Positions 1 through 64,000 of a DNA stretch of 64,000 bases are shown piece by piece. Every line of letters begins with the position of its first letter. Positions within the stretch are counted from its first letter, which is position 1. This DNA comes from Candidatus Latescibacterota bacterium. Lineage in GTDB: Bacteria > Latescibacterota > UBA2968 > GCA-2709665. The notes beneath the pieces were generated by a model. The model saw only the letters and a list, made by a program, of their open reading frames with translations. It made no database searches and was not told the DNA's origin. Both the position numbers and the translations under genes were made by a program. The stretch is taken from positions 1,280,001 to 1,344,000 of the forward strand of contig OZ244744.1 in assembly GCA_965219455.1 (NCBI GenBank), given 5' to 3'.

Positions 1-413
1 GCCAGCGGATAAGGCGTGGTCTGGACCAGCGCCTGCAGGCCCACGCGGGCAATTCCGTTGACCAGAACCTGCAGTTTGTTGTCCGGCGTTCGTTGCATCC
101 GCACGACCTGTACCGCCGTACCCACCTGGTACAGGTCTTCAGCCTGAATCTCACCTTCCTCCTCGCCGGCGTCGTTCTCCGTTTCGGTTCCCCGGTCTTC
201 CGGACCCGGTTTCTGCCCGAACAACGCAACGATCCGATGCCCGCCGTTCACGGCGGTATCCACGGCCCGGGTCGCCTGTTCGCTTTCGATTAACAACGGC
301 GACAACATATAGGGAAAGATCACCACGTCCCTGCTTCTCAACACGGGCACCTCGCCCGGGACATGCGTCCGGTCGATCACTTCGATGCCTTGTGACGTTT
401 GCTCGTTCGACAT
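1..413 (-). CDS. lon: ATP-dependent Lon protease, N-terminal substrate-binding domain (runs off the window edge)
   Basis: Manual translation from ATG at 413 (RBS AAGGAG): MSNEQ...VPVLRSRDVVIFPYMLSPLLI...DLYQVGTAVQVVRMQRTPDNKLQVLVNGIAR, typical Lon N-domain motifs. Absent from the ORF track because it has no stop in the window. Confidence 0.85.
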   Translation of the reverse strand, partial: MSNEQTSQGIEVIDRTHVPGEVPVLRSRDVVIFPYMLSPLLIESEQATRAVDTAVNGGHRIVALFGQKPGPEDRGTETENDAGEEEGEIQAEDLYQVGTAVQVVRMQRTPDNKLQVLVNGIARVGLQALVQTTPYPL

Positions 414-493
414 TCGTTACGCTCCTTAATGTTGGTTAAAAATCACGATCTGCCGAATCGCCATCATTTCGCTAATCATGAGTTAGAATCTTC

Positions 494-668
494 CCCACCC
501 CTTGAATTCCCCTATTCCCTTGCCCTTTTTCTTGCTTCGCCCAAGAAAAAGGGCGAAATCCATGTCGACCAACGTCTTGTATTCGTAGGGGCAACCCTTG
601 TGGTTGCCCTCCTTTCCGGTTTTGCTCCCCCTCTCCCATTGGGAGAGGGGGCCGGGGGGTGAGGGTCT
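494..668. repeat. Cluster of short palindromic repeats (GCCCTTTTTCTTG..CAAGAAAAAGGGC hairpin, GTAG-type REP, CCCTCTCCC..GGGAGAGGG hairpin)
   Basis: The same three modules recur at 41560-41980. GTAGGGGCAACCCTTGTGGTTGCCC lies at 585-610. Confidence 0.8.
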
Positions 669-724
669 CCGTCGACGATGCGGAAAACATGCAACTTTTG
701 TGCCCAAAAATGTTAGATATCGAT

Positions 725-753
725 AAAATATTGTTAGATATATAGTTAAGCAA
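725..753 (-). promoter_or_regulatory. Putative sigma70-type promoter for lon
   Basis: Minus strand TTGCTT-N17-TATTTT in an AT-rich patch, overlapped by a TGTTAGATAT direct repeat. Confidence 0.4.
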
Positions 754-1021
754 TGTTCTTCGCTCCGAAAATCCGTTGCAATCCAGATCGTGACGACCGG
801 AAGTCCGAAAACTGCCATTTTGGCATATCGCAGGGGCGCCGGTTCTGCCGGGAGGTATATATTTCCTATTGAAGCCACGACGTGGATTCGATATATTGCG
901 ATGTTCCAGGACCTGCAAGGTCGGGAACTATTGGAGGAGTCATCACCGTTTCGGTCCGCATCCGCAATTATCCGTAGTCCGGCCTTTCGCGGTCCTCACC
1001 TTCCATCACAGTTTAGGCGAC

Positions 1022-2140
1022 ATGAAAATCACGTGCATCCAGACGATCGCCCTCAAGGGCGCAACGCCGAAATCCGGCTGGACGGCCGAAACGCCGCCGT
1101 CGGAAAACCTGCACACCCTTGTGGAGGTGCATACCGACAGCGGCCTCACCGGTCTGGGCAGCGTCGCAACCAGCAAGGCCCTGGTCGACGCCGCTCTGGA
1201 CCTGCTGAAGCCCCATTTTGTCGGCGAATCGGCCATTGAACCGGAACGCGTCTCCGAAAAACTCCACCAGGCGACCTTCTGGCAGGGCCGGGGCGGCTCG
1301 GTCACGCACGCAATTTCGGGCATCGACGTCGCCCTGTGGGACCTTCTGGGCAAAGCCAGCGGGCAACCCGTGGGGCGCCTCCTGGGGGGCTACTACCGTC
1401 ACAAGATCAAACCCTACGGCTCCCTCCTTTTCGAGGCCGACGGCGACGCGTTCAAACAGACCCTTGAGTCGGCCGTTTCCCGCGGGTTCCGCGCGCTCAA
1501 ACTCGGCTGGGGGCCCTTCGGCCGTGAGGATAAGCACACCGATGAGCGACTCGTCAAACTCGCTCGTGAAACCGTGGGGCCGGGCGTTGAACTGATGGTC
1601 GACGCGGGCGGCAGCGATCAGTTCTGGCCGCACGGGTACAAGTGGGCGCTCGAAACCGCGCGGATGCTCGCCGGCTACGACGTGGTCTGGTTCGAGGAAG
1701 CCCTGCCTCCGGACGATATCGAGGGGCACGTCGCCCTCCGGCAGAACGCCCCCGTCCCCATTGCGGGCGGTGAAGTCCTGACCCGCCGGCAGAGCTTCAT
1801 CTCCTGGATCGCGCGCGGCGCCTTCGACATCGTGCAGCCGGATACGACCAAAGTCGGCGGCCTTTCGGAAACCCGCCGCATCCTCTGGCACGCCTGCAAC
1901 CACAACGTCCTGCTGGTCACCCACGGATGGAACACCGCCGTAGGCCTGGCGGCCGACCTCCATCTCGCGGCGGCCCACCCCACCGCCCGCTGGGTGGAAT
2001 ACATTACCCCGTCGCCCTACATCGAAGACATCCTGACCGAACCCTTCCAACTCGACGACAACGGCCTGCTTACCATACCCACCGCGCCCGGACTGGGTAT
2101 CGAACTGGACCGGGAGAGAATCAAACGGTATTCCGGGTAG
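1022..2140 (+). CDS. Mandelate racemase/muconate lactonizing enzyme family protein (enolase superfamily, probable acid-sugar dehydratase)
   Basis: AISGIDVALWDLLGK, MVDAG, WFEE, AGGE, QPD, PTAPGLGIE motifs. Start taken at MKITCI (1022) rather than the ORF-track start. Confidence 0.9.
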   Translation: MKITCIQTIALKGATPKSGWTAETPPSENLHTLVEVHTDSGLTGLGSVATSKALVDAALDLLKPHFVGESAIEPERVSEKLHQATFWQGRGGSVTHAISGIDVALWDLLGKASGQPVGRLLGGYYRHKIKPYGSLLFEADGDAFKQTLESAVSRGFRALKLGWGPFGREDKHTDERLVKLARETVGPGVELMVDAGGSDQFWPHGYKWALETARMLAGYDVVWFEEALPPDDIEGHVALRQNAPVPIAGGEVLTRRQSFISWIARGAFDIVQPDTTKVGGLSETRRILWHACNHNVLLVTHGWNTAVGLAADLHLAAAHPTARWVEYITPSPYIEDILTEPFQLDDNGLLTIPTAPGLGIELDRERIKRYSG

Positions 2141-2145
2141 GGGCC

Positions 2146-2309
2146 AGTGTTCTGTCCCGGAAATAGATTGCCGGAATTCGGCCGCCGAGTCGCCCGGCTG
2201 GCAAGGCGCCTGAGCGAGGCGATCTGGGCAAGGTCGGCGAGGGAAGGCAACGCAGCGAGACGGGATGAATCGTCGGTTGAATGGTAACATATTTCCGGGA
2301 CGGGACACT
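2146..2309. mobile_element. MITE-like element, copy 1 (164 bp)
   Basis: Terminal inverted repeats AGTGTTCTGTCCCGGAAATA / TATTTCCGGGACGGGACACT. Homologous copies at 30499-30696 and 44187-44233. Confidence 0.8.
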
Positions 2310-2324
2310 TAAGAGAGGCGTATA

Positions 2325-3326
2325 ATGAAAATCGCAGTCATGGGCGTCCACTACGGACACATCGGCGGCATGTTCCGGTCGGCCGTCAACGCGCCCAACG
2401 TGGAACTGGCCGGCATCGTGGAACCCGACGACACCCTTTACGAACAGGTTACCCGCGACGTCCACGTGCCCCGGTTTACCAACCTCCGGGAAATGCTGGA
2501 CGCAACCCGCGCCGACGTGGTTATGGAGGGCGTGGGGCACCACGAGAAAGTGGACATGATCGAGACCTGCGCCGCAGCCGGCGCGCACGTCTTCCTGGAC
2601 AAACCGCTCTGCCGGTCCCTGGACGACTGGATTCGCATCCGAACCGCGGTCGAGGAGCACGATATCCGCCTGACCATGTTCTACACCTCCCGCAGTCACC
2701 CGCCTTTCATCGCGCTGCGGAACGCCATCCTCGCCGGAGAACTCGGCGAGATCGTCAGCCTCATCTCCACCCATCCCCACAAGCTCGGCGACTGGGCTCC
2801 CGACTGGTATTTCGATCCGCGGATCTACACGGGCACCTTCAGCGACGTCGCGTGCCACGGGGTGGACCAGGTCCGATGGCTCACCGGCGGGGAATGCGTG
2901 GGCGTCCACGCTATCGGCGCCTGCAAAAAACACACGCATGGCCCCCAGAAGCTGGAAATGGACCATATTCAGGCGTCGTTTCAGATGAGTACGGGAGCAT
3001 GCGCGCTGCTCACGGCCGATTGGCTCACCCCGGAGGACTCCCCCTCTTTCGGCGACACCCGCTTTATCATCATGGGCACAAAGGGGTCCGCCCATCTGCG
3101 GGCGTACGCGGGAGACAGCCTGCTCATCGTCACCGACGGCAAAGGGGCCTACGAACCCGAATTCCCGCCCGAACGCAACAGCAGTTTCGTGGAGAACATG
3201 GTCGACGCATTCTCCCGCGGTGATGAAAACTTCATCTCCACCTCAGACGTCCTGGGTGTCGCCAGGGCCTGCATTACGGCCGAAGAGTCCGCCCGAAGGG
3301 GCGGAAAATTCCTGAGAATCGAGTAG
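2325..3326 (+). CDS. Gfo/Idh/MocA family oxidoreductase
   Basis: N-terminal Rossmann (KIAVMGVHYGHI), HVFLDKP, DVACHGVD, MGTKG motifs. Confidence 0.9.
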   Translation: MKIAVMGVHYGHIGGMFRSAVNAPNVELAGIVEPDDTLYEQVTRDVHVPRFTNLREMLDATRADVVMEGVGHHEKVDMIETCAAAGAHVFLDKPLCRSLDDWIRIRTAVEEHDIRLTMFYTSRSHPPFIALRNAILAGELGEIVSLISTHPHKLGDWAPDWYFDPRIYTGTFSDVACHGVDQVRWLTGGECVGVHAIGACKKHTHGPQKLEMDHIQASFQMSTGACALLTADWLTPEDSPSFGDTRFIIMGTKGSAHLRAYAGDSLLIVTDGKGAYEPEFPPERNSSFVENMVDAFSRGDENFISTSDVLGVARACITAEESARRGGKFLRIE

Positions 3327-3350
3327 GCTCGGAACGTAAGGAGATTTCTT

Positions 3351-4700
3351 ATGGGCGCTCTACAGGCAGGCGCCGCCACGGCCAATATCACCCCATGGCT
3401 CGGCGTCACTATTCCCGGAAGTGTGCGCGCCAGGCACGCCGCAGACGTGGACGACGAACTCCTGGCCAAAGCCCTTGTCCTGGATAACGGCCACACCCGC
3501 GTGGCCTTCATCACCTGCGATCTCATTGGCATGCCGCGGAATATCGCGGATCGCGCCAGGCAACGAATCGCCAGCCGATGCGGCATCCCGATCGAAAACA
3601 CGATGATCAACGCCACCCACACCCACAGCGGGGGCGGCATCGCCGATCTGCTGGGCACCGACGGCGACGGCGACTATATCGAATGGCTCCACCTCAAGAT
3701 CGCAGACGCCGCCGAACTCGCCTGCCGCCGCCTGCGCCCCGCCCGCATCGGCTTCGCCAGCGTGCAGGAAGACCGTATTGCCTTCAACCGCCGCTGGCGC
3801 ATGAAAGACGGGACCGTGCGAATGAACCCGGGTATCGCCGATCCGGACCTGATCGAACCCGCGGGCCCAACCGACCCTGAACTCGCGATGTTATACGTGG
3901 AAGAGCTCGGCGGCGACCCTCTGTCGGCCGTTGCCTGCTATTCCCTTCACTATATCGGCGCCGGCAGCGGCATCTCGGCGGACTACTTCGGGCACTTCTT
4001 CCGCCTCATGCGCCGCTACCTGGGAGGCGACTGCGTCCCACTGCTCTGGAATGCCGCGTCCGGCCAGATCAACAATATCGACTTCAGCGGGCGCCGCAGG
4101 TGGAAGGACCGGGGACATGCCCACGCAAAGAAAATGGCCAACGTCCTGGCCGGACACTTGCTCACCGAGATCCAACTCATGGAAATGCAGGACACACTCG
4201 AACTCACGGCAGCTACCGGTACATTCGATTTCTCGCCCAGAACCATCACGCCCGAAGACCTGGAAATGGCGGAAAAAATCCTCGCGTCTCCGGACGATCC
4301 GCCCGAATACGACCAGGGCCCGTTCAGCTGGGTTGTGGGCCAACCCATCCCGCGGTCCATCGTGGACGTCTACGCCATGGAATGCCGTCGCCTGGCGAAT
4401 CTCCCCTCCAGGATGAACGCCGCGGCACAGGTCTTCAGACTCGGCGACGCCGCAATCGTGGCCCTTCCCGGCGAAGTCTTTGTTGAATCGGGCCTGAACA
4501 TCAAGTCGGAAACGTCCGCAGCACCGGTCTTCATCGTGAGCCTTGCCAACGGCTACATCGGCTATATCTGTACAGACGAAGCCCTTACCCGGGAGGGCGG
4601 GTATGAAACCTGGGCAGCCAATTCCTCCCTTGGCGGCGTCGGCACCGCGCCTGCCATGGAGACCCTCGCGGGCGACCTCCTGGCGCAGCTTTTCACCTAA
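3351..4700 (+). CDS. Neutral/alkaline ceramidase N-terminal-domain-like hydrolase of unknown substrate
   Basis: ITP, LLAKALVL, NATHTHSG, FNRR, DPE, SADY, LPGEVF, NGYIGY, GGYE motifs. Confidence 0.8.
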   Translation: MGALQAGAATANITPWLGVTIPGSVRARHAADVDDELLAKALVLDNGHTRVAFITCDLIGMPRNIADRARQRIASRCGIPIENTMINATHTHSGGGIADLLGTDGDGDYIEWLHLKIADAAELACRRLRPARIGFASVQEDRIAFNRRWRMKDGTVRMNPGIADPDLIEPAGPTDPELAMLYVEELGGDPLSAVACYSLHYIGAGSGISADYFGHFFRLMRRYLGGDCVPLLWNAASGQINNIDFSGRRRWKDRGHAHAKKMANVLAGHLLTEIQLMEMQDTLELTAATGTFDFSPRTITPEDLEMAEKILASPDDPPEYDQGPFSWVVGQPIPRSIVDVYAMECRRLANLPSRMNAAAQVFRLGDAAIVALPGEVFVESGLNIKSETSAAPVFIVSLANGYIGYICTDEALTREGGYETWAANSSLGGVGTAPAMETLAGDLLAQLFT

Positions 4701-4719
4701 CAAAAGCCCCGTCGCATGC

Positions 4720-5841
4720 TCAGCCTGCGACGGGGATGATCACAGTCCGCAATGTCGTCACCGCATCCAATCTCTCCTGCACCGGATCGAACCCCACGCC
4801 GGGCGTGTCGTCCAGCACGACATTGCAATTGTCATCCTGCTCCACCCATCGGTCCGTAATATCCTCAGCATAAAATCTCGACGAAGGAAACACGTCCGCC
4901 GGATAGTTGAATCCCGGCAGTGTCCCCAACGCGGCGCAGATGCCCGCACCCACGCCGCTTTCGAGCATGCCGCCTACCCAGGCAGGCATCCCCGCGTCGC
5001 GCGCCATATTGTGAATCTGAACCGCGTTGTACAGCCCGCCCACGCGCCCCGGCTTCACGTTGATAACGCGGCAGGCGTCGATATTCAGCGCCAACTCAAA
5101 ATCCCGGGGGCCCGTTACCGATTCATCCAGACACACCGGCGTATCGATCTGACGCTGCAACTCCGCGTGCTCTATGAGATCCGTATGGTCCAGGGGTTGT
5201 TCGATCATCGCCAGGTTGAACCGGTCGAATGCCTTGAGCGTATCGAAATCCGTTTTCAGGTCGTAGCCGGAGTTGCAATCCACGTGGATCACGGGACCTG
5301 GAAAGGCCGACCTTACGGCATCCAGCATCTCGATATCCCATCCGTGTTTCACTTTCAACTTGACCCGCGGATAACCAGCGTCAACGGCGCCCTGGATCAG
5401 GGCAAGCAGCTCGTCGATCGTATCCTGAATCCCGAAGTCCGCGCCGCATCTCACCACCGGCTCATCCGCTCCCAGCGCGCGCCAGAGCGGGACGCCTTTC
5501 AATTTGCAATCGAGCGCCCACCACGCCGTTTCCACGGCCGCTTTGGAAAACGGATTGCCCTTGAAAATCGACAGCCGCTCCAAAACCTCTTCGGCAGAAT
5601 CCAGTGTATGACCCACGATCCGCGGCAGAAAAAACTCACGGGCCGTCTCGTAAACCGACCGCGCCGATTCGGGCGAATAGGTCGGGGCGTAAAACGGGGC
5701 CGCCTCGCCCCACGCCTCATTGCCGCCGCCGGACAGCCTGACCATCACGGAATGAATCGACGCGTCCTCGCCGTAAGCCGTCCGCCAGGGCGAAATTAGC
5801 GGCAGTTCCACGTATCTGATCTCAGCCGACTCGATTTTCAC
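4720..5841 (-). CDS. menC: o-succinylbenzoate synthase / N-acylamino acid racemase (NSAR/OSBS subfamily)
   Basis: RVKLK, DCN, EQP, LDES, NVKPGRVGG, WVGGMLESGVG motifs. No other men genes are adjacent, so a racemase role is plausible. Confidence 0.8.
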   Translation of the reverse strand: MKIESAEIRYVELPLISPWRTAYGEDASIHSVMVRLSGGGNEAWGEAAPFYAPTYSPESARSVYETAREFFLPRIVGHTLDSAEEVLERLSIFKGNPFSKAAVETAWWALDCKLKGVPLWRALGADEPVVRCGADFGIQDTIDELLALIQGAVDAGYPRVKLKVKHGWDIEMLDAVRSAFPGPVIHVDCNSGYDLKTDFDTLKAFDRFNLAMIEQPLDHTDLIEHAELQRQIDTPVCLDESVTGPRDFELALNIDACRVINVKPGRVGGLYNAVQIHNMARDAGMPAWVGGMLESGVGAGICAALGTLPGFNYPADVFPSSRFYAEDITDRWVEQDDNCNVVLDDTPGVGFDPVQERLDAVTTLRTVIIPVAG

Positions 5842-5904
5842 AACGAGGTCCTCTCCTGATGTTAAGATTTGTCGGCCGTTGACCTGCGCAACTGATCGAC
5901 CAGG

Positions 5905-5933
5905 TTGCCCGAGGATGGGAATTTGGGTATATT
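5905..5933 (+). promoter_or_regulatory. Putative sigma70-type promoter
   Basis: TTGCCC-N17-TATATT upstream of the 5991 gene. Confidence 0.55.
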
Positions 5934-5990
5934 GGGCGATGGTTCCGTGGTGCTACAATTGCACTCTGGTCTAAACCGACTGAGACCCCA

Positions 5991-6287
5991 ATGGACGACA
6001 CGAATATGGACGTTAGGGAAGCCGCGCAGGTGGCAAAAGAATATCTGATTGACCTCTTCGACGGCGAGGGGATCACCAACATCGGTCTCGAGGAAGTGGA
6101 GTTCGACGAGAATTCCTTTGATTGGAAAATTACCATCGGCTTTTCGCGTCCGTGGGACCATAAGAATCCTCTAACCGCGGCGCTCGGTGAAGGACGCCCG
6201 GCGCGGTCCTATAAGGTCCTTCGAATCAACGACGAGGACGGCCGAGTCATATCCGTGAAGGAACGCGTCTTTGCGGCTTCGGAATAG
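5991..6287 (+). CDS. Small acidic hypothetical protein, probable partner (antitoxin-like) of the downstream PIN protein
   Basis: 98 aa (MDVREAAQVAKEYL...GLEEVEFDE...WKITIGFSRPW), closely spaced to the PIN gene. Start may be 6006. Confidence 0.7.
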   Translation: MDDTNMDVREAAQVAKEYLIDLFDGEGITNIGLEEVEFDENSFDWKITIGFSRPWDHKNPLTAALGEGRPARSYKVLRINDEDGRVISVKERVFAASE

Positions 6288-6291
6288 GCCG

Positions 6292-6753
6292 ATGACGCCC
6301 ACCGGATTCTTCATTGACGCGAATCTTCTTGTTTTGTTCGTCGTGGGCAGTGTCGACCGTGAACTGATCCGCAAGCATCGTCGGCTGCAGAGATTCAGCA
6401 TCAAAGATTACGACCGTTTGATTGACGCAATCGACGCGGTGGCCAAGGTATACGTAACGCCGAACACGCTAACGGAGACTTCAAATCTGCTGGCCCAACA
6501 TCGGGACCCCGAGCGATCCCGCTTCTTCGACCGGCTCCGATTCATCATTGACAAAAGCGAAGAAATCGTTGTTGCAAGCACCAACGCCTCGCACCGCACT
6601 GAGTTCAAACGCCTTGGCCTGACGGACTCCGTATTATTGGAGGTTGTCAGCGGGGAAACGCCACTGCTTACCGTAGATCTGGACCTTTATCTCGCCGCCC
6701 TCGAAAAAGATCCGGCGTCCGCTGTAAACTTCACCCATCATCAGGATCTCTGA
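6292..6753 (+). CDS. PIN domain protein (putative ribonuclease toxin)
   Basis: FIDANLL, TPNTLTE, LGLTD, LLTVD acidic PIN motifs. Confidence 0.8.
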   Translation: MTPTGFFIDANLLVLFVVGSVDRELIRKHRRLQRFSIKDYDRLIDAIDAVAKVYVTPNTLTETSNLLAQHRDPERSRFFDRLRFIIDKSEEIVVASTNASHRTEFKRLGLTDSVLLEVVSGETPLLTVDLDLYLAALEKDPASAVNFTHHQDL

Positions 6754-6765
6754 GCCGCCGTCTAC

Positions 6766-6984
6766 TCAAGGCATGTCCCACTTCTTCTTGAGAGCGTCAA
6801 TCGCTTCCCGGGACTCCTCTGCAGACAGCATCTTAATCCTGCCGCTGCGAAGGCCCTCGTCTATATCCGCAGCCTGAGCCTCGTCCCAGGCTTTATCATC
6901 TGTAACGTCCTGGACAGAATCGTCTGGGCGCCCGCCCTTTACAACACGCTCGATCAACCTCATTGTCCCATCAACAAGACCCAT
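6766..6984 (-). CDS. Small protein resembling putative addiction-module antitoxin components
   Basis: GGAGG RBS before ATG 6984. AWDEAQAADIDEGLRSGRIKMLSAEE resembles the W..E..RR..E..SG..K..EE pattern. Confidence 0.5.
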   Translation of the reverse strand: MGLVDGTMRLIERVVKGGRPDDSVQDVTDDKAWDEAQAADIDEGLRSGRIKMLSAEESREAIDALKKKWDMP

Positions 6985-7305
6985 AACATTGCCTCCTATA
7001 TCAACCAGGCCCCATTGCACAGAAACCCATTTGCCCTTTCATCGGGTATTCCGGCACCTAAACGTCCTTTTCTTCTTGTAGATCGAATCTAATGCCGTGC
7101 AGATGGTATTACGTCCATAAGATAACCAATTTCCCAATTCCGAGAGGCCTTTGTCACTCAAATCTTGCTTTTATTCCGGTTTGCAAACGCTCACGCAGAG
7201 CCAGCATGTCGAGGGGCCCGATCTTTACAACAGCCAAGTGTCCGGAGGAAAGGGTGGATCGTCGACGTCCGGCGAAAAAACAGTTTCTGGATACCACTTC
7301 CTCTC

Positions 7306-8517
7306 TCACAACCAATGCGCGAAGGGCCACAGGGTTGCCGAACGGGTGAACGGCGCGTCCAGAAGCTGTTCGGTCTCTTCAACGGGGTCGTGGCCGTAGC
7401 GCCGCACGAATTCCGCCTCGATTTTTCGCTCGAGTTCCGTCGGTTCGCCCAGGGGCAGGTCGACCCACGTATTCCCGCGATCGGCGCTTTCCCGGACCGC
7501 CAGGCATATCTCCCAATCTTTCAGCGCGTTCTCGTGCCCGTACCGGGGCCGGCCGCCGCCGGTTATCGCACCGTGAAAACTGACCAGAATACTTGCCTTG
7601 GCGACGTCGTCGGCCGACCCGATTCGCCATTCTTTGTACGGATTCTCCCAGACGACGGGCGGATCCGTATCCACCTGCGCCACGTCCAATACGGATTGCC
7701 CGTCGACGTCCACGTACCGCTCTCGAAGATCGTACGCCCGCGAAGTCTCTTCGCCGTACAACACGAGTCGACTCTGGTCCAGGTATCCCCGTGTCCCTTC
7801 CACGTGCCACCCCGTAGGGAAACCCTGCGCCACAGAGGGAAAGACGCGCGGCGGTTTTTCGAACAGGCATACGATCCCGCTGTCGAACTCCACCACCGCG
7901 TGATCCCACATCATCGTGGTCTCCCGCTCCCCGCCGTAAGCCTCGTACGGCGCCGTCGTCACTTCCCCGCAATAGCCCAGCACCCGCTTCGCTTCTTCGC
8001 CAAGCAATGAGCGGACCCCGTTGAACCCATGGTACTGGCCCGTCAGGTACCACAACCGCGAATGGGTCAACTCGCCCAGCAGGCCGGCCTCGATGATTCT
8101 TTTCTTCAGTCGCTCCCGGGGCCACAACCATACCTGCTCGGCCACCTCCCAGAGCACGCCATGTTCGCGGCAGGTCTGCGCGACCGCCTGCGCGTACCTC
8201 CTGGTGAGCGCCACGGGAATTTCAGTAATGACGTGGGCCCCGTGCCGCGCGGCCGTCATCGCAATCACGCCGTGGGAGTCCTTGGGCGTCATACTCAGTA
8301 CCACGTCGGGTCCTGTCGAGGCAAAGAGGGATCGGATATCCCGGAAACAGCCCGTTGAAGCGCCCGTTGACGCCTCGGCCAGCGCACCTTCGTCGCGGTC
8401 GCAGATCCCGACCAGTTCGAAATGATCCTTCAACCGCAAGATGGTACCGAGATACTGGCGCGCCCGGGAATCCGGATCCACGCCCACGCCAATCACCGCA
8501 ATCCGTAGCCTTTCCAT
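7306..8517 (-). CDS. Gfo/Idh/MocA family oxidoreductase
   Basis: RIAVIGVG Rossmann, GICD, HVITEIP, GLLGEL, YHG, EGTRG. Confidence 0.85.
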   Translation of the reverse strand: MERLRIAVIGVGVDPDSRARQYLGTILRLKDHFELVGICDRDEGALAEASTGASTGCFRDIRSLFASTGPDVVLSMTPKDSHGVIAMTAARHGAHVITEIPVALTRRYAQAVAQTCREHGVLWEVAEQVWLWPRERLKKRIIEAGLLGELTHSRLWYLTGQYHGFNGVRSLLGEEAKRVLGYCGEVTTAPYEAYGGERETTMMWDHAVVEFDSGIVCLFEKPPRVFPSVAQGFPTGWHVEGTRGYLDQSRLVLYGEETSRAYDLRERYVDVDGQSVLDVAQVDTDPPVVWENPYKEWRIGSADDVAKASILVSFHGAITGGGRPRYGHENALKDWEICLAVRESADRGNTWVDLPLGEPTELERKIEAEFVRRYGHDPVEETEQLLDAPFTRSATLWPFAHWL

Positions 8518-8719
8518 AGTGCCAGGATCCTCCTATTGAACGATGCCGGTTTTTTTTCAATATACCGACCGGTTTCCGGGTATGTCAACCCATTTGAACC
8601 CAAGAACACGTCCCCCGGTCCCCGCGCCGCGAACTCGCCGGATCCGGTACGGTCTCTCGGCCTTTCACCCGGTTCCGGTATTCACGGTCGTCCGGCCTGT
8701 GGCAATTCCCCTTCTGCGG

Positions 8720-8748
8720 TTGACTTCAAACCTCGAACAGAGTATATT
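8720..8748 (+). promoter_or_regulatory. Putative sigma70-type promoter of the lepA operon
   Basis: TTGACT-N17-TATATT. Confidence 0.65.
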
Positions 8749-8820
8749 CTAACCTTCAATATACAGCGTGTAGACGGTTGAATTTTTTGAAGTTGCCCTT
8801 AATCCCAGAGCATTCTGAGG

Positions 8821-10620
8821 ATGAGTATCCAGAATATCAGAAACTTCTGCATCATTGCCCACATCGACCACGGCAAATCGACCCTGGCTGACCGTTTCCT
8901 GGAAACGACTTCGACCCTGTCACGAAAGGAGATGGTGGACCAGGTCCTGGATGATATGGACCTGGAACGGGAACGCGGCATCACAATCAAGTCCCACGCC
9001 GTCCGAATGGACTACCGGTGTTCCAATGGTCAGACATACGTACTCAACCTCATCGACACGCCGGGGCACGTTGACTTCTCATACGAGGTTTCCCGGAGCC
9101 TGGCCGCCTGCGAAGGTGCCCTCCTCCTTGTAGACGCCGCGCAGGGCGTGGAGGCCCAGACGATCAGCAACGTCCTTCTCGCGCTGGAACACGACCTTGA
9201 GATCATCCCGGTCATTAACAAGATCGATCTGCCCAACGTCGACGTGGACCGGGTGGTTATGCAGATCCACGACCTCCTGGGTGTTGAAGAATCCGAAATC
9301 CACAAAATAAGTGCCAAACAGGGCGTGGGCGTCCAAGGCCTGCTTGGGGCGATCATCGAACGGATACCCCCGCCGACGGGCGATCCCGACGCGTCTCTCC
9401 AGGCCCTGATCTTCGATTCCATCTTCGACCGCTACCGCGGCGCCGTCGCCTCGATCCGCGTTTTTCAGGGCAGCCTTCACACCGACATGCCCATCCGGTT
9501 TTTTTTCACCGGGCGTCAGTTCGAAGCCGAAGAAATCGGCGTCCTCAAACTGAAGCGCGTACAGACGCAGACGCTCCGGGCCGGGGAAGTCGGTTATCTC
9601 ATCGCGGGCGTGAGGGACCTTGAAGAGCTACACATGGGCGACACCGTTACCGGGTGCAACCGTCCCGCCGGGAAACCGTTACCTGGGTACCGGGAAGTCA
9701 AACCCATGGTCTTTTCCGGCGTCTATCCCGTTGATGCGGAAGACTATACGAACCTTCGGACGGCCCTGGAGAAACTGCGTCTGAACGACGCGTCGCTCCG
9801 TTTCGAGCCGGAGACCTCCACCGCCCTGGGGTTCGGTTTCCGATGCGGTTTCCTGGGCCTGCTTCACATGGAAATCGTACAGGAGCGCCTCGCCCGCGAG
9901 TTCGACATGGAGATTATCACCACCGTACCCAACGTGGAGTACGAAGTCCTGCTCACCAACGGGGACGTCGAAATCGTGCACAATCCCGCCGAGATGCCCC
10001 CCGCCATTAAGATCGAAGAAATCGCAGAACCCGTTCTCAACGCGCAGATCCTGGTTCCGTCCGAGTACATCGGCGCGGCCATGCAGGTTGCCCAGGACCG
10101 CAGAGGAAACTACATAACCACCGAATACGTGGATCCCGCGCGCGCCCTGCTGCGTTACGAACTTCCCCTCTCCGAAATCGTACTCGATTTTTATGACCGC
10201 CTCAAATCCGTCAGCCGCGGTTATGCCTCGTTCGACTACGATTACAAAGAACATCGGTCCGCCGATCTGGTCAAACTCGACCTGCTCATCAATGACGACC
10301 CCGTCGACGCTCTGTCCGCCGTTGTGCATCGGGACAAGGCCTACGAATGGGGACGGGCGATCTGCTCCAAGCTCAAGGAACTCATCCCGCGACAGATGTT
10401 CGAGGTTGTCATCCAGTCCGCCATCGGCAGGAAAATCGTCTCCAGAACGTCCGTGCGTCCCTTCCGCAAGAACGTAACCGCCAAGTGCTACGGTGGAGAC
10501 GTTACCAGAAAACGGAAACTTCTGGAACGACAGAAGGAAGGAAAACGACGGATGAAGCAGGTGGGAAACATCGAGATTCCCCAGGAAGCATTCCTCGCCG
10601 TCCTGCGTATGGAAAAGTAA
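8821..10620 (+). CDS. lepA: Translation elongation factor 4 (LepA)
   Basis: [46 protein letters not shown]; 599 aa. Confidence 0.99.
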
Positions 10621-10667
10621 CGCTGCGGGTCCGGATCTCCGCGGGCCCGAGCCGCAAAACCAGACAA

Positions 10668-11429
10668 ATGGTCAAACCAGTACGACGCAAGCGGGCCGCA
10701 AAAAAGGCCCCGTCCCGGAAGGTCCGAAAGGGAAAAACCGGCCGAAGGAAAAAGTCCGTGGCCAGAGAATATCTCGAAGCCATTCTGATGGCCGTCGCCC
10801 TGGCGCTTTTTCTGCGAACCTTTGTGGTTCAGGCGTTCAGCATTCCCACGGGCTCCATGGAAAACACGCTTCTGGTAGGCGACTTTCTGCTGGCCAACAA
10901 ATTCATCTACGGCGCCAGAATTCCCTTCACGGACGTCCGGCTCCCCGGTTTCAGTAATCCCGAACCCGGCGATATCGTTATTTTCGAGTACCCGAGAGAT
11001 CCGAACCGGGACTTCATCAAACGCGTGGTGGCCGGCCCGGGCCAGGAGGTCGAAATTCGCGACAAGATTCTCTACGTGGACGGGAAGCGCACCGTGGATC
11101 CGCCTCTTTCCAAATACGCGGATCCGGTCATCCTGCCCGTTTCGTCTCCCAGCGGCGTTCGTGACAATATGCGCCTCGTAAGGGTTCCCGAGGGCCACTA
11201 TTTCGTGATGGGCGACAACAGGGATAACAGCGAGGACAGCCGCTATTGGGGCTTCCTGGATAAAAACCGCATCCGGGCGCAGGCGAACGTCATTTACTGG
11301 TCGTGGGCGCCGGACCCCGAGGCTCCGGAGTTCGAAAACGTCCTTTCAATTCCCAGGATGGCCTTCTATAACCTGCTACACGGATTCGGGCGCACACGGT
11401 GGGGCCGAATCGGCCGGACGTTCAAATGA
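10668..11429 (+). CDS. lepB: Signal peptidase I
   Basis: IPTGSMENTL (catalytic Ser), FIKRVV (catalytic Lys), GDNRDNSEDSRYWG; follows lepA. Start set at ATG 10668. Confidence 0.95.
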   Translation: MVKPVRRKRAAKKAPSRKVRKGKTGRRKKSVAREYLEAILMAVALALFLRTFVVQAFSIPTGSMENTLLVGDFLLANKFIYGARIPFTDVRLPGFSNPEPGDIVIFEYPRDPNRDFIKRVVAGPGQEVEIRDKILYVDGKRTVDPPLSKYADPVILPVSSPSGVRDNMRLVRVPEGHYFVMGDNRDNSEDSRYWGFLDKNRIRAQANVIYWSWAPDPEAPEFENVLSIPRMAFYNLLHGFGRTRWGRIGRTFK

Positions 11430-11463
11430 AGACGTCTTCATGTTCCATTGATTCCTAGCGCTT

Positions 11464-12582
11464 ATGTCCGGTCTCTACATCCACATTCCGTTCTGTAAAT
11501 CCAGGTGCCCCTATTGCGATTTCGCCTTCGACGTCGGCAAGACCCACCTGGCGGGACGGTACACGGATGCGGTCATCCGCGAGTTTCAAACCCGCCTGCC
11601 GCACATGGGTAATCGCACGGTTTTCGAAACGGTCTGTTTCGGCGGCGGCACGCCTTCGGAAATTCCGCCGGACTCTCTGAATCGAATTCTGGATGCCGCC
11701 CGGACCCGTTCCCGGCTCGCGCCGGATGCGGAGATAACCGCCGAGGCCAACCCTGAAGACCGTTCGCGGTTCGCCGACCTGTCGGCGATAGGCATCAACC
11801 GGCTCAGCCTGGGCGTACAGGCTCTGGACAACCCCACGCTCCGGGCCCTTGGCAGGCGGCACACCTCCGCCGAGGCCGATGAAGCCGTCGGCGCCGCTCG
11901 CCGGGCCGGCTTCGGAAACCTCAACATCGACCTGATTTTTGCCGCACCAACACAGACGACACGAGCCTGGCGACGTACCCTTGACCGCGCCGTGGACCTC
12001 CGTCCGGAGCACGTCTCCGTCTACGGGCTGACCATTGAAGCGGGTACCGCATTCGATCAAAGAATGAAACAAAACCGCCTGCCGCTGCCTCCCGAAGGTA
12101 CTCAGGCCGAAATGTACGAGATCGCGCAGGAGAAGCTGTGCGGGGCCGGCTACGTCCAGTATGAAGTCTCGAACTTCGCGCAACCCGGTTTTGCCAGCCG
12201 CCACAATATCGCCTGCTGGGACCGGCGCCCTTATCTCGGCATCGGTCTTTCCGCCCATTCCTTTTTCAACGACCGCCGTACCTGGAACATCCGCTCCCTC
12301 ATTGCGTATATAAAGAGTGTGGAATCCTCCAGTGTTGCCGTTGAAGGGGAAGAGCTTATCTCCACACGTGACAGGCTCGTGGAACAGGTGATGCTCGGCC
12401 TCCGCCGTGCCAATGGCATTCCCGAAACGCTCTTGGGCACAGCCGGCAGATCGACCTCCTTCATTCCCGATCACCTTCTCGAACGTAGAGAGGGGCGGGT
12501 CCGCCTCACCCGCCGCGGACTTCTGCTGGCGGATCTGGTCTGTGCGGAACTGGTCAGAGAGATGGAATGGAAATCCGCCTGA
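11464..12582 (+). CDS. hemW: Radical SAM heme chaperone HemW (HemN-like)
   Basis: YIHIPFCKSRCPYCDF, GGGTPS, YEVSNFA, SRHNIACW. Confidence 0.9.
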   Translation: MSGLYIHIPFCKSRCPYCDFAFDVGKTHLAGRYTDAVIREFQTRLPHMGNRTVFETVCFGGGTPSEIPPDSLNRILDAARTRSRLAPDAEITAEANPEDRSRFADLSAIGINRLSLGVQALDNPTLRALGRRHTSAEADEAVGAARRAGFGNLNIDLIFAAPTQTTRAWRRTLDRAVDLRPEHVSVYGLTIEAGTAFDQRMKQNRLPLPPEGTQAEMYEIAQEKLCGAGYVQYEVSNFAQPGFASRHNIACWDRRPYLGIGLSAHSFFNDRRTWNIRSLIAYIKSVESSSVAVEGEELISTRDRLVEQVMLGLRRANGIPETLLGTAGRSTSFIPDHLLERREGRVRLTRRGLLLADLVCAELVREMEWKSA

Positions 12583-13466
12583 GAACGCCCGGCTCCACCT
12601 CCAACCTGGGGCCCGGCTTCGACGCCCTGGGCCTTGCGCTGACCCTCTACAACCGGATTGCGGTTCGGACCGTGTCCGGTGCGCATAGGCGGATGCGCAT
12701 CACCGGGGAAGGCGCCGGGAAACTCCCGGTGGACGAAACCAACCTTTTCTTCCGTTCGGCCGACACGGCCGCGCAGCGCGCCGGCCAGACCCTTCCCGGG
12801 CTGGAAGTGGAGATGCACAACGGCATTCCGCTTTCCCGCGGGCTGGGCAGCAGTTCCACTGCAATTGTGGCCGGCGTTTATGCGGCCAACCTGCTCATGG
12901 GTGAACCCTTTTCCGAATCCGCCCTGCTCGATCTCGCTACGGACCTGGAAGGCCATCCCGACAACGTCGCCCCGTGCCTTTTCGGCGGTCTCGTAATCTG
13001 CTCTTATGAAGACGGTCGGGTCGAATCGATCCGTGCGCTGCCGCCGCCGGAACTTCGCGCGGTTGTAGCGGTTCCCCGCTTTGAACTCAAAACGGAAGCC
13101 GCGCGCGCGGCCCTGCCGGAACAGGTGCCGCACCGGGACGCGGTGTTCAACGTGGGCCGCGCATGCCTGGTCACGGCAGCACTGATGAGCGGAGACCTCC
13201 TGCCTTTGAGATCCGCGATGCGCGACCGCCTCCACCAACCCTACCGGGCGTCACTCGTTCCGGGAATCGACCACGTACTCGAAGCGGCTGTAGAAGCGGG
13301 CGCCCTGGGCGCCTGCCTCAGCGGCGCCGGTCCGACGCTGCTGGCATTTGCGACCGATGACGCGCCGGACGTAGCGGCCGCCATGAAAAACGCATGGGCG
13401 CAACAGGAAATCCTGGCCGACAGTGCCGTTCTGCGCGTCGATCGAGACGGGGTAACCACCGAATGA
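12567..13466 (+). CDS. thrB: Homoserine kinase
   Basis: STSNLGPGFD, IPLSRGLGSSS, EGHPDN, LHQPYR, SGAGPT. Confidence 0.97.
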   Translation: MEIRLRTPGSTSNLGPGFDALGLALTLYNRIAVRTVSGAHRRMRITGEGAGKLPVDETNLFFRSADTAAQRAGQTLPGLEVEMHNGIPLSRGLGSSSTAIVAGVYAANLLMGEPFSESALLDLATDLEGHPDNVAPCLFGGLVICSYEDGRVESIRALPPPELRAVVAVPRFELKTEAARAALPEQVPHRDAVFNVGRACLVTAALMSGDLLPLRSAMRDRLHQPYRASLVPGIDHVLEAAVEAGALGACLSGAGPTLLAFATDDAPDVAAAMKNAWAQQEILADSAVLRVDRDGVTTE

Positions 13467-15145
13467 CAGGGTTTTTCTCTTATCGTAAACCATCTCCCGC
13501 TTGCCGTCTTATTGCGATCCTGCTTGCCGTCGGGCTGATCTCGGAGCCCGTCATGCTCTTCGCGCAATCCGGGCCGGGTCGACCGGAATCCAGTCGGCGG
13601 AGATCGGATCGCAGATCCATCGGTTCAACGCTCCAACCAGACGAAATGCGGGGACTGGACGTGAAATGGATCGGCAAAATCGCATACGACGCCATCATTC
13701 GTTCCGAGCGCTACATCGTCGGTCCCGGCGATACCTTCAGCATCCATATCGAAGCCGGAGAGGAACCCATCACGCACCCGGTTCTCGTGGGTGCGGAAGG
13801 CAAACTGGTTATTCCCTACGTCGGCGCCATACAGCTTGCGGGACTCAGCCTTGGAGAGAGCCGAAAGAGAATCCAGGACGCGGTCAGTGACAACCTGCGA
13901 AGTCTCGACATCCAGATCTCGCTCGCCCGGCTACGCAGTTTTCCGGTCAACGTCGTGGGACAGGTGGTCCATCCCGGCGCCTACATGGTCGAAGGGACCG
14001 AGCAGGTTTCGGAACTCATCAGCCAGGCGGGCGGGGTACTGAAACCGCCGGATGGCAGGGCTTCTCAACGGAACATTCAGATTCAGCGGCTATCCGAAAG
14101 CGGTGCGCCGATGGATACCGAACGCGGGGCGGATCTCGCCCTGTGGCGGCTTTCGGGCGATATCTCCCACAACCCCTTCCTGCTGGACGGAGATCAGATT
14201 TTCGTGCCGGCGCTCACGGACTCCGTGCGTATTTCCGGCGCGGTCTATAGACCCGGAAGTTTCGAATTCATGCCCGGCGATCGCGTTTCCGATCTGATTG
14301 CTCTGGCAGGGGGGTTGAACGGCGAGGCGAGCACCGCAAGTGCTGAACTGCTCCGTTCTTTTTTCGCGGAAGAACGCGAAGAGCGGCACGCCGTCCGACT
14401 TTCGCAGGCACTGGATGGCGACGCGGATGCGAACCTGCCGCTGCGAGCCGGGGATAAACTGCACGTGGCCGTGAAGGAGCGGCGGGTCAACGTGGAAGGC
14501 GAAGTCTACTTCCCCGGATCCTATTTCATCGGCTCCGGGATGACGCTGAAAGAACTGATCCGGAAGGCCGGAGGATTCACGTCCAAAGCCTCTCTCGCCC
14601 AATCCATCGTGGTCCGCCGCGTCGAGTTTCCGAAAGGGGTGGCCGGTCCGAAGCAACTGCAGAGCGTTGGACCCATCAGTCTGACCGACGCCCAGCGGAC
14701 CTACCTGGCCATGCAAAAACAGCAGATGTCCGGCCGCCTGCCGGTGGACTTTGTCGCTCTTTTTGAGAAAAAGGACGACTCGCAGAACCTCCTGCTAAGA
14801 GAAGGGGATATCGTCAGGATACCCAGGCTTGTACCCTCGGTTGCGGTCAATGGATACGTCATCACCCCGGGCGCAATCCCCTACGAACCGGATCTCGGCG
14901 TCCAGGACTACATAAACAGGGCGGGCGGATTGAACGAACAGGCGGAAAAAGGCGAAATATACGTGATACAGGGCAGCACCGGAAACTGGATGAAGGCTTC
15001 CGGAATTCAGCGCGTCAATCCTGGAGACACCATTTTTATCATGGGCAAAAAGCCCGTGCACGGCTGGCGGCTCTTTCGTGAGACGCTGGTCGTGCTTTCA
15101 CAGGTGGCCGCTCTGGTCATTGCGGTACGGAGCATCAGCCGTTAA
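13463..15145 (+). CDS. Polysaccharide export protein (Poly_export + multiple SLBB domains)
   Basis: Signal-like N-terminus, YIVGPGD, repeated VxGxVxxPGxY..AGG..GD units; ATGA overlap with thrB. Confidence 0.85.
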   Translation: MTGFFSYRKPSPACRLIAILLAVGLISEPVMLFAQSGPGRPESSRRRSDRRSIGSTLQPDEMRGLDVKWIGKIAYDAIIRSERYIVGPGDTFSIHIEAGEEPITHPVLVGAEGKLVIPYVGAIQLAGLSLGESRKRIQDAVSDNLRSLDIQISLARLRSFPVNVVGQVVHPGAYMVEGTEQVSELISQAGGVLKPPDGRASQRNIQIQRLSESGAPMDTERGADLALWRLSGDISHNPFLLDGDQIFVPALTDSVRISGAVYRPGSFEFMPGDRVSDLIALAGGLNGEASTASAELLRSFFAEEREERHAVRLSQALDGDADANLPLRAGDKLHVAVKERRVNVEGEVYFPGSYFIGSGMTLKELIRKAGGFTSKASLAQSIVVRRVEFPKGVAGPKQLQSVGPISLTDAQRTYLAMQKQQMSGRLPVDFVALFEKKDDSQNLLLREGDIVRIPRLVPSVAVNGYVITPGAIPYEPDLGVQDYINRAGGLNEQAEKGEIYVIQGSTGNWMKASGIQRVNPGDTIFIMGKKPVHGWRLFRETLVVLSQVAALVIAVRSISR

Positions 15146-16344
15146 TGGAACACGAAAAGAATTTCCTCGACCATCTGGCCGTCCTTGCCCGCTGGCGACG
15201 CATGATACTCGTCACCTGCTTCACCGTATCGGTATTGACAGCGGGCGTCAGTCTGATCATCACCCCGGTCTACCGCGCGAGCGCCGTTCTATTTCCACCC
15301 AGCGAAAGCCAGGGATCGCTTGGAATCTCCGCCATTCTTGAAAAGCTGCCGGTGGGCATGCTGGGCCTGGGGGAAAGCGGCGTTTCGGCTACCGAATTCG
15401 TGCCCATCCTCAAGAGCCAGCGCGTGGCCGAAGCCATCATACGCCGCTTCAATCTTCGGGAAGCATACGAGGCCGAAACCCGCGAGGAACTCCTGCAGAA
15501 GGTCGACGACCGGCTGGAAGTGGAACTCTCGCGCGAGCAATTCCTGACCGTGTCCTACGAAGCGGAATCCCCGGAGCTGGCCGCCGAAATCGCCAATGCC
15601 TTCGTTGTAGAACTCGACCTTGCGCTCAGGCACCGGCGCGAACAACAGGCGCGCGACCTTCGCAGCTACCTGGAAAAACGCCTCGCGCAGGCCGAGCGCC
15701 GCATGATCGAAGCCGAACAGGCCTACAATGCGTTCCAGAAGGAACATTCGGCGATTGACATCGAAAGCCAGACCAAAGCGCAGATTGACGCCTACTCCTC
15801 TCTCATCACCTCAACGCTGGGCGAGATGATCATCCGGCGCGAAATCGCCGCCCTTCAGATGAACCCCGACAACAGCAGAGTCAGGCAACTCGATATCGAA
15901 ATCGAGGGCGCAACACAGGCGCTGGACGGCATCCTTTCCGGATCCGACCCGGACAGCAGCGGACGCGCGGTTCGCAAATTGCCCGGCATCATGCTTCCGA
16001 TGGATCAGATCCCCGACCTGGGACTTCAGGCCCTTCGATTGATGCGCGAAATGGAAATCCGAAACCTTATCTATCAATTCGTACTCCAGGAATACGAAAA
16101 AAGCAGCTTCGAAGAGAAGAAGGAGACGTCCCTGGTCGTGGTTCTGGACCCCGCCGCGCCACCCGACTTCCGAAGCCGTCCCCGCCGCGTGCTGATGGTT
16201 GGCACGGCCGCCGGTCTGAGCCTGCTCCTGAGCATCCTGGTCGCATTCCTGCTGGATGCTCTGAAAAGTCCCGACCCAGGCAACCGCAACAGGCTGGAGG
16301 CGATCCGCAAGGAATTGAGACCCCCAAAAACCCGCCGACAGTAA
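15145..16344 (+). CDS. Wzz/GumC-type chain-length determinant (polysaccharide co-polymerase)
   Basis: Two terminal TM helices, PVYRASA, coiled-coil middle, VLDPAAPP..SRPRR proline motif. Confidence 0.85.
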   Translation: MEHEKNFLDHLAVLARWRRMILVTCFTVSVLTAGVSLIITPVYRASAVLFPPSESQGSLGISAILEKLPVGMLGLGESGVSATEFVPILKSQRVAEAIIRRFNLREAYEAETREELLQKVDDRLEVELSREQFLTVSYEAESPELAAEIANAFVVELDLALRHRREQQARDLRSYLEKRLAQAERRMIEAEQAYNAFQKEHSAIDIESQTKAQIDAYSSLITSTLGEMIIRREIAALQMNPDNSRVRQLDIEIEGATQALDGILSGSDPDSSGRAVRKLPGIMLPMDQIPDLGLQALRLMREMEIRNLIYQFVLQEYEKSSFEEKKETSLVVVLDPAAPPDFRSRPRRVLMVGTAAGLSLLLSILVAFLLDALKSPDPGNRNRLEAIRKELRPPKTRRQ

Positions 16345-16387
16345 ACCCGATCGCAAGACGCCGGGATTCCCCACGAAAACCTCAGCC

Positions 16388-17389
16388 ATGCCCCACCGCA
16401 TCCTTACCACCGTCGTTGGAAGCTATCCCGTGCCGGACTGGCTGCGAGCTTCTCCCTCCCGACAGGCATTGATCGATGCCATACGGGTCGTGTTCAAGAC
16501 CCAGGAAGAAGCGGGGGTTGACGTCGTCGCCGACGGGGAACTCTGCCGGTTCGACGTCAATCATCCGGAAACCAACGGCATGATTGACTATTTCGCGCGA
16601 AGATTGGGCGGTATCACCACCCGGTTCGGGCGTGAAGCCCTGAATGCGTTTCACACGGAAACAGGCCTCACCTATCGCGCGGCGCCCGCGGGCCTGATCG
16701 AACGCGGGTTGGACGAAGGCGCGCTCAATCTGCCGGCGGACTTCCGGATGGTCCGACGTCTGACGCCGTCGAAACTCAAATTCACCCTCACCGGGCCGCA
16801 CATGCTCAGCAAAGTCCTGCTGGACCGCCACTATGGCAACCCCGAGGCCGTGGCCATGGCCCTGGGCGAGCTACTCGCCAGACAGGTTTCGGACATCGAC
16901 GCGGACGTGATCCAGATCGACGAAGCCAATATAACGGGACACCCGGAAGAAGGCGCGTGGGCCGCCAGGGCGATAAACACCGTACTCGATGCGGCTCCGG
17001 GCGAAAAGGCCGTACACGTCTGCTTCGGGAACTACGGCGGCCAGACCGTTCAGCAAGGGACGTGGCAGGACCTGATCCCTTTTCTGTCCACTCTGAGAGC
17101 GGACCATCTGGTCCTCGAATTCAAACGCTGCGGAATCGAACACGCAGCAACCCTGAAGGATCTGCCGGAAGCCGTCCGAATTGGCATCGGTGTAATCGAC
17201 ATCAAAAACAATATCGTGGAGACCCCGGACGAAATCGCCTCGGACATCGAAAGCGCGGCCCGCCAGCTCGGGCCGGATCGAATCGCCTGCGTCCATCCCG
17301 ACTGCGGCTTCTGGATGCTCCATCGAAGCGTCGCCGACCGCAAGATCGAAGCCCTAGTCAGGGGTCGGGACCTCTACGAAGGGCGTTGA
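16388..17389 (+). CDS. Cobalamin-independent methionine synthase catalytic-domain-only protein (core MetE-like)
   Basis: TTVVGSYP, DGE, TGP, QIDE, HVCFGN, LEF, HPDCG zinc ligands; only 333 aa. Confidence 0.85.
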   Translation: MPHRILTTVVGSYPVPDWLRASPSRQALIDAIRVVFKTQEEAGVDVVADGELCRFDVNHPETNGMIDYFARRLGGITTRFGREALNAFHTETGLTYRAAPAGLIERGLDEGALNLPADFRMVRRLTPSKLKFTLTGPHMLSKVLLDRHYGNPEAVAMALGELLARQVSDIDADVIQIDEANITGHPEEGAWAARAINTVLDAAPGEKAVHVCFGNYGGQTVQQGTWQDLIPFLSTLRADHLVLEFKRCGIEHAATLKDLPEAVRIGIGVIDIKNNIVETPDEIASDIESAARQLGPDRIACVHPDCGFWMLHRSVADRKIEALVRGRDLYEGR

Positions 17390-17441
17390 ACCGGCCGGCC
17401 TTCCGGGCGACGCGCAACGCGTTCTCGACCGATTCCAGTCT

Positions 17442-20400
17442 ATGCACTTCATCTCAACAAATAACCGGACCCTGTTCCTCCTTGTTGTCCTGCTCGCACT
17501 GGCCGGGGCGTCATTCGCTCAGACACGTGGCACGATGATCACCATTGCCGGCGGCGGTAATCAGGAGGGCGAGAACATCCCGGCAACCGATCTGGCCCTG
17601 AGCATCCCCCTGGGTGCTGCCTCGGACGCTGATGGCCACGTCTACATTGCCGATACGGGCACACACCGAATCCGCAGGGTGGATGCGGTTACCGGGCAAG
17701 TCACGACCGTTGCGGGCACCGGTGAAGCCGGATTTTCGGGCGACGGCGGACCTGCCGTCGAAGCGCAACTGGAAAGGCCGCAGGCCGTTGCAGTTGACGA
17801 GGACGGCAATATATACCTCGGCGATACGGGCAACCGACGCATCCGGCGCGTCGACGCAGGCACAGGGATCATCACCACTATTGCAGGCAACGGAGAGTTC
17901 GGCTTTGACGGCGATGGGGGCCCGGCCCTCTCCGCTGTACTTGGAGAAATCGTCGCTCTGGCCGTGGGTCCCCGCGGCGGGCTCTATATCGCGGACGGGC
18001 TGGACGGACAGGGCCGCGGAAACAACCGGGTACGCAGGATCGACCTCAGCGGCGGCGGGATCACCACCCTTGCCGGTGACGGTGATTTCTCATTCGGCGG
18101 TGACGACGGACTCGCGGTCGAGGCCGGGATGACCGTAGAAGACATTGCCGTTGACGCCTCCGGAAACATCTTCCTCGCTGACTTCAACAATTATCGCATC
18201 CGCAGGGTGGACGCGGAAACAGGCACAATCACGACCGTGGCCGGCCGCGGGCCGGTTTTTGGAGGCGGGGGCGGATTTTCGGGCGACGGTGGCCCGGCAA
18301 CCGACGCCCGGCTCGATTTACCCGGCGGCGTGGCCGTCGGAGCGGACGGAACCCTTTATATTTCGGATACCGGCAACAGCCGCGTCCGGGCCGTGGATCC
18401 CAATACCGGGGATATTTTCACCATCGCGGGCACAGGCAATGCCGGCACAGCCGGTGAAGGGGGTCCTGCCGCGCTCGCCGAATTCCGGGAGCCCACCCGC
18501 GTGGTTCTGGATCCGGACGGCAATCTGATCATCGTGGATACCGGCAACAGCCGCATCCTCAAACTCCTCGACCCCGCCTACCAGTCGCCCGTCCTCCGTC
18601 TGACGACCGCCCGTATCGACTTCCGTGCGGTTGTCGTGGACGATCAAGTGACGCGCGCAATTACCATTGAAAATGTGGGCAGGCGCACCCTCACGCTGGC
18701 AAGTGCCGCGACCGACCGGGAAACGTTTGTCCTGCTGGACGCATTTCCGATCGAAATAGAACCCGCCGGACAGGCCGAAATCCGGGTCCGGTTCAGCCCG
18801 CGGACCGAAGGCGTGGTGGAAGGTACGCTTATCATCGATACAGACGACCCATGGCGTCCTACGCTCACCGTCCCCCTCTCGGGAACGGGCGCGGCGCCCG
18901 ACATCGGTGTTTTTCCCGAAAGCATTGTGTTCGACCGCACGTTCATCGGCCGCGAGCAGGCATTCGTCCTACGGGTCGCGAACCTTGGCGCCGGCGTACT
19001 GACTGTATTCCGCGCCGAATTGTCGGACTCCGAACAGTTCTCCGTTAGCCTGGACGACACCCTGCGGATCCCGTCGAGTGATAGACGAATCCTGGACGTC
19101 GCCTTCCGTCCCGCGCGGGCAGGAACCCAGCGGGCGGAACTCACCCTGTTCAGCAACGATCCGGACGATCCCGAGATCGTTATCCCCCTCCGGGGCCTGG
19201 GTCGGGTATCCAAGCCCGGCGGATTCGTAGACTGGGCAGCGGACCGCGGTATGGCCGACCAGGGCGCCGGGTTCGGCGCCGCTTGGGCGGATTATGACAA
19301 CGACGGTGACCCGGACCTCTATCTGGTGCGCAGCCGACAGCCCAATCTGCTCTACAGGAACGACGGCGACGGCGGCTTCAGGGAGATTGCCGCCGAGGTC
19401 GGCGTGGCGGACGACGGCGACGGCAGCGCCGCGGCCTGGGCGGATATAGACGGTGACGACGACCTTGACCTCTACGTCACCAACTTCGGGCAGCCCAACC
19501 GGCTCTACCGGAACGACGGAAGCCGCTTCACCGAAGTCGCCGCTGCGGCCGGCGTCGACGACGGCGGAGACGGGTACGGCGCGGCATGGTCGGACGTAGA
19601 CGGGGATGGCGACCCCGACCTGTACGTGGCCAACTTCGGCGACAACCGTTTCTATCGCAATGGGGGGGGGCGCTTCGTCGAAGCCGCCGCCGAGGCCGGT
19701 CTGGACGACGCAGGCAGCAGCCTGCAGCCGGCCTGGGCGGACTACGACAACGACGGCGACCCGGATCTGTTTCTTGCCAACAGCGGATCCAACAGACTGT
19801 TCCGGAACGATGGCGGCAGCTTTGAGGATGCAACGTCGGAGTCGGGCCTGGAAGAACTCGGGCTGGGCGGTCCCAGTTTCGGCGCAAGTTGGGGAGACTT
19901 CGATAACGATATGGACCTGGATCTCTACGTCTCCTACTTCGAAGAGGGCAACCGCCTATATGTCAACACCGGCGGTCAGTTCCAGGAGTCCAGCGGGAGC
20001 TTCAACGTGGCGGGTTCGGACACCGCGCGCAGCAGGGGCGCCGTCTGGGGTGATTTCGATAACGACGGCGACCTGGATCTCTACGTCTCCAATGCGGGGC
20101 AGAAAAACCATCTCTTCCGAAACGATGGCGAGACATTCAAGGACGTGGCCGACTCCTTCCGCGTGGCCGCCGGCGCCAACAGCCGGGGCGTGGCCCTTGC
20201 GGACTTCAATGGCGACGGCGGACTGGATATTTTCGTGGCTGTACAGGGCGGCGCCGACCATCTCTTCCGGAACCAGGAATCCAACGGAAATTGGCTGGCC
20301 ATTCGCCCGCGTGCCACACAGAGCAGTTCGGATGCCATCGGCACCCGGTTCGAAATCGCCTTCGACGGCAGCCGTGCGATTCGTGAAATCACGGGTGGCG

Positions 20401-22166
20401 GGTCCTATCTTTCACAGGACGCTCTAACTGCCGCGTTCGGATTGGGCGACGCCGACAGGGTTGATACCCTGACCGTTCGATGGCCTACGGGCATCGCACA
20501 GCGTCTCAGAAATATCGCCGCAAACACGGTGTTGGACCTGGCCGAAACAACGCCGCCCCCTCCGGTGAGGGTTGTGCTGGATGCGACTGCTAAGTCCCTC
20601 GCGGCCAACGGCGAGGCGCAGTCCAGAATCCGCGCCCGTATCCTGGACTCCGGGAACGAAATCTCGCTCATCAACAATCGTCGCCTGGTTTTTGACGTTG
20701 CGTCCGGCGATGGCGCCTTTGTGGGCGGCGATACGGCAATGGTGCGTGACGGGCTTGCATCCATCCTTTTTCAGGCCGGGACGACACCGGGTGACGTTGC
20801 CGCCACCGCACGGTTTCAGGGTCTCCCGCCCGGACGGATCACGATAAGCCTGCTGCCGCCCATAGGTCCTGACCACGCAACGGTCCGGACCGTTGCGGGG
20901 ATCGGCGGGGCCGAGGGCGATTTCAGCGGTGACGGAAGCCCCGCCATCGAAGCGTTCCTGAACGCGCCGAGAGACGTGGCGGTGGACACTTCGGGTGCGT
21001 TCTACATTGCCGATTCCGGAAACAACCGGGTCCGGAGGGTGGGCACGGACGGCGCCATCCGCACCATCGCCGGGGATGGGATCGGCTTTGCAACCGGCAC
21101 GGACGGTCCGGCGGTCGACGCCAGCCTCGGTGATCCCCGGGGCCTCGCGTTGACGCCCGGCGGCGATCTCATCATTTGCGAACAGAGCGGCCATATCGTC
21201 CGCCGGTTCGAACATTCCACAGGGAACATCCTCGCCTTCGCAGGCAGGGACATCCCCGGATTTGGTGGAGACGGGCGGGCGGCGGTGGATGCGAATCTTT
21301 CCGGCCCTGCGGGCGTTGCGGCAGACCCGATGGGCAACGTCTGGATCGCGGAACGCTTCAACCACCGGGTTCGAAGGGTCGACACCGGCGGCATTATCGA
21401 AACCATTGCAGGGAGCTTTCTGGAGGGTTTCGCGGGCGACGGAGACCGGGCCACACTGGCCGCACTGAACGGACCCAGGGGCGTGGCCGTAGACGCCATG
21501 GGTCGCGTGTACATAGCCGATACCGGAAACCATCGCATCCGCATGGTAGATACCGACGGCACTATTACCACCGTTGCCGGAACCGGGCGGTCCGGTTTTT
21601 CACGGGACGGCGGCCCCGGCGCCAGAACCCCTCTGAACAGCCCCGGGGACGTCGCGGCGGACAACAACGGACGTCTCTACGTCGCGGACACCGGCAATCA
21701 TCGGATACGCGTTCTGGACCTGCACCTGGACATCATCCAGACCGTGGGGGGTACCGGTGTCTCCGGATTCAATCACGCCGAGGGCGCCGGCATTGAAACG
21801 AGCCTCAATGCGCCATCCGGCATCGCCATCGATTCGGAAGGCAGGGTATACGTTGCCGACACGAACAACAATCGCATCCTGCAACTTACCGTCAACTTTC
21901 CCAATGAATACCAGCGCGAGCCCCCGACGGACCCGCCGCCACCACCACCGCCGCCCGAAGTCCCCTTCGGCGACGCCGACTTCAACAGCGACGGCGTGAT
22001 TGACTTTGCCGACTTCGTCCTCTTTGCGCAGGGCTTCGGCTCCACCGATCTGAGATTTGACCTCGACGGCGACGGAACCGTTGGATTCGCGGATTTCATC
22101 GTTTTCGTTACCGCCTTTGAACAAACCCCGCCATCGGTCCGCTTCCGGCCGGGAAGCCGTTTCTGA
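17442..22166 (+). CDS. Large secreted multidomain protein: NHL repeats, two Ig-like (ASH-type) domains, FG-GAP/CRTAC1 repeats + ASPIC/UnbV, Big-like domain, NHL repeats, C-terminal dockerin-like Ca-loop pair
   Basis: Signal peptide; YIADTGNHRIR / GFSGDGGPA repeats; AWADYDNDGDPDLY repeats; GGGSYLSQ..FGLG..VRWPTG; terminal DFNSDGVIDFADF..DLDGDGTVGFADF. Confidence 0.9.
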   Translation: MHFISTNNRTLFLLVVLLALAGASFAQTRGTMITIAGGGNQEGENIPATDLALSIPLGAASDADGHVYIADTGTHRIRRVDAVTGQVTTVAGTGEAGFSGDGGPAVEAQLERPQAVAVDEDGNIYLGDTGNRRIRRVDAGTGIITTIAGNGEFGFDGDGGPALSAVLGEIVALAVGPRGGLYIADGLDGQGRGNNRVRRIDLSGGGITTLAGDGDFSFGGDDGLAVEAGMTVEDIAVDASGNIFLADFNNYRIRRVDAETGTITTVAGRGPVFGGGGGFSGDGGPATDARLDLPGGVAVGADGTLYISDTGNSRVRAVDPNTGDIFTIAGTGNAGTAGEGGPAALAEFREPTRVVLDPDGNLIIVDTGNSRILKLLDPAYQSPVLRLTTARIDFRAVVVDDQVTRAITIENVGRRTLTLASAATDRETFVLLDAFPIEIEPAGQAEIRVRFSPRTEGVVEGTLIIDTDDPWRPTLTVPLSGTGAAPDIGVFPESIVFDRTFIGREQAFVLRVANLGAGVLTVFRAELSDSEQFSVSLDDTLRIPSSDRRILDVAFRPARAGTQRAELTLFSNDPDDPEIVIPLRGLGRVSKPGGFVDWAADRGMADQGAGFGAAWADYDNDGDPDLYLVRSRQPNLLYRNDGDGGFREIAAEVGVADDGDGSAAAWADIDGDDDLDLYVTNFGQPNRLYRNDGSRFTEVAAAAGVDDGGDGYGAAWSDVDGDGDPDLYVANFGDNRFYRNGGGRFVEAAAEAGLDDAGSSLQPAWADYDNDGDPDLFLANSGSNRLFRNDGGSFEDATSESGLEELGLGGPSFGASWGDFDNDMDLDLYVSYFEEGNRLYVNTGGQFQESSGSFNVAGSDTARSRGAVWGDFDNDGDLDLYVSNAGQKNHLFRNDGETFKDVADSFRVAAGANSRGVALADFNGDGGLDIFVAVQGGADHLFRNQESNGNWLAIRPRATQSSSDAIGTRFEIAFDGSRAIREITGGGSYLSQDALTAAFGLGDADRVDTLTVRWPTGIAQRLRNIAANTVLDLAETTPPPPVRVVLDATAKSLAANGEAQSRIRARILDSGNEISLINNRRLVFDVASGDGAFVGGDTAMVRDGLASILFQAGTTPGDVAATARFQGLPPGRITISLLPPIGPDHATVRTVAGIGGAEGDFSGDGSPAIEAFLNAPRDVAVDTSGAFYIADSGNNRVRRVGTDGAIRTIAGDGIGFATGTDGPAVDASLGDPRGLALTPGGDLIICEQSGHIVRRFEHSTGNILAFAGRDIPGFGGDGRAAVDANLSGPAGVAADPMGNVWIAERFNHRVRRVDTGGIIETIAGSFLEGFAGDGDRATLAALNGPRGVAVDAMGRVYIADTGNHRIRMVDTDGTITTVAGTGRSGFSRDGGPGARTPLNSPGDVAADNNGRLYVADTGNHRIRVLDLHLDIIQTVGGTGVSGFNHAEGAGIETSLNAPSGIAIDSEGRVYVADTNNNRILQLTVNFPNEYQREPPTDPPPPPPPPEVPFGDADFNSDGVIDFADFVLFAQGFGSTDLRFDLDGDGTVGFADFIVFVTAFEQTPPSVRFRPGSRF

Positions 22167-22168
22167 CA

Positions 22169-22804
22169 ATGGAACGAGCGCCCATCCTGACGGCCGATAA
22201 GTCCGGCATTGTCCAGGCTGCCGATCTGATACGATCGGGCGGTGTTGTCGTCTATCCTACCGAGACTGTCTACGGCCTGGGCGCCGACCCTTTCAATCAC
22301 CCCGCGTTTGACCGTATCTTCAGCCTCAAGGGCCGGGAAACGGAAAAGGGCCTCATTCTGCTTATCCGGGGCATGCAGGACCTGGAGGCGCTTGTCGCGG
22401 ACATTTCACTTGCCGCGGAAAGCCTTATAAGGGAATTCTGGCCCGGGCCGCTCACCCTCGTGTTTCCCGCCGCGTCCTGCCTTCCGGGTCACCTGACGGG
22501 ACCCGCGTCCACCATTGCCCTCCGCATGTCCGACGCGCCCGTCGCCAGCGCATTGCTCCACCATGTTGGCGGCCCCATCACCAGCACCAGCGCCAACCGC
22601 TCCGGACAACCTTCCGCCCGGAGCGCCCGGCAAGCCGCCGACGTGATCGGCCACCGTGTCGATGTCATCCTTGACGGCGGCGAGTCCTCGGATCCCCGCC
22701 CCTCCACCCTCGTTGACGTCTCAGGCCGGAATCCAAAAATCCTCCGACCGGGCCGCATCCCGGAAACGAAGATCGACCGGGTTCTGAATTCGGAGAGAGT
22801 CTGA
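22169..22804 (+). CDS. tsaC: L-threonylcarbamoyladenylate synthase (TsaC/YrdC)
   Basis: PTETVYGL, KGR, FWPGPLT, STSANRSG, PSTLVD. Confidence 0.95.
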   Translation: MERAPILTADKSGIVQAADLIRSGGVVVYPTETVYGLGADPFNHPAFDRIFSLKGRETEKGLILLIRGMQDLEALVADISLAAESLIREFWPGPLTLVFPAASCLPGHLTGPASTIALRMSDAPVASALLHHVGGPITSTSANRSGQPSARSARQAADVIGHRVDVILDGGESSDPRPSTLVDVSGRNPKILRPGRIPETKIDRVLNSERV

Positions 22805-22819
22805 CCCTGAGGAAGCCGG

Positions 22820-23015
22820 TGTGAAGGTGGGGCGGCCATTCCTGTCTGCCAACGTCGATGCCGACGGTGTCTCCGCGCAAATGCGTTTACTGCGCGCTTT
22901 CGTCAGGGACAATCGAGAAGACGGGAGATTCTTCGACTCCGCTCAGAATGACATGCTTTGCAATAACCATTGGCGAAACTTGCCTGTCAGGTCTCGGCAC
23001 AAACTGTCATCCGCA
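22820..23015 (+). repeat. Composite ~200 bp repeat, copy 1 (GTGG-REP-like head + GATTCTTCGACT..CTCAGAATGAC hairpin)
   Basis: Similar copies at 24170-24490 (+), and at 46228-46480, 46493-46678 and 49153-49385 (-). Confidence 0.85.
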
Positions 23016-23144
23016 AGGCGCCACCGGCCCATGTGGGATTATACTGGGAGGAAGCGTCTGTGAAGGTGGGGCGGACATTCCTGTCTGCCCGCATCGCACG
23101 GTATCCCCGATCCAGACGGCCGCGAGCGAGTTCGACGGATTGGT

Positions 23145-23300
23145 CACTCCCCCTTAAAGGGGGAGTCGCCTGCCTGCGTCCGCAGGACAGGCAGGCAGAA
23201 GCCAAGCCTGTCCCCTGAGCTTGCGGTCCCTGAGCCTGCCTGCATTGAGCTTATCGAAATGTCGAAGGGAACGGCGTCGGCTGATGCGGTGGGGGGATTT
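23145..23300. repeat. Nested hairpin repeats (CCTGCCTG..CAGGCAGG at 23169-23195; nested CCCTGAGC..TCGAAGGG at 23207-23269)
   Basis: Read directly from the sequence. Confidence 0.7.
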
Positions 23301-23655
23301 CAATGCCTACGGTATGCGAGCAGCCTGAAAAACATGAACGCGTTTTGCGTAGAAGTCTTAGTGTAAGACTCCAATTGGGGAGGGCATTCTTCGGTTCGCT
23401 CCTGCACTTTCCACAAAGCTCACAACAGTTGAGGTAGTTAACATCGCGTCGCTGGTCGCGCGGTCAGCATTTGACAGAATTCGCCGGCCGAGTACATCCA
23501 GCCTGCTCCACACTTTTCCCCTTGCCAAAATCACCGATTAAGGACATTTTTGTGATGTCGCTTTTGGCGAGGGATCCTCTTTCCCGGGCAGCCGTTTTGA
23601 GATTTCTGTTGAGTATACGTGCAAGCGAATTTGTTCGCGGCAAGAGAGGAGAGCT

Positions 23656-23856
23656 ATGAAACTGAACGTAGACAAGGAAGCCGACGCCCTCTACCTGCGC
23701 CTCGACGATTCTCCCATAGTCGAGTCCGAGGAGGTTTCCCCGGGAGTTGTACTCGACTACAACGCATCCAACGAAGTGGTAGGCGTGGAGATGCTCCATC
23801 TGTCGAAACGCTCATCCACTCTGAATCTCTCTACGTTGCAGTTCGAGTCGATCTGA
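23656..23856 (+). CDS. DUF2283 domain protein (antitoxin-like)
   Basis: DKEADALYLRL..ESEEV..VVLDY..VVGVE pattern; GAGGAG RBS. Confidence 0.85.
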   Translation: MKLNVDKEADALYLRLDDSPIVESEEVSPGVVLDYNASNEVVGVEMLHLSKRSSTLNLSTLQFESI

Positions 23857-24169
23857 CAGCGGTAGCTCCAAACATGCTTTTTCAATCACTAGTGGTTGCG
23901 GCTGCCAAGGAAGCGCAGGTGTCGTGATTTTGCCGCACGCCACCACAACACTGTCAACTCCCTGACTGTGTTCCCCATTGCACCCATGCGAGGGGCGCGA
24001 AAGCAGCAGGTTCCCTGACGCGCTCTCCTGCCAAGAAAACCCCTTCTGACAAAATTCCGGCATTCCAACTGCCACATCGGATGCCTATGGCAATCCGCTA
24101 ATCTGCGCCGCCGAATCATCCGCGAAACGCGTTCGTCGCACGTACTACCATGCGCTGAGGAAACTTGCT

Positions 24170-24600
24170 TGAAGGTGGGGCCTGCCTGCAGCGCCTGTCT
24201 GCGTGCGTGCACGCACAGGCAGGCAGAGCACTGCGCAGGCAGGCGGACATTCCTGTCTGCCCACGTCGATGCCGACGATGTCTCCGCGCAAATGCGTTTA
24301 CTGCGCTATTTCGTCAGGGACAATCGAGAAGACGGGAGATTCTTCGACTTCGCTCAGAATGACATGCTTTGCAATAACCATTGGCGAAACCTGTATGTAA
24401 GGTCTCGGCACAAACTGTCATCCTGAGGAAGCCCTGTCTGCCGTGCCCGGCACAGGCAGGCGTCAGGCTGACGAAGGATCTACTGCGGCATCGATCACCC
24501 CCGTGCGACTTGCACGTGTACCGACCGGAAAGGCGGCACCGTTGCCTCCTGAGCAGAACGGCAGTGGCGGGAGATTCTTCGACTCGGCTCAGAATGACAG
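24170..24600 (+). repeat. Composite repeat copy 2, carrying three inserted CCTGYCTG..CAGGCAGG hairpins, plus an extra GATTCTTCGACT..CTCAGAATGAC unit
   Basis: Alignment to copy 1 and copy 5 shows insertions at 24181-24243 (with 24194-24223 nested) and 24433-24460. Confidence 0.85.
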
Positions 24601-24658
24601 TGTAGCGCGCAGGCCATGAACGTAAGCAGAATAATACATTTCAACCAGGGGTCGTCTG

Positions 24659-26407
24659 ATGGGATTTTCACCGCGCACAATGGTTCAGCGCCCCCGCCGC
24701 GAGAGCGGGGGGAACAGGGCCCTGCTGGTACTGGTGGACAGCCGGGGCAGTTATACGAATACGAGCATCGTGGATCAGACCGTGCTCGTAGCTTTGCAGC
24801 ACTTCGGGTTTCCGTTTCGCATTCACGATCTGGCAGCCGGTCCGCTGACGCGCGACCATCTTGAGAACTGCGCCGCTGCGGTCATCGCCCAGGCCCGCCT
24901 GGGCGACGCCCTTTCGTTCGAAGAAACGGAGTTGCTGGCCTCGGGGGTTCAAGAAGCCGGGCTGGGACTGGTCAATTTCGACGGCGAACTGCGGCTGTAC
25001 AAACCGCCGCTGCTGCGTCTCTTCGGGATGGAGGTGGACCGGATTCCGATGGCCTCGGACCTGCTGCGCATCGGGGGTAACGACCATTTTATCAACTGGA
25101 CGCAGCAGGCGGGCAGTATGGTCCGGCTGAAGCGACCCGTGACCATTGCACAGATCAAGCGGGTCGGCCGGCACGTTGTGGAACTGGCGCAGGCTGCGAT
25201 GGGCAAGGACCAGCTCATCTTCTCCCGCCATAACGTGCCGGGTACGGCCTACGAGCCGGACCAGTTTCCGGCCGTGCTGGCCGGGGTCTGCGGCAGCGGC
25301 CGAGCGGTGCAGTTCGCCTGTTCCCCCCGCATCTGGCACGGGGAGTTTCTGGGCCACGCGATGGGGTTGGACGCCTTCTTCTGGCGCGCCATCGTCTGGG
25401 CGGCGCGCAAGCCGTTTGTGGCGCAAATGATGCCGCCCTACGTGACCATCCGGGTGGACGACGGCAGGGGGCGCCACGATTTCCGCTATACCGAGGTGAT
25501 GAACCGGCACGGTTACCGTCCGATGATCTCCTGCTTCCTGGACCTCGTTCCTGACGAGGTGGTGCCGTTTATGCGTGCCCGCTACACGGCCGGGCAGGTC
25601 GACTGGGACGCGCATGCTTTCGACTATTACAAGCTGATTCCGTTCGATTTCGGCATCGGAGAGTACAGCGACACGGAGTTGAAGGAAATCTTCGACCGGG
25701 TGGACCGGTGGTACGATGAACGGGGATTGAGGCCGCCGCGCCGGGCTGCGTTTCACTGGGGCGAGGTGGGCGTGCGCGTCCTGCCCTATCTGAAGGCCCG
25801 GGGACGGACGTTTGTCTATTCGACCTACCACCTGGGACAGGTGAAGTGGGAGCGGCTGTTTCCCAATTGGTGGCCCTACGGTCTCAACAGCCTGTTCTAC
25901 GACTATGTACCCGAAGACCCGGAGATGTACAACATAGGGGCCATGCTTCCCCGCCACCTCGTGGAGCCCGACGTGTTGACGGGCTGTACGACCTGGGCCG
26001 GAGACAATCCGACCAACGATATGGACAAGGCCGCGGACCGGGCGGCCGGTTCGGTCCGCCTGGCGCTGGACAGCGGGTTCTTTTCGGAGATCACCACCCA
26101 CGAGCAGAAGTTCGGCGTGCTGACCCTGGAGGAGATCGACCGGTGGCTGTCGCTGGCGTCACAAAAGACGGAACAATACGATATCCGGGGGGTGAGTCAC
26201 GACGAGGCCGCCGAGTATACCCGGGCCCGGGATGAGTCGTGGATTGCGGCCGCGTCCACGCCCGACGGCAAGGCGGCATGCCTCCGGCTGGGTGGAAAGG
26301 CGGGCGTGTCCCTGGAACTCGCCCTGTTCGAAAACGACGGGGACGGTGTGGTCCAGCGGTGGGAATCGGTCCCGGCGTTCAAGGAGGAGACCCGGGTCAA
26401 TCTCTGA
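24659..26407 (+). CDS. Hypothetical protein with a possible NodB/polysaccharide-deacetylase-like domain
   Basis: 582-aa ORF with coding-like composition. VTIRVDD, WDAHAF and TTHE resemble CE4/DUF2334-type motifs. Confidence 0.6.
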   Translation: MGFSPRTMVQRPRRESGGNRALLVLVDSRGSYTNTSIVDQTVLVALQHFGFPFRIHDLAAGPLTRDHLENCAAAVIAQARLGDALSFEETELLASGVQEAGLGLVNFDGELRLYKPPLLRLFGMEVDRIPMASDLLRIGGNDHFINWTQQAGSMVRLKRPVTIAQIKRVGRHVVELAQAAMGKDQLIFSRHNVPGTAYEPDQFPAVLAGVCGSGRAVQFACSPRIWHGEFLGHAMGLDAFFWRAIVWAARKPFVAQMMPPYVTIRVDDGRGRHDFRYTEVMNRHGYRPMISCFLDLVPDEVVPFMRARYTAGQVDWDAHAFDYYKLIPFDFGIGEYSDTELKEIFDRVDRWYDERGLRPPRRAAFHWGEVGVRVLPYLKARGRTFVYSTYHLGQVKWERLFPNWWPYGLNSLFYDYVPEDPEMYNIGAMLPRHLVEPDVLTGCTTWAGDNPTNDMDKAADRAAGSVRLALDSGFFSEITTHEQKFGVLTLEEIDRWLSLASQKTEQYDIRGVSHDEAAEYTRARDESWIAAASTPDGKAACLRLGGKAGVSLELALFENDGDGVVQRWESVPAFKEETRVNL

Positions 26408-26924
26408 TCGGAATTGAGCCGGACGGGAACGGCAGGTTGCGCTTTGAGCAGATGGAGGAGGTCCTCCGCCACCGCGCCCGGCAAGGGGCGATCTGCCAGT
26501 ACAGCGATGTAAATAGAATGAGTACGACGATGTCAACGGTCGCGATTTGCAGAAAGCGTGCGCTGCTCACGGCATGGGGCAAGCCGTGCGATACGCCGTA
26601 CCGCTTGTACCGAGTGTGACGGGTGACGCCAGAATCACGTCTCACTCTCCGGATCGTGGACATCCTACGGGATTGAGGGCATCCTGCCCTCGACTTTTCC
26701 CATCACTCCTCCCATGCGGGGAGTCGGCAATCCGGGGGCATCAGCCCACTGGCGCGCCGGTGGGTATAGATGTAGAAACCGCCAACAGCGACGACAGGAT
26801 CGCACGGTCTGGCTTCACAACGCCTGGATCCGTCCCCCTTGCAACCGCCACCGGATGTCGCGGCAGTCGCTCCTCCCTTCGAATCAATCCCGTAGAACGC
26901 GTCACGAGTACCTGATCCGAGCGG

Positions 26925-28410
26925 ATAGAGAGGTTTCCCAAGGTGATTTCCGGCGCGCGGACGTGATGTCGTGGCTGACAGGCTGTCCTATTCGCCCCGC
27001 GGGCGCCCGCGCGACCGGCATCAACCCCAGCCGGTGGGGCTCCCTGACCCGAAAGGCGGGAATCGTCCGCGGCATGGAGCAATGGCGCGACCGACTGAAT
27101 CTCTACGCGGAACGACTCAGCGAGGACGCTGCTCGACTGGCCGGCGCGGAGGAGACCACCGAAGCCCGTGCCGAACGCATGAAGTCCGAGGCAGCGGCCG
27201 CCCGGGAGGCGCTGGCCTTTATTGAAAAGCTGGCTGAGGACGTCGAGCCCCCGGTAAACCGGAGCACCTGGGGAGCATTCTGCCGTTGGGCCGATGAACT
27301 CCTGGATCGCTACCTGGACCGCGACATCCCCGACGCCGAGGTGGCTGTGTTGGAAAAGATCCGCCTCGCCCTGGAGGAGTTGGAAGCGGCCGTCAGCATC
27401 AACCCGGGAGCTACGCTGGATGAGTTTCGACAGACCGTCGAGGACTGGCTGGGAAGGACGGTCGGACACCTGGGTGTCACTGGAAGGGGCGTATTCGTAT
27501 CCCCCGTCGGTGGTGCCGCCGGCATGAGCTTCGACAGGGTATGGCTGGTGGGCATGATCGAAGGAGGAATGCCGCCTCCGGTTCGCCCCGACCCGCTGCT
27601 GCCGGAGCCGGACTGGCAGGCTGCCGGGGGCCACTCGCGCTTCGCTCAACGCGTCGCCGCCGAGCGCTGCGACTACCTGTCGGCGGTGGCCACCTCCCCC
27701 CACCGCGAACTGTCGACGACTCGGCGGAACACGCGATCATTGGCGCCGATGAAGCGTCCCTGGCCGACCGCCACGACTACAATCTGCACCGGCTCCTGCG
27801 GTGGAGACACGTTGGGCGCCGGTTGCTCGACCACCCCTTTACGCAGGACGAAACACTCTCGCGCGCAACGCGTCTGAGCCTTTGCCGGAACCAGAGTCGG
27901 CTGACGGAGTACGACGGCAATCTTTCGGCCCTCGCCGGGGAAGGTGGATTCCACCGGAAACTGCGCCGGGCGCCCGTCTCCGCCACGAGCCTGGAAAACT
28001 GGGGTACGTGCCCATTCCGCTATTTCCTCGGCCACGTACTGAGACTCGGCGCGCTCGAAACGCCGGAGGAAACAACCTCCATCACCCCCCTGGAGCGCGG
28101 TTCACTGATACACCGGATCCTGGAGCGGTTCATGAAGCAGGTCAACGGGGAGAAACTGCTGCCCGCGCCAGGGGAGGAGTGGAGCGACACGTTGCGCGAG
28201 CGGCTGTTCCGGATTGCCGGGGAGGCGTTCAGCCTGGCCGAGTCCCGTGGCGTGACCGGTAAGCCCCTCCTGTGGAAACTGGAAAAGCAGGACATCCTGA
28301 CCGACCTGGAGACCTTCATCGAAGAGGATTCGAAGCACCGGTCCTCCCACGGCACGCGCGGCGTTCTGGTCGAAGCGGGTTTCGGGTCCGGCGGCGGCGT
28401 TCCAGATGCT
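26925..28410 (+). pseudogene. Remnant of an AddB-like (PD-(D/E)XK) recombination protein
   Basis: GMSFDRVWLVGMIEG and PVSATSLENWGTCPFRYFLGHVL..ERGSLIHRILE. N-terminus absent, frame change near 27710, and nuclease catalytic C-terminus missing. Boundaries approximate. Confidence 0.7.
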
Positions 28411-30326
28411 GCCCCTGAAATGCAGCAAGGGCAGCCAGAAGAATTGGGACATCGACCCCGAAACGGGATTTAACGCATGCAAGGCTCTCAAAGGGCGCCT
28501 CAATGAGTTGCAAAACGCAACAGAGGAGGAATTGGATCTGGTCCGGCGCGCGGTCTTGAAACCGATTCTCGCGGGGCTCAGGCAGTTTGCACTGGACTAT
28601 GCCGACCAGCGTCGAAGAGAGGGCCGGGCGGAGTTCCACGATCTGCTGGTCTGGGCCCGCGACCTGCTCCGCGACAATCTCCCGGTGCGAGATCACTTGC
28701 GCGGGCGCTTCACGCACGTGCTCATCGACGAAGTCCAGGACACCGACCCCATACAGGCGGAAATCGCCATGTTCCTGTGCGAGGACGTCCCCGACGGGCA
28801 GACGGACCGTCCTCGTGCGACCACCTGGGATCAGGTGGTGCCGAAAAAGGGCAGGATATTCGTCGTAGGCGATCCCAAGCAGTCGATCTACCGCTTTCGT
28901 CGCGCCGACGTGGTCCAGATGGAACGGGTCAGGGAACGGATGGAGCATGCCGGTGGGCGAACGGTGAGCCTGTCGCAGAATTTCCGATCGCACCAAAGGC
29001 TCGTCGCGTGGGTCAATTATCTCTTTCAGCACTGGATGGGACAAGATCAGGAACAGGCCGGCATCGAGGGATATTACCAGGCCAGGTACGAGGACATGTC
29101 CCCCCGCTGGGCCGGTGAACCTCCGTCAGGCTGCGCGCCGCGGGTGTGGGCGCTTTCCGACAAGGCGGTCGATGCGGACATCGACGCGATTCGCAGGAAG
29201 GAAGCGCGAGAAATCGCCCGACTGCTTCGCCGGATGGTGGACGAAAAGTGGCAGAAGCTGGATGGAGACGCTACCAGGGCCAGCGGACGTGAGACCTTCG
29301 CATCGGTCACGTATTCCGACGTCTGCATCCTGATGCCCGGCCGAACCGGCGTTTCGATATTGGAGCGAGGACTCGAGGAGGGGAAAATCCCCTACCGTCT
29401 GGAAAGCGCGTCGCTGATTTTCGAAACCCAGGAAATCCGCGATCTGTTGAATTGCCTCAGGGCCATCGACGATCCCGGGGACCAGGTGGCTGTCGTCGCC
29501 GCGCTGCGCTCGCCGGCCTTCGGATGCAGCGACGTCGATCTGCTCAGGCACTATGAAGGCGGGGGTGGATTCGATTATCTGCAGCCGCGCGCCGGATGAG
29601 GCGCGCGACGACAGACGCCGACCCGACGCGGAACCGGTGCATACCGTTAAGGCTCGGGATGAGTGGTTGAACAAGCGTGAGGAGCTGATTGAGGAATTGG
29701 GTCGACCTGCATCGGTAGCCGCGACCTCACTTGGTAGTGGATTGCGGGAGGAAAAGGGCGAATCGGAGAGTCCCGAGCCGTGGCGGCGGGGGCGCGCCGG
29801 AACGTCGGTGGGTCGAGCCGTCCACGCCGTGCTGCAGTCGATCGACCCGGCTACCGGCGAGGACATCGATGACCGCGCACGGGCGCAGGCCGCCGCCGAG
29901 GGCATACCGGGCCGAAAAGATGAAATCGCCCGACTGTCTCGCGTTGCGATAGACAGCGCCATCGTCAAGCGGGCCGTAGCTTCCGGCCGGTATTGGCGAG
30001 AGGTGCCCGTGGCCGTTGCGATCGGCGACGGATCCCTTCACGGTTTCATCGACCTGTTGTTCGAAGAGCACGGCGATCTGGTCGTGATTGATTTCAAGAC
30101 CGATTCCGTCAGCGCGGCCGAGGTTGCCGGCCCACTCAAGGACAACTATCGCCTGCAGGGCGGCGCCTACGCCCACGCCATCCGCCACGTAACCGGCAAG
30201 GTTGTCAGGGAAGTGGGGTTCGTCTACCTCCAACCCCGATGCGAGGTGAGGTTGGAAGACCTGCGCCAGGCCATGCGGCATGCGGAAGCAGAAGCCCAAA
30301 AGTCCCTGAACCCCGCGGGAAAGTAG
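28411..30326 (+). pseudogene. Remnant of an AddA-like UvrD helicase-nuclease
   Basis: LIDEVQDT, VGDPKQSIYRFRRAD, LSQNFRS, then a RecB-type nuclease (REVP..GFIDLL..IDFKT..Q..AY) in another frame. Walker A and late helicase motifs are absent. Confidence 0.75.
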
Positions 30327-30498
30327 AACCGCCTGAAGATGCGTCTCTTGTGGGCGAACGCGGCCATAATGGAATGGGGGTCAGCCGACAGAGCACGTGG
30401 CCGGGAGTTGCGCGGCGCCCACAGATATAAGAAAATTTGTGACAATACAAGAAATCTTGTATACGACTGTTTGTGACCATTTCGTCCATGAGACGGCT

Positions 30499-30696
30499 AG
30501 TGTTCTGTCCCAGAAATAGGTTGCCTAAATTCGGCCGTCGAGTCGCCCGCCTCGCAAGGCGCCAGAGCGCAGGCGACCTGCGTAAGTTCGGCGAGCGAAG
30601 GCAACGCCGCGAGACCTGCCTGTCGCGCGTTGCTTGGCGCAGGCAGGCGGGATGAATCGGCGGCAGAATGGTTAGATATTTTTGAGACAGGACACT
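30499..30696. mobile_element. MITE-like element, copy 2, flanked CTAG..CTAG and carrying a 33-bp hairpin insertion (30615-30647)
   Basis: TIRs AGTGTTCTGTC / GACAGGACACT; aligns to 2146-2309. Confidence 0.85.
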
Positions 30697-32541
30697 AGCA
30701 CCTACGCACCAATCTTCCAAGTGTTTTTGCCTTTTCATTCGTGTCTATCGGTGTTCATCGGTAGTTGCATTTGCCTTTCCCCCAGCCCCCGCTCAAGATG
30801 ACGCTGTTTTACCGAAATCGTTGACAAATATCAGAAAATCGCCAAACCCAATCTCGCCATTGCCATTCAGATCATACCGAGCGTCATACCTCGCATCGCC
30901 CCGGCTTAATCCGAATTGATCTACAAATCCCAAAAAATCGGCAAAGTCAACCGTACCACTGCCATCAAAGTCTGCGGGAAGAGCGGGTTTGTCAAACAGG
31001 ACCGCAACACCTCTCTTTTCCAGGTCTGGAATATATGTGTTGATGGCTGCTGAACTCAGCGGGTTGTCCTCGAGATTCAATGTGGTCAGGTTGGTTGCAA
31101 ATTCAAGCCCGATCAAATCGCGGATCTCTCGGTTCCTCAGGTCAAGTGTGGTCAAGCGTTCCACCTCAGCCCTGGTCAGAGGTCCGTAGCCGGATTTGCC
31201 CAAGGCTTCCCGAACGGCCGCTTTGAGGTTGAAGTCGGCCATATGTACTACGGGTGTGACATAAGGCGACAGGTTCCACAAGACGATGGTGTAATCCCCC
31301 TCTCTTTCATAACCGCCGCCTATTGACGTGGCGAAAGTTGTGCCATCGGGGGAAAATGCTGTACAAGCACCAAGCAGTCCAGCGTTAGTGTTGCCCTGAA
31401 ATCTCGCGATTCTTTCGTATGTATTTGCATCCCGAAGATCAATATCCCCACCCTGTGACGCGGTGATAATTTTTTCGCCATCAAGGGTAAATGACGCATA
31501 ACGGAGAAGATTATTCACCCTTACTATAAATTGATCCTTAAAGGCTCTTTTATCCACGTCCCAAAAAGCGACTTTGTTATTAAAAGCACCTGAAACGAGT
31601 GTTTTACCATCCGGTGAGAATGACACAGAAGTGACCGCGTTCTCATAGGGAAGGTTGGCAATCTCGGTCTTTGTCGCCACGTCCCATAGCCTGATCGTGC
31701 TATCAAAAGCACCCGAAGCGAGAGTCTTTCCATCCGGTGAAAATGCCACGCTCTGGACACCATGTGTATGGCCTATAAGAGGGGGGAGTTGGGTTTTTGT
31801 GGACATGTCCCATAGCCTGATTATGTTTGGGCCGCTCCCTTCGGCATCCGTTATTCCTGCGGCGAGGATTTTTCCATCGGGCGAAAAGGCCACACCTTTG
31901 GCGCTATTCCCCTTCTGTCTGTCCAGGGGGATGATGAGTTTGTGGGTCGAATTATGCAGCATCGAAAGGCCTATTTTGCGGATATTGCCGCGCGTATCCA
32001 CCGTCTCGAACGTCATCTTATGTACAAGAATAGTGGAGAGATTCGTAGCACCGGGATCCGATGGAATAATGCCGTCATACCGGAGGTCAACAGTCGCATT
32101 CGTCGCACCCCCTAATAGACGACCTGTCTTCAATTCGGGAGCGCCTGCGGAAAAGTGCGTTTCCGGTGTTGTGACAAATAGAGAGACCTGCTGAAGACCG
32201 TCAGGGTCGCTGAGTTCCAGTTGGATAGGGACGCTTGTTGCACCTGTCCGATATGAACGCGACGAAAGGATCTGGCACGTTGGCAAATCCAGCACATATT
32301 CCTGATACGTTGAACTATCGGAATTGAAATGGGGGTGTACGGCCAAATGCCCGGCGCTGAACTCGGATAACCTGGTTCGTCCACGACCATAAGACATGAT
32401 GTAGGCATCATTGTTGAAATTGTGCCACAATCCGAAAGCGTGTCCCAGTTCGTGGGCTGCTCTGGCAACGAAATTCGGGTCGATATATTGCCTCAACATC
32501 GCCCATCCACTATTTCTTGACGTTTGCAAACCAAGCCCTAA

Positions 32542-34222
32542 CCTGACTAATTCATGAAACTGAACGGAACAGTGTTTTTGGAAGTAGAAAGTGATCTGTA
32601 GAAGGGAAAATAGTCGAATGACGTGTTGGTGACGCGATGATGAGTAATTTTGGGTGTGCCGTCAGCATTGAGGGGTGTCGAGTGCTTTGATTTGTGGTTG
32701 GAAAGGACAGACGGATGCCTTGGTCTTACTTCGTGGCGATGAGAAAGGGATGGATCGGCCGGCGTGAAACGGCGTTATGGATATGCCTTTGCCAAATTAC
32801 AGAGGATGGTGTCATAGAGGTGTTTCAAGGGAAATGAGGTTGGCAAATGGAGTTTGATTTTGGTTTTGAGTTCGGACACTCTCCCGGCGACTTTGAGAAT
32901 GCGATTCTGAATGGTATTAAACTGGGCGTGCGTCCATTGGGTAGCCCGGAGTCCTTTTTCGGTAAGGGTCTGCATCAAGACATAAGCGGCACTATGCAGG
33001 AAGAGACGGAAGTGATTGGCTTCGAAGGTGTGACAGGAGGTACGATCGGAATGGAGAAAGGTTTTGTGATTCTTGATGAAGTTTTCCATCCTGCCGCGCG
33101 CGCAATAGACGGTTTTGTAGATGAATGAGGGCTGGCTACTTTTCAGGTTGGTGACGACAAAGCGTGTATTGGCTTGTCCGGAAGCGGTGATTTCAGCTTT
33201 GTAGATGATGCGCCTTGGCACGGCCCAGGTATGGGCTTGGTAAGCGAAACAGGTAAATAACTGCACGGGCTGTCCGGTTTCCCGATACTGGGCCTTTGCC
33301 TGCTCGATCAACGCGTGTCCCCGTTGTGCAAGCCTGGCATTGCCCGTCTGTCCCAGCACAAAATACACGTCTTGCTCGTCGCAAAAGTCGTGGACCTCAG
33401 GACAGGAAAAATGGCCATCGCCACGCAAAAAGATACGCACGTCCGGCCACGCCTCACGAAGGATTTTCACCAGTCGCTTAAGAATGCTGACAATCTGTTT
33501 GCCGGTAGGACGGGCGCCCGGACGCAGCAGCGTCGTGATCAGTCTTCCTGTCCGGCCTTCATAAATGTGCAAGGGACAGTAACAGCGTTCATCGTAATAG
33601 CCATTGAACAACGACAACTGTTGCTTGCCGTGAACCTCGTCATCGGTGTCATCGATATCCAGAACGACCGCGTCGGGAGGCCTATCGTAGGACGCGATAA
33701 ATCCGTCCACAAGGGCCTCGGCAATACGATATAAGTCCCTGCGACGAATCCCGTTTTCCAATCGACTCATCGTGGGTTGGCTGGCCAACGGCGCCCCTGA
33801 TATCGGCAACCGATCACAGGCCGCCTTGAACGCAGGGTCCTCGCGCAACACATTGCAATCGTTCGCGTCTTCATACGCGCACGCGATCTGAAAGACACGC
33901 TGGCTGATCAGGTCCACCATCGTGTGATCCACATAACTTGGATGCCGACGGTCCGTTAACGCCTCGACGATCCGAGACAGGATGCCGATTCTGGACGCCA
34001 CCTCACGAAGCAGCATCAACCCGATATCGCTGGTGAGCACACCGCCATCGAAGACGGCTTCCACCTGCTTGCCCGAAACACTTGCGAAAGGAAGTGCGAG
34101 TTGACTATCTTGAACTTCCACGGTAGTTTCCTCCCGGTTCATTGTTGTATGGTTATCGGTCTAACCATAATATAATACAATGACTTGGGTAAGGAAACTA
34201 CCTTTTTTATGAATTATTCGGG
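32542..34222 (-). mobile_element. IS1380-family insertion sequence (1681 bp)
   Basis: Imperfect TIRs CCTGACTAATTCATGAAA / CCCGAATAATTCATAAAA; 4-bp target duplication CTAA (32538-32541 and 34223-34226). Confidence 0.93.
32775..34142 (-). CDS. IS1380-family transposase
   Basis: FDGGVLTSD, YEDAND, ASQPTMSRLEN, LDIDDT, RGDGHF, YCARGRMENFIK. Confidence 0.95.
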   Translation of the reverse strand: MNREETTVEVQDSQLALPFASVSGKQVEAVFDGGVLTSDIGLMLLREVASRIGILSRIVEALTDRRHPSYVDHTMVDLISQRVFQIACAYEDANDCNVLREDPAFKAACDRLPISGAPLASQPTMSRLENGIRRRDLYRIAEALVDGFIASYDRPPDAVVLDIDDTDDEVHGKQQLSLFNGYYDERCYCPLHIYEGRTGRLITTLLRPGARPTGKQIVSILKRLVKILREAWPDVRIFLRGDGHFSCPEVHDFCDEQDVYFVLGQTGNARLAQRGHALIEQAKAQYRETGQPVQLFTCFAYQAHTWAVPRRIIYKAEITASGQANTRFVVTNLKSSQPSFIYKTVYCARGRMENFIKNHKTFLHSDRTSCHTFEANHFRLFLHSAAYVLMQTLTEKGLRATQWTHAQFNTIQNRILKVAGRVSELKTKIKLHLPTSFPLKHLYDTILCNLAKAYP

Positions 34223-35092
34223 CTAATACATTTCGAAGTTGAATGTCTTCCTCGTTGCCCAGGACGATGAAGTAAATATTTGATTCGAGATCATATCCAT
34301 ATTCCCATCTAATTCTCTGAAGCGCACGCGCATAGTCGTAATTACCTCCGGTACCATATACGACATGAACCATGGGTTCACCTGGTGCATCTGTTTCATA
34401 ATTGAAGGTTCTTTCTCCGAACCCGTGCGCGCTTATCTGGTCTTCATAAATGCGCTGTACTTCCCGAATGGTTGTCTTCATCTTATCGACCACTTCTTGC
34501 CTGAACCCCTGCGGGTCGGACACGAAGTAGATCATCCTTACGGTGCGCGGCTCTCCCGCATCCAGGAGGGCCGGCTTGGCCGCTGCAGGTTGAGTTTGGC
34601 GATAGTGCTCAAGTTTCGCCAAATCGACCGGGACGCAAAAATGACTACTATCCTCCGCAGCATCGCTCACTGACGAGATCAGCAGGCATAAGGACAGGTT
34701 AAATATGAACTTTTTCATGATTTGGCCTCCTGACGGTGGATTTATATTCCTTCCCGCCGCAATGAATCGTACCCTGTCCACTGACACGTCAATTCCTCCA
34801 TCGGTGCCAGACGCCCCGGCACTTTCCCATATCAAACACCCGGCTTCAACCCCTTGTTGGAAGTTTGTCTGATGACACATTTGTACTTATATTGTGAAAT
34901 ATAAGGAATTTCTGTGAACTTCTAGTGATCGTAGGACCAATGGAGATGATCTTTTGGTGTGCAATCGCCAATGGCGTTAAAAATCTCCGAAAAAGTAAGG
35001 ATGCCGGTCGATAAATAACCGGTTTCTTCACGTTGCCGGAATTCTGACGACGGCGAAGACTAGTGCGCCTGACGCCCGGTGTGGAGGGAAAA

Positions 35093-37469
35093 ATGGAACG
35101 AGCCGAAGCGTTGGAACGAGAGGTAAAGACGCTGCGGGAGCGGCTGTCGCGGCTGAGCGATGCGAGCCTCCGCATCAACGAGAGTCTCGACTTCGAGACT
35201 GTGTTACAAGGGGTCCTGGACAGCGCGCGTGTGCTGACCGGCTCGCGTTACGGCGTGATGACGCTCAGTGACGTAACGGGACAGCCGCGGGACTGCGTGG
35301 CATCCGGAATGACACCCGAGCAGAGCAGGCAGTTCTGGAAAATGCCGAACGGCCTGTAGTTCTTCGCGGCAATGCAGAAAATTAAGGAACCGCTGCGGCT
35401 GCGCGACTTCCACAGCCATACCCGGGAGATGGGCCTTCCCGCGTTCCGCCCGCCGATACCGGTAGGCGATGTTCTTACCTTTCTGGCGGCGCCGGTCCGG
35501 CACAGAGGGGAATCCGTCGGCAACATCTATCTCGCCGAGAAGGAGGGTGGCTGTGCGTTCACACAGGAAGACGAAGAAACGCTGGTGATGTTTGCGTCAC
35601 AGGCCGCATTGGTCATCGCCAACGCGCGGCGCTACAGGGACGAAAAAAAAGCCAAGGCCGATCTCGAGGCCCTGATCAACACGTCGCCGGTTGGCGTTGC
35701 TGTCTTCGACGTCAGTACCGGAAAGGCGGTATCGTTCAACCGCGAGGCCGTGAGAATTTTCGAGAATCTGCGGACCGGGGATCATCCTCCTGAGGAACTC
35801 CTGGAAGTTCTCACTTTCCGCAGGGCCGACGGGCGGAACGTCTCACTCCGAGACGTCTCACTGGCCCAGGCTCTCAGCACCGGCGAGACGATCCGCGCCG
35901 AGGAAGTCGTCTTCGAGGTTCCCGACGGCCGTATGATACGCGCCCTCATCAACGCCACCCCGATACACGCGGATGACGGCAGGGTCGCGTCCTTCGTCGT
36001 CACGCTGCAGGACATGACCCACCTCGAGGAATTGGAGCGGATGCGGGCGGGGTTCCTGGCCATGGTAAGCCACGAGTTGCGGGCGCCGCTGGCTGCCATC
36101 AAGGGTTCCTCCACAACGGTACTGGGCGACGCCGTCTCCCTGGGCACCTCGGAAATGGTCCAGTTCTTCCGCATTATAGACCAGCAGGCCGACCATATGG
36201 GCGTCCTGATCAACGACCTGCTGGACGTGGCGCGCATCCAGGCAGGCACCCTGACGATCAATTCCGAAGCGATGGCGGTTATCACACTGGTGGAGCAGGC
36301 CCGGAATACCATTCTGAGCGGGTGGGGCAGAAACAACATTCACATTGAACTGGCGCCCGCCCTTTCCCCTGTGATGGCGGACCGCCGGCGCATCGTCCAG
36401 GTACTCGACAATCTCCTTTCGAACGCGGCCCGGCACTCGCCCGATGAGTCGCCTATCGTCGTGACCGCCGTACAGGAAGGGGTCCACGTCGTGTTCTCAG
36501 TAACCGATAAGGGTCGTGGGGTGGCTCCCGATCGGCCTGCCGCATCTTTTTCAGAAGCCCTCCGAGGTCGACGCGAATGGCGCGGACGATACGGGTTCAG
36601 GCCTGGGTCTGGCCATCTGCAAGGGCATCGTGGAAGCCCATGGCGGCAGAATTTGGGCAGAGAGTCAGGGAGTGGGCCTGGGAACACGGGTCACGTTCAC
36701 GATTCCGATTGCCGAGGATGCCGGGCATGTCGCACCCGCCGGACCTACCGTCTCTCACGCGCAGAAGAAGGGGCGAAACCGAACACGAATCCTGGTCGTA
36801 GACGATGACCCGCAGACGCTGCGCAACTTGCGGGAGGCACTCTCGAAATCGGGTTATGTTCCGGTCGTGACCGGCGATCCGCACGAAGTGCCGACCCTTA
36901 TTGAGGAGCACCGTCCCCAGCTCGTATTGATGGACCTGGTTCTGCCGGGTATCGACGGAATTGAGGTGATGAAGCGCATCCTGGAAGACACGGTCATCCC
37001 GATCATTTTCCTTTCCGCCTACGGTCACGAGGAAGCGATCGCCCGGGCCTTCGACGCCGGGGCCGACGATTACGTCATCAAGCCGTTCTCGCCGACGGAA
37101 CTCACGGCCAGGATCAGGGCCGCCCTCCGAAAGCGGCCTGCGCAAGCTTCGCCCGCGCCGTTAACGCCTTTTGTGCTGGGGAATTTGACCATCGACTACG
37201 CCGCGCGCAAGGTGGCCGTTGAGGGACACACCGTACGGATGACCGACATCGAGTACCGGCTGCTGGTGGAACTTTCGATCAACGCTGGCCGGATATTGAC
37301 ATACAATTATCTTCTGGAACGGATATGGCTGGCCTGGGGATCCACCGATAACCGGCGATTACGCTCGGCCGTGAAGAACATCCGCCGCAAACTCCACGAC
37401 GAGGCGAGCAACCCCACCTACATCTTCAACGAGCCTCGCGTCGGCTATCGTTTGGGAATGCCTGAGTAA
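35093..37469 (+). pseudogene. GAF-PAS-HisKA-HATPase-REC-OmpR wHTH fused kinase/regulator, disrupted
   Basis: In-frame TAG at 35357-35359 and a +1 C at 36536-36537 (GATCGGCCTGCCG for D-R-L-P). SHELRAPL, NLLSNA, GLGLAI, VVDDD, YVIKPF, PRVGYR motifs. Confidence 0.88.
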
Positions 37470-37898
37470 ACAGGACTCGCGCCGGTGACGATCGGGCCAA
37501 TGACCGACGCCCGGGTCAGGCGAATTCAGCCCGACAGGCACGCACGATTCGTCCGCAGTGTAATTCATCAGCAAAGTCTGCTTGACGGGATCTCAAGAAT
37601 CCGCATTTCTTTCGTCTTCCGTACGTGGACTTTCGCTCTGTGCGTAGGGGTTCGATACGGGTTTCCCGATTGCTTTATGCGGATCTCCGTTTCAACGGGA
37701 TTGTACCGAACAACGCCATCGTGACGAGGGCCGTGACGTCCAATCGCTACTGGCGCGAGGTGAGGTCGGAAGGCCTGGACCAGGCCATGGTGGATGCGGA
37801 GGCAGACGCCGGCAAGATGCTGAATGCGGGAAGGACCAAAGCCGCCTGAAGACGGCTGTCAACAGGACTGTAGAGACAGGAGGATGGGGGACCGGGCA

Positions 37899-37924
37899 AG
37901 GGCAACCACAAGGGTTGCCCGTAC
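37899..37924 (-). repeat. GTAG-type REP palindrome
   Basis: Reverse-complement variant of 585-610 and 41955-41979; another variant at 49398-49422. Confidence 0.75.
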
Positions 37925-38014
37925 AACGGGTGTGGTTTGGATAGAGAAACCAAAACAGGCTGGCTTCGGGAGTACTGGCACAAACGATCCGAATTCGCGA
38001 TGGCCCCGCCGGTT

Positions 38015-40177
38015 TCACTCGGCTGGCGCCACTGAGTCTCCCGTCCCCGCCCGGATGCGTTGGGGCAGCGAGGTGTACCGGTCGGCCACGCGGTTGTTCT
38101 TGATGGCGATCGCCAGGGCTTTCCGCGTACCGACGATGACGACCAGGTCCCGGGCTCTTGTCACGGCCGTGTAGAGCAGATTTCGCTGGAGCATCATATA
38201 ATGCTGGGTGGTCAGCGGCAGTACGACCACGGGATACTCCGACCCCTGGCTCTTGTGCACGCTGGTGGCGTAGGCAGGCACGATCTCATCCAGTTCGGTG
38301 AATTCGTACCCCACGGTCCGCTCCGGGTACCGCACCGCCAGGGCCTGGTTCGTCGAATCGATCCCCGCGACCCGTCCGATATCCCCGTTGAACACGTCCC
38401 TGTCGTAATTGTTGCGCACCTGCATCACCTTGTCCCCCACCCGGAACCGCACGCCGCCGCGCTGCAGTTCCTGCCCGTTCGGATTGAGCCGCTCCTGGAG
38501 CACCCGGTTCAGGTTCGTCGCGCCGGTCTCGCCTCGATACATCGGCGCCATCACCTGAATATCGTCAATCGCATCCACGCCGTAGGCGCGAGGGAGCCGG
38601 TCCTTGCAAAGCCCGCAGACCGTCTCCGCCACCTCCTCCGGATCCTCCACCTGCGAGAAAAAGAAATCCGAACCCCGGCTGTTATCCAATTCCGGAAGTT
38701 CGCCGGCCAGGATCCGGTGTGCGTTCATCACAATCCGGCTTTCCCGCGCCTGCCGGAAAATCTCGGTCAGCGCCACGACAGCCGCCTCCCCGGAGCCGAT
38801 GATATCCTTCAATACATTCCCCGGCCCCACCGAAGGCAGCTGGTCCACGTCCCCCACCAGAACCACCGTAGCGCTCAGCGGTACCGCCTGCAGGAGACTG
38901 TTCATCAATGCCACGTCCACCATCGAGACTTCGTCCACGATGATCGCATCGCACGTCAGAGGGTTATCGAAGTTCATATCGAATTTCAACTCGCCCGGGC
39001 TGAACTTGAGCAGCCTGTGGATGGTTTTGGCGTCCCGCCCCGTGGCTTCCGCCATCCGTTTTGCCGCCCGTCCGGTGGGCGCAGCCAGCAACACGCCTTT
39101 GTCCCGCGCCTCGAAGAGGGCGATCAAGCCCCTGATGGTCGTGGTCTTGCCAGTCCCGGGGCCACCGGTAAGCACGAGCAGGCTGTGGGAAAGGGCCTTC
39201 TCCAGCGCAACCTTCTGCAGAGAGGCGAACCGGATCCCGTCGCGTTTCTCGATCGCCGCGATCTCCGCATCGATATTGCGCGTTTCAACGCGCCGGATGC
39301 TGGAGAACTGATGCACCCGCGTCGCCACGCCCTTTTCGGCATAGTAAAGAGATGGAATGTAGATCCGGTCCTCCTCGACAACCACCTCCTCGGTTTCGCG
39401 TAGCAGGTCGATACACGGGGCGATCAATTCGTGCGACACTTCAAGCGTCTCCGCGCACCGGTCCATCAACTCCATCACCGGCAGATAGACGTGCCCGTCG
39501 GACTGCGCCGCGGTCTCCAGCACATAGCGGATACCCGCGAGGACCCGTTGCTCCGAGTGGGGTTCCACGCCCAGTTTCTGAGCGATCCGGTCGGCGGTGG
39601 CGAAACCGATACCCCAGACGTCGCGGGACAGGCGGTACGGATTCTCCTGAATCAGTGAAACCGAGTCCTGCCCGTATTGCTTCCAGATCTTCACGGCGTG
39701 CCCCGTGCCCACGTCGTGCGACTGCAGAAACAGCATCACGTTGTGGATCTCGCGCTGCTCCTTCCAGGCATCCTCGATCATCCTGGCGCGCTTTCTGCCC
39801 AGCCCCTCCACCTCCACCAGCCGCTTCGAGGCCTTCTCGATCACTTCCAGCGTTTTCTTGCCGAAATGATCCACGATTCGTCCGGCCATCACCGGTCCGA
39901 TACCTTTGATCAGCCCCGAGCCCAGGTACTTTCGCATTCCATGCACGGTGGATGGATATACCTTTTCGTATGACTCGATCTTGAACTGGCGGCCGTACCG
40001 GGCGTGGTCCGTCCATTCGCCGTCCAGGGCCACGCACTCCCCCGCGGTCAGCGAAAGCGTTGTGCCCACAACGGTGACCTCCTCACCCGAACCTTCGGGT
40101 TGCAGCTTGGCAACCGTATAGCCGCTTTCTTCACTCTGAAACGTAATCCGCTCCACAATGCCCTGAAGCCGCTCCAT
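38015..40177 (-). CDS. recD2: ATP-dependent RecD-like DNA helicase RecD2
   Basis: YLGSGLIKGIG, NPYRL, GGPGTGKTT, APTGRAAKR, VDEVSM, GDVDQLPSVG, HKSQGSE, YTAVTRA. Confidence 0.96.
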   Translation of the reverse strand: MERLQGIVERITFQSEESGYTVAKLQPEGSGEEVTVVGTTLSLTAGECVALDGEWTDHARYGRQFKIESYEKVYPSTVHGMRKYLGSGLIKGIGPVMAGRIVDHFGKKTLEVIEKASKRLVEVEGLGRKRARMIEDAWKEQREIHNVMLFLQSHDVGTGHAVKIWKQYGQDSVSLIQENPYRLSRDVWGIGFATADRIAQKLGVEPHSEQRVLAGIRYVLETAAQSDGHVYLPVMELMDRCAETLEVSHELIAPCIDLLRETEEVVVEEDRIYIPSLYYAEKGVATRVHQFSSIRRVETRNIDAEIAAIEKRDGIRFASLQKVALEKALSHSLLVLTGGPGTGKTTTIRGLIALFEARDKGVLLAAPTGRAAKRMAEATGRDAKTIHRLLKFSPGELKFDMNFDNPLTCDAIIVDEVSMVDVALMNSLLQAVPLSATVVLVGDVDQLPSVGPGNVLKDIIGSGEAAVVALTEIFRQARESRIVMNAHRILAGELPELDNSRGSDFFFSQVEDPEEVAETVCGLCKDRLPRAYGVDAIDDIQVMAPMYRGETGATNLNRVLQERLNPNGQELQRGGVRFRVGDKVMQVRNNYDRDVFNGDIGRVAGIDSTNQALAVRYPERTVGYEFTELDEIVPAYATSVHKSQGSEYPVVVLPLTTQHYMMLQRNLLYTAVTRARDLVVIVGTRKALAIAIKNNRVADRYTSLPQRIRAGTGDSVAPAE

Positions 40178-40254
40178 GGATCCTTCCTCTGAATCTGTCT
40201 GCGTGCGCGGATTGATCGCCGAAAAAACCGGCGCATCGCACCGTCACCGGAATC

Positions 40255-41418
40255 TCACGCCTTGTACACGACCTCACCCCGGACGATCGTCGCCACGATG
40301 GATAGCGCGGGCTGTCCCTCCGCCCAGCGGAACAGCGTCAGGCTCGCGTCCATTCCGGGCGCCACGCGGCCCAGCCTGCCGTCAACGCCCAGCAGCCGCG
40401 CCGGGTTGATGGTTGCCGTCTCCAACGCCTCGGCCAGCGTGGCGTCGGTATAGGCGACCGTATTCGGAATCCCGTAATCCAGAAACAGCGACGCCCCAGC
40501 CAGGTACGGCGTGCCCGCCAGGGAGATCTTCCCGTTCTCGTGTATCTCCACCTCGTCGCTTCCATAGCTCCGGCCGTAAATGCCGGGCGGCAGCCCGGCA
40601 ATGGACGACACGTCGCTGACCAGGCAGATCCGCTCTTTCTGCTTGGTCCTGTAGAAACTCTTCAACACAGGCGGCGGAAGATGGTGACCGTCCGGGATGA
40701 TCCCCGCCCAGAGTTCGTCGGCGGCAAGCTGCTCCCAGATATAGTTATCGTGGCGGGGAATCTCCGCGTGCGCTCCGTTGCCCAGGTGGGTGGACATCCG
40801 CGCGCCGGCCGCCACCGCCTCCCGGATCCGGGCCCGGCTGGCCCCGGTATGCCCCAGGGCGACGATGACGCCCGCGTCCGATGCCTTCTCGATAAAGGCC
40901 AGGGATCCCTTCCGTTCCGGCGCAAGGGTCAGAATCCTGATCCGGCCGCCGGCCGCCTCCTGGTAACGGCAGAACTCATCCCAGTCGGGATCCCGCGTGT
41001 GCACCAGGGGATGCGCCCCTCTGGGACCGTCCTCGGATGCGATATAGGGCCCCTCAACGTGAAAACCCACAAACGACGCATTTGCGGTATCCGACTGCTC
41101 GCATGCCATGGCCAGCGCCCGCAAACCCGAAATCGCCTGTTCCGCAGGGGACGTCGTTACCGTGGGACAGAAAAGCGCCGTACCCGCCCTGTACGGCCAT
41201 TCACTGGCCTGCAGCACCCGCTCCACCGTCAGATCCCCGGAACTGTAGTTGATCCCGCCGGCCCCGTTGACCTGAACGTCGAATAATCCCGGCGAAATCC
41301 ACACGTCATCGCCCCCCAACGCCGGCGCGCCGTCGTCTTCGATGCTTGCGATTCGACCGTCTTCTATCGTTACCGACACGGGCGCTTCCGTACCCACAAT
41401 TTTACCCCGAAGAACCAT
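40255..41418 (-). CDS. nagA: N-acetylglucosamine-6-phosphate deacetylase family amidohydrolase
   Basis: PGLFDVQVNG, HVEGPY, GAH, TLAPE, LGHT, THLGNG, DGHH, VSD, LAG. Confidence 0.88.
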   Translation of the reverse strand: MVLRGKIVGTEAPVSVTIEDGRIASIEDDGAPALGGDDVWISPGLFDVQVNGAGGINYSSGDLTVERVLQASEWPYRAGTALFCPTVTTSPAEQAISGLRALAMACEQSDTANASFVGFHVEGPYIASEDGPRGAHPLVHTRDPDWDEFCRYQEAAGGRIRILTLAPERKGSLAFIEKASDAGVIVALGHTGASRARIREAVAAGARMSTHLGNGAHAEIPRHDNYIWEQLAADELWAGIIPDGHHLPPPVLKSFYRTKQKERICLVSDVSSIAGLPPGIYGRSYGSDEVEIHENGKISLAGTPYLAGASLFLDYGIPNTVAYTDATLAEALETATINPARLLGVDGRLGRVAPGMDASLTLFRWAEGQPALSIVATIVRGEVVYKA

Positions 41419-41559
41419 TGTTTCTCCTTTGCATGTACTGTCCTGTTTCCGAAATATTCAGCCGCCGGTTCAACCTCCCTCGCTACGTTGTTTACGTTGC
41501 GCTTGTCGGAACGGCCTGTCGAAACCAGTTCGCGATTCGGCGTCCATGAGACTGAATAT

Positions 41560-42105
41560 CCCCCACCCTTTAACGTCCCCTATTTCCTTGCCCTTTTTCT
41601 TGCATCGCCCAAGAAAAAGGGCGAAAAAGAAGGGCGCCGCTCGGCGCGGAGCCGGTTTTTCCGTGAATCGCTTCAGTGGTACAAATGGGAATTGGGTGCC
41701 CTACAAGCCCTCCCGGAACTCCCGGCTTACGGAGATGTACGGAATGACACGGAAAAACCCCCAACTCCACCTCCGGACGGTCGTGTGTATTCCTGGCAAG
41801 GATCCCCGTCTGGATTTGCGTTTGTACCGCTCTTGGCTGACTGCTCTTCTTAGTTTCTTCGTGTCTCTGCGTGAGCCCGGTTTTCCTGGCTTTCCTCCCC
41901 CTTTCCTTTAGGAGAGGGGGCCGGGGGGAGAGGTCTCGCGCCGCGTTTGAGATTGTAGGGGCAACCCTTGTGGTTGCCCGCATTTCGGCGCTGAAGTCAA
42001 TCGCTTTGGATTTTGATTCAAGCTGATGGCTGACAGCCAATGGCTGGTTCTCGGTGTGGACCTCTCCCGTCTACCGTCTTCCCGCTTTCCACGTTCCGCT
42101 TCCAA
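41560..42105. repeat. Cluster of palindromic and short tandem repeat modules in the nagA/IMPase intergenic region
   Basis: Shares three modules with 494-668; 7-mer arrays at 42021-42105. Confidence 0.7.
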
Positions 42106-42148
42106 CTAACGATAACACCCGGCCAACCGATCCGCAATATGTTTTGTC

Positions 42149-42177
42149 TTGACATCACCGAGGGAATTTGGTATACT
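42149..42177 (+). promoter_or_regulatory. Near-consensus sigma70-type promoter with extended -10
   Basis: TTGACA-N17-TATACT, with TGG immediately before the -10. Confidence 0.8.
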
Positions 42178-42265
42178 CAATATTTGTTCGATCCTGCCTT
42201 TGTATGAGTCATATTAGTCCCGGAAAAACACAAAGTTAACTCACTTTACGTGGAAGGAATCACGA

Positions 42266-43213
42266 ATGGGTGACGATCAGGTTTTCGAAAACAGAATCGG
42301 TAACTTCAGTAGGACCGATAATGTAGACGACCTCACGGCGCTCGGCCTGGCGATCGTGGCGGAAACCCTGGATATTCTGCACGACTTGCAGGGCAAGGCC
42401 AGCGGCGCCATGGTCATCCGCACCCGCGAGGGCGATTACAAGAATTGGGACGCCGAGATCTTCGGTGTGGACGAAGCAGCTGAAGGGGCATACATTGGAA
42501 GGCTGAAGGAAAGCCCGCATCCGGTTGTGCTGCTTTCCGAAGAAGCCGGCATGGTCGATCTCACCGCCGGCAAAGAGGGAGACAAACTCTATGGCGTCTC
42601 CGATCCCTTCGACGGCAGCTGGTTGTACAAGAGGGGGCTGCCGTTCATGCAATACAGTTCCCTGGCGCTCTTCGACGCCAACTTCAATCCTCTTGTTTCC
42701 GTCACCGGCGACGTTTTCAACAAAGACCTGGCGTTTGCCAATGGTACCGGCGCCTATATGGCCAGGCTGGACGGAAACGGCTTAACCGGCGTGGAGATGC
42801 TGGATGAAAGCTATCGCAGGCAACGGCACGGGGAGGCGGCCTCCGGCATCAATGACGCCTGTGTCGAATCGTACCTCCTGAAACCGGCCAAATTCCTCAT
42901 GCCACTCATCGATGAATACAGGCCGGTCATCGATGCATTCAAAATGCTCCACCCCAACGGCGGCCCGTACGCATTCGCCGAGGCCGCGGCAGGGCAGATC
43001 GACGTCTACTTTGCCAGGCAGCAGCCCTACGTCGACGTCTTCTCCGGTATCCAGATCGCGGAACAGGCCGGCCTGGTTGTTACCGATTTCGACGGTAACG
43101 ACGTGCCGAAGCCCACTGAAGATTACGAGACCGTCTTCGACGTCCTGGTCAGCCGGACGCAGACCCTGCACGACCAAACCCTCGAGAAAATCTCGGAATG
43201 CAGAAAGGAATAA
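42266..43213 (+). CDS. Inositol monophosphatase/FBPase (FIG) superfamily phosphatase, divergent
   Basis: LSEEAG, SDPFDGS, VDVFSG..AEQAG..TDFDG. Confidence 0.8.
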   Translation: MGDDQVFENRIGNFSRTDNVDDLTALGLAIVAETLDILHDLQGKASGAMVIRTREGDYKNWDAEIFGVDEAAEGAYIGRLKESPHPVVLLSEEAGMVDLTAGKEGDKLYGVSDPFDGSWLYKRGLPFMQYSSLALFDANFNPLVSVTGDVFNKDLAFANGTGAYMARLDGNGLTGVEMLDESYRRQRHGEAASGINDACVESYLLKPAKFLMPLIDEYRPVIDAFKMLHPNGGPYAFAEAAAGQIDVYFARQQPYVDVFSGIQIAEQAGLVVTDFDGNDVPKPTEDYETVFDVLVSRTQTLHDQTLEKISECRKE

Positions 43214-43216
43214 CTG

Positions 43217-44188
43217 ATGGCCCATAACGGAACTGGCACGAAGGACGATCCGGTCATCGTTACCGAACTGGCGGGGGAAGATGTTCCCGGCGAGTTGAGA
43301 CCTTCCAACTTCTTCGACCTCGACAGATATCCGTTCGAGCACCGCGCGCTGGTGGACGGGGCAAGGTCGGTCGTGGATCTCATCGGCAAAGACGGAATCG
43401 AAAAATACGCAAGGGAATGGCTGGCCGAAAAAATCGGTTCGGCGGAAGGCGTGGAAGAACGGACCGGCCTCACCGGAATCGGGAACTACACCGTGCTGGT
43501 CGAACCCGGCGCCGTATGCGAACCTCTCTTCGTGCACGGATCGCTCGATGGCGGGGGCCACACGCTCTACGTCGCAAGAAACGCAAAGGTGGTGGGTGCG
43601 GTCGTCTACCTCGACAGTGGGGACATCTACGTCGGTTCCGGAGCCGTTATCGAGCCCACGGCCGGCGTGAAGGGCCCGGCCATCATCGGCCCGAATAACG
43701 AAATCCGTCAGGGCGCTTATCTCCGGGGCAACACCATCCTGGGCGGTCACAGGAAACAGGGTGACAACGCCATCCGGGGCGAACTCAAAAACGTTCTGTT
43801 GCTAAACGAAGCCAATTTCCCCCATCCCTCGTATCTCGGCGACAGCCTCTGCGGGTACGCCACCCACTTCGGCAACCAGGCCACGGCCGCGAACCTGGGC
43901 ATCATCCAGGGCGTTCGTGAACGGGACAAGCGCGTCAACCTGAAGGTCGAAATCAACGACAAATGGTACGACCTCGGCGGATCCAAAATGGGCGTGGTTC
44001 TCGGCGACAGAACCCAACTGGCCTGCGGATCCCTCACGGATCCAGGCACCCTGCTGGGGCCGACGTGCATCTCCTACGGCCTTGCGTACGTCAAAGCCGG
44101 CTACTATCCCGCCGGCACCATGTTCAAAACCCGGTCCGAGAGGGTCGTCGAGACGCAGAAAGGCATCTTCGATCCGGACAAGCTCTAG
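43217..44188 (+). CDS. Left-handed beta-helix (GlmU C-terminal-like) acyltransferase
   Basis: Hexapeptide repeats, GPAIIG..IRQGAYLRG, ELKN, PHPSYLGDS, ATAAN, KMGVVLGD. Confidence 0.8.
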   Translation: MAHNGTGTKDDPVIVTELAGEDVPGELRPSNFFDLDRYPFEHRALVDGARSVVDLIGKDGIEKYAREWLAEKIGSAEGVEERTGLTGIGNYTVLVEPGAVCEPLFVHGSLDGGGHTLYVARNAKVVGAVVYLDSGDIYVGSGAVIEPTAGVKGPAIIGPNNEIRQGAYLRGNTILGGHRKQGDNAIRGELKNVLLLNEANFPHPSYLGDSLCGYATHFGNQATAANLGIIQGVRERDKRVNLKVEINDKWYDLGGSKMGVVLGDRTQLACGSLTDPGTLLGPTCISYGLAYVKAGYYPAGTMFKTRSERVVETQKGIFDPDKL

Positions 44189-44233
44189 TATGCTGTCCCG
44201 GAAACAGGTTGCCTAAATTCGGGACAGCACACT
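44187..44233. mobile_element. Internally deleted 47-bp copy of the MITE
   Basis: AGTATGCTGTCCCGGAAACAGGTTGCCTAAATTCGGGACAGCACACT; overlaps the TAG stop of the upstream gene. Confidence 0.7.
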
Positions 44234-44425
44234 GGAAGACGTCCCGGCGAGGTCCGGCGGCGTCTTCCCATTCCAGAACAAGAACGACAACGCATTTCGA
44301 ATCCATCGGAAGCGTTGTCGTTTTCTCTTTTCGTCCGTCAACGTCCGCGGCGCGTCGGGATGTGTCCCAGAAGGCGGCCGAGAGAGGCCGCTTCCCGATC
44401 TCCGCGATTCCGGAAGGACAACTGG

Positions 44426-46009
44426 ATGATTGGCCAGAAAAACACGCATGAATGGATCCGGGCGATTCGCGGCCGGGACAACGATCTGATCTCCCGCCTT
44501 CAGTCCATCTACGGCAACAGCGAGAGCCTTCTTGAAGAACGTCTGAACGCCCTGTCGGAAACGGCGACCCGATTCGGGGAAGCCTACGGCGACAGGGGCA
44601 TCAGTTTTGTCAGGTCGCCGGGAAGATTGAACACCGTGGGCATGCACGCCGACCACCGGGGGGCCTTTATCAACCCCATCTCCCTGGACAAAGAGATCCT
44701 CATCTGTTTTTCCCGCAGAGACGACGACCGGGTTGAAGTCCACAATTTGGACCCGGCCTATGGAACCCGGCGTTTCCATTTGTCGGAAACGTACCCGGAC
44801 GCGCCGATCCGTTCTGACGCCGAGTGGCTGGACTGGACGCAGGAAAAAACCGACGAACGCAAGGCGGCGGGCGTAAACGAGGACTGGATTACAAAACTGC
44901 AGGCCCCGCCGGCCTACCTGCACACCCGCTATCCCGATAAACAGCTCATGGGCTTCGACGGGGTCCTGGGAAGCAGCATTCCCGACCAGGGCGGCTTGAG
45001 CTCCTCGTCTGCGGTTGTGGTTGCGTTGATCGAAATCATGACACACGTCAACGACATCGATCTGGACGACGGGCAGTTCGTAAGGTATGCGGGCACCGCG
45101 GAATGGTACGTGGGGACCCGGGGCGGCTTCGGCGACCACGCCGCGATCAAGTGCGGCCAACTGGGAAAAATCACCCACATGAAGACCCTGCCCGAGTTGA
45201 TGATCGACGCCTATCTTCCGTTCCCGGACGGTTATCAGATCGTCATCTTCGACTCGGGTGTCCAGGCCAACAAAACCGGAGCCGCCGGGCAGAAATTCAA
45301 TGAAAAGACGGCAACCTACGAGATTGGAGAGGTCTATCTCAGAAACCACCTGGAAGCACACCACCCGGACGTCATCCGACGGGTGGTGGAGGCCAGAAAA
45401 GATCTGGAAATCGAAAAAAAGTTCCACCTCGCCGACGTGGTCGAGTGCCTGGACCAGTCTCAGATTTATGAATTGATCGGGGGCCTGCCTGAACAGATTG
45501 ACCGCCGGGGGCTGCTGCGCCAGTTGCCTGAACAGAAGCGATTTCTTGAACAGCAATTCGCGACCCACGATGAACCTGCAAACGGCTACCAGGTCCGCAT
45601 GGTCATCACGTACGGGATCGCCGAGTCCGAACGCAGCAGAAATCTGAAGGACGTGTTGAACCGGAACCGGGTGGACCTCTACGGCCAGCTGATGAATGTC
45701 TCCCACGACGGCGACCGAGTGCACCTGGACGCGCCCCGATTCGACCCGGGAAAAGACCTCCACCTCCAGCCGGGCGACTACAATTGCAGCATCCCGCAGA
45801 TCGATGAAATGGTCGACGTCGCCCTGGATGCCGGCGCCGAGGGCGCGCAAGTATCCGGCGCCGGCCTGGGCGGAAGTATGATGGTCCTGGTCAAATCAGA
45901 CGGCGTGCAGGGTATCATCGAAGCCATGCGCGATAGGTACTACACCCTCCGCGGGATCGAGGAACGACTGACGGTTGCGTCTCCCGTTCAGGGCGCCGGG
46001 GTTTTGTAG
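44426..46009 (+). CDS. Galactokinase-like GHMP sugar kinase, divergent
   Basis: SPGRLNTVGMHADH, IPDQGGLSSSSA, GGFGDH, FDSG, GAQVSGAGLGG. Start at ATG 44426 (RBS AAGGA). Confidence 0.82.
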   Translation: MIGQKNTHEWIRAIRGRDNDLISRLQSIYGNSESLLEERLNALSETATRFGEAYGDRGISFVRSPGRLNTVGMHADHRGAFINPISLDKEILICFSRRDDDRVEVHNLDPAYGTRRFHLSETYPDAPIRSDAEWLDWTQEKTDERKAAGVNEDWITKLQAPPAYLHTRYPDKQLMGFDGVLGSSIPDQGGLSSSSAVVVALIEIMTHVNDIDLDDGQFVRYAGTAEWYVGTRGGFGDHAAIKCGQLGKITHMKTLPELMIDAYLPFPDGYQIVIFDSGVQANKTGAAGQKFNEKTATYEIGEVYLRNHLEAHHPDVIRRVVEARKDLEIEKKFHLADVVECLDQSQIYELIGGLPEQIDRRGLLRQLPEQKRFLEQQFATHDEPANGYQVRMVITYGIAESERSRNLKDVLNRNRVDLYGQLMNVSHDGDRVHLDAPRFDPGKDLHLQPGDYNCSIPQIDEMVDVALDAGAEGAQVSGAGLGGSMMVLVKSDGVQGIIEAMRDRYYTLRGIEERLTVASPVQGAGVL

Positions 46010-46054
46010 GGAGTACCGCGTGCCATCGGCATGTCGAGACGTTGAGGAGGCGCG

Positions 46055-46690
46055 TGTGAAGGTGGGGTAGACATTCCTGTCTGCCCTTCTCATTGTCCGC
46101 CTGCCGCCTGAAGAGGGATGGCAACCTCTCCCCCGGCCCCTCCCCGACGCGGGGAGGGGAGCAGTGCCTCACGTGCCGCCTGGCAGGCCGCGCGAGTGAC
46201 GGACGCTCAGGTCTCATTCGACGCTGCAGTAGATCCTTCGTCAGCCTGGCGCCTGCCTGTGCCGGGCACGGCAGACAGGGCTTCCTCAGGATGACAGTTT
46301 GTGCCGAGACCTGACAGACAGGTTTCGCGGATGCTGATTGCAAAGCATGTCATTCTGAGCGAAGTCGAAGAATCTCCCGTCTTCACGCTTGTCCTTAACG
46401 CCAAACACGCGGTAAACACATTTGCGCGGAGACGTCGTCGGCATCGAAGCGGGCAGACAGGAATGTCCGCCCCACCTTCAAAAACGTTCCGTCCTCAGGA
46501 TGACAGGTTGTGCCAAGACCTGACGGACAGGTTTCGCCAATGGTTATTGCAAAGCATGTCATTCTGAGCGAAGTCGAAGAATCTCCCGTCTACTCGATTG
46601 GCCTTAACGCCAAAAACGCGGTAAACACATTTGCGCGGAGACATCGTTGGCATCGGGGCAGGCAGGCCCCACCTTCAGACTTGTCTCCTC
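46055..46690. repeat. Repeat block: REP-like units, a 112-bp module, and composite repeat copies 3 and 4
   Basis: 46128-46239 is identical to 49053-49164; hairpin insertion at 46252-46279. Confidence 0.85.
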
Positions 46691-46725
46691 CGCATGACAG
46701 TTGCAACTATCGACCCCCTGTCATT

Positions 46726-48975
46726 CTACGCCGCCTTGCCGAAGGCCCAGGCGAAGACCAGGAAGTCCGCAAAGCCGATTGTCCCGTCCCGGTCCAGGTC
46801 AAAGCGCGGGTCGTAACCGACCTCGCCCCGGCTGAATCCGAACTTCGCGGCGAATTTGACGAAATCGCCAAAACCCACCTCGCCGTCGCCGTCGAAGTCC
46901 GGGACACGCGATTGTGTGGACGTAAACGAAGCCGTATCCCACAAATAGATCCAGAAGTCGGATGCGGCGGCCAACACGCCGCCGTCGGGCGAGAACGCTA
47001 TCGATTTGACCCAACTTGGCTGGGCGAACGTGTCAACTAACTTTTCACTCGTCACGTCCCACAGGTCGACCCTCCCAAGGCCTGAATCGGCTGCCAGGGC
47101 GCCGCCGTCGGGCGAGAACGCCACGTCCCCTACTCTTCGGTCACCCGCATCGAGCGTGGCGATGTGTTGCCGGGACGCCACGTCCCACAGTCTGACGGTA
47201 CCTTCCGTCGACCCCGAGGCCAACAGGCCGCCGTCGGGCGAGAACGCCACGGAATTGACGTGGTTGCCATGACCTTCCAGCGTGGCGATCTCTTCCCGGG
47301 ACGCCACGTCCCACAGCTTGATCGTCCTATCACCAGACCCCGAAGCCAGGGTGGTCCCATCGGGCGAGAACGCCAGAGACCTGACGCCTTGTGAAGTAGT
47401 ATGCCCCTTCAACGTCGCGATCTCTTCCCGGGACGCCACGTCCCACAGTATCACGGTACTATCCGATACCGAGGCCAACAGGTCGCCGTCCGGCGAATAC
47501 GCCACGGACCTGACGTAGTTGCCATGCCATTCCAGCGTGGCGACCTCTTCCCGGGACGCCACGTCCCACAGTGTGACGTTACCCTGCCACAATCCCGACG
47601 CCAGAGTGCTCCCATCGGGCGAAAACGCCACAGACGCGACCCCGTAAGTGTTAGGCGCTTCGAGCGTGGCGAGGTGTTGCCGGGACGCCACGTCCCACAG
47701 TCTGACGGTACCTTCCGTCGACCCCGCGGCCAATAGGCCGCCGTCAGGCGAGAATGCCACAGAGGTGAAAGCATCACAAGATTGATCCTTAAGGGACGCC
47801 AGGTGATACGGCGACTGTTGCGCAATCACAGACGAGACGGTTCCCGTGTTCCCATGCGTATCCGTAGATATACCCCACAAGAAATGCGCAGGGGAATCCG
47901 AAAGACTCGAATTGCGCTGGCCTGGTATAACGCCGTCATACTCGAACGCGACGATGGTCTCCGTTTCGCCTGCCAACATACGGCACGCCTTGACGTTCGG
48001 GATTGCACCCACTCGCCATTGGCGGGGGCTGCGAACCATCAGGATCACCTGGTGAACGCCATCCGGGTCGCTCACCCTCATCGGGATGGTCACGTGCGTC
48101 GAGCCGGCAGGATACCAGCGCGTGGGGGCGATGAATTCGATGGTGGGCCGCGATGACCAATCGGTTTCCTGTGAGATCTCGGGATTGAACCAGGACGCCA
48201 CCGACAGATATCCCGCCGAGCAGGCCGACAACCGCCACCGACTTCTTCCGCCAGACGACATGACGTGGTTTTTATCGCGGTAATCGTGCCAATCTATCCC
48301 GAAAGCATGGCCCAGTTCATGGGCGACTGTATTGAATCCGAAGCCTGCCGAAACGAACGCATAACCGTTGTTCTTATTCCCATTTCCCATTCCTGACCAC
48401 CCTCCGCCAGAGATATCGTAAATATGATCTTTACTGTTGTCAACAACGACAAGGTACACGTGGTAACGTCTTTCATACTCCCGAAAAATCTCGTTCAAGG
48501 AACGGTTACTCGTGGCTTTGAGATAATAGGCGTCGCCGTGATCGCCGTCCACGCGGTGCACCAGGGGCTCACCCTCCGAATCCGTCTCATAGCGGAAGTT
48601 CATCCCCCCGTACCCGTGCGCAGCCATCTGCTCTCCGAAGAACGTATGCGTCAGACGCATCATCGTCTTCATCGAATCCACCACCTCCTGACGATAGGGA
48701 CGGTCGTTCGGCAGAAAGTAGATCATGCGCACCGTGCGCGGCTCTCCCGCGTTCTTTTCCGCCGCCGCCTTCCCCGCATGCGGCAGATCCTCCCGCAGCC
48801 ACGCCTCGTCATCCACCACCGCGCCTGCCTGCGTACCGCGGACAGACAGGCAGAAGTGCACGCCGTCGGCAGGCGGCGACGAAACAGTAGCCACCGTCGG
48901 CAGACAGAGCACTACCAGTAAACACGCCGCCAGCGTGAACATCGACGTCAGCCAACGATCGCTCGATCTCTTCAT
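46726..48975 (-). CDS. Secreted metzincin-like peptidase + WD40 propeller + dockerin-like tail
   Basis: Signal peptide, GEPRTVRMIYFLPNDRP, HELGHAFGIDWH..VMS, about seven VAFSPDG..LWDV repeats, DFDGDGEVGFGDF..DLDRDGTIGFADF. Confidence 0.88.
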   Translation of the reverse strand: MKRSSDRWLTSMFTLAACLLVVLCLPTVATVSSPPADGVHFCLSVRGTQAGAVVDDEAWLREDLPHAGKAAAEKNAGEPRTVRMIYFLPNDRPYRQEVVDSMKTMMRLTHTFFGEQMAAHGYGGMNFRYETDSEGEPLVHRVDGDHGDAYYLKATSNRSLNEIFREYERRYHVYLVVVDNSKDHIYDISGGGWSGMGNGNKNNGYAFVSAGFGFNTVAHELGHAFGIDWHDYRDKNHVMSSGGRSRWRLSACSAGYLSVASWFNPEISQETDWSSRPTIEFIAPTRWYPAGSTHVTIPMRVSDPDGVHQVILMVRSPRQWRVGAIPNVKACRMLAGETETIVAFEYDGVIPGQRNSSLSDSPAHFLWGISTDTHGNTGTVSSVIAQQSPYHLASLKDQSCDAFTSVAFSPDGGLLAAGSTEGTVRLWDVASRQHLATLEAPNTYGVASVAFSPDGSTLASGLWQGNVTLWDVASREEVATLEWHGNYVRSVAYSPDGDLLASVSDSTVILWDVASREEIATLKGHTTSQGVRSLAFSPDGTTLASGSGDRTIKLWDVASREEIATLEGHGNHVNSVAFSPDGGLLASGSTEGTVRLWDVASRQHIATLDAGDRRVGDVAFSPDGGALAADSGLGRVDLWDVTSEKLVDTFAQPSWVKSIAFSPDGGVLAAASDFWIYLWDTASFTSTQSRVPDFDGDGEVGFGDFVKFAAKFGFSRGEVGYDPRFDLDRDGTIGFADFLVFAWAFGKAA

Positions 48976-49049
48976 ACCAGCATCACTCCTTTCGGGTCAT
49001 TGCCAACGTCACATCAAACACAGTCTCTTGACGCGCGACCGGACGGCGA

Positions 49050-49425
49050 CCCCTCCCCCGGCCCCTCCCCGACGCGGGGAGGGGAGCAGTGCCTCACGTG
49101 CCGCCTGGCAGGCCGCGCGAGTGACGGACGCTCAGGTCTCATTCGACGCTGCAGTAGATCCTTCTTCAGCCTGACGGCTTCCTCAGGATGACAGTTTGTG
49201 CCGACGGGTGGCCGACACAGTTCGCCAATCGCTATCGCAATACATGTCATTCAGAGCGCAGCGAAGAATCTCCCGTCTTCTCGATTGGACGTGGAGCGGA
49301 AGCCTTCACCAGCCCATTTGCGCGGAGACATCGTCGGGCATCGAGGCGGGCAGACAGGAATGTCCGCCCCACCTTCACACACGCTTCCTCACAGTGCGGG
49401 CGCCCACAAGGGACGCCCCTACACT
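49050..49425. repeat. Repeat block: the 112-bp module, composite repeat copy 5, and a GTAG REP
   Basis: Direct repeat of the 46128 block; empty site for the hairpin at 49176/49177. Confidence 0.85.
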
Positions 49426-49525
49426 GGCATCGGGGCGTGATGCGCATGGCCTGCCTGACAGGTGGGGTGGGTGTGTCGTGAAATGCGTCGCTGCTGTCAC
49501 ATTTTGCGACAGTGGGAGGGACATA

Positions 49526-52030
49526 TTACGACGTCGATTTACCGAAGGCCCCGGCGAAGATGAGAAAGTCCGCGAACCCGATCGTCCCGTCCCCATCCAG
49601 GTCGCACCGGACGTCGTACCCTTCGTCGCCCTGACGTTGTCCGAACTTTGCCGCAAACAGCACGAAATCGCCAAAGTCTATCTCCCCGTCGCCATTCACG
49701 TCGGGGCTGCCATGGGCACGCGCCGTAAAGACCGCCGGCTCGAGATCGGCCGCGCGCGCCACCACGGTGTTCATCCCCGCCTCCCTGCCCAGCGTCAAGG
49801 TCGTGGTGGCGTTCCCGCTCGTATCGGCCCTGGCGGCCGTTGCCGATACCGCGCCGCCGCCGTCGGTTACGGTAAACAGCACGGGCATGTCCGGAAACGG
49901 GTCTCCGTGCTCGTCACGCACCGACACCACGAACGGCGCGGCCAATGCCGACGCCACCGCACCCTGCTGCCCATCGCCAGAGACCGTCCTCACGAGAACG
50001 GGACGCCGGCGCACCCACTCGGAGGTGTCCCACACCTCTATCCTGCCTCTGTAGGTTGACGCCGCCAGCACGGACCCGTCGTGCCAATAGGCCAGCGAAG
50101 AGATCGAGCCGGTATGCGGCAGCCTCTCGTAGAGCTTCCCCGTGGCGGCGTTGCGCAGGATCACCGTACCTTCCGGGCCCCCCGAGGCCAGGATCTCCCC
50201 GTCCGGCGAAAACGTCAGATAATTGACCGTAGGCGCATGCACCATGGGCAGGTCCGCGATAATGTTCCGCGCGGCCGCGTCCCACAGCGCGATCAACCCC
50301 TCGGCCCCCGCGGTGGCAGCCAGCACGCGCCCGTCAGGCGAGAACGCGATTGAATTGATGCCTCTCCCGCCGGGCCGCACAAGCCGGTACCGTACCTTGC
50401 GCGCGGCCACGTCCCAGAGCCCGATGGAATAGTCGTATGAAGCCGACGCCAGGATGCTGCCGTCAGGCGAAAACAGCAACTGTGAAATTGAGCCGGTATG
50501 CCCTTTCAGGACGCCCATCAGTTCTCCGGTGGCCACGTCCCATACCTTCATCTTGTCCTCGTCGGAAAATGCGCCCGAGATCAGCGTCGCGCCGTCGGGA
50601 GAGAACGCCAACGCAAGCGTCCACCACGTATGCCCTGCCAGCGTGCCCGTCCGCTCCCGCGACGCCACGTCCCACAGCGTGATCCAGCCGTCTACGGTTC
50701 CCGCGGCCAGCATCGACCCGTCCGGCGAGAACGCCAGCGACCGAATCTCGCTGTCGCTCCCGCTCAGGGTGGCCGTCTCTTCATACGTCTTCGTATCCCA
50801 CAGCTTGATGGTGCTGTCCCCCGATCCCGATGCCAGCGTCGTCCCGTCGGGGGACATTGCGAGCTGTCGGACGAATTTCGTATGTCCTTCCAGCGTGGCC
50901 AGGTGATACGGCGACCGCTGTGCGAACGTCCACCCCTCGTAGCCCTGATCACCTCGCTTGTCCACCGCCAGGAATCCGATATAATGGGATGGCGGATCCG
51001 ACAACGACGTGATGGTTCTACGGCCGGGTACCACGCCGTCATACTCGTACTCGATGACCGCTTCCTTCCCCCCCGACAGCGTGCGGCACGCCTTGAGTTC
51101 GAGAATAAAGCTCCCGCCGATGGGGTCCGAAATCAACATGGTCAGCTGATGCAGGCCGTGACGCGCCTTGAGCTTCAGACGCACGGTAATGCTTTGCGAA
51201 CCCTCTTCATACCACAAGGGCGACAGCAGCTCAACCGTGGGGCGTGCGTCCCAATCCCATTCAAGGGGGACCTCCGCGTTGAAAAAAGGGTGCACGGACA
51301 GGAACGCCGCGCTGCACGCCGATAGACGATCTCTTCCGCGCACTATCGAGAGGATGTGCGCGTGATCCCGGGAATCGTGGTAGAGCATCCCGAAGGCGTG
51401 CGCCAGTTCGTGCGCGGCTGTGTCGAAGCTGACACCGCCGGGAACGTACACCATCCCTCCATCCTTGCCACCGGCCGCCCTGCCTGCCGGGGCGCCAAAA
51501 GGACCCAGTCTGTGTCCGAAGCGGTTGTCGATCACGATGAACAGAACGACGTTGGCCGGATCATACGCGTCCCTGACCTCCCTTTGCACCGTTTCCGTCA
51601 TACGGTTGTCATAATAGCGGTCCGCGTGGGCGCCGTCCAGGCGGTGCACCACGGGCTCGCCATCCGCGTCCGCCTCATAGCGGAACGTCGTATAACCATA
51701 CCCGTGCGATTCCATCTGCTGTCCGAAGAACCGCTGCAGACGCACCATCATCGCCTTCATCGTATCCACCACCGACTGCCGGTACGGACGGTCGTTCGGC
51801 AGAAAGTAGATCAGTCGCACCGTACGCGGCTCGCCTACGTTCAACTCCGACGCAACCTTGCCCGCAACAGCAGCATCGTCCCGCCGCGCCTCGTGATCCA
51901 GCACCTCGCAGCGGTACTCACCCACGGCAGGCGGCGACGCGGGACCCGGAGCCGGGTAGCAGAGCAATGCCAGAAAGCACGTCGCCAGCGTCAACGTTAC
52001 TTGCAAACGATCAACAATCCATCTATCCAC
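49526..52030 (-). CDS. Secreted metzincin-like domain + WD40 + Big_1-like Ig + dockerin-like tail
   Basis: GEPRTVRLIYFLPNDRP, HELAHAFGMLYH, WD40 repeats, SGDGQQG..V.D..G.P..F.V..GGG, DVNGDGEIDFGDF..DLDGDGTIGFADF. Confidence 0.88.
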   Translation of the reverse strand: MDRWIVDRLQVTLTLATCFLALLCYPAPGPASPPAVGEYRCEVLDHEARRDDAAVAGKVASELNVGEPRTVRLIYFLPNDRPYRQSVVDTMKAMMVRLQRFFGQQMESHGYGYTTFRYEADADGEPVVHRLDGAHADRYYDNRMTETVQREVRDAYDPANVVLFIVIDNRFGHRLGPFGAPAGRAAGGKDGGMVYVPGGVSFDTAAHELAHAFGMLYHDSRDHAHILSIVRGRDRLSACSAAFLSVHPFFNAEVPLEWDWDARPTVELLSPLWYEEGSQSITVRLKLKARHGLHQLTMLISDPIGGSFILELKACRTLSGGKEAVIEYEYDGVVPGRRTITSLSDPPSHYIGFLAVDKRGDQGYEGWTFAQRSPYHLATLEGHTKFVRQLAMSPDGTTLASGSGDSTIKLWDTKTYEETATLSGSDSEIRSLAFSPDGSMLAAGTVDGWITLWDVASRERTGTLAGHTWWTLALAFSPDGATLISGAFSDEDKMKVWDVATGELMGVLKGHTGSISQLLFSPDGSILASASYDYSIGLWDVAARKVRYRLVRPGGRGINSIAFSPDGRVLAATAGAEGLIALWDAAARNIIADLPMVHAPTVNYLTFSPDGEILASGGPEGTVILRNAATGKLYERLPHTGSISSLAYWHDGSVLAASTYRGRIEVWDTSEWVRRRPVLVRTVSGDGQQGAVASALAAPFVVSVRDEHGDPFPDMPVLFTVTDGGGAVSATAARADTSGNATTTLTLGREAGMNTVVARAADLEPAVFTARAHGSPDVNGDGEIDFGDFVLFAAKFGQRQGDEGYDVRCDLDGDGTIGFADFLIFAGAFGKSTS

Positions 52031-52116
52031 GTCGCCATCACTCCCTTCACGTTATTGGCGACATCACATCACCCTCAGTCCCTCATTGGAGTACAATCAG
52101 CCTTCAATCACAGTAA

Positions 52117-55100
52117 TCATTGTCCGCTTTGCGCCGCCGCGTCGCTCTCGATATAGCCCGTCAGGATCACGAAATCCGCGTAGTTGATCGTCCCGTCGCC
52201 GTTCAGGTCCATCCGCCTGTCAAACCCCGCATCCGACCTGCCCAGCCCCATCTTCTTATTGAACAACGCCGCATCCGCGGCATCCCGCCTCCCGTCGCCA
52301 TTGAAATCCCCCGGCAGCGCGACGGTCATCCTGAACGACGTGGTTACCCGCCGGTCGTCCTCGTCGTCGACGACAACCGTTACCGTGGCGCTGCCCAGTT
52401 GCGTAGGGGTGCCGCCGATACGCCCGCTTGACGAAATGGAGATGCCGGCGGGTTCGCTTTCCAGGTCATACGTATACGATCCCCTGCCACCGGATACCGA
52501 CACCTGGATCGGGTCCATGTCAAGCTGCCACGTCACCACCACGTCCGAAATCGAGGCGATGGTCAACGGAGCACTGACACGCAACTGAAACGACGGGGTC
52601 GTCGCCGTTACGCCCTTCTTATCGGTGACCGTCACCGTCGCCGTGGACGTGCCCGTGCTTGTCGGCGTGCCGCTGATACGTCCGCTGGATCGGTTGAAAT
52701 TTACCCACGAAGGCTTGCCCGACATCGTGAACGCAAACGGTGTCTCACCTCCGGACGCCGACGCCGCTCTTGCAGGCATCTCCTGCCCCACGGTCGCCTC
52801 CACGTCGCGGATGTCGGCAATCTCCAGCGGCGGATCTACGACCTCGATCTCGAACGTTGTCGTGCCCCAACAGCCGCCGGCATCCGTCGCCTTCACCGTC
52901 ACGAGGTATGTGCCGGTTGTGTTCGGGGCCCTGCCGCTGATGGCCCCGCCGGTGGATACCGTCACCCACGACGGTCCGATCTCCTTCCTGAACGTATACG
53001 GCGACTGACCTCCGGAGGCGCGGGCCGTCATCGAAGGCATATTCTCATCCACCTCCACCTTCACGTTATCCAGGCCGCCCACAGTTATTGTCGGACATGT
53101 TACGGTGACATTGATTGAACCCGGGCCGGTATTCCCTTCCGCGTCCGTCGCCGTCACGCCGAAGGTGTAGGGGCCAGGCGCCGTGCCTGACGGCGGTTCA
53201 ACGGTGTATTCGTTGCTCCCCGTTTTTCTCACCCAACCCAGCCCGCCTGGATCCCCAAATGTCTTCGTCCCGCATCCCCCTTCCGCGCTCACGGTCACCG
53301 TCGCCGTCTCCCCGGCCGGCACCACCACCGGATCCGGGTTCTGCGTGACCGTGATCGGCGGACATTCAACCTCGATCTCGAATTCTTCATCGTCGGAATT
53401 GTTCCTATTGTCTCTGTCCGTCGCCGTCACCGTAACGTCGTAGGTTTTCTCGATGGGCCCCACGTTGCCTTCGATAAACCCCGTGTCAGAGACAATCCCT
53501 ACGCCCGTCGGCTGGCCTGATATGGAAAATTCAGCCGTCGGGCATGCAGGAATCACACTGGCCGTGAGCCCTATCTCCGTACGTGGCGTCACCTGCATAT
53601 TCTGGATCTCCCGGATGACGAACGGCGCGCAGACAACAGTGATCATGAAATCCTCGTCGTCGGTATTGTTCCTATTGACCATGTCCCTCGCCGTCACCCT
53701 CACGTTGTATTCACGGACGTCGTCCCCCACGCTACCGGTGATGACCCCGGTGTTCCGATCAATCTCTAAACGTCCAGGCGCGCCCGTCATCGACCATTTA
53801 ATCGACCCGCATCCCCCGGACGCATGCGGCGTGATTGTGATGCGTGTATTCACCGGCACCGTCTTGTTTGAGATCGGATCGATGACAACCGGCTCACAGA
53901 CGGTGATTTCAAACGAACACGTTGCCGTACTGTCAGGCGCATCCTCGACGGTCACCTCGACATTGTATTCGCCTGCCGGCGTCGCCGTCCCGCTGATCGT
54001 TCTATCCCCATCGTTTGATGGTTGTGTTGATATACCCAGAGTTAATTCCGACGGGCTGATAGACAAAGGATCAAACGTATACGGCGTAGTACCCCCTGAC
54101 GCCGTCGCCGTCAGCGAGATGGTCGCACCCTCCTTTACCGTCTGGTCCGCCGGGCACGTGATGGTCAGGTCTCGAATTTCGTCGAGTGTCGTCACCGTTT
54201 TGCTCGTCGAGCCGCCTTCACCGCAAGGGTTCCACGCAAGCACCTCGAAGGTATACGCAGTCCCTGCGTTTAAATTTGGCACCGTATGGCTCGTCGTGAG
54301 GCCTATCCCGGTCCAATTCTCCGGCAAATCCACTGTAGATTTCGCATATCTGACTCGATTTTCTGTGATCATGCCGCTCGGATTGGTCCACGACAATACC
54401 ACCTGCCTGACTCCCGCGGTCGCATTCAGGTTGGTCACGTCTCCTGGAACGGACCCCGTCGTGGTTGCCGTCGCGATGTCCGCATCGCCTACACTGTTAT
54501 TGGGGCAATCGTTCTTCGCGCGCACCTGGAATGTATATTCCTCGCAGACGTCCAGACCTTGCACCGTATGGGTCGTCGTTTCGCCTATGCTGGTCCACGT
54601 CGACCACAGGGGTGTGTCTGATACCTTATATCTGACGTGATTGTCTATAATCGTGCCACTCGGATTGGTCCACGACAATGCCACCTGTCCGACTCCCGCG
54701 GTCGCATTCAGGTTGCTCACCGCCCCTGGCGCTAAGCATGGCGGCGGCGGCGGAGGTGGAGGTGGCGGTGGCGGCGGCGGTGTGACGGTCTCCTGCCGTG
54801 GCGTCGCCATTGCCCTTGCCGAGTCGCCGTGGACCATCCCTGCTTTCGCGCGCGCCTCGAACGTATACTCGATCCGGTTGGTCAACCCCGTCACTACGTG
54901 GCGCGTCGTGTTGGGACCGCTATCGGTTATTTCGCTCCAATCAGGCAGCGCCAACGTGCTTCTGGCATATCGGAGCTGATAACCAATTACGGCGGCGTCA
55001 CGAGGATCAGACCACGTCAGCGTCACCTTCCTGTTTCCTGACGCCGCCCTGAAATTGGCGGGCTTCGCAGGCACGGGCGTGGCCGTCACGCGGGCCGAAG

Positions 55101-58100
55101 CGCCTTCATCGTCCCCTGCTTTCGCGCGCACCTCAAAGGTATACTCGATCCCGTTCGTCAGCCCCGGCACCGTGTGGCGCCTGGCCGTGGCATCGTTCGG
55201 ATCGATATCCAGCCACACGGGATTGGCGGGCGGGCTTCCGCGATAACGGTGGTACTGATAGCCGGAGATGTCGGTGTCACCGGGATCATCCCACGTCAGC
55301 GTCGCCTGCCTGTCCCCCGGCGATGCCTCAAGCCCCGCCGGCGCGTCTGGCGGCAGGGTAACGGTCACGCTGGCACGTGCTCCGGGACCCGTTGCGTTTA
55401 CGGCCCGCACCTCGAACGTATTCACGGTTCCGTTGGTCAACCCCGTCACTATGTGGCGCCTCGCGGCGGCATCGTTTGGATCGATATCCACCCACACGGG
55501 ATTGGCGGGCGGGCTTCCGCGATAACGGTGGTACTGATAGCCGGAAATGTCGGTGTCACTGGGATCATCCCACGTCAGCGTCACCTGTCCGACGCCCGCC
55601 GCCGCGTTCAGGCCCTCAGGCGGCGGCCCGGTGTGGAACATGACGGTTACCGTATTCGACCAGTCGCTGAACTCTTCACCACGGCTGGCGAGCACCTTGT
55701 ATGCGATGTATGGATACCCCCGCTCACGGGCAATGGTGTCCACCGTACGCGTATCGGCGTCTGGCGTACCAAAGATCCCGTGACGCATCACATTCACGCC
55801 GTCCGACGAGAGACTGTAATGGAAATGATAACTCGTCACGGATGCGAGGTCGGCCGTCGGCGCCTCCCAGGTCAACACCACAGTGCCGTTGTCGATCGTC
55901 GCTTCGAGATTGACGGGCGCGCGGTTCCCCGGCATCGCCGTAACGCTGGCCGGTGCGCCAGGATACGCACCCGCAACCGCACGCACCTCGAACGTATACT
56001 CGATGCCGTTCGTCAACCCCGGCACCGGGTGCGTCGTCGTAACGGCTATATCATGCCAACTTTCCGGTAGCGACGTGGGGTCGTCCCCATAGCGCACCTG
56101 ATAACCCGTGATGGCGTCGTCCTCCGGGTCAGCCCACGTCAGCGTCACCATCCGGTCATCCTCCCTCGCCGTGAGGTTGCCCGGCGGCGGGGGCGGCGCA
56201 GGCACGTCGATACGCGCGGCGTTGGACGAACCGCTGAGATAGATGTCGCGCTGCGTCTTCACCCGGTACACGTAGCTGTGTCCCGCCTCCGCGCCGGCGT
56301 CGACGTACGTGGTTTCCGTGGCGCCCGTGGCGCCGATCGAGTGAGAGACACCTGCCGCGTCAACGTCCGGCCGCCGCCGCAGAACCCGGTAGCCCGTAAT
56401 CGGCGCGGCGACGGTGGCCGGCGCCTCCCAGGTGAGGGTGACCGCGCCGTTGACCAGGGACGCGTTGAGATTGCGCGGCGGCGGCAGGTCAGGGGTGGCC
56501 CTCACACTGGCCGGCAGGCCATGAACGTCCCCGCTTATCGCGCGTACCTGGAACGTATACTCGACCCCGTTCGTCAAGCCCGTCACCTCGCGCGTCGTCG
56601 TGCTCGCTCCGGGCTCCGGGCTCACGGAAATGACGGTCCATTCCGCCGGTGCTTCACCCACGCCGTAGCGTATTTCATACCCGGTCACGTCGGGTGTATC
56701 CAAATTGTCCCACGTCAGCGTCACCGCCCTGTCACCCGCCGACGCCGTGAGGTTGTCCGGCGCGGCGGGCGGCGGCACATCAAGCATCACCGTCACGCTG
56801 GCCGTTTTGCCGGGATAATCACCCGCAACCGCACGCACCTGGATCCTATACTCGACCCCGTTCGTCAGATTTCCAACCGTGTGTTCCGTCGTGTTGGGGC
56901 CGCTGGGATCGATTGCCGTCCAATCGGGATCCCACGCGCCGTTTGCACGATAGCGGATCTCGTACCGGATGATGGCATCGTCGTCCGGATCCACCCACGT
57001 CAGCGTCACGGCGCCGTCACCCACCACGGGCGATCCCACCCATACGGGCGGATCGGGGACCGGCACCGCCGTCACGCTGGCCGATAGGCCCTCGACGTCG
57101 TCCACCCTTGCGCGCACCTCGAACGTATATTTCCTGCCGTTGTTCAGACCTTCCACGATATGTTCCGTCGTCGCCGGGCCGCTGTCGCCGATGATATGGG
57201 CATCGCTCCACTCCGGCAGGGCCATCGAACTCTCCGCCCAGCGTACCTGATACCGGGTGATATACGGGTTTTCCGGATCCCGCCACGTCAGCGTCACCTC
57301 CCCGTCACCCGGCAACGCCGTGAGGTTGTCCGGCGCGGCCTGCCGCGCCCCCGGCGTCGCCGTCGCGCGCGACGCTTCGCTGTAGCCGCCCGCGTTCCGC
57401 AACTGCACCTGGAACCAGTACTCGACCTCGTTCGTCAGGTCCTCCACCGTGCGCGTCATCGTGCGCTCACCGCTTGCAACGTCATCTTCAACGATCGAAT
57501 CAAGCGTGCCCGACACGCGTGTCCGATAACGCACCAGGTATCCCGTTATCGCGTGGTCGCCCGGCACGTCCCACGTCAACGTCACCTCACCGTCACCCGC
57601 CGTCGCCATCAGGCCCTCCGGCCGCGGCGGCGGCGCGGGCACGTACACGAGAACCTCGGCGGAACCACGGCTGAGCGTTTCGCCGTACATCGCCTTCACC
57701 TGATAGATAATGCTATCGTCAAACCCCACGTCCTCGTCCGTATACGTCCGCACCATGGCCCCGGTTGCGGCGAGCACGCGGAAACCCCCCTCGGCATTGT
57801 CTCCCGGAAAACGCCACAGCACCTGGTACCCCGTAACCGACCCGGCGGCGAGTGCGGGCGCGTCCCACGTCAGCACCACGATGCCATCCGCCACCGTGCC
57901 CCTCAGATTGGCCGGCGGCGGCGGCGCCGTCCTCACCGTCACGCTGTCCGATGCGCCGGGAACCTCCCCCGCAACCGCGCGCACCTCGAACGTATACCGG
58001 GTACCGCTCATCAGATCCACCACCGTGTAGATCGTGGTCGTGCCGATTTCAAGGACGGAATCGTCGCTCCAGGCCGGACGATCGGCGCCGGCCACACCAT

Positions 58101-58605
58101 AACGGATCTCGTATCCCGTGATGTACGCGTCCTCAGGATCGGACCACGTCAGCGTCACTTCCGTCAACCCAGGCGACGCCCGGAGGCGTTTCGGCTCCGC
58201 AGGCGGCATCCTGACCGTCACCCTGGCCGATGCGCCGGGAACCTCCCCTGCCATCGCACGCACCTCGATCGTATACTCTTTACCGTTCCTCAACCCCACC
58301 ACCGTGTGCTCCGTCGTGTTCGCAGGGCTGTCAACGTAATGATCGTGGCTCCACTCAGGCATTGACGTACCGGTTTCCCAATAGCGGACCTGGTATCCCG
58401 TCACGCGGGGGTCTTCCGCAGCTACCCACCTCAGCCATACCATCCGGTCCAGGGCAATCGCTTCCAACTCGACCGGCGGCTCAGGCGACGGCGCCGTCCT
58501 CACCGTCACGCTGTCCGATGTGCCGGGAACCTCCCCCGCAACCGCGCGGAACGGGATGCGGAAGGCCAGAGGGACCACGGGCGGTTTGCGATGATCGGGT
58601 TGCAA
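52117..58605 (-). CDS. Giant fibronectin type III repeat protein with Ig/cadherin-like (He_PIG-type) repeats and a dockerin-like tail; probably internally deleted at the 5' end
   Basis: Many VTLTW..P....I.GY..GLTNG.EYTFEVRA units, a 13-Pro linker, ASGG..PYTF..G.ISGTP units, GDFNGDG..DLNGDGTINYADF. TTG start with GAAGGGAG RBS; no signal peptide. Confidence 0.85.
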   Translation of the reverse strand: MQPDHRKPPVVPLAFRIPFRAVAGEVPGTSDSVTVRTAPSPEPPVELEAIALDRMVWLRWVAAEDPRVTGYQVRYWETGTSMPEWSHDHYVDSPANTTEHTVVGLRNGKEYTIEVRAMAGEVPGASARVTVRMPPAEPKRLRASPGLTEVTLTWSDPEDAYITGYEIRYGVAGADRPAWSDDSVLEIGTTTIYTVVDLMSGTRYTFEVRAVAGEVPGASDSVTVRTAPPPPANLRGTVADGIVVLTWDAPALAAGSVTGYQVLWRFPGDNAEGGFRVLAATGAMVRTYTDEDVGFDDSIIYQVKAMYGETLSRGSAEVLVYVPAPPPRPEGLMATAGDGEVTLTWDVPGDHAITGYLVRYRTRVSGTLDSIVEDDVASGERTMTRTVEDLTNEVEYWFQVQLRNAGGYSEASRATATPGARQAAPDNLTALPGDGEVTLTWRDPENPYITRYQVRWAESSMALPEWSDAHIIGDSGPATTEHIVEGLNNGRKYTFEVRARVDDVEGLSASVTAVPVPDPPVWVGSPVVGDGAVTLTWVDPDDDAIIRYEIRYRANGAWDPDWTAIDPSGPNTTEHTVGNLTNGVEYRIQVRAVAGDYPGKTASVTVMLDVPPPAAPDNLTASAGDRAVTLTWDNLDTPDVTGYEIRYGVGEAPAEWTVISVSPEPGASTTTREVTGLTNGVEYTFQVRAISGDVHGLPASVRATPDLPPPRNLNASLVNGAVTLTWEAPATVAAPITGYRVLRRRPDVDAAGVSHSIGATGATETTYVDAGAEAGHSYVYRVKTQRDIYLSGSSNAARIDVPAPPPPPGNLTAREDDRMVTLTWADPEDDAITGYQVRYGDDPTSLPESWHDIAVTTTHPVPGLTNGIEYTFEVRAVAGAYPGAPASVTAMPGNRAPVNLEATIDNGTVVLTWEAPTADLASVTSYHFHYSLSSDGVNVMRHGIFGTPDADTRTVDTIARERGYPYIAYKVLASRGEEFSDWSNTVTVMFHTGPPPEGLNAAAGVGQVTLTWDDPSDTDISGYQYHRYRGSPPANPVWVDIDPNDAAARRHIVTGLTNGTVNTFEVRAVNATGPGARASVTVTLPPDAPAGLEASPGDRQATLTWDDPGDTDISGYQYHRYRGSPPANPVWLDIDPNDATARRHTVPGLTNGIEYTFEVRAKAGDDEGASARVTATPVPAKPANFRAASGNRKVTLTWSDPRDAAVIGYQLRYARSTLALPDWSEITDSGPNTTRHVVTGLTNRIEYTFEARAKAGMVHGDSARAMATPRQETVTPPPPPPPPPPPPPPCLAPGAVSNLNATAGVGQVALSWTNPSGTIIDNHVRYKVSDTPLWSTWTSIGETTTHTVQGLDVCEEYTFQVRAKNDCPNNSVGDADIATATTTGSVPGDVTNLNATAGVRQVVLSWTNPSGMITENRVRYAKSTVDLPENWTGIGLTTSHTVPNLNAGTAYTFEVLAWNPCGEGGSTSKTVTTLDEIRDLTITCPADQTVKEGATISLTATASGGTTPYTFDPLSISPSELTLGISTQPSNDGDRTISGTATPAGEYNVEVTVEDAPDSTATCSFEITVCEPVVIDPISNKTVPVNTRITITPHASGGCGSIKWSMTGAPGRLEIDRNTGVITGSVGDDVREYNVRVTARDMVNRNNTDDEDFMITVVCAPFVIREIQNMQVTPRTEIGLTASVIPACPTAEFSISGQPTGVGIVSDTGFIEGNVGPIEKTYDVTVTATDRDNRNNSDDEEFEIEVECPPITVTQNPDPVVVPAGETATVTVSAEGGCGTKTFGDPGGLGWVRKTGSNEYTVEPPSGTAPGPYTFGVTATDAEGNTGPGSINVTVTCPTITVGGLDNVKVEVDENMPSMTARASGGQSPYTFRKEIGPSWVTVSTGGAISGRAPNTTGTYLVTVKATDAGGCWGTTTFEIEVVDPPLEIADIRDVEATVGQEMPARAASASGGETPFAFTMSGKPSWVNFNRSSGRISGTPTSTGTSTATVTVTDKKGVTATTPSFQLRVSAPLTIASISDVVVTWQLDMDPIQVSVSGGRGSYTYDLESEPAGISISSSGRIGGTPTQLGSATVTVVVDDEDDRRVTTSFRMTVALPGDFNGDGRRDAADAALFNKKMGLGRSDAGFDRRMDLNGDGTINYADFVILTGYIESDAAAQSGQ

Positions 58606-58890
58606 AGCGTTTCTCCCTTCCTGAGTTGAACGATTCCGGTTCGCTATGGTGAATTATTCACGAAGACCGGTGGTTGTGTTGTATAACCGGTTGTATTTCA
58701 ATAAATTCAGCGAAGTCTTGTACGACAGCATCTAACGAAATGCGGAATCTGATGGGTCAGGGTGACGTTGCGCGGTCTACAGAGGTAAGGATTCATCGCT
58801 TTGGCCCGGAAAAGTGAGCATTTGTCCTGCTTTTGGTTTTTATCCTGTCCATCCATGCAAGTTTGGGTTTTTGAATGAACGAGGCTATAA

Positions 58891-58919
58891 TTGACATCGC
58901 GACACAGGTTCCATATATT
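58891..58919 (+). promoter_or_regulatory. Near-consensus sigma70-type promoter with no downstream CDS
   Basis: TTGACA-N17-TATATT. Confidence 0.7.
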
Positions 58920-58924
58920 CCCGT

Positions 58925-59046
58925 ATAGTGAGGGCCGCATTCCGTCTCACGGCGCAAAAGCGCTACGGGATAAAAAAGGATGTGCGCCTTCCTGGATAAC
59001 CGTCGGTTTTGACTCTGGCAGGTCAGGGAACCGACGGTTTTTTTTT
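58925..59046 (+). ncRNA. Candidate ~120-nt small (antisense) RNA
   Basis: Bounded by the 58891 promoter and the hairpin AACCGTCGGTT..AACCGACGGTT with a T run; two small upstream hairpins. Confidence 0.5.
58998..59046 (+). terminator. Intrinsic terminator
   Basis: 11-bp base stem plus inner TGAC/GTCA stem, followed by a run of T. Confidence 0.7.
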
Positions 59047-59112
59047 GGTTGTCGGGTTAACAGCCCGTTGAGCTATGGACGTTGGGCTTCAGCGCCTTTT
59101 CGTATGACCCGG

Positions 59113-59141
59113 AATATAGGGGTCACGCGCGGGATGTGCAA
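59113..59141 (-). promoter_or_regulatory. Putative sigma70-type promoter firing leftwards
   Basis: Minus strand TTGCAC-N17-TATATT. Confidence 0.55.
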
Positions 59142-59359
59142 AATATTTATTAATTTTCATTGGCAGATATATAAACAAAACTTTACGTTGTTATCTACTT
59201 TTTTCCGTATTCGTCTACAAATCCTGACGGTCCTGCACGCGATTTCTCCGGCGGCGGCGGACTTTCACGGTCACGACCGACTCGTCGCCGTTGTGGGCAG
59301 CACTCGACGACCGGGTGCAAGTGTCGCATTTTGCGACAGTCGATGCCTGGCGCACACAT

Positions 59360-59396
59360 AAAAAAAAGGAGCCGGAAAATCCGGCTCCTTTTTTTT
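59360..59396. terminator. Bidirectional intrinsic terminator
   Basis: A8-GGAGCCGG-AAAAT-CCGGCTCC-T8, just downstream of the minus-strand methyltransferase operon. Confidence 0.9.
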
Positions 59397-59416
59397 CTAT
59401 CAGCCAGTTGGGGCCT

Positions 59417-59689
59417 TTACTCTTTGCGACCCCGTTCGTCGTAAGCCCGTTCGAGGTCCTGTACGACCGCCTGCAGAACCACCCGCGGGTTGCCGGGACG
59501 CTCCTGACATTCGCTCCACTGCCAGTGCGCCAGGTACGCGTCCGTTCCGGCCAGACCCTCCTTCATCGCACGCCGGTCGATCGCCTCCTGAAACCTGGGC
59601 GGCATCTGCCGCGAAACGCGACGTCTACCGTCGAAGACCCGCACCTGCGCTGGGATATCCTTCCAGTAGAGCACCTGGTACTCGGCCAC
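59417..59689 (-). CDS. 'Virulence factor' family small protein (PF13769-like)
   Basis: YWKDIPAQV..RFQEAIDRRAM..GTDAYLAHW signature; this family is commonly found near MTHFR/corrinoid genes. Confidence 0.85.
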   Translation of the reverse strand: MAEYQVLYWKDIPAQVRVFDGRRRVSRQMPPRFQEAIDRRAMKEGLAGTDAYLAHWQWSECQERPGNPRVVLQAVVQDLERAYDERGRKE

Positions 59690-59752
59690 CTGTCACCCCT
59701 TCTCGCGTCTTCAGCGCCCCGCGTTTGGCCACTCGCCGGCGCCGGTCGTTTC

Positions 59753-60772
59753 TCAGGCGTTCCCGTTCTTCGCGGACCCCCCGTTCAACATCCCCCGGAA
59801 AGCCCGGATATGCGACGGACCCGTCCCGCAACAGCCTCCGACGATATGGGCGCCCGCGGCGATCAGATCGGGGACGGAGCGCGCCATATCCTCCGCCGTC
59901 TGGGAATACGTCGTCCGGCCGGTCTTTCTTTCCAGTTGCGGCAGCCCCGCGTTGGGATAGGCCATTAATCTGATCCCTTCAATTCCCCTGGCCTCCATCG
60001 CCTCCCGAAACTGCCGGATCCCGTTGATCGCGTATGACATTCCGGTATGTTCCACCCGCCGGGTCTCTGCGCCGCAGTTCATCCCGATGACGTGCACGTG
60101 ATCCAGGAGATTATCCCCGTCCGAAAACGCTCCGGAACTCAGGAATTCCAGAAGGCTCTCCGCTGAATGCCCCCAGTCCGTCCGGTAAATCACCTCGCCG
60201 GTCTTGCGGTCCTTCGTGTACTTGCAGGTCAGGTTTATGGCAACGGGCAACCCGGTCTTCCTGGCGACGTCCGCCACAATGGCGGCCTCCTTCGCGGAAA
60301 ACATGGTCTCGATGCAAATGAGATCCGCCTCTGCCTCCGCCAGCGCGTGGATCACCTGCTCGTGCGCCGCCCTGACCTTCCCGTCCGCGATACCGAACAC
60401 CGTATCCCCCGCGTCCGACTCGATAGCCCCCGGAGACGGACCGATAGAACCCGCAATATAGACGTCCCTGCCGCTCTTTTCGACTGCCGTTCTCGCGTGT
60501 TCCATGGCCAGCCGGGCAATCGCCCCGGCCTGGGACCCCTCTTTGCCCGCCATTTCCAGGTGCAGGGGCGAAGCGACGAACGTATTGGTCCCTATAACGT
60601 CGGTTCCCATTTCAATATAGGCAGAATGGATATCGACTACCGCAGCCGGATGCAATTCATTCGCAAGCGCGCTGTTCGTCAATTCGATACGCCCTTTGAA
60701 CAACTCCGAACCAAATCCCCCATCGTAAACCATCGGCCTGGAATCTTCCAACCGTTCGAGAAAAGTCTTCAT
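59753..60772 (-). CDS. Homocysteine S-methyltransferase domain protein (MetH N-terminal/BHMT-like)
   Basis: YDGGFGS, TNTF, AGSIGP, IETM, GMNCG, YPNAGLP, GGCCGTGP.HI. Start at ATG 60772. Confidence 0.9.
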   Translation of the reverse strand: MKTFLERLEDSRPMVYDGGFGSELFKGRIELTNSALANELHPAAVVDIHSAYIEMGTDVIGTNTFVASPLHLEMAGKEGSQAGAIARLAMEHARTAVEKSGRDVYIAGSIGPSPGAIESDAGDTVFGIADGKVRAAHEQVIHALAEAEADLICIETMFSAKEAAIVADVARKTGLPVAINLTCKYTKDRKTGEVIYRTDWGHSAESLLEFLSSGAFSDGDNLLDHVHVIGMNCGAETRRVEHTGMSYAINGIRQFREAMEARGIEGIRLMAYPNAGLPQLERKTGRTTYSQTAEDMARSVPDLIAAGAHIVGGCCGTGPSHIRAFRGMLNGGSAKNGNA

Positions 60773-60791
60773 TTCCTTCCCAATTCCTCCC

Positions 60792-61838
60792 CTAACGGTA
60801 AACGTCCAGCGCGCCTTTTCGATAGGCACGCAGATAGCTCTTGCACATAGGATCGCGTCCCAGGAGCATGTCTTCCGCCAGCCGGTAGGGTTCCGTTTCC
60901 CGGTCCATGGAAAAAACGCGTTGCGGGCTGCTGGTTACGGGGTCGACAATCCCGCTGTCCGCTCCGGCCTCGACGGCCAGAATCGTGAACACGTCGTTGA
61001 TGAGACGCCGGCACGGCAGCCCGAATGACACGTTGCTGAACCCGCCCGTGACGTGAATCTCCGGGCCGAACGTCTCTCGAAGCCTCCGGATCGCCTCGAA
61101 ACTGTGATTACCGAACGTGCCGTCCACCGAGATCGGAAAGACCAGAATATCCACGAAGATATCCTGAATACCAATCCCCCGGGCAAGCGCCGCGTCCACC
61201 ATACGTGACGCATTGGCGACACGCTCTCCAGCGTCCTGAGGCATGCCGCTCCCCCCGGCAGCCGTCACAATCACCCTGGAATTGTAGCGCCGGGCCAGAT
61301 CCAGGGCTTCAAGGCGCTCCAGTGAGGCCGAGTTCAGCAGCGCACGGCCGGCCCTGCCGTCGCAGGCTTCCAGCCCCACCTGAATCGTTTCGACATTGGA
61401 GGAGTCCACGGACAGCGGAACCGGGCACACCTCCTGCACGGCCCGCACCAGCCATTGCATGGACGCCTTCTGATCGTCGAGGCGCAATGAGACTTCGTCC
61501 ACGTTCAGATCCAGGTAGCCCGCCGCCGCATCCACCTGGCGCTGCACCAGCCGGTGCAGGTACGCCAGCCCGTCACCTGCGTGCGGCTCCCGCCCGGACA
61601 TCGCCGCATGCAGGGCGATCTTCACGTATTTGACACGTCCCTCTTCGTAGTCCCGGGTCCGCTTGACATCTTCGGGAATCGTGAGGAAGCGTCGTTTCCT
61701 GTGCGTGTCGTAAAAGCGGACCGCCTCCACCCCCGCAGGACGCTTCACGACGAGCTTTCCCTTTCTGAGAACCACCCTTGTGGTGTGGATGTTCTCACCG
61801 ATCACGATAAACTCGCCGTCTCGACCGTCCAATTTCAT
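60792..61838 (-). CDS. Pterin-binding methyltransferase (methyl-THF:corrinoid MT, AcsE / MetH-folate-domain-like)
   Basis: VIGENIHT, LDLNVD, LSVDSS, LLNS, GFSNVSFGLP.R. Confidence 0.88.
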   Translation of the reverse strand: MKLDGRDGEFIVIGENIHTTRVVLRKGKLVVKRPAGVEAVRFYDTHRKRRFLTIPEDVKRTRDYEEGRVKYVKIALHAAMSGREPHAGDGLAYLHRLVQRQVDAAAGYLDLNVDEVSLRLDDQKASMQWLVRAVQEVCPVPLSVDSSNVETIQVGLEACDGRAGRALLNSASLERLEALDLARRYNSRVIVTAAGGSGMPQDAGERVANASRMVDAALARGIGIQDIFVDILVFPISVDGTFGNHSFEAIRRLRETFGPEIHVTGGFSNVSFGLPCRRLINDVFTILAVEAGADSGIVDPVTSSPQRVFSMDRETEPYRLAEDMLLGRDPMCKSYLRAYRKGALDVYR

Positions 61839-61848
61839 CGGGTTGCCC

Positions 61849-63489
61849 TCATTTCACGCGGCCGTGGTGGTCCCGCTCCAGAAATGCGTTCGCCCATGCG
61901 CTCGTTCCCTTCAAGGCGCCGTCCTTGAAGACCGCCGGCCCGTCCAGCATCTTCTCTTCCTCTCCGTATGCCTTGAGCCGTTCGTAGGCCAGCGACCAGA
62001 TGCACGCCTTCTCCCCCACCTCGCATCGTCCGTTTCGCGTTCCGCCGCAGGGGCCGTTGCGCTGGTTCTTGACGCATTGCGACTCGGGGCAGAGAAACGC
62101 GATATCGGGGAGCGAGCAATCGCCGCAGTCCCGGCAATCGAAGCCCGGAATCTTCACCGCCTGCTCCGCTCCATGCACGGCCCTCCGGAGGCGGCTTCCG
62201 GCGCGATCCACGGCCTCGAAGAACTTCTTGCCGATACGAAAAGCGGGGCGACCCTTTTCGAAGACGTGTTCGTGCACGAAGCGGTTGACCTTGTAGCCCG
62301 TGGAAACGCGGCTCCTGGCGGCCCTCAACACCTCGGGATCCTTCGAATGGCGATACTGGCGGTTGACCTCGTCCGAACCCAACCCCGTCGACTCGTCGGG
62401 TTCGAAGAAAAAAAACTCGTCGGGCTGCTGGAAGAGAAACTCATGAACGAAGTCTTTCCAATCCGCTTCACCGAAGCCGCCGGAAATCTCCAGGATTCGC
62501 GCGTAGTCCTCGAACTTCAGGTGTCCGCCAAGATAAGCCCCGCGATATCCCAGCCCCCTGGCGATAGCGCACTGCTTCGCGGCGAACTCCAGGAAGAAGG
62601 CCTTGCCCTTGTCCCGGGAACGGGCGTGCTTCCGCGTCAGCGCGAGCAACTCATCGGTGACAATCACGCCGGGAATGTTGCCCGCGTGAAAAAACCTGGC
62701 CGACGCGGGGCTGAGCACGTACACGTTGGCCAACACCGGCGCCCGTAGATCCTGAAGGGCCATATACTTCAGCAACTCGTCCTGCTTGCGCGCGTCGTAC
62801 CCGATCTGGTTGATGATGAAACCGGCGCCGCTCTCAACCTTTTTCGCCAGCTTGAAATACTGCGGCATCACCTCGCGTTCGTATCGCTTGTGGTTGTTCA
62901 CCACCGCACCCAGAAAGAAATGCGTGGGTTTCAGAAGCTGTTCGCCTCTGCCGCCTTCGAGGCGCATACCGGAATTCATCTCCGAGAACATCTTCAACAG
63001 ACCAACCGAATCGGTATCGAACACGCCGCCTGCCTGCCCGCGATATCCGCTTGCGGGATAGTCGCCCGACAGCGCCAGCACGTTTTCGAATCCTTCGCTT
63101 GCAAGTTCCCAGCCTCTGCTCAGCAGCGCATTCCGGTTCCAGTCCTTGCACGAAACGTGAATGATGACCTCCTGCCCCCGACCGAGCAGGTCGATCCCCA
63201 TCGTGTCCGCGCTGTTCGTGGCATTCCCACCGGGATTGTCGGTAATGCTCAGGGCGTCCACGCCCGGATGGTCGGCAAGCGCTCGCGCGAGATCCAGAAC
63301 GTGGCGCCCGCGGCGCTCGGTAATCACCCCCCGGGAATTGACCAGTTCCACGCAGACGACGAACCCGTCCGTGTCCTGGATCAGGTCGCGCAGGGAGCGT
63401 TTCTTCGTCGCGCTCCGGCCGTGGTTCACTCTGTCGGGAGACGTGGCCATATGGATATTCTCAAGAAGTGATTCGACGTTACGCGTCAC
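61849..63489 (-). CDS. Methylenetetrahydrofolate reductase with fused C-terminal Cys-rich MetV-like domain
   Basis: SITDNPGG, HVSCKDWNR, LSGD, KKVESGA.FIINQ; CRDCGDC..CP..C.K..RNGPCGG..CE..C.W. Start may be 63450. Confidence 0.9.
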   Translation of the reverse strand: MTRNVESLLENIHMATSPDRVNHGRSATKKRSLRDLIQDTDGFVVCVELVNSRGVITERRGRHVLDLARALADHPGVDALSITDNPGGNATNSADTMGIDLLGRGQEVIIHVSCKDWNRNALLSRGWELASEGFENVLALSGDYPASGYRGQAGGVFDTDSVGLLKMFSEMNSGMRLEGGRGEQLLKPTHFFLGAVVNNHKRYEREVMPQYFKLAKKVESGAGFIINQIGYDARKQDELLKYMALQDLRAPVLANVYVLSPASARFFHAGNIPGVIVTDELLALTRKHARSRDKGKAFFLEFAAKQCAIARGLGYRGAYLGGHLKFEDYARILEISGGFGEADWKDFVHEFLFQQPDEFFFFEPDESTGLGSDEVNRQYRHSKDPEVLRAARSRVSTGYKVNRFVHEHVFEKGRPAFRIGKKFFEAVDRAGSRLRRAVHGAEQAVKIPGFDCRDCGDCSLPDIAFLCPESQCVKNQRNGPCGGTRNGRCEVGEKACIWSLAYERLKAYGEEEKMLDGPAVFKDGALKGTSAWANAFLERDHHGRVK

Positions 63490-64000
63490 CGTGGCGATGA
63501 AAAACGGCTGGCATCGGCTTGAACTGGCAACCTTCCACGAACACCTCGAAGAAATCCGGTGTTGTCTCGAGTTCGATATGTTCGATCTGTTTCACCAGCG
63601 CCTCGGCGGACGCCCTCTTTTCACGGGAAAGCAGCACCTCCCGAGCCCCCTGGACCGCCGCGTTCCCGATCTTCACGACGCGGTCCTCCACGATTGGCGC
63701 CAGAAAACCGATCTCAATTGCATTTTGCACGTTCACGTAATTGGCGAATCCCCCGGCCAGGTAGAGCGTGTCGATATCTTCCGGCCCGATGCCGAGGTGT
63801 CGCATCAGGATAAACTGACCGCAGAAATTCGCCGCCTTGGCCTGCGCAAGATTGCTGGCGTCTTCACGGGACAGCGTAATCCCGTACTCCGGGACAACCG
63901 TCACCTCGTAGGACCTGTCCGCAAACATTCCCTTCGGCGCCATAAGGTCATGCCGCCTGAGTTCCGCCAGCAGATCGATCAACCCGGATCCGCATATTCC
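63479..64000 (-). CDS. ASKHA-domain reductive activator of corrinoid proteins (RACo/DUF4445), 3' part only
   Basis: GICGSGLID at the window edge, LAQAKAA, LAGGFANY, IGNAA..GA, HIEL..FF..F. Confidence 0.88.
   Translation of the reverse strand, partial: GICGSGLIDLLAELRRHDLMAPKGMFADRSYEVTVVPEYGITLSREDASNLAQAKAANFCGQFILMRHLGIGPEDIDTLYLAGGFANYVNVQNAIEIGFLAPIVEDRVVKIGNAAVQGAREVLLSREKRASAEALVKQIEHIELETTPDFFEVFVEGCQFKPMPAVFHRHGDA

Follow-up and report, generated by a model that had tools for sequence, protein, structure and literature searches.

A probable non-cellulosomal cohesin-dockerin surface system with Phe-rich dockerins in a Latescibacterota genome

Relation to described cohesin-dockerin systems

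Clostridial dockerins (type II and B. cellulosolvens-type; 2y3n_B, 4u3s_B, 5m0y_B and 3kcp_A) are internally symmetric pairs of calcium-loop/helix repeats, about 22 residues each, and in exported proteins they form the end of the chain behind a Pro-rich or Ig linker. Both properties are shared by the five protein tails described here, which lie in a 64-kb stretch of a Latescibacterota genome (the window, meaning the whole stretch that was analysed), and the clostridial fold superposes on the model of the tail with an rmsd of 1.2-1.9 A. However, the module of this genome is Phe-rich at positions 10, 13, 16 and 20, has no X-module and is often N-proximal. The cargo and the host are different as well, since only 4 of 87 cargo proteins are CAZyme-like and the host is a diderm with a probable type IX secretion system (T9SS) rather than a Gram-positive organism that uses SLH or sortase anchors.

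A cohesin scaffold anchored through the T9SS, with peptidases that bear dockerins, has been proposed in silico for 'Ca. Stygibacter' (Cloacimonadota; PMC8542988). That system has in common with the present one proteins that pair a signal peptide with a C-terminal dockerin (S8 and other peptidases among them), a cohesin-bearing protein that ends in a conserved C-terminal domain for cell-surface attachment, a Gram-negative FCB-type host and a purpose not aimed at cellulose. It has one scaffoldin of 3,755 aa with tandem cohesins and CBMs plus a handful of dockerin enzymes, whereas the genome studied here encodes six mono-cohesin anchors, a single scaffold with two cohesins and twelve cohesin-dockerin heads, and its approximately 113 dockerin ORFs code mostly for repeat proteins. 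For ANME-1, 80 cohesin and 149 dockerin entries stand in one column of PMC5244752; as here, many cohesins and dockerins occur in a non-cellulolytic organism, both can be found on one polypeptide and a role in adhesion is suspected. The anchor model from this genome has an Archaeoglobus cohesin (2xdh) among its structural matches.

Peer et al. are said to have described non-cellulosomal cohesin and dockerin modules in 2009. Unlike known non-cellulosomal modules, those reported here have sockets tied to a T9SS sorting domain, a defined cargo spectrum and an expansion in one order. In classical Bacteroidota systems, T9SS cargo carries its own C-terminal sorting domain. The genome resembles these in having the TIGR04183 sorting-domain family (22 copies) and a SprA translocon, but most of its secreted-type proteins have a dockerin instead of a sorting domain, and the sorting domains are concentrated on cohesin carriers (9 of the 22). 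Among curated families, NF041540 ('GC-type dockerin domain-anchored protein') has the same length and loop pattern and is passed by the short-linker tail of one window protein, P0001, but it does not capture the long-linker form that makes up the majority in this genome. A literature search, with supplements outside it, found no paper on a Phe-rich dockerin subtype or on a dockerin secretome dominated by WD40 and LRR proteins. The idea of a T9SS-anchored cohesin-dockerin system has already been proposed, and what is described here is a large, repeat-protein-dominated and Phe-rich variant.

Five tagged proteins and the identity of their tails

An earlier note on the window had reported five genes that end in a duplicated Ca-loop/helix motif and had read the tails as dockerin-like. 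Translations and a custom HMM (a profile of the five tails) placed the modules where the note had put them, and the HMM found no sixth copy within the 64-kb window. The proteins and their modules are as follows.

17442..22166, + strand: P0001, translation of 1574 aa; signal peptide, NHL propellers, ASH/Ig, FG-GAP/ASPIC, NHL, Pro-rich linker, C-terminal dockerin
21963..22127, + strand: dockerin module of P0001, short-linker form (custom HMM E 3e-21)
30793..32529, - strand: P0002, translation of 578 aa as called; 5'-truncated metzincin-like head, WD40, LRR-like stretch, C-terminal dockerin; signal peptide absent
30799..30990, - strand: dockerin module of P0002 (custom HMM E 2.3e-30)
46726..48975, - strand: P0003, translation of 749 aa; signal-peptide-like start, HExxH metzincin-like head, WD40 propeller, C-terminal dockerin
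46729..46914, - strand: dockerin module of P0003 (custom HMM E 2.3e-30)
49526..52030, - strand: P0004, translation of 834 aa; signal-peptide-like start, HExxH head, WD40 propeller, Ig-like domain, C-terminal dockerin
49529..49717, - strand: dockerin module of P0004 (custom HMM E 6e-32)
52117..58605, - strand: P0005, translation of 2162 aa; FN3 x13, He_PIG Ig x6, C-terminal dockerin; no signal peptide seen
52135..52323, - strand: dockerin module of P0005 (custom HMM E 3.7e-29)

Pfam matches bore out the cargo types that had been named. P0001 matches NHL (1.9e-76), FG-GAP_3 (7.6e-59) and UnbV_ASPIC (8e-18), P0005 matches fn3 (3e-125) and He_PIG (1.3e-44), and the three proteins with HExxH heads match WD40 at 5e-28 (P0002), 9.5e-66 (P0003) and 9.8e-57 (P0004). 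The description of these three as peptidase-WD40 fusions stands for the presence of the heads and the propellers, but metzincin family matches of the heads are sub-threshold (Reprolysin_4 at 20.7 bits against a cut-off of 22 for P0003; for P0004 the best match is Reprolysin_5 at E 0.067 only). In P0002, the HELGH of a HELGHAFGLWH motif lies at about residue 26, compared to about 218 expected for an intact head; an IS transposase gene is found directly upstream (32778-34142), and a search of the upstream frames gave no continuation of the protein. The P0005 ORF starts within an FN3 repeat, and the upstream frames likewise gave no further coding sequence. Four signal peptides had been claimed. 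Three can be supported: a heuristic script flagged a signal-peptide-like start in P0001 alone among the five ORFs, and inspection by eye, not the script, picked out such starts in P0003 and P0004. None was seen in P0002 and P0005 as they stand. A search of the genome contigs for loci related to P0003 confirmed no relative.

Each of the five tails is built from two tandem units of about 22 residues, and each unit comprises a 12-residue EF-type calcium loop and a helix after it. The same layout recurs among the custom HMM matches in the genome (taken at E<=1e-3), where 103 of 105 full-length modules have two canonical 12-residue loops (D1, D/N3, D/N5, G6, V/I8, D12), each followed by a helix of the pattern F-x-x-F-A-x-x-F-G. 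The two repeats within a module are on average 55% identical (105 full modules), and Phe occupies loop/helix positions 10, 13, 16 and 20 in at least 83 of the 103 modules; the first helix of the P0005 tail is without this Phe signature.

Against PDB sequences, the best match of the five-tail profile was the dockerin 2y3n_B (E 7e-14, a single full-length alignment), and calmodulins matched as well, at about 1e-9. The Dockerin_1 model (PF00404, cut-off 22.9 bits) is passed by two of the five tails, P0005 (42.8 bits) and P0004 (28.7), with P0001 (18.5), P0002 (19.9) and P0003 (12.5) below it, and genome-wide 40 of 79 matches at E<=0.1 exceed the cut-off. EF-hand_1 (cut-off 25.4) is passed by four of the five at 26-31 bits, in each case with a score above that for Dockerin_1 (30.8 for P0001, 26.2 for P0002, 27.9 for P0003 and 30.3 for P0004). 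The exception is P0005 (EF-hand_1 18.2), the tail nearest to canonical dockerins and the one with the highest Dockerin_1 score in the genome. NF041540 (cut-off 29 bits) is passed by one window tail, that of P0001 (30.6), and by 12 of 44 genome matches at E<=0.01.

An alignment with the P0004 tail as its first row was folded with AF2 (pLDDT 91), and Foldseek ranks 1-10 for this model were all dockerins (TMq 0.67-0.80, rmsd 1.2-1.9 A), whereas calmodulin, troponin and the like reached TMq 0.2-0.3 at an rmsd of about 10 A. Of the helices of an EF-hand, the model shows the exiting ones alone (H18-27 and H51-60), with no entering helix ahead of the loops. An ordinary EF-hand pair was rejected on the basis of this predicted fold, which matches dockerins and has no helix-loop-helix pair. 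The dockerin reading of the earlier note was thus upheld, and sequence and predicted fold together identify the tails as dockerin modules of a Phe-rich subtype, each with two EF-type calcium loops and the F-x-x-F-A-x-x-F-G helix.

Genome-wide census, cohesin sockets and the T9SS

The genome is a single contig of 5.84 Mb rated 100% complete. A comparison of rpoB gave only distant named relatives and an FCB-like affinity: MAGs of Ignavibacteria and Fibrobacteraceae came nearest at 62-64% identity, and Calditrichales and Zixibacteria reached 58-59%. The genome has the dockerin module in 113 ORFs (custom HMM, E<=1e-3), the five window tails and 108 more. The module ends within 15 aa of the stop codon in 61 of the 113, and 57 of the 105 full modules are at the extreme C-terminus. 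Signal-peptide-like starts were found in 76 of 113 dockerin ORFs compared to 96 of 600 background ORFs by a crude heuristic, which left the other 37 unflagged. As a recurring tag on proteins enriched in such starts the tail held up, but it is not solely C-terminal: 45 of the 113 modules are separated from the stop by more than 100 residues and are chiefly N-proximal. The dockerin consensus is identical across all position classes. The cargo consists chiefly of WD40, LRR, FN3/cadherin, LDL-B, NHL and FG-GAP repeats together with metallo- and serine peptidases, and single-linkage clustering merged 65 of the 113 via shared repeats and was uninformative. Only four of the 87 dockerin ORFs scanned with Pfam are CAZyme-like (one GH5 and three heparinase II/III-like), in agreement with the non-CAZyme cargo reported for the window, and a strict cellulosome was dismissed on this ground. 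No protein in the genome has more than two cohesins, and Pfam architectures of the cohesin proteins gave no match to a CBM.

It had been stated that the receptor is not in the window, and cohesins are indeed found elsewhere in the genome. Pfam Cohesin (PF00963) gave 18 matches, 7 of them over the cut-off, and a genome-specific profile found 26 modules in 25 ORFs, some of them fused to T9SS sorting domains. Six small anchors consist of a signal peptide, a cohesin and a T9SS sorting domain; one two-cohesin scaffold ends in the same sorting domain; two proteins have the order dockerin, cohesin, C-terminal domain; and twelve giant adhesin-like proteins start with a cohesin that is followed by a dockerin about 10 residues on. 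FlgD_ig/Por_Secre_tail matches were found on the cohesin proteins L009, L012, L014, L015, L016 and L017. The anchor model (pLDDT 83.7) has structural matches that are almost exclusively cohesins of type I, type II and archaeal origin (TMt 0.55-0.71). Head and anchor cohesins are 13-21% identical. For five of the six intact anchors, a same-strand dockerin gene is found no further than 234 bp away, compared to 6.5% for random placements. However, these neighbours all have N-proximal dockerins, the anchors sitting beside giants, and no cohesin was found in the window or adjoining any C-terminal-dockerin gene, so that no specific cohesin can be assigned to the window tags. When the L014 anchor cohesin was co-folded with the P0004 tail and two Ca, the score was 0.08 (mark 0.32), which speaks neither for nor against binding. 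The sockets for the tagged proteins are likely to be the cohesins that this genome carries on predicted outer-membrane anchors elsewhere.

All 22 TIGR04183 sorting domains exceed their cut-off, and nine are on cohesin proteins. SprA is also over its cut-off (631 bits summed), with a PorU-like protein (E 4e-63, 213 bits against a curated cut-off of 420) and a PorV-like protein (E 9e-30, 104.9 bits against 250) below theirs. The GldL and GldM models matched neither this genome nor any control, and these searches are uninformative because no control matched. Secretin (PF00263) was not detectable in the genome, whereas control genomes gave matches.

The tag is found in 31 of 31 relatives of the same order, with 35-119 copies each, and so is the anchor family. 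One relative, G027, has at least nine tandem cohesins in one frame. In a sample of 61 genomes from the phylum, all 20 from the order have 21-103 dockerins and 3-45 cohesins; among the 41 outside the order, 23 have 1-27 dockerins, 18 have 1-4 cohesins and 9 have the tag with no detected cohesin. In this sample, the expansions of dockerins and of cohesins are both confined to this one bacterial order.

Given the identity of the modules, their terminal placement, the enrichment of signal-peptide-like starts, the fusion of cohesins to T9SS domains, the presence of SprA and the co-expansion in the lineage, we consider it probable that the five tails belong to a genome-wide, non-cellulosomal cohesin-dockerin surface system with T9SS-fixed sockets and calcium-dependent plugging. 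The T9SS would export the cohesin proteins with their sorting domains and fix them on the outer-membrane surface, and some 113 exported proteins would bear the plug at the extreme C-terminus or near the N-terminus. We infer that binding would depend on calcium and have some pairing specificity, with docking either direct or via the cohesin-dockerin heads of the giants as adaptors. Binders and proteases would in this way form a surface coat whose parts can be exchanged, and the host interaction that the earlier note suggested would be no more than a possible role.

Alternative readings and significance

An unlikely alternative is that the dockerin serves as an indirect, trans-acting T9SS export signal as well as a docking tag. 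Tagged proteins would meet their cohesin carriers in the periplasm, the folded complex would pass through SprA, and the cargo would be anchored together with its carrier. This would account for dockerin proteins that have Sec-type starts and no T9SS sorting domain, with the module at the extreme C-terminus in 57 of 105, in a complete single-contig genome where no secretin was detectable and where 9 of the 22 sorting domains are on cohesin carriers. In Bacteroidota, S8 and metallo-peptidases and LRR and FN3/cadherin adhesins bear their own T9SS sorting domains, and here such proteins carry dockerins; the T9SS is also known to move folded substrates. However, secretin was the only outer-membrane route family searched, which leaves room for others, giants of 2000-3000 aa on a 28-kDa carrier seem hard to pass, and we know of no precedent for hitch-hiking through a T9SS. 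If true, a small carrier family would be both export adaptor and anchor for a secretome of more than 100 eukaryote-like repeat proteins and proteases.

Outside cellulosome producers, many orphan 'dockerins' are assumed to be partnerless, and the tails could accordingly be EF-hand-like stabilisers or linkers with no cohesin partner. The higher EF-hand_1 scores in four of five tails, the calmodulin matches at about 1e-9, the lack of a cohesin gene adjoining any C-terminal-dockerin gene and the 9 of 41 out-of-order genomes with a tag and no detected cohesin all fit this reading. We nevertheless regard it as very unlikely, as the predicted fold is that of a dockerin and not of an EF-hand pair, the same genome has 26 cohesins, 12 of which have a dockerin no more than about 10 residues away on the same chain, five of six anchors adjoin dockerin genes, and both modules are jointly expanded in all 20 genomes sampled from the order. 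Another very unlikely reading is a self-assembling fibre or coat in which the cohesin-dockerin-headed giants polymerise head to tail and the window's C-terminal tags cap or decorate these polymers instead of the sorting-domain anchors. The twelve giants with an N-terminal cohesin and a dockerin about 10 residues later would suit such a fibre, and the 13-21% identity between head and anchor cohesins makes two specificities possible. On a FastTree of the 105 dockerins, C-terminal versus N-side position switches 13 times, compared to 31-38 times in the ten listed of 200 shuffles, but this clustering may come from whole-gene duplication alone, and the dockerin consensus is the same in every position class. 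Furthermore, the anchors adjoin giants, which fits anchoring and not free polymers.

If the T9SS-anchored cohesin-dockerin system proposed here does bind as suggested, it would be a cellulosome-style assembly at full scale (about 113 dockerin ORFs, compared to the figure of about 70 dockerin enzymes quoted for C. thermocellum) with a purpose other than plant-cell-wall breakdown. It would raise the question of the route by which proteins lacking a T9SS signal get to the surface when no secretin is detectable. It would also represent a T9SS-based, Gram-negative surface display of WD40, LRR, FN3, cadherin and LDL-receptor-type binders together with proteases, could serve as a natural Gram-negative display scaffold for engineering, and would give a concrete function to many of the "orphan" dockerins and "eukaryote-like proteins" of uncultured bacteria.

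Identity of the tail module

The last 95 residues of the five window ORFs, when translated, each contain two copies of the motif D-F/L-D/N-G-D-G-x-V/I-G/D-F-x-D-F-L/V-x-F-A-x-x-F-G, which agrees with the duplicated C-terminal motif that the earlier note had described in five genes. P0001 has a linker between its repeats that is six residues shorter than the long linker of the other four tails. The profile made from these tails (the five-tail profile) placed the modules as follows and found no sixth copy in the window:

21963-22127, + strand, dockerin module of P0001
30799-30990, - strand, dockerin module of P0002
46729-46914, - strand, dockerin module of P0003
49529-49717, - strand, dockerin module of P0004
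52135-52323, - strand, dockerin module of P0005

On sequence alone the module appears intermediate between EF-hands and dockerins. EF-hand_1 (Pfam) passed its cut-off in four of the five tails (26-31 bits), Dockerin_1 (Pfam) in only two (P0005, 42.8 bits; P0004, 28.7 bits), and the NCBIfam GC-type dockerin model (NF041540) in P0001 alone. The best PDB match of the five-tail profile was a dockerin (2y3n_B, E 7e-14), aligned as a single full-length stretch including the linker, with calmodulins next at about 1e-9 as two separate stretches. The AlphaFold2 model of the tail, made from an alignment of 57 C-terminal tails (52 of them encoded elsewhere in the genome, five in the window), has a mean pLDDT of 91 and two helices with a loop before each, the entering helices being absent. 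Foldseek ranks 1-10 against PDB were all dockerins (TMq 0.67-0.80, rmsd 1.2-1.9 A over 50-60 columns) and the majority down to rank 24 were dockerins as well, whereas troponin, calmodulin and their relatives superposed poorly (TMq 0.2-0.3, rmsd about 10 A), so an ordinary EF-hand pair was rejected. Because the predicted fold settles the ambiguous sequence scores, the tails are, by this model, dockerins of a Phe-rich subtype, and the claim that their consensus is unlike the clostridial types was correct. Positions D1, D/N3, D/N5, G6, V/I8 and D12 are kept in both loops in 103 of the 105 full-length modules of the genome, and Phe occupies positions 10, 13, 16 and 20 in 83-100 of those 103. Repeats 1 and 2 are on average 55% identical; comparable symmetry is found in dual-binding dockerins.

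Window genes and the genome-wide census

Pfam agrees with the cargo types first read from the sequence. P0001 has NHL, ASH/Ig, FG-GAP and ASPIC domains; P0002, P0003 and P0004 have an HExxH head followed by a WD40 propeller; and P0005 has 13 FN3 and six He_PIG stretches. The metzincin matches of the HExxH heads all stay below threshold (Reprolysin_4, 20.7 bits; cut-off 22), and a paralogue elsewhere in the genome scores better (Reprolysin_5, 3e-8). Of the four signal peptides in the earlier note three are supportable, that of P0001 by script and those of P0003 and P0004 by eye; the fourth is not, because P0002 is 5'-truncated and P0005 opens inside an FN3 repeat. The HELGH motif of P0002 lies about 26 residues from the start rather than about 218, and no continuation was found in the upstream frames. 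Two features lie upstream of it:

32778-34142, - strand (as P0002), DDE_Tnp_1_4 transposase gene (Pfam E 2e-155) in a dip to 53% GC, directly upstream of P0002
34164-34880, - strand, 239-aa ORF adjoining the transposase gene, no Pfam match

P0002 probably lost its signal peptide and the greater part of its peptidase head to an IS insertion. Upstream of P0005 there is about 1.1 kb of non-coding sequence, with no long frame, signal peptide or additional FN3 on its strand in 58606-59750; loss of the 5' end by deletion, collapse of a repeat or an unusual start could account for this.

Other disrupted frames were seen in the window. HATPase_c is split over two overlapping frames, 35372-36805 (+; profile positions 2-62, with PAS/GAF/HisKA) and 36516-37466 (+; positions 54-110, with Response_reg and Trans_reg_C), which suggests either a frameshift in a hybrid kinase-regulator or an error of assembly. 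The overlapping ORFs 28406-29596 (+) and 29553-30323 (+) hold a partial UvrD-helicase, limited to profile positions 164-269, and a PD-(D/E)XK nuclease, possibly the pieces of one AddAB-like gene; neither of the two large ORFs before them, 24659-26404 and 26714-27874, has a Pfam match. Just upstream of P0001, 13394-16341 (+) holds Wza-like (Poly_export/SLBB) and Wzz/GNVR polysaccharide-export genes, consistent with a diderm envelope and export of a capsule. The remaining surroundings of the dockerin genes are housekeeping (LepA, signal peptidase I), and no operon joins the window dockerin genes with any cohesin.

When all stop-to-stop frames of at least 50 aa in the single-contig 5.84 Mb genome were searched (E<=1e-3), the five-tail profile matched 113 ORFs. 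The expected C-terminal position held in part, with 61 modules within 15 residues of the stop, 45 more than 100 residues away and seven between. Among the 105 full-length modules, 57 are C-terminal, 25 directly follow a signal peptide, 13 follow a cohesin with a gap within about 10 residues, two precede a cohesin, and eight are otherwise N-proximal or internal. The association with signal peptides was borne out, 76 of 113 dockerin ORFs being flagged versus 96 of 600 random ORFs of at least 400 aa by a crude heuristic; this is not a proper predictor, and because it overlooks P0003, among others, it probably underestimates the true share. Across the genome Dockerin_1 gave 79 matches at E<=0.1 (40 over cut-off) and NF041540 gave 44 (12 over cut-off). 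Another dockerin ORF lies within 5 kb of 70 of the 113, and dockerin loci seem to undergo active recombination.

The Pfam scan of cargo covered 87 of the 113 ORFs, three as partial ranges; of the other 26, 20 were classed by regular expression (19 WD40-like, one LRR-like) and six were shorter than 150 aa. WD40 propellers (16) and LRR (15) occur in the scanned set alongside other propellers (NHL, FG-GAP, lactonase, Vgb-type, PD40), FN3/cadherin/Big_9 giants, CARDB and LDL-receptor class B proteins, four FGE-sulfatase-family proteins, and peptidases (two S8 subtilases, one M10, one M8 and metzincin-like heads); about 20 had no Pfam match. Just four of the 87 were CAZyme-like (one GH5, three heparinase II/III-like), which upholds the earlier description of the cargo as non-CAZyme and led to the rejection of a cellulosome.

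Cohesins, sorting domains and a proposed model for display

The receptor was said to be absent from the window, and candidate cohesins are indeed encoded elsewhere in the genome. Pfam Cohesin gave 18 matches (seven over cut-off), and a genome-specific profile found 26 modules in 25 ORFs, including surface-anchor candidates of the kind sought, with a cohesin and a T9SS sorting domain (CTD):

Small anchors, six intact, 275-311 aa: signal peptide, cohesin, T9SS C-terminal sorting domain
Two-cohesin scaffold L015, 1623 aa: two cohesins, He_PIG, four lamin-tail domains, sorting domain
Two large proteins: C-terminal order dockerin, cohesin, sorting domain
Twelve giants: cohesin at the start, dockerin immediately after
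One NHL protein: cohesin and dockerin at the end

The model of one anchor, L014 (pLDDT 83.7, from an alignment of 33 homologues), is cohesin-like, as nearly every Foldseek match is a cohesin (type I, type II or archaeal non-cellulosomal; TMt 0.55-0.71). The small anchors include two identical duplicates, with a truncated copy and a fragment in addition; genes G000:C1:703519-704343 and 709001-709825 have identical scores and length, a segmental duplication, and the copy at G000:C1:5318384-5319127 ends prematurely after its cohesin. Of the six intact anchors, five have a same-strand dockerin gene 10-234 bp away, four of them on both sides, compared with 6.5% for a random 850-bp segment; given the duplication, this adjacency represents about three independent loci. 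All of these neighbours carry N-proximal dockerins.

Two further frames have unusual contents. Directly before L015 (5403187-5408055), a 732-aa frame (G000:C1:5400902-5403097, +) contains ASH/LTD/Ig-like parts, its own T9SS sorting domain and a canonical non-Phe dockerin (Dockerin_1, 37.7 bits) that the five-tail profile overlooked; this frame and the scaffold may form a second, separate cohesin-dockerin specificity pair. Residues 1176-1472 of the cohesin-dockerin-FN3-cadherin giant L019 (G000:C1:4784183-4788622) are a terminal PPDK_N domain (pyruvate phosphate dikinase ATP-binding, E 4e-24), which is unexpected in an exported protein.

The genome has 22 TIGR04183 sorting domains, every one over cut-off, of which nine are on cohesin proteins, one on the 732-aa frame and one on a PorU-like protein. 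The T9SS translocon SprA is encoded (631 bits summed), and PorU-like and PorV-like proteins gave strong matches, yet below curated cut-offs. GldL and GldM models had no match in this genome or in the control genomes. In six control genomes the Secretin profile (PF00263, E<=0.001) gave matches; in this genome, a single contig with a completeness rating of 100%, it gave none, so by profile search neither type II secretion nor type IV pili have a detectable secretin.

The evidence best supports a non-cellulosomal cohesin-dockerin display system linked to T9SS, in which cohesin-CTD proteins would be secreted and become attached to the outer membrane, and dockerin-tagged binders and proteases would plug into these sockets. 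Since a T9SS signal is missing from the dockerin proteins and the secretin search was negative, a bolder but less likely hypothesis is that they would cross the outer membrane through T9SS bound to cohesin-CTD carriers. We favour a two-tier arrangement, since anchors are encoded beside giants with N-proximal dockerins and 12 giants bear a free tip cohesin: the dockerin of a giant would sit in the anchor cohesin, and C-terminal dockerins such as the window's five would be bound by the head cohesin of the giant or by the two-cohesin scaffold. Head and anchor cohesins are just 13-21% identical, and C-terminal and N-side dockerins fall mostly in separate clades (13 changes on the tree versus 31-38 in ten of the 200 shuffles). 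Whole-gene duplication can explain separate dockerin clades, and the dockerin consensus is common to all position classes.

Distribution and relation to known systems

The lineage appears FCB-like by rpoB, whose best matches, in MAGs of Ignavibacteria and Fibrobacteraceae, share 62-64% identity with it. The tag (35-119 copies) and the anchor family were both found in 31 of 31 same-order relatives from two families and six genera. In a phylum sample of 61 genomes, the 20 of the order (this genome included) had 21-103 dockerin and 3-45 cohesin matches. Outside the order, 23 of 41 had 1-27 dockerins and 18 of 41 had 1-4 cohesins (both in 14, dockerin only in nine, cohesin only in four, neither in 14); these are plain counts from kin, non-independent and without a statistic. 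In the same-order relative G027, an 1835-aa frame with at least nine tandem cohesins (G027:C1:586555-590376, +) is a true multi-cohesin scaffoldin, of which the window's own genome has none.

Non-cellulosomal dockerins and cohesins have long been known, and work by Peer et al. in 2009 reportedly dealt with those beyond cellulosomes. In the portions of the published accounts considered here, ANME archaea have 80 cohesin and 149 dockerin entries of unknown function (PMC5244752), Omnitrophota have a giant ORF bearing nine dockerins (PMC10066038), and 'Ca. Stygibacter' has been proposed in silico to combine a scaffoldin that bears cohesin and a T9SS C-terminal domain with dockerin-tagged GH18, GH57, S8 and C25 enzymes (PMC8542988). 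The present system differs from these in its scale (about 113 tagged ORFs), its cargo of mainly eukaryote-like repeat proteins and proteases, a mono-cohesin CTD anchor family conserved across the whole order, its cohesin-dockerin heads, and a Phe-rich dockerin signature that curated models capture only in part. The system is not categorically new, and its relevance is to specialists in cellulosomes and secretion.

Follow-up and report, generated by a model that had tools for sequence, protein, structure and literature searches.

Short hairpins of the form CCTG(T/C)CTG...CAGGCAGG, dispersed in the genome of a Candidatus Latescibacterota bacterium, are very probably mobile insertions. A complete element is either present or missing with single-base precision, with no target duplication and no footprint. 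Exact pasting without duplication is combined with near-identical copies across phyla and phages, and the CCTG hairpin therefore seems to rank among the smallest known mobile elements. The proposal of the first-pass annotation that these are very small non-autonomous insertions without target duplication is borne out by empty sites with exact junctions and by insertions inside genes that appear to be derived. Coordinates given below refer to the window, that is, the whole stretch of 64,000 nucleotides that was analysed.

The search for the exact pattern CCTGYCTG-N8-22-CAGRCAGG revealed six matches in the window against a chance mean of 0.01, and six or more matches were found in none of 100 shuffles of the window. 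Including the outer unit of a nested pair, the window holds seven CCTG hairpins (Table 1). The scan of the genome with the hairpin pattern, proposed in the first-pass annotation, resulted in 86 exact copies of 22-38 nt, most of them 27, 28, 30, 33 or 36 nt long, whereas three control arrangements of the same arms occurred 2, 1 and 3 times. The hairpins, with the ends CCTG...CAGG, are mostly single and not arranged in doublets. The arms are conserved and the inner part varies, as had been described, the inner sequences forming discrete subfamilies; positions 10-13, left free in the search pattern, are 84-91% GTGC, and the loop is variable. At one stem position T stands opposite G in 60 of the 86 copies, a C-G pair is found in 26 and T-A in none. 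The predicted folds consist of a stem, a 2-nt bulge, a stem and a loop. One identical 36-mer was found in at least three different flank contexts.

Table 1. CCTG hairpins, a solo arm and empty target sites in the window.
Feature	Position	Strand	Basis
27-nt hairpin, perfect C-G arms, within repeated host element	23169..23195	.	exact match
33-nt outer hairpin (24181-24193 + 24224-24243), at GGGG|CGG of MITE end, split by inner copy	24181..24243	.	
30-nt inner hairpin inserted at CAGCG|CAG within outer copy; + strand has T opposite G	24194..24223	+	match, fold
28-nt hairpin in long loop of GTCATCCTGAGGAAGC...GAAGGATC host repeat	24433..24460	+	exact match
33-nt hairpin at GAGA|CGGG, host repeat family H1	30615..30647	.	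exact match
28-nt hairpin inside 422-bp MITE (46058-46479)	46252..46279	-	exact match
27-nt hairpin, in frame in protein gene, encodes LSVRGTQAG	48824..48850	-	exact match
Solo hairpin arm GCAGGCAGG abutting MITE end (GCAGGCAGG|CCCCACCTTC)	46658..46666	.	sequence and alignment row half_46640rc
Empty target site GCGAGA|CGGGATGAATCG, host family H1	2255..2272	+	
Empty MITE end GAAGGTGGGG|CGGCCATTCCTGTCTGCC	22823..22850	+	
Further empty MITE ends	23062-23089, 46058-46085, 46452-46479(-), 49349-49376(-)		
Empty site cctgacg|gcttcct, counterpart of filled 46252 and, reverse-complemented, of filled 24433	49170..49183	+	

The copies listed in the first-pass annotation at 23169-23195, 24194-24223, 24433-24460, 30615-30647 and 46252-46279 were all exact matches of the pattern. 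The copy at 48824-48850 was absent from that list.

Empty counterparts with an exact junction were identified for the window copies in paralogous sites. For the copy at 23169-23195, eleven such sites were empty at gagtcg|cagaagcc. The copy at 30615-30647 has 58 empty paralogues and appears as a 33-nt indel relative to the copy at 2140-2330 of the window (alignment A1). Four empty paralogues, one of them at window 49176/49177, were found for 24433-24460 and five for 46252-46279; the latter hairpin shares subfamily and host site with the one at 24433 and lies in the opposite genome orientation. At 24181-24243 the reported nesting was confirmed, a 30-nt copy interrupting one of 33 nt and the pair being seen as one 63-nt indel relative to the empty copies at 22823, 23062 and 49349 (alignment A2). 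The outer hairpin was found without the inner copy at G000:2427016, three empty outer copies have the exact junction of the inner one, and variants of 27, 30 and 33 nt occupy this same nested site elsewhere (loci L118, L087 and L049). The filled and empty pairs noted earlier also held, namely GAGA|CGGG (filled 30614/30648, empty 2255-2272, a 33-nt indel), GGGG|CGG (filled 24180; empty 22823, 23062, 46452(-) and 49349(-)) and GAAGC|CG (filled 24432 and 46252; empty junction 49176/49177), with zero bases duplicated or lost at the pairs in the window. The solo arm at 46658-46666 is, judging from its sequence, probably what remained after a deletion that ran from a hairpin arm to the CCTGTCTGCC motif within the MITE end.

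Genome-wide, exact flank-plus-flank empty paralogous sites were found for 55 of 82 non-overlapping copies, whereas seven shifted or padded junction variants in the same test gave matches at 2 sites in all. The 55 exact empties display the lack of duplication and the precise excision that mark IS200/IS605-type transposition. That the hairpins are ancestral parts of host repeats or genes, lost by slippage or shuffled by gene conversion and not mobile at all, is hardly credible. Palindromes are prone to deletion, direct repeats of 1-2 nt flank most copies, recombination at the hairpins is suggested by hybrid combinations of flanks, and losses are compatible with the host-repeat tree. However, filled copies are the minority (e.g., 5 filled versus up to 58 empty at one site), one host site carries at least three different hairpin subtypes, and many phyla, as well as phages, have copies in unique contexts unrelated to one another. 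In the tree itself, 14 of 89 copies were filled and scattered; it says nothing on the order of events because it requires 13 changes versus 13.3 with shuffled labels.

Protein genes also argue against ancestral loss. Five genomes (G000, G013, G012, G009 and G001) have a 33-nt copy, intact or in diverged form, in a TPR gene. It was missing from 7 same-genus orthologues and from 4 of another genus or family, outgroups included; an extra 36-nt copy nested in the 33-nt one was found in G000 only. In hsdS, an exact 10-residue insertion was common to G000 and G013 only, and 7 of 12 other homologue rows had a gap of exactly 10 residues. The peptide encoded at 48824-48850 lies close to the N-terminal end of a WD40 protein that also has a metalloprotease-like domain (Pfam matches to WD40 and, weakly, to a metallopeptidase); these 9 residues were missing in 18 of 18 homologues, the gap being exactly 9 residues in 14 of them. 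A phage terminase carried an exact 9-residue insertion in L184 and L199 and not in L207. All insertions in the four genes are whole codons (9-12 residues) and homologues or outgroups are without them; they are therefore gains and not losses, and the alignments indicate that the insertion is the derived state. In short contigs no allelic filled/empty polymorphism was shown; one exact 33-nt skip probably came from paralogues. Lengths divisible by three let copies sit in frame in genes, as had been predicted, and the arms are without stop codons; the copies would therefore be able to survive inside genes.

The first-pass annotation placed the hairpins next to CG. This dinucleotide adjoins all 7 window copies and 27 of 39 independent host-site classes genome-wide, relative to a CG dinucleotide frequency of 0.10. 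The flank rule is better read as a purine, usually G, at -1 followed by C at +1 than as CG: among 123 copies from many phyla, +1 was C in 101 and -1 was a purine in 102. Only these two positions were biased in the 123 copies; a conserved target word of 4-5 nt, as in IS200/IS605, was not found, and the tabulation of their flanks gave no GTAG or CGTC tag or other tetranucleotide.

At most copies the junction is ambiguous by 1-2 nt (C or CC), which would suit an origin of the hairpins as captured filler DNA, left by break repair that copies a self-priming palindrome from elsewhere through 1-2 nt microhomology and needs no enzyme of its own. A palindrome can fold back on itself and serve as a primer, and the upper stems appear to grow symmetrically (27, 30, 33, 36 nt). 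Such an origin is nevertheless very unlikely. The ends are always CCTG...CAGG whatever the source context, and identical ends count against filler because microhomology-templated filler would not produce them; one sequence is kept across phyla, and it looks largely true that the same two end bases occur regardless of what adjoins the candidate donor sites.

The hairpins have landed in other repeats, in one another and in protein genes, bacterial and phage alike, where they add whole codons. Copies were inserted in loops of SRM-like repeats (window 24433, L034 and L068). The suggested preference for hairpin targets stayed anecdotal (nested copies, a REP loop, SRM-like loops), the junction being located in a hairpin loop in 3 of 39 host-site classes versus 3.9% for control G|C sites (p = 0.20). 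With the replication strand assigned from an origin and terminus based on GC skew only, no replication-strand bias of the T.G strand was observed (leading 25 versus lagging 32, p = 0.43).

Among 41 relatives, the number of copies per genome ranged from 0 to 231, with 0-2 per genome for a reversed-pattern control. At least 119 stretches (genome_contigs), belonging to many phyla, and 46 viral stretches contain the 20-base core CCTGTCTGC...GCACAGGCAGG, and the viral contigs with hairpins also bear terminase, capsid and helicase genes. Conservation of the sequence across phyla, together with strongly conserved stems and a free loop, could indicate selected functional sites, i.e., protein-binding sites, terminators or RNA stabilisers, and roles of this type are credited to REPs in excerpts of PMC3733652. 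As the account of the hairpins this is extremely unlikely, since function leaves their arrival at new sites unexplained; moreover, copies lie in coding regions and other repeats in both orientations, and congeners range from 0 to 231 copies. A functional reading is compatible with mobility.

No mobilising gene or parent element of the CCTG hairpins was found in the genome or among the neighbours of the copies, where no transposase recurred either. The search for genes flanking the hairpin or co-distributed with it, recommended earlier, gave none beyond ordinary families among the 119 cross-phylum loci listed and the 46 viral loci. The host MITE, whose 28-bp end contains CCTGTCTGCC, has no autonomous partner, as no more than 167-422 bp separates its paired ends.

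The link to HUH/Y1 enzymes drawn in the first-pass annotation was not supported by the tests. It is rather unlikely that a Y1 HUH transposase (RAYT or IS200/IS605 TnpA) acts on the hairpins as REP-like substrates, excising them single-stranded and inserting them beside a short motif. Precise insertion without target duplication, the asymmetric bulge and the fixed mismatch agree with such a substrate, and the genome holds RAYT-like sequences (NF047646, 97.7 and 89.2 bits). A Y1 match was also present in 5 of 6 genus genomes with at least 65 copies versus 3 of 9 with at most 21, a comparison that is not independent because the genomes are related. Nevertheless, only two Y1 matches were found in the genome. 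The sole free-standing RAYT-like ORF (L002) is bordered by another palindrome, GAGGGCAGGATGCCCTC, its own REP with about 10 copies, one of which is interrupted by a CCTG hairpin, and the second match lies within a DUF1156 ORF. Hairpin counts did not correspond to Y1 matches in G007 (136 hairpins, no match), G024 (104 hairpins, matches only broken or partial), G017 (2 hairpins, 32 matches) and G038 (1 hairpin, 75 matches). The lack of a GTAG or CGTC tag, of a conserved flank tetranucleotide or 4-5 nt target and of a leading or lagging strand bias also speaks against this substrate.

A Ssn-like GIY-YIG gene was identified at G000:2416004-2416276, located among GTCATTCTGAGCG...GAAGAATC repeats and not CCTG hairpins. 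With this query no Ssn-like match was obtained in the high-copy genomes G009, G011 and G015, the single hit in G009 being at the E-value limit in a 629-aa frame, and the low-copy genomes G010, G025 and G035 each have such a gene. Tracking of hairpin copy number by the presence of either Y1 or Ssn-like genes was not supported by the tests run.

The genome also encodes a group II intron reverse transcriptase, which may hint at spread of the hairpins via an RNA copy, reverse-transcribed or spliced into new sites; a spread of this kind was reportedly proposed for small dispersed repeats (SDRs) in a cyanobacterial study. In RNA the fixed T.G mismatch would become a G.U wobble, confined to one strand, and in-gene copies lean to the sense strand (19 of 29). 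But the bias of the T.G strand to the coding strand (19 versus 10) was not significant (p = 0.14), G.T is tolerated in single-stranded DNA too, and neither a poly-A tail nor target-primed duplication nor a link to the reverse transcriptase was found. Spread through RNA is considered distinctly unlikely.

As a whole, the data are probably best explained by the CCTG hairpins forming a family of tiny mobile DNA elements that carry no genes. Their movement by single-strand hairpin transposition with a trans-acting site-specific enzyme is suggested more tentatively. The mobile unit would be one strand folded as a hairpin, with an 8-9 bp basal stem containing the fixed T.G pair, a 2-nt bulge, an upper stem of 3-7 bp and a free loop. 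An enzyme supplied in trans and specific for sequence and structure would recognise this fold, cut at the stem foot and join the hairpin to a nicked or single-stranded target, by chemistry that may be akin to that of REP/RAYT or IS200/IS605, the enzyme not necessarily being theirs. Phages and other transferred DNA could carry copies between lineages, and many copies may have multiplied passively along with host MITEs. It is possible, yet doubtful, that this 27-36 nt hairpin is a mobile element found throughout bacteria and carried by phages, and that no smaller transposable unit is common to several phyla; it would then be moved by a novel class of structure-specific enzyme or by near-universal bacterial machinery. 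If true, the hairpin would have been lengthening proteins of bacteria and phages by whole codons over the entire course of its spread.

Among known elements, the hairpins come nearest to REPs, cyanobacterial SDRs and Rickettsia RPEs. Families of REPs tend to be confined to one lineage, and RPEs are roughly 100-150 bp long and restricted to Rickettsia. In excerpts of PMC3733652 and PMC3116915, REPs are described as abundant short GC-rich palindromes of 20-40 nt that are believed to transpose in single-stranded hairpin form, duplicating no target bases, and that at times lie inside genes and other palindromes; an unpaired GTAG or CGTC tetranucleotide at one end is also given as a feature (PMC3733652). 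The CCTG hairpins resemble REPs/REPINs, as there described, in all but the last respect, being GC-rich imperfect palindromes of about 20-40 nt in many dispersed copies. They differ in being untagged, in being mostly single and not in doublets, and in spanning many phyla and phages, and the RAYT-like gene of the genome carries another REP. RPEs, according to excerpts of PMC3733652, are CGTC-tagged palindromic selfish repeats that lie in frame inside functional protein genes. In-frame palindromic copies in protein genes are shared by the CCTG hairpins, which are 3-5 times shorter and untagged, and size and tag rule against assigning them to the RPE class.

IS200/IS605-derived palindromic elements and DDE MITEs are likewise non-autonomous, hairpin-forming and dispersed. 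With the former the CCTG hairpins share the lack of target duplication, but they consist of one hairpin, not two distinct ends, and neither a target word of 4-5 nt nor a strand bias was found. The class of DDE-type MITEs is ruled against by the lack of duplication and of a recurring transposase nearby, and no parent element was found. Ssn-related motifs (NTS/dRS3-like hairpins), which occur with Ssn GIY-YIG single-strand nucleases (cd10448), are a precedent for cross-phylum hairpin repeats (PMC11893778). Membership in this class is ruled against: the CCTG sequence is unrelated to hairpins of the CGTCATTCCCGCG...GGGAATC and CGTCATTCCC...GGGAATC type, and the Ssn-like gene of the genome lies amid other repeats, its presence not following hairpin counts.

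SDRs are 21-27 nt long. Elhai et al. reportedly described those of Nostocaceae in 2008 as minute mobile repeats whose insertion sites are short words, mini-transposons and their own copies, and they are said to have a common hairpin-like fold. As far as that description goes, the CCTG hairpins behave alike, as tiny mobile repeats. No SDR was found outside Nostocaceae according to excerpts of PMC5861425, whereas the CCTG family, with its 27-36 nt elements of another sequence, extends over many phyla.

Exact matching of the pattern CCTGYCTG-N-CAGRCAGG detected six hairpins in the window against a chance expectation of 0.01, and none of 100 shuffles gave six, which confirmed the copies listed by the first-pass annotation and added the one at 48824. 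A 33-nt outer hairpin, split by a nested copy, was added as the seventh. The three pairs of filled and empty sites (host sites with and without a hairpin) named in that annotation proved to be real and exact. The filled site at 30615-30647 differs from the copy at 2255-2272 by one 33-nt indel, the segment 24181-24243 differs from the empty ends of the host MITE at 22823, 23062 and 49349 by one 63-nt indel (33 nt plus 30 nt nested), and the empty junction 49176/49177 is the counterpart of the filled sites at 24433 and 46252. The "half" consists of one hairpin arm joined to a MITE end (46658-46666) and appears to have arisen by a deletion between a hairpin arm and the MITE's own CCTGTCTGCC. No Rfam match at the gathering score was found in the window, and around the hairpins only chance-level matches (E ≥ 0.1) were obtained.

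Positions of the hairpins and of the genes and elements discussed with them (window coordinates unless prefixed by G000, the source genome; the window is G000:C1:1280001-1344000)
Feature	Position	Strand	Remark
Exact hairpin	start 23169		pattern match
Exact hairpin	start 24194		pattern match
Exact hairpin	start 24433		pattern match
Exact hairpin	start 30615		pattern match
Exact hairpin	start 46252		pattern match
Exact hairpin	start 48824		pattern match
Split 33-nt outer hairpin	24181-24243		seventh window copy
DUF2283 ORF	23656-23856		66 residues
MITE	46058-46479		66 sites genome-wide
WD40 protein gene	46729-48975	minus	
RAYT-like segment in long ORF (L001)	G000:C1:1911363-1914593	minus	match G000:1912863-1913093
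Free-standing RAYT-like ORF (L002)	G000:C1:1921448-1924669		
Ssn/YhbQ-kind GIY-YIG gene (L224)	G000:C1:2416004-2416276	minus	91 residues
Mobile-element-rich island (L149)	G000:C1:3597000-3612000		several hairpin copies

The host MITE has 28-bp inverted ends (GAAGGTGGGGCGGACATTCCTGTCTGCC), the inner part of which is identical to a hairpin arm. The distance between its paired ends is no more than 167-422 bp, and the source genome has no autonomous partner for it. The DUF2283 ORF is isolated, with clusters of MITE ends and hairpins on either side.

The source genome (a single contig of 5,844,228 bases, 58.3% G+C) contained 86 exact copies, whereas three non-hairpin arrangements of the identical arms occurred 2, 1 and 3 times. 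The copies were 27 (11 copies), 28 (15), 30 (7), 33 (26) or 36 nt (16) long, with 11 of other lengths. All hairpin counts refer to exact arms, since a relaxed census allowing one mismatch per arm was too noisy (293 matches versus 136-150 in controls). Within the arm pair, T was opposite G in 60 copies and C was paired with G in 26, and a T-A pair was never seen; such asymmetry marks one strand. In the predicted fold, a 2-nt bulge separates the basal stem from the upper stem, which carries the loop. The length was divisible by three in 60 of the 86 copies and, among the matches listed, in 143 of 177 cross-phylum and viral copies (25 of 29 in long open frames and 118 of 148 elsewhere).

For the identification of empty sites, the two 40-base flanks of each non-overlapping copy were joined and compared with the genome using BLAST. 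At least one paralogous site with an exact flank-plus-flank junction was found for 55 of 82 copies, and only two sites were matched by the seven control junctions, in which the joint was displaced by 1 or 2 bases or filled with C, G or CG. The hairpins occupied 39 different classes of host site. The base at position -1 was G in 27 of the classes, A in 6, C in 5 and T in 1, and the base at +1 was C in 28. CG adjoined at least one side in 27 of the 39 classes versus a genomic CG frequency of 0.10. The junction is ambiguous by one base because the element begins with C and the downstream flank usually does so too. The host site gggatgaatcgg/cggatgaatggt carried at least three different hairpins, and a single identical 36-mer was present in at least three different contexts. 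The suggestion that other hairpins are preferred as targets was not sustained, as no significant preference for the hairpin loops of the host was detected. At G000:5611125, 3340353 and 3696725, the left and right flanks of the hairpin came from different host repeats, an arrangement to be expected if the hairpins act as points of recombination or deletion between repeats.

The direction of change was followed in four coding genes. A gene for a TPR protein of 1253 residues carries an intact 33-nt hairpin in the related genome G013, a 36-nt version in G012 and diverged remains in G009 and G001; it is cleanly free of the hairpin in seven other genomes of the genus, and lacks it also in four genomes of other genera, of which three belong to the neighbouring family. 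In the source genome, an extra 36-nt copy, at G000:2406434-2406469, is nested in the loop of the first hairpin of this gene. A 30-nt copy in hsdS, common to the source genome and G013, encodes SLPADAAAQA in the conserved central region; among 12 other homologue rows, seven had an exact 10-residue gap and three an 8-residue gap in diverged sequence, one had unrelated residues and one, from G013, had the insert. The window copy at 48824-48850 lies in the gene for a WD40 protein that also has a metalloprotease-like domain, and encodes the peptide LSVRGTQAG close to its N-terminus. All 18 homologues compared, of which 13 came from relatives and 5 were paralogues, lacked this peptide, and 14 of them had a gap of exactly 9 residues. 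The gene for the large subunit of a phage terminase has an exact 9-residue insertion in the loci L184 and L199 relative to L207. The homologue comparisons show that the hairpins in these four genes are gains, not losses. Together with the exact filled/empty junctions, they give good support to the original claim that the hairpins are mobile elements.

A tree of 89 copies (many partial) of H1, the host repeat family around 30615-30647, was star-like, with the 14 filled copies scattered; the filled state needed 13 changes versus 13.3 for shuffled labels, and the tree was thus uninformative. The bias of in-frame copies towards the coding strand was not significant (19 versus 10, p = 0.14). Four read-level runs consisted of short contigs, with the cover piled on repeats; an exact skip 30614>30648 (33 nt; side 24 nt) in X1, X5 and X6 most likely represents paralogous empty copies.

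The WD40 protein and its paralogues form a large family of secreted-looking proteins with a conserved N-terminal domain containing a HELGH metalloprotease-like motif and with C-terminal WD40 repeats. An N-terminal query gave 12 matches in the source genome and up to 18 in relatives.

Matches to the hairpin were detected in 32 of 41 relatives, with counts of 0-231 and 0-2 for a reversed-pattern control. Within the genus, G008 had 0 copies, G014 1, G007 136, G001 208 and G009 223, and the dominant subtype differed from genome to genome. In a species-genome collection, the pattern CCTGTCTGC-N6-20-GCACAGGCAGG, with 20 fixed bases, was found in at least 119 stretches. The 80 titles listed included Lentisphaeria, Thermodesulfobacteriota, Desulfobacteraceae, Brocadia/Kuenenia, Zetaproteobacteria, Verrucomicrobiota, Methylomirabilis, Latescibacterota, Nitrospirota, Nitrospinota, Acidobacteriota, Anaerolineales, WOR-3, Spirochaeta, Binatia, Campylobacterota, Thermotogae and Syntrophomonadaceae. 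As chance would give about 16 matches at equal base frequencies, and a larger number in GC-rich genomes, little can be concluded from the count by itself. The question is settled by the free positions 10-13 of the 27-mers listed, which read GTGC in 84-91% of 56 copies, whereas the loop is variable. Among the cross-phylum copies listed, the base at +1 was C in 101 of 123 (43 of 56 in loci below 50% G+C) and the base at -1 was a purine in 102 of 123; the flanks of the loci listed were unrelated, and nested copies were present there as well. Distant genomes were low-copy (2, 5, 1 and 1 in four records versus 223 in a Latescibacterota record). Host repeats of the source genome were shared with the Latescibacterota records L049, L076, L087 and L091, and the genome probably falls within this phylum. 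Among viral contigs, 46 stretches had the 20-fixed-base pattern, some contigs with several copies; the hairpin-bearing contigs encode terminase, capsid, helicase and AAA_24 proteins.

Two groups of loci showed particular arrangements. L047, L064 and L123 (Brocadiaceae) represent one locus with the common downstream flank cataaataaaatgaaaat, at which 27- or 30-nt hairpins with different loops occur in related genomes. At L034, L039, L060 and L068 (Thermodesulfobacteriota and a Pseudomonadota MAG), GTCATTCC...GGAATC hairpins resembling Ssn-related motifs enclose the CCTG hairpin.

The first-pass annotation had noted that this mode of insertion is typical of HUH/Y1 single-strand transposition. 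Two Y1_Tnp matches were found in the source genome. The first is a 244-residue ORF scoring as a REP-associated tyrosine transposase (RAYT), flanked by its own palindrome GAGGGCAGGATGCCCTC and not by the CCTG hairpin; about ten cores of this palindrome occur in the genome, and in one REP copy (G000:1010926) the loop is interrupted by a CCTG hairpin. Several 24-nt palindromes of the GGACCGAGGGCATCCTGCCCTCGA type lie on both sides of this free-standing RAYT-like ORF (L002), the N-terminal 120 residues of which run through its own palindromic repeats. The second match lies inside a long ORF (L001) of the DUF1156 antiphage type. This ORF matches DUF1156 antiphage-associated and D12 methyltransferase models, and long ORFs (1203-1441 aa) with the L001-type Y1 segment also occur in G009, G011 and G016. 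Y1 presence did not clearly correspond to hairpin copy number across the relatives (within the genus, 5 of 6 high-copy and 3 of 9 low-copy genomes had a Y1 match, but G007, with 136 hairpins, had none), and no replication-strand bias of the hairpins was seen in the source genome. The link to Y1 was not supported by these tests, and the HUH attribution is a guess.

An Ssn-like GIY-YIG nuclease was also considered. The gene at L224 lies among GTCATTCTGAGCG...GAAGAATC repeats. Neither G011 nor G015, both high-copy, gave a match to it, and the sole match in G009, also high-copy, lay in a 629-aa frame and stood at the E-value limit; the gene was present in the low-copy genomes G010, G025 and G035. 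This candidate was rejected because it is not co-distributed with hairpin copy number. The L224 repeats (GTCATTCTGAGCGGAGCGAAGAATC type) are also part of the window MITEs, e.g., at 22922-22953, 24333-24364 and 24568-24599.

Genes flanked by or co-distributed with the hairpins, the other route to a mover suggested at first pass, gave no candidate, as no neighbour recurred beyond ordinary families. These were response regulators, ABC ATPases, kinases and secretion genes at the 119 cross-phylum loci listed, and ordinary phage genes in the 46 viral stretches. The only genes in the islands between nearby hairpins were those for a group II intron reverse transcriptase, a DUF772 transposase fragment and toxin-antitoxin systems, together with the DUF2283 ORF in the window. 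No mover was found among the Y1, Ssn-like, neighbour and island genes examined. The island L149 encodes a group II intron reverse transcriptase/maturase, a DUF772 transposase fragment, SocA/Panacea and Fic-like proteins.

The spread across phyla and phages points to either a widely transferred hairpin-specific enzyme or a route needing no dedicated enzyme. Such an enzyme, with very specific hairpin recognition, could, if it exists, serve as a single-strand DNA tool, as Ssn nucleases do. This distribution and the whole-codon insertions make the family well worth following up. If the reading holds, the hairpins would form a clean natural system in which to study the movement of the smallest mobile elements, with exact filled/empty sites, nested copies, dated gene insertions and an easily synthesised 27-nt substrate. 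They also steadily supply proteins with short peptide insertions, and in practice they put the assembly, repeat masking and gene calling of metagenome-assembled genomes at risk.

Among the papers listed for the hairpin strings, only primer-type matches occurred, none in a relevant context, and no description of the family was found in the literature on REP, REPIN, SDR, RPE, MITE and Ssn, although supplementary REP/SRM catalogues could list it. The behaviour of the CCTG hairpins resembles that of cyanobacterial small dispersed repeats. A precedent for a hairpin repeat conserved across phyla is provided by Ssn-related motifs (PMC11893778). REPs are, according to PMC3733652, sometimes intragenic and sometimes located inside other palindromes, and the CCTG hairpins are alike in both respects, but differ in having neither a GTAG or CGTC tag nor a cognate RAYT. 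The in-frame position within genes is shared with the Rickettsia RPEs (PMC3733652). The CCTG hairpins lack the defining features tested for REPs, small dispersed repeats and RPEs (tag, cognate RAYT, size and taxon range), and are filed as REP- or SDR-like minimal palindromic elements.

Follow-up and report, generated by a model that had tools for sequence, protein, structure and literature searches.

WD40 and LRR "eukaryote-like proteins" are a textbook, long-puzzling hallmark of sponge-symbiont genomes. Among the characterised peptidases, the closest described systems to the proteins considered here are AMUC_1438 of Akkermansia muciniphila (PDB 8DF2, 8DEK; PMC9513282), which is their best match in both sequence and fold, and OgpA (Amuc_1119; PDB 6Z2D/O/P/Q; PMC7518263), which has the same two-domain fold with a cleft between the domains. 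OgpA is described as carrying a His triad together with a catalytic Glu and a Met-turn (PMC7518263), and the family to which both enzymes belong is described as unclassified in MEROPS and was expected by the AMUC_1438 authors to be large and diverse (PMC9513282). Two further systems invite comparison, viz. the dockerin-bearing enzymes of cellulosomes and the WD40/LRR proteins of sponge symbionts; for the latter, two reports concern the same phyla and the same repeat types as those found here, and note signal peptides and C-terminal sorting-type tails in poribacterial WD40 genes (PMC3909097, PMC8163846).

In the present work, we have analysed a window of 64,000 nucleotides (contig OZ244744.1, positions 1,280,001 to 1,344,000) from a Candidatus Latescibacterota bacterium. 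Three of its genes, referred to below as A, B and C, represent the known OgpA/AMUC_1438 peptidase family in a new architectural form, and we consider it probable that their products are exported zinc endopeptidases of this type in which interchangeable binding modules are combined with an anchoring tail. The features concerned are as follows.

30793..32541, minus strand: gene A, C-terminal piece (from the end of the catalytic domain through the beta-domain and a degenerate WD40 propeller to the LRR and tail; stop at 30793)
about 30829-30975, minus strand: dockerin-like tail of gene A (Dockerin_1 below cut-off, EF-hand_1)
about 31051-31158, minus strand: LRR of gene A (LRR_4)
32422-32454, minus strand: zinc motif of gene A (ORF translation)
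32538-32541 and 34223-34226: 4-bp target-site duplications flanking the insertion sequence
32542..34222, minus strand: IS1380-family insertion sequence of 1,681 bp, splitting gene A
32775..34142, minus strand: transposase gene of the insertion sequence, inside gene A (NCBIfam/Pfam match)
34223..34718, minus strand: gene A, N-terminal piece (with its start codon at 34718, it encodes the signal peptide, the HFC, AAK and GEPRTVRMIYF motifs and half of the catalytic domain, namely the first)
46726..48975, minus strand: gene B, 749 aa (signal peptide, Cys42, N-module, WD40 propeller, dockerin-like tail)
46729-46908, minus strand: dockerin-like tail of gene B (dockerin/EF-hand models)
about 46906-47793, minus strand: WD40 propeller of gene B (Pfam)
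47806-48975, minus strand: OgpA/AMUC_1438-type catalytic and beta-sandwich module of gene B (fold and homology)
48259-48261, minus strand: Met239 of gene B, Met-turn (alignment)
48286-48321, minus strand: zinc motif of gene B with the +1 insertion (translation)
48850-48852, minus strand: Cys42 of gene B (translation)
49526..52030, minus strand: gene C, 834 aa, GTG start (N-module, WD40 propeller, Big_1, dockerin)
about 49559-49702, minus strand: dockerin of gene C (Dockerin_1, 26.2 bits; cut-off 22.9)
about 49745-49936, minus strand: Big_1 domain of gene C (Pfam, 37.2 bits; cut-off 34.9)
51377-51412, minus strand: zinc motif HELAHAFGMLYH of gene C (translation), with Leu at the Met-turn position
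52117..58605, minus strand: upstream neighbour of gene C, 2,162 aa (13 fn3 and 6 He_PIG stretches, Dockerin_1 tail, no metzincin module)

A, B and C are all encoded on the minus strand. The N-modules of B and C are 45% identical in one comparison and 47% (E 2.2e-99) in another, while A shows 34% identity with each of them over the comparable part of its N-module only. The initial annotation had described three paralogous metzincin-WD40 fusions; this holds for B and C, whose ORF translations are intact, but gene A is split by an insertion sequence and the family has 12 members in the 5.84-Mb genome. The two pieces of A correspond to consecutive parts of the N-module of B (residues 22-183, E 4.3e-26, for the N-terminal piece and 200-380, E 1.7e-28, for the C-terminal piece). 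The interrupting element is an IS1380-family insertion sequence: its transposase matches NCBIfam NF033539 (E 6.1e-116; 387.5 bits vs a cut-off of 180) and Pfam DDE_Tnp_1_4 (E 2e-155), its terminal inverted repeats are imperfect (15 of 18 bases match by eye), and six full-length copies, 97-100% identical, are each accompanied by a 4-bp duplication reading CTAA, TTAA or TTAG. Contigs of the public runs X5 and X11 bridge the joint 32537->34223 and represent the empty site, and gene A has probably been inactivated recently in this strain. Signal peptides in A, B and C were judged by eye; the HFCV/HFCL/YRCE segments, the A(A/G)K motif and GEPRTVR(M/L)IYF, all listed in the initial annotation, are present in the translations.

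The N-module, of about 390 residues, is predicted to adopt the two-domain AMUC_1438/OgpA fold, consisting of a metzincin domain followed by a beta-sandwich. A profile built from 19 N-modules matched AMUC_1438 (8df2_A, E 2.7e-15, query 46-217; 8dek_B, 5.1e-15) and OgpA (6z2d_A, E 2e-8), the next match being a snake-venom metzincin (E 2.6e-4), and the HMMER alignment ends at the zinc motif. The AF2 model of B (pLDDT 86.4, pTM 0.79) retrieved the same two enzymes with Foldseek (OgpA, E 4.8e-17; AMUC_1438, E 2.4e-15) and with VIA-align (8dek_A of AMUC_1438, Z 24.6, rmsd 3.4 A, 285 aligned residues, model 78-390; 6z2p_A of OgpA, Z 23.6, 285 aligned, model 78-388). The best entry of another type, 1bsw, scored Z 12.6, its 162 aligned residues being confined to the catalytic domain, and adamalysins, ADAM17, ADAMTS and ulilysin gave Z 11.8-12.6 over model residues 79-270. 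The Pfam matches to reprolysin, astacin and matrixin all fall below their cut-offs, and AMUC_1438 (PMC9513282) and the present proteins alike give no more than a partial, sub-threshold match to PF12044. The metzincin assignment made earlier is upheld by the invariance of the zinc residues (see below) and by a catalytic fold scoring Z of about 12 to adamalysin/ADAM17 and about 24 to OgpA/AMUC_1438, and the beta-domain by strands at model residues 278-386, which match OgpA's C-terminal domain in the structural alignment.

The likeness to AMUC_1438 begins in the N-terminal A-A-K region, takes in the first beta-strand and includes the zinc motif HELGH..FGL.H, and in both cases a C-terminal substrate-binding module lies behind the catalytic region. 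However, AMUC_1438 carries a CBM51-like NPCBM sugar-binding module where the proteins described here have a dockerin-like tail preceded by WD40, LRR or Big_1. It is only 14-15% identical, and nothing corresponding to the conserved V-H-F-C segment is seen within its aligned part. OgpA, at about 385 residues, stands alone without repeat arm or tail. Its identity is low as well (15-16%; 14-16% for the solved enzymes taken together), and its Met-turn follows the first His by 26 residues as against 19-20 here. The adamalysin/ADAM enzymes (M12B: ADAM17, snake-venom P-I, ulilysin) share a catalytic fold of about 160-175 residues, a Met-turn and, with the canonical paralogues, the HExxHxxGxxHD motif, but lack the OgpA-type beta-sandwich. 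The initial annotation would have been refuted by a family already characterised with this architecture. The catalytic module does belong to a characterised family (OgpA in 2020, AMUC_1438 in 2022), but no description of a metzincin joined to WD40, LRR and dockerin was found in the literature searched.

The zinc motifs differ among the three genes as first annotated, the translations reading HELGHAFGLWH...IMS in A, HELGHAFGIDWH...VMS in B and HELAHAFGMLYH...ILS in C. The strict HExxHxxGxx(H/D) spacing is found in A and 8 other paralogues and, across the family, in 204 of 271 sequences, while in B, C and P3 the third His is displaced by a single inserted residue; C additionally has Leu for Met and Ala for Gly. 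These deviations, together with the aberrant Met-turn region of P11, could be taken to mean that the metzincin head is a non-catalytic scaffold, at least in B and C, and that the proteins are pseudo-enzymes or adhesins active in host interaction, a role in which sponge-symbiont WD40/LRR proteins have been discussed (PMC8163846, PMC3909097). We consider this very unlikely, as HExxH is retained in 12 of 12 paralogues and the His-Glu-His-His set (H219, E220, H223 and H230 in B) is invariant in all 40 aligned sequences. The catalytic module is moreover under strong purifying selection in the one canonical pair compared (dN/dS 0.12 for the N-modules of P6 and P7, 355 codons), the genome-wide paralogue count and dN/dS comparison proposed earlier having yielded the 12 members and this value. 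The +1 insertion, present in 67 of the 271 sequences, defines a conserved subtype that is folded confidently in the model of B (pLDDT 93-97 over the zinc-site stretch), and a metzincin with Met replaced by Leu has already been solved, viz. the ulilysin mutant M290L (3lum_A), which aligns to the B model with Z 11.8.

At the Met-turn column, positioned by alignment, 210 of the 271 sequences have Met, 59 have Leu and 2 have another state, and Leu occurs in 53 of 66 sequences with the insertion vs 6 of 204 canonical ones, an association that is not an independent-sample statistic since the 271 sequences were picked as the nearest relatives of B. By parsimony on a FastTree phylogeny of these sequences, the insertion requires at least 7 changes and the Leu state at least 10, and neither forms one clean clade. 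The alignments point to the variant sites of B and C as a recurrent subtype of the family and not a product of decay, and this subtype offers a test of how necessary the metzincin spacing and the Met-turn are.

The Cys-switch of matrix metalloproteases (MMPs) is marked by the motif PRCGxPD, and a pro-segment Cys is conspicuous in the present family, where it is kept in 226 of the 240 sequences having that column. The positions around it form a conserved motif, with V (71%), H (75%), F (71%) and C (94%) followed by D (78%) and E (81%), and this motif is absent from the aligned part of AMUC_1438, the alignment starting at residue 32 of that protein. Both A and P10 retain this Cys though they lack C252 and C331, which suggests, on sequence grounds, a role of its own. 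The Cys could cap the zinc of latent MMP-like matrix proteases, which once activated would cut unglycosylated collagen or other ECM proteins bound by the WD40 domain. We regard this reading as a whole as unlikely, the data on the Cys itself speaking neither for nor against a switch: the motif differs from that of the MMPs, the Cys segment lies below pLDDT 50 in the two AF2 models, both computed without metal (29-55 in B, 24-36 in P4), and the nearest characterised relatives are O-glycopeptidases, OgpA being reported to show no evidence of a proenzyme (PMC7518263). The argument from a C252-C331 disulfide is also weak, since, although both residues occur in 260 of 271 sequences, 7 losses are single and 4 double. 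The collagen/ECM substrates first envisaged are weakened as candidates because the closest characterised relatives depend on O-glycans.

Whether the putative enzymes encoded by A, B and C share the family's strict dependence on an O-glycan at the P1' Ser/Thr of the substrate is a separate matter. The aromatic glycan pocket of OgpA (Y116, F166, W199, Y236) is not demonstrably kept, and the Tn-antigen-binding residues of AMUC_1438 (D166, Y171, Y217) could not be mapped onto the family; both sets fall in gapped, unreliably aligned loops of the HMMER alignments, so that O-glycan dependence gains no support from individual residues. Most paralogues do have aromatic residues close upstream of the first His (4-7 positions), near the location of W199/Y217. 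Overall, such a requirement is possible, but we lean somewhat against it.

In the endopeptidase reading that we favour, and by analogy with OgpA, zinc would be held by H219, H223 and H230 (numbering of B), Glu220 would activate the water, and the substrate chain would sit in the cleft between the catalytic domain and the beta-sandwich. The WD40, LRR and Big_1 modules may then be exosites by which the target protein is selected or retained. WD40 (PF00400) scores 96.7 bits in A, 215.9 in B and 187.4 in C against a cut-off of 27, and the variable slot before the tail that had been described earlier is borne out: A has an LRR there (LRR_4, E 5e-5, below cut-off, with weak internalin-model matches), C a Big_1 domain, and in B no domain was matched by Pfam. 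Such an architecture is usual in the family: among 150 cluster representatives, WD40 is found in 112, LRR in 48, Big_1-like domains in 82 and the tail in 38. That WD40 serves as the substrate selector, as the initial annotation proposed, remains our interpretation of these sequences, and the faster evolution of the WD40 part in P6/P7 (dN/dS 0.36 vs 0.12, about 3 times that of the catalytic module) fits it.

The tails of all three proteins contain two D-x-D-x-D-G...F-x-D-F repeats, as judged by sequence. Their dockerin-like character was recognised at the outset, and dockerin or EF-hand models match A, B and C; however, the Dockerin_1 cut-off of 22.9 bits is passed in C only (26.2 bits, whereas A reaches 17.1 and B 12.0), EF-hand_1 scores above its own cut-off in the tails of B and C, and the tail of B is absent from the 53 genome-wide Dockerin_1 matches at E <= 0.01. 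The same genome encodes Cohesin (PF00963) domains, with 13 matches at E <= 0.01, 7 of them over cut-off, in ORFs of 281-1,665 aa, which makes docking of A, B and C-type proteases plausible; the double EF-hand would then be a calcium-dependent anchor to cohesin proteins of the same cell. Cellulosomal enzymes resemble this arrangement in the two F-hand calcium-loop repeats of their tails and in the cohesin partners, but the cargo here is a peptidase with repeat arms and not a glycoside hydrolase, and the host is a Latescibacterota MAG and not a Firmicute.

At E <= 1e-3 the N-module matched 1,512 clusters in a library of 1.84 billion proteins, the closest relatives being from MAGs of Poribacteria, Latescibacterota, Gemmatimonadota and Rhodothermales, which extends the OgpA/AMUC_1438 family into marine symbionts. 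Within this genome, 10 of 42 WD40 ORFs have a metzincin head in frame and an 11th across a frameshift, and a peptidase head on WD40 ORFs recurs in the four symbiont phyla. Animal-host glycoproteins are our leading guess for the substrate. On a wider and more doubtful view, which we put forward only tentatively, a substantial share of the sponge-symbiont WD40/LRR proteins of these phyla, which dominate sponge microbiomes, could be targeting arms of a large OgpA/AMUC_1438 branch with a new HExxHxxGxxxH plus Leu subtype, mounted on the surface by cohesin and dockerin as a proteolytic counterpart of the cellulosome directed against host glycoproteins. Taken together, the share of WD40 ORFs with a peptidase head, the homology of that head to two characterised O-glycopeptidases and its recurrence in four phyla turn the vague label "host interaction" into a testable question of enzymology, viz. 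what the cleaved host or matrix (glyco)proteins are and whether the repeat arms select them. The word "peptidase" is absent from the main text of PMC3909097 and PMC8163846, and "protease" from that of PMC3909097.

Four sugar-metabolism genes adjoin B (nagA-like, GlmU-like, galactokinase-like and IMPase-like), the first three below NCBIfam cut-offs, and their adjacency alone proves nothing. Upstream of C, the 2,162-aa ORF (fn3, E 3e-125; He_PIG, E 1.3e-44, by Pfam) has the best Dockerin_1 match in the genome (35.7 bits) and is predicted to be another dockerin-tailed exported protein.

Three genes on the minus strand of the window, here termed A, B and C, encode proteins with the arrangement described in the initial annotation. 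Each has a signal-peptide-like N-terminus (by eye), followed in order by a Cys-containing segment (HFCV, HFCL or YRCE), an A(A/G)K motif, the motif GEPRTVR(M/L)IYF and a zinc motif, and all of the motifs quoted there, including the three different zinc motifs, are read as they were given. The observation holds up, well beyond what chance would give, and the interpretation placed upon it is partly right. B and C are intact genes, but an insertion sequence has split A in two.

Features of the window referred to in the text
30793..32541, minus strand: C-terminal part of gene A
32542-34222: IS1380-family element, 1,681 bp, between the two pieces of A
32775..34142: transposase of the IS1380-family element (NF033539, E 6.1e-116, 387.5 bits vs 180; Pfam DDE_Tnp_1_4, E 2e-155)
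34223..34718, minus strand: N-terminal part of gene A, start codon at 34718, GGAGG ahead of the start
40255-46009: sugar genes between a RecD2-type helicase gene and B, tail-to-tail with B (nagA-like, inositol-monophosphatase-like, GlmU-LbH acetyltransferase-like and a 564-aa galactokinase-like)
46726..48975, minus strand: gene B, 749 aa, intact
49526..52030, minus strand: gene C, 834 aa, GTG start, intact
52117-58605, minus strand: fn3/He_PIG protein, 2,162 aa, with 13 fn3 and 6 He_PIG stretches, a poly-Pro linker and the genome's best Dockerin_1 match

The N-terminal module (head) of these proteins, which comprises about 390 residues, is covered by no curated family in Pfam or NCBIfam; searches with the N-modules alone gave only sub-threshold matches around HExxH (viz. 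Reprolysin_4/5, Astacin, Matrixin, Metallopep PF12044, Mep72 and BF0631). However, profile and fold searches are decisive for its identity. A profile of 19 sequences matched the Akkermansia muciniphila O-glycopeptidases AMUC_1438 (8df2_A, E 2.7e-15; 8dek_B, 5.1e-15) and OgpA (6z2d_A, 2e-8), with classical metzincins trailing at 2.6e-4 and above. An AF2 model of residues 1-390 of B (pLDDT 86.4, pTM 0.79) likewise had OgpA as its top Foldseek hit (E 4.8e-17), followed by AMUC_1438 (2.4e-15), and in VIA-align it matched 8dek_A with a Z of 24.6 (rmsd 3.4 A, 285 aligned, model residues 78-390) and 6z2p_A with a Z of 23.6, whereas the best other entries, adamalysins and ADAM17, reached a Z of about 12 over residues 79-270 only. 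Hence, what had been described as a zinc motif plus a beta-domain is the two-domain unit of OgpA and AMUC_1438, and the assignment to the metzincins is upheld and can be narrowed to this family. The A(A/G)K and GEPRTVR motifs are part of the conserved fold and align with AMUC_1438 residues 32-60. A protein atlas returned clusters of "hypothetical protein" (best cosine 0.95), some with PF12044 in 60% of their members, and with Planctomycetota and Verrucomicrobiota as the most frequent phyla; this is consistent with the range of the AMUC_1438 family and is only a lead.

In the published accounts, AMUC_1438 and OgpA are O-glycopeptidases whose cleavage site is directly N-terminal to a glycosylated Ser/Thr; AMUC_1438 is described as requiring the Tn antigen and as having only a local PF12044 match and no MEROPS family (PMC9513282), and OgpA as accommodating its glycopeptide in the interdomain cleft (PMC7518263). 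By kinship with these enzymes, we infer that the present family may also depend upon O-glycans; collagen substrates are unsupported. A mapping of the glycan-binding residues of OgpA and AMUC_1438 onto the family by means of HMMER alignments was rejected as unreliable.

The pro-segment Cys is present in 226 of the 240 sequences that have the column, within the motif V-H-F-C-x-x-x-D-x-E, and this motif lies N-terminal to everything that can be aligned with the solved enzymes. The Cys segment has a pLDDT below 50 in two AF2 models, viz. that of B and that of the canonical paralogue P4 (residues 24-36). A complex prediction, run without controls, for residues 26-72 of B against residues 73-390 plus zinc gave an ipSAE of 0.03 (mark 0.32) and counts neither way. 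A Cys switch like that of the MMPs is possible but unsupported.

The variant zinc sites were surveyed in 271 sequences, made up of 11 intact or near-intact paralogues and the 260 database relatives closest to B, a sample that is hence biased. Canonical spacing is found in 204/271 (Met 197, Leu 6 and Ser 1 in the Met-turn column) and one extra residue before the third zinc His (the +1 insertion) in 67/271 (Leu 53, Met 13, gap 1); in the latter, the Gly of HELGH is replaced by Ala in 35 sequences and by Thr in 18. C is a typical member of the +1-insertion subtype, and B and the paralogue P3 have the insertion with Met and Gly. We considered whether the +1 forms constitute a single derived subfamily and dropped this reading, as a FastTree phylogeny of the 271 sequences requires at least 7 changes for the insertion and 10 for the Leu, and no pure insertion clade has more than 40 of the 67 as members. 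The state combining the insertion with Leu is thus recurrent or exchanged rather than the product of one old split. The four catalytic residues do not vary among the 40 sequences aligned, the zinc-site stretch of B is modelled by AF2 at pLDDT 93-97, and the solved M290L mutant of ulilysin (3lum_A) is among the structural matches (Z 11.8); together these predictions and comparisons fit an active enzyme. Met-turn mutants in the ulilysin M290L work were reportedly folded, active and less stable. A C252-C331 disulfide read from co-loss was also rejected as too weak (4 double vs 7 single losses, n=271).

The reading frame of gene A runs on across the empty site of the IS1380-family element, and its junction region is collinear with, and equal in length to, that of P10, its closest intact paralogue. 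The element, whose ends are imperfect inverted repeats, is present in the genome in six full-length copies (97-100% identity) plus several fragments, and 4-bp direct duplications of YTAR type (CTAA, TTAA or TTAG) border every full copy, which indicates that it has recently been active in this genome; in gene A the duplication occupies 32538-32541 and 34223-34226. Contigs from two public sequencing runs of different studies (X5 and X11) bridge 32537 to 34223, skipping 1,685 bases, with 4 ambiguous bases at the joint and 41 letters on its shorter side; these are metagenome contigs placed at >=90% likeness and may derive from related strains. No empty-site joint was seen in X1, the best-matching public run. 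Whichever strain the bridging contigs come from, the insertion in gene A is recent and not fixed. An RNA run (X15) yielded low-depth contigs only, mostly on the insertion sequence, with one 168-base piece on gene A that carries 11 differences.

The window belongs to a single 5.84-Mb contig, and a search of this genome with the N-module of B gave 13 matches among 20 scored candidates; A accounts for two of these, one for each half, so that they represent 12 genes. The three paralogues first described are those of the window alone; the genome holds 12, the others being designated P3-P11. The open frames range from 387 to 1,568 aa, and the architectures vary behind a constant head.

Architectures behind the head
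B, P6, P8: WD40, tail
C, P4, P5: WD40, Big_1, tail
A, P9, P10: WD40, LRR, tail
P7: WD40, LRR, fn3, LRR, tail
P11: LRR, Big_1, tail, without WD40

In A, B and C, WD40 (PF00400) scores 96.7, 215.9 and 187.4 bits, respectively (cut-off 27). What precedes the tail differs: an LRR in A (LRR_4, E 5e-5, under the cut-off), an empty slot in B and a Big_1 domain in C (37.2 bits vs a cut-off of 34.9). The tails are dockerin-like double EF-hands, with Dockerin_1 over its cut-off only in C.

Identity between the N-modules of the paralogues is mostly 29-54% (A vs B 34%, A vs C 34%, B vs C 45%), with closer pairs in P6/P7 (82%) and A/P10 (64%). P6 and P7 combine near-identical heads with very different tails (727 vs 1,509 aa), which directly supports module swapping. 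The dN/dS of this pair is 0.12 for the head (355 codons) and 0.36 for the WD40 repeats (266 codons; dS is close to saturation here). P3 (L112, G000:C1:5082563-5087207) is apparently a head only (380 aa), but a frameshift, located where a short stretch is duplicated in tandem, parts it from a 1,167-aa WD40 frame whose start the head overlaps; it is either, after A, another broken family member or an artefact of assembly. P9 (L020, G000:C1:3790232-3794350) has a lipoprotein-like N-terminus (LSGAC) and about 380 extra residues, after which come another hydrophobic segment and the Cys motif usual for the family; it may be fused to an upstream gene, or its start may be internal.

Searched against 1.84 billion proteins, the head matched 1,512 cluster representatives with an E of 1e-3 or lower, of which 479 fell at 1e-30 or lower. 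Among the best 150 representatives, WD40 occurs in 112, LRR in 48, Big_1-like domains in 82 and the tail in 38; the 10 with none of these modules are mostly short or truncated records. A second database, searched over lengths of 411-1,311 aa, gave 1,421 proteins, and only 2 of the 120 listed were named ("hypothetical" and "PD40 domain-containing"). In contigs representing one genome per species, 174 stretches encode relatives by a scan relying on two peptide patterns specific to the subfamily; the best 80 of these belong by record title to Poribacteria (39), Latescibacterota (30), Gemmatimonadota (6), Rhodothermales (1) and "uncultured bacterium" (4). Within the phylum of the window, the head is found in 55 of 151 sampled genomes, all in three families (17/18, 18/30 and 19/64), and in 0/38 genomes of eleven other families; it is present in 14/14 genomes of the window's genus. 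Copy numbers per genome are lower bounds, with 13 candidates scored in each.

Studies of sponge microbiomes report that WD40 and LRR repeat proteins abound in Poribacteria and Latescibacterota and that they frequently have signal peptides and sorting-type domains at the C-terminus (PMC3909097; PMC8163846). The word "peptidase" is absent from the main texts of both, and "protease" from that of PMC3909097, the one searched for this word. A literature search of main texts, including few subscription journals, found none tying sponge symbionts, WD40 or dockerin to OgpA-like or metzincin peptidases. The catalytic kind of the family is already known; its WD40/LRR/Big_1/dockerin architecture, the spread of this architecture across four symbiont phyla and the recurrent zinc-site subtype with the insertion and Leu appear to be undescribed so far.

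The genome contains 53 Dockerin_1 matches at E <= 0.01 (36 flagged over the cut-off) and 13 cohesin matches (7 over the cut-off, 3 in ORFs that also carry dockerin), making a cohesin-dockerin system plausible. The family forms a large, modular and probably surface-docked set; a role for WD40 as substrate selector, as first proposed, is one that we infer. The gene for the 2,162-aa fn3/He_PIG protein is the upstream neighbour of C on the minus strand, 86 bp away. The four sugar genes beside B, in which the nagA-, GlmU- and galactokinase-like matches are all under the NCBIfam cut-offs, may by their adjacency serve amino-sugar salvage.

WD40 repeats occur in 42 stop-to-stop ORFs of the genome, with the head in the same frame in 10 and P3 as an eleventh across its frameshift; among the other 32, four were checked, and in these WD40 begins almost directly. 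Tandem arrays of WD40 ORFs (350-820 aa each) without the metzincin head are located at G000:C1:3702895-3716885 (about 6 ORFs) and 4388577-4416300 (about 13 ORFs); the two array members checked, L109 and L110, open with WD40 almost at once, and several of the ORFs have Dockerin_1 matches. Elsewhere in the window, the plus strand encodes a large, exported-type NHL / FG-GAP / ASPIC-UnbV repeat protein of 1,574 aa (17442-22166). A GAF-PAS histidine-kinase ORF overlaps an OmpR-type response-regulator ORF at 35372-37469 (plus strand), and HATPase_c is split across the two (profile positions 2-62 fall in the kinase ORF, 54-110 in the regulator ORF), which suggests a hybrid kinase gene that has been frameshifted or wrongly assembled. 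A UvrD-helicase / PD-(D/E)XK nuclease (AddAB-like) region at 26714-30326 (plus strand) lies in four overlapping ORFs and is possibly another frameshifted gene or the result of assembly errors.
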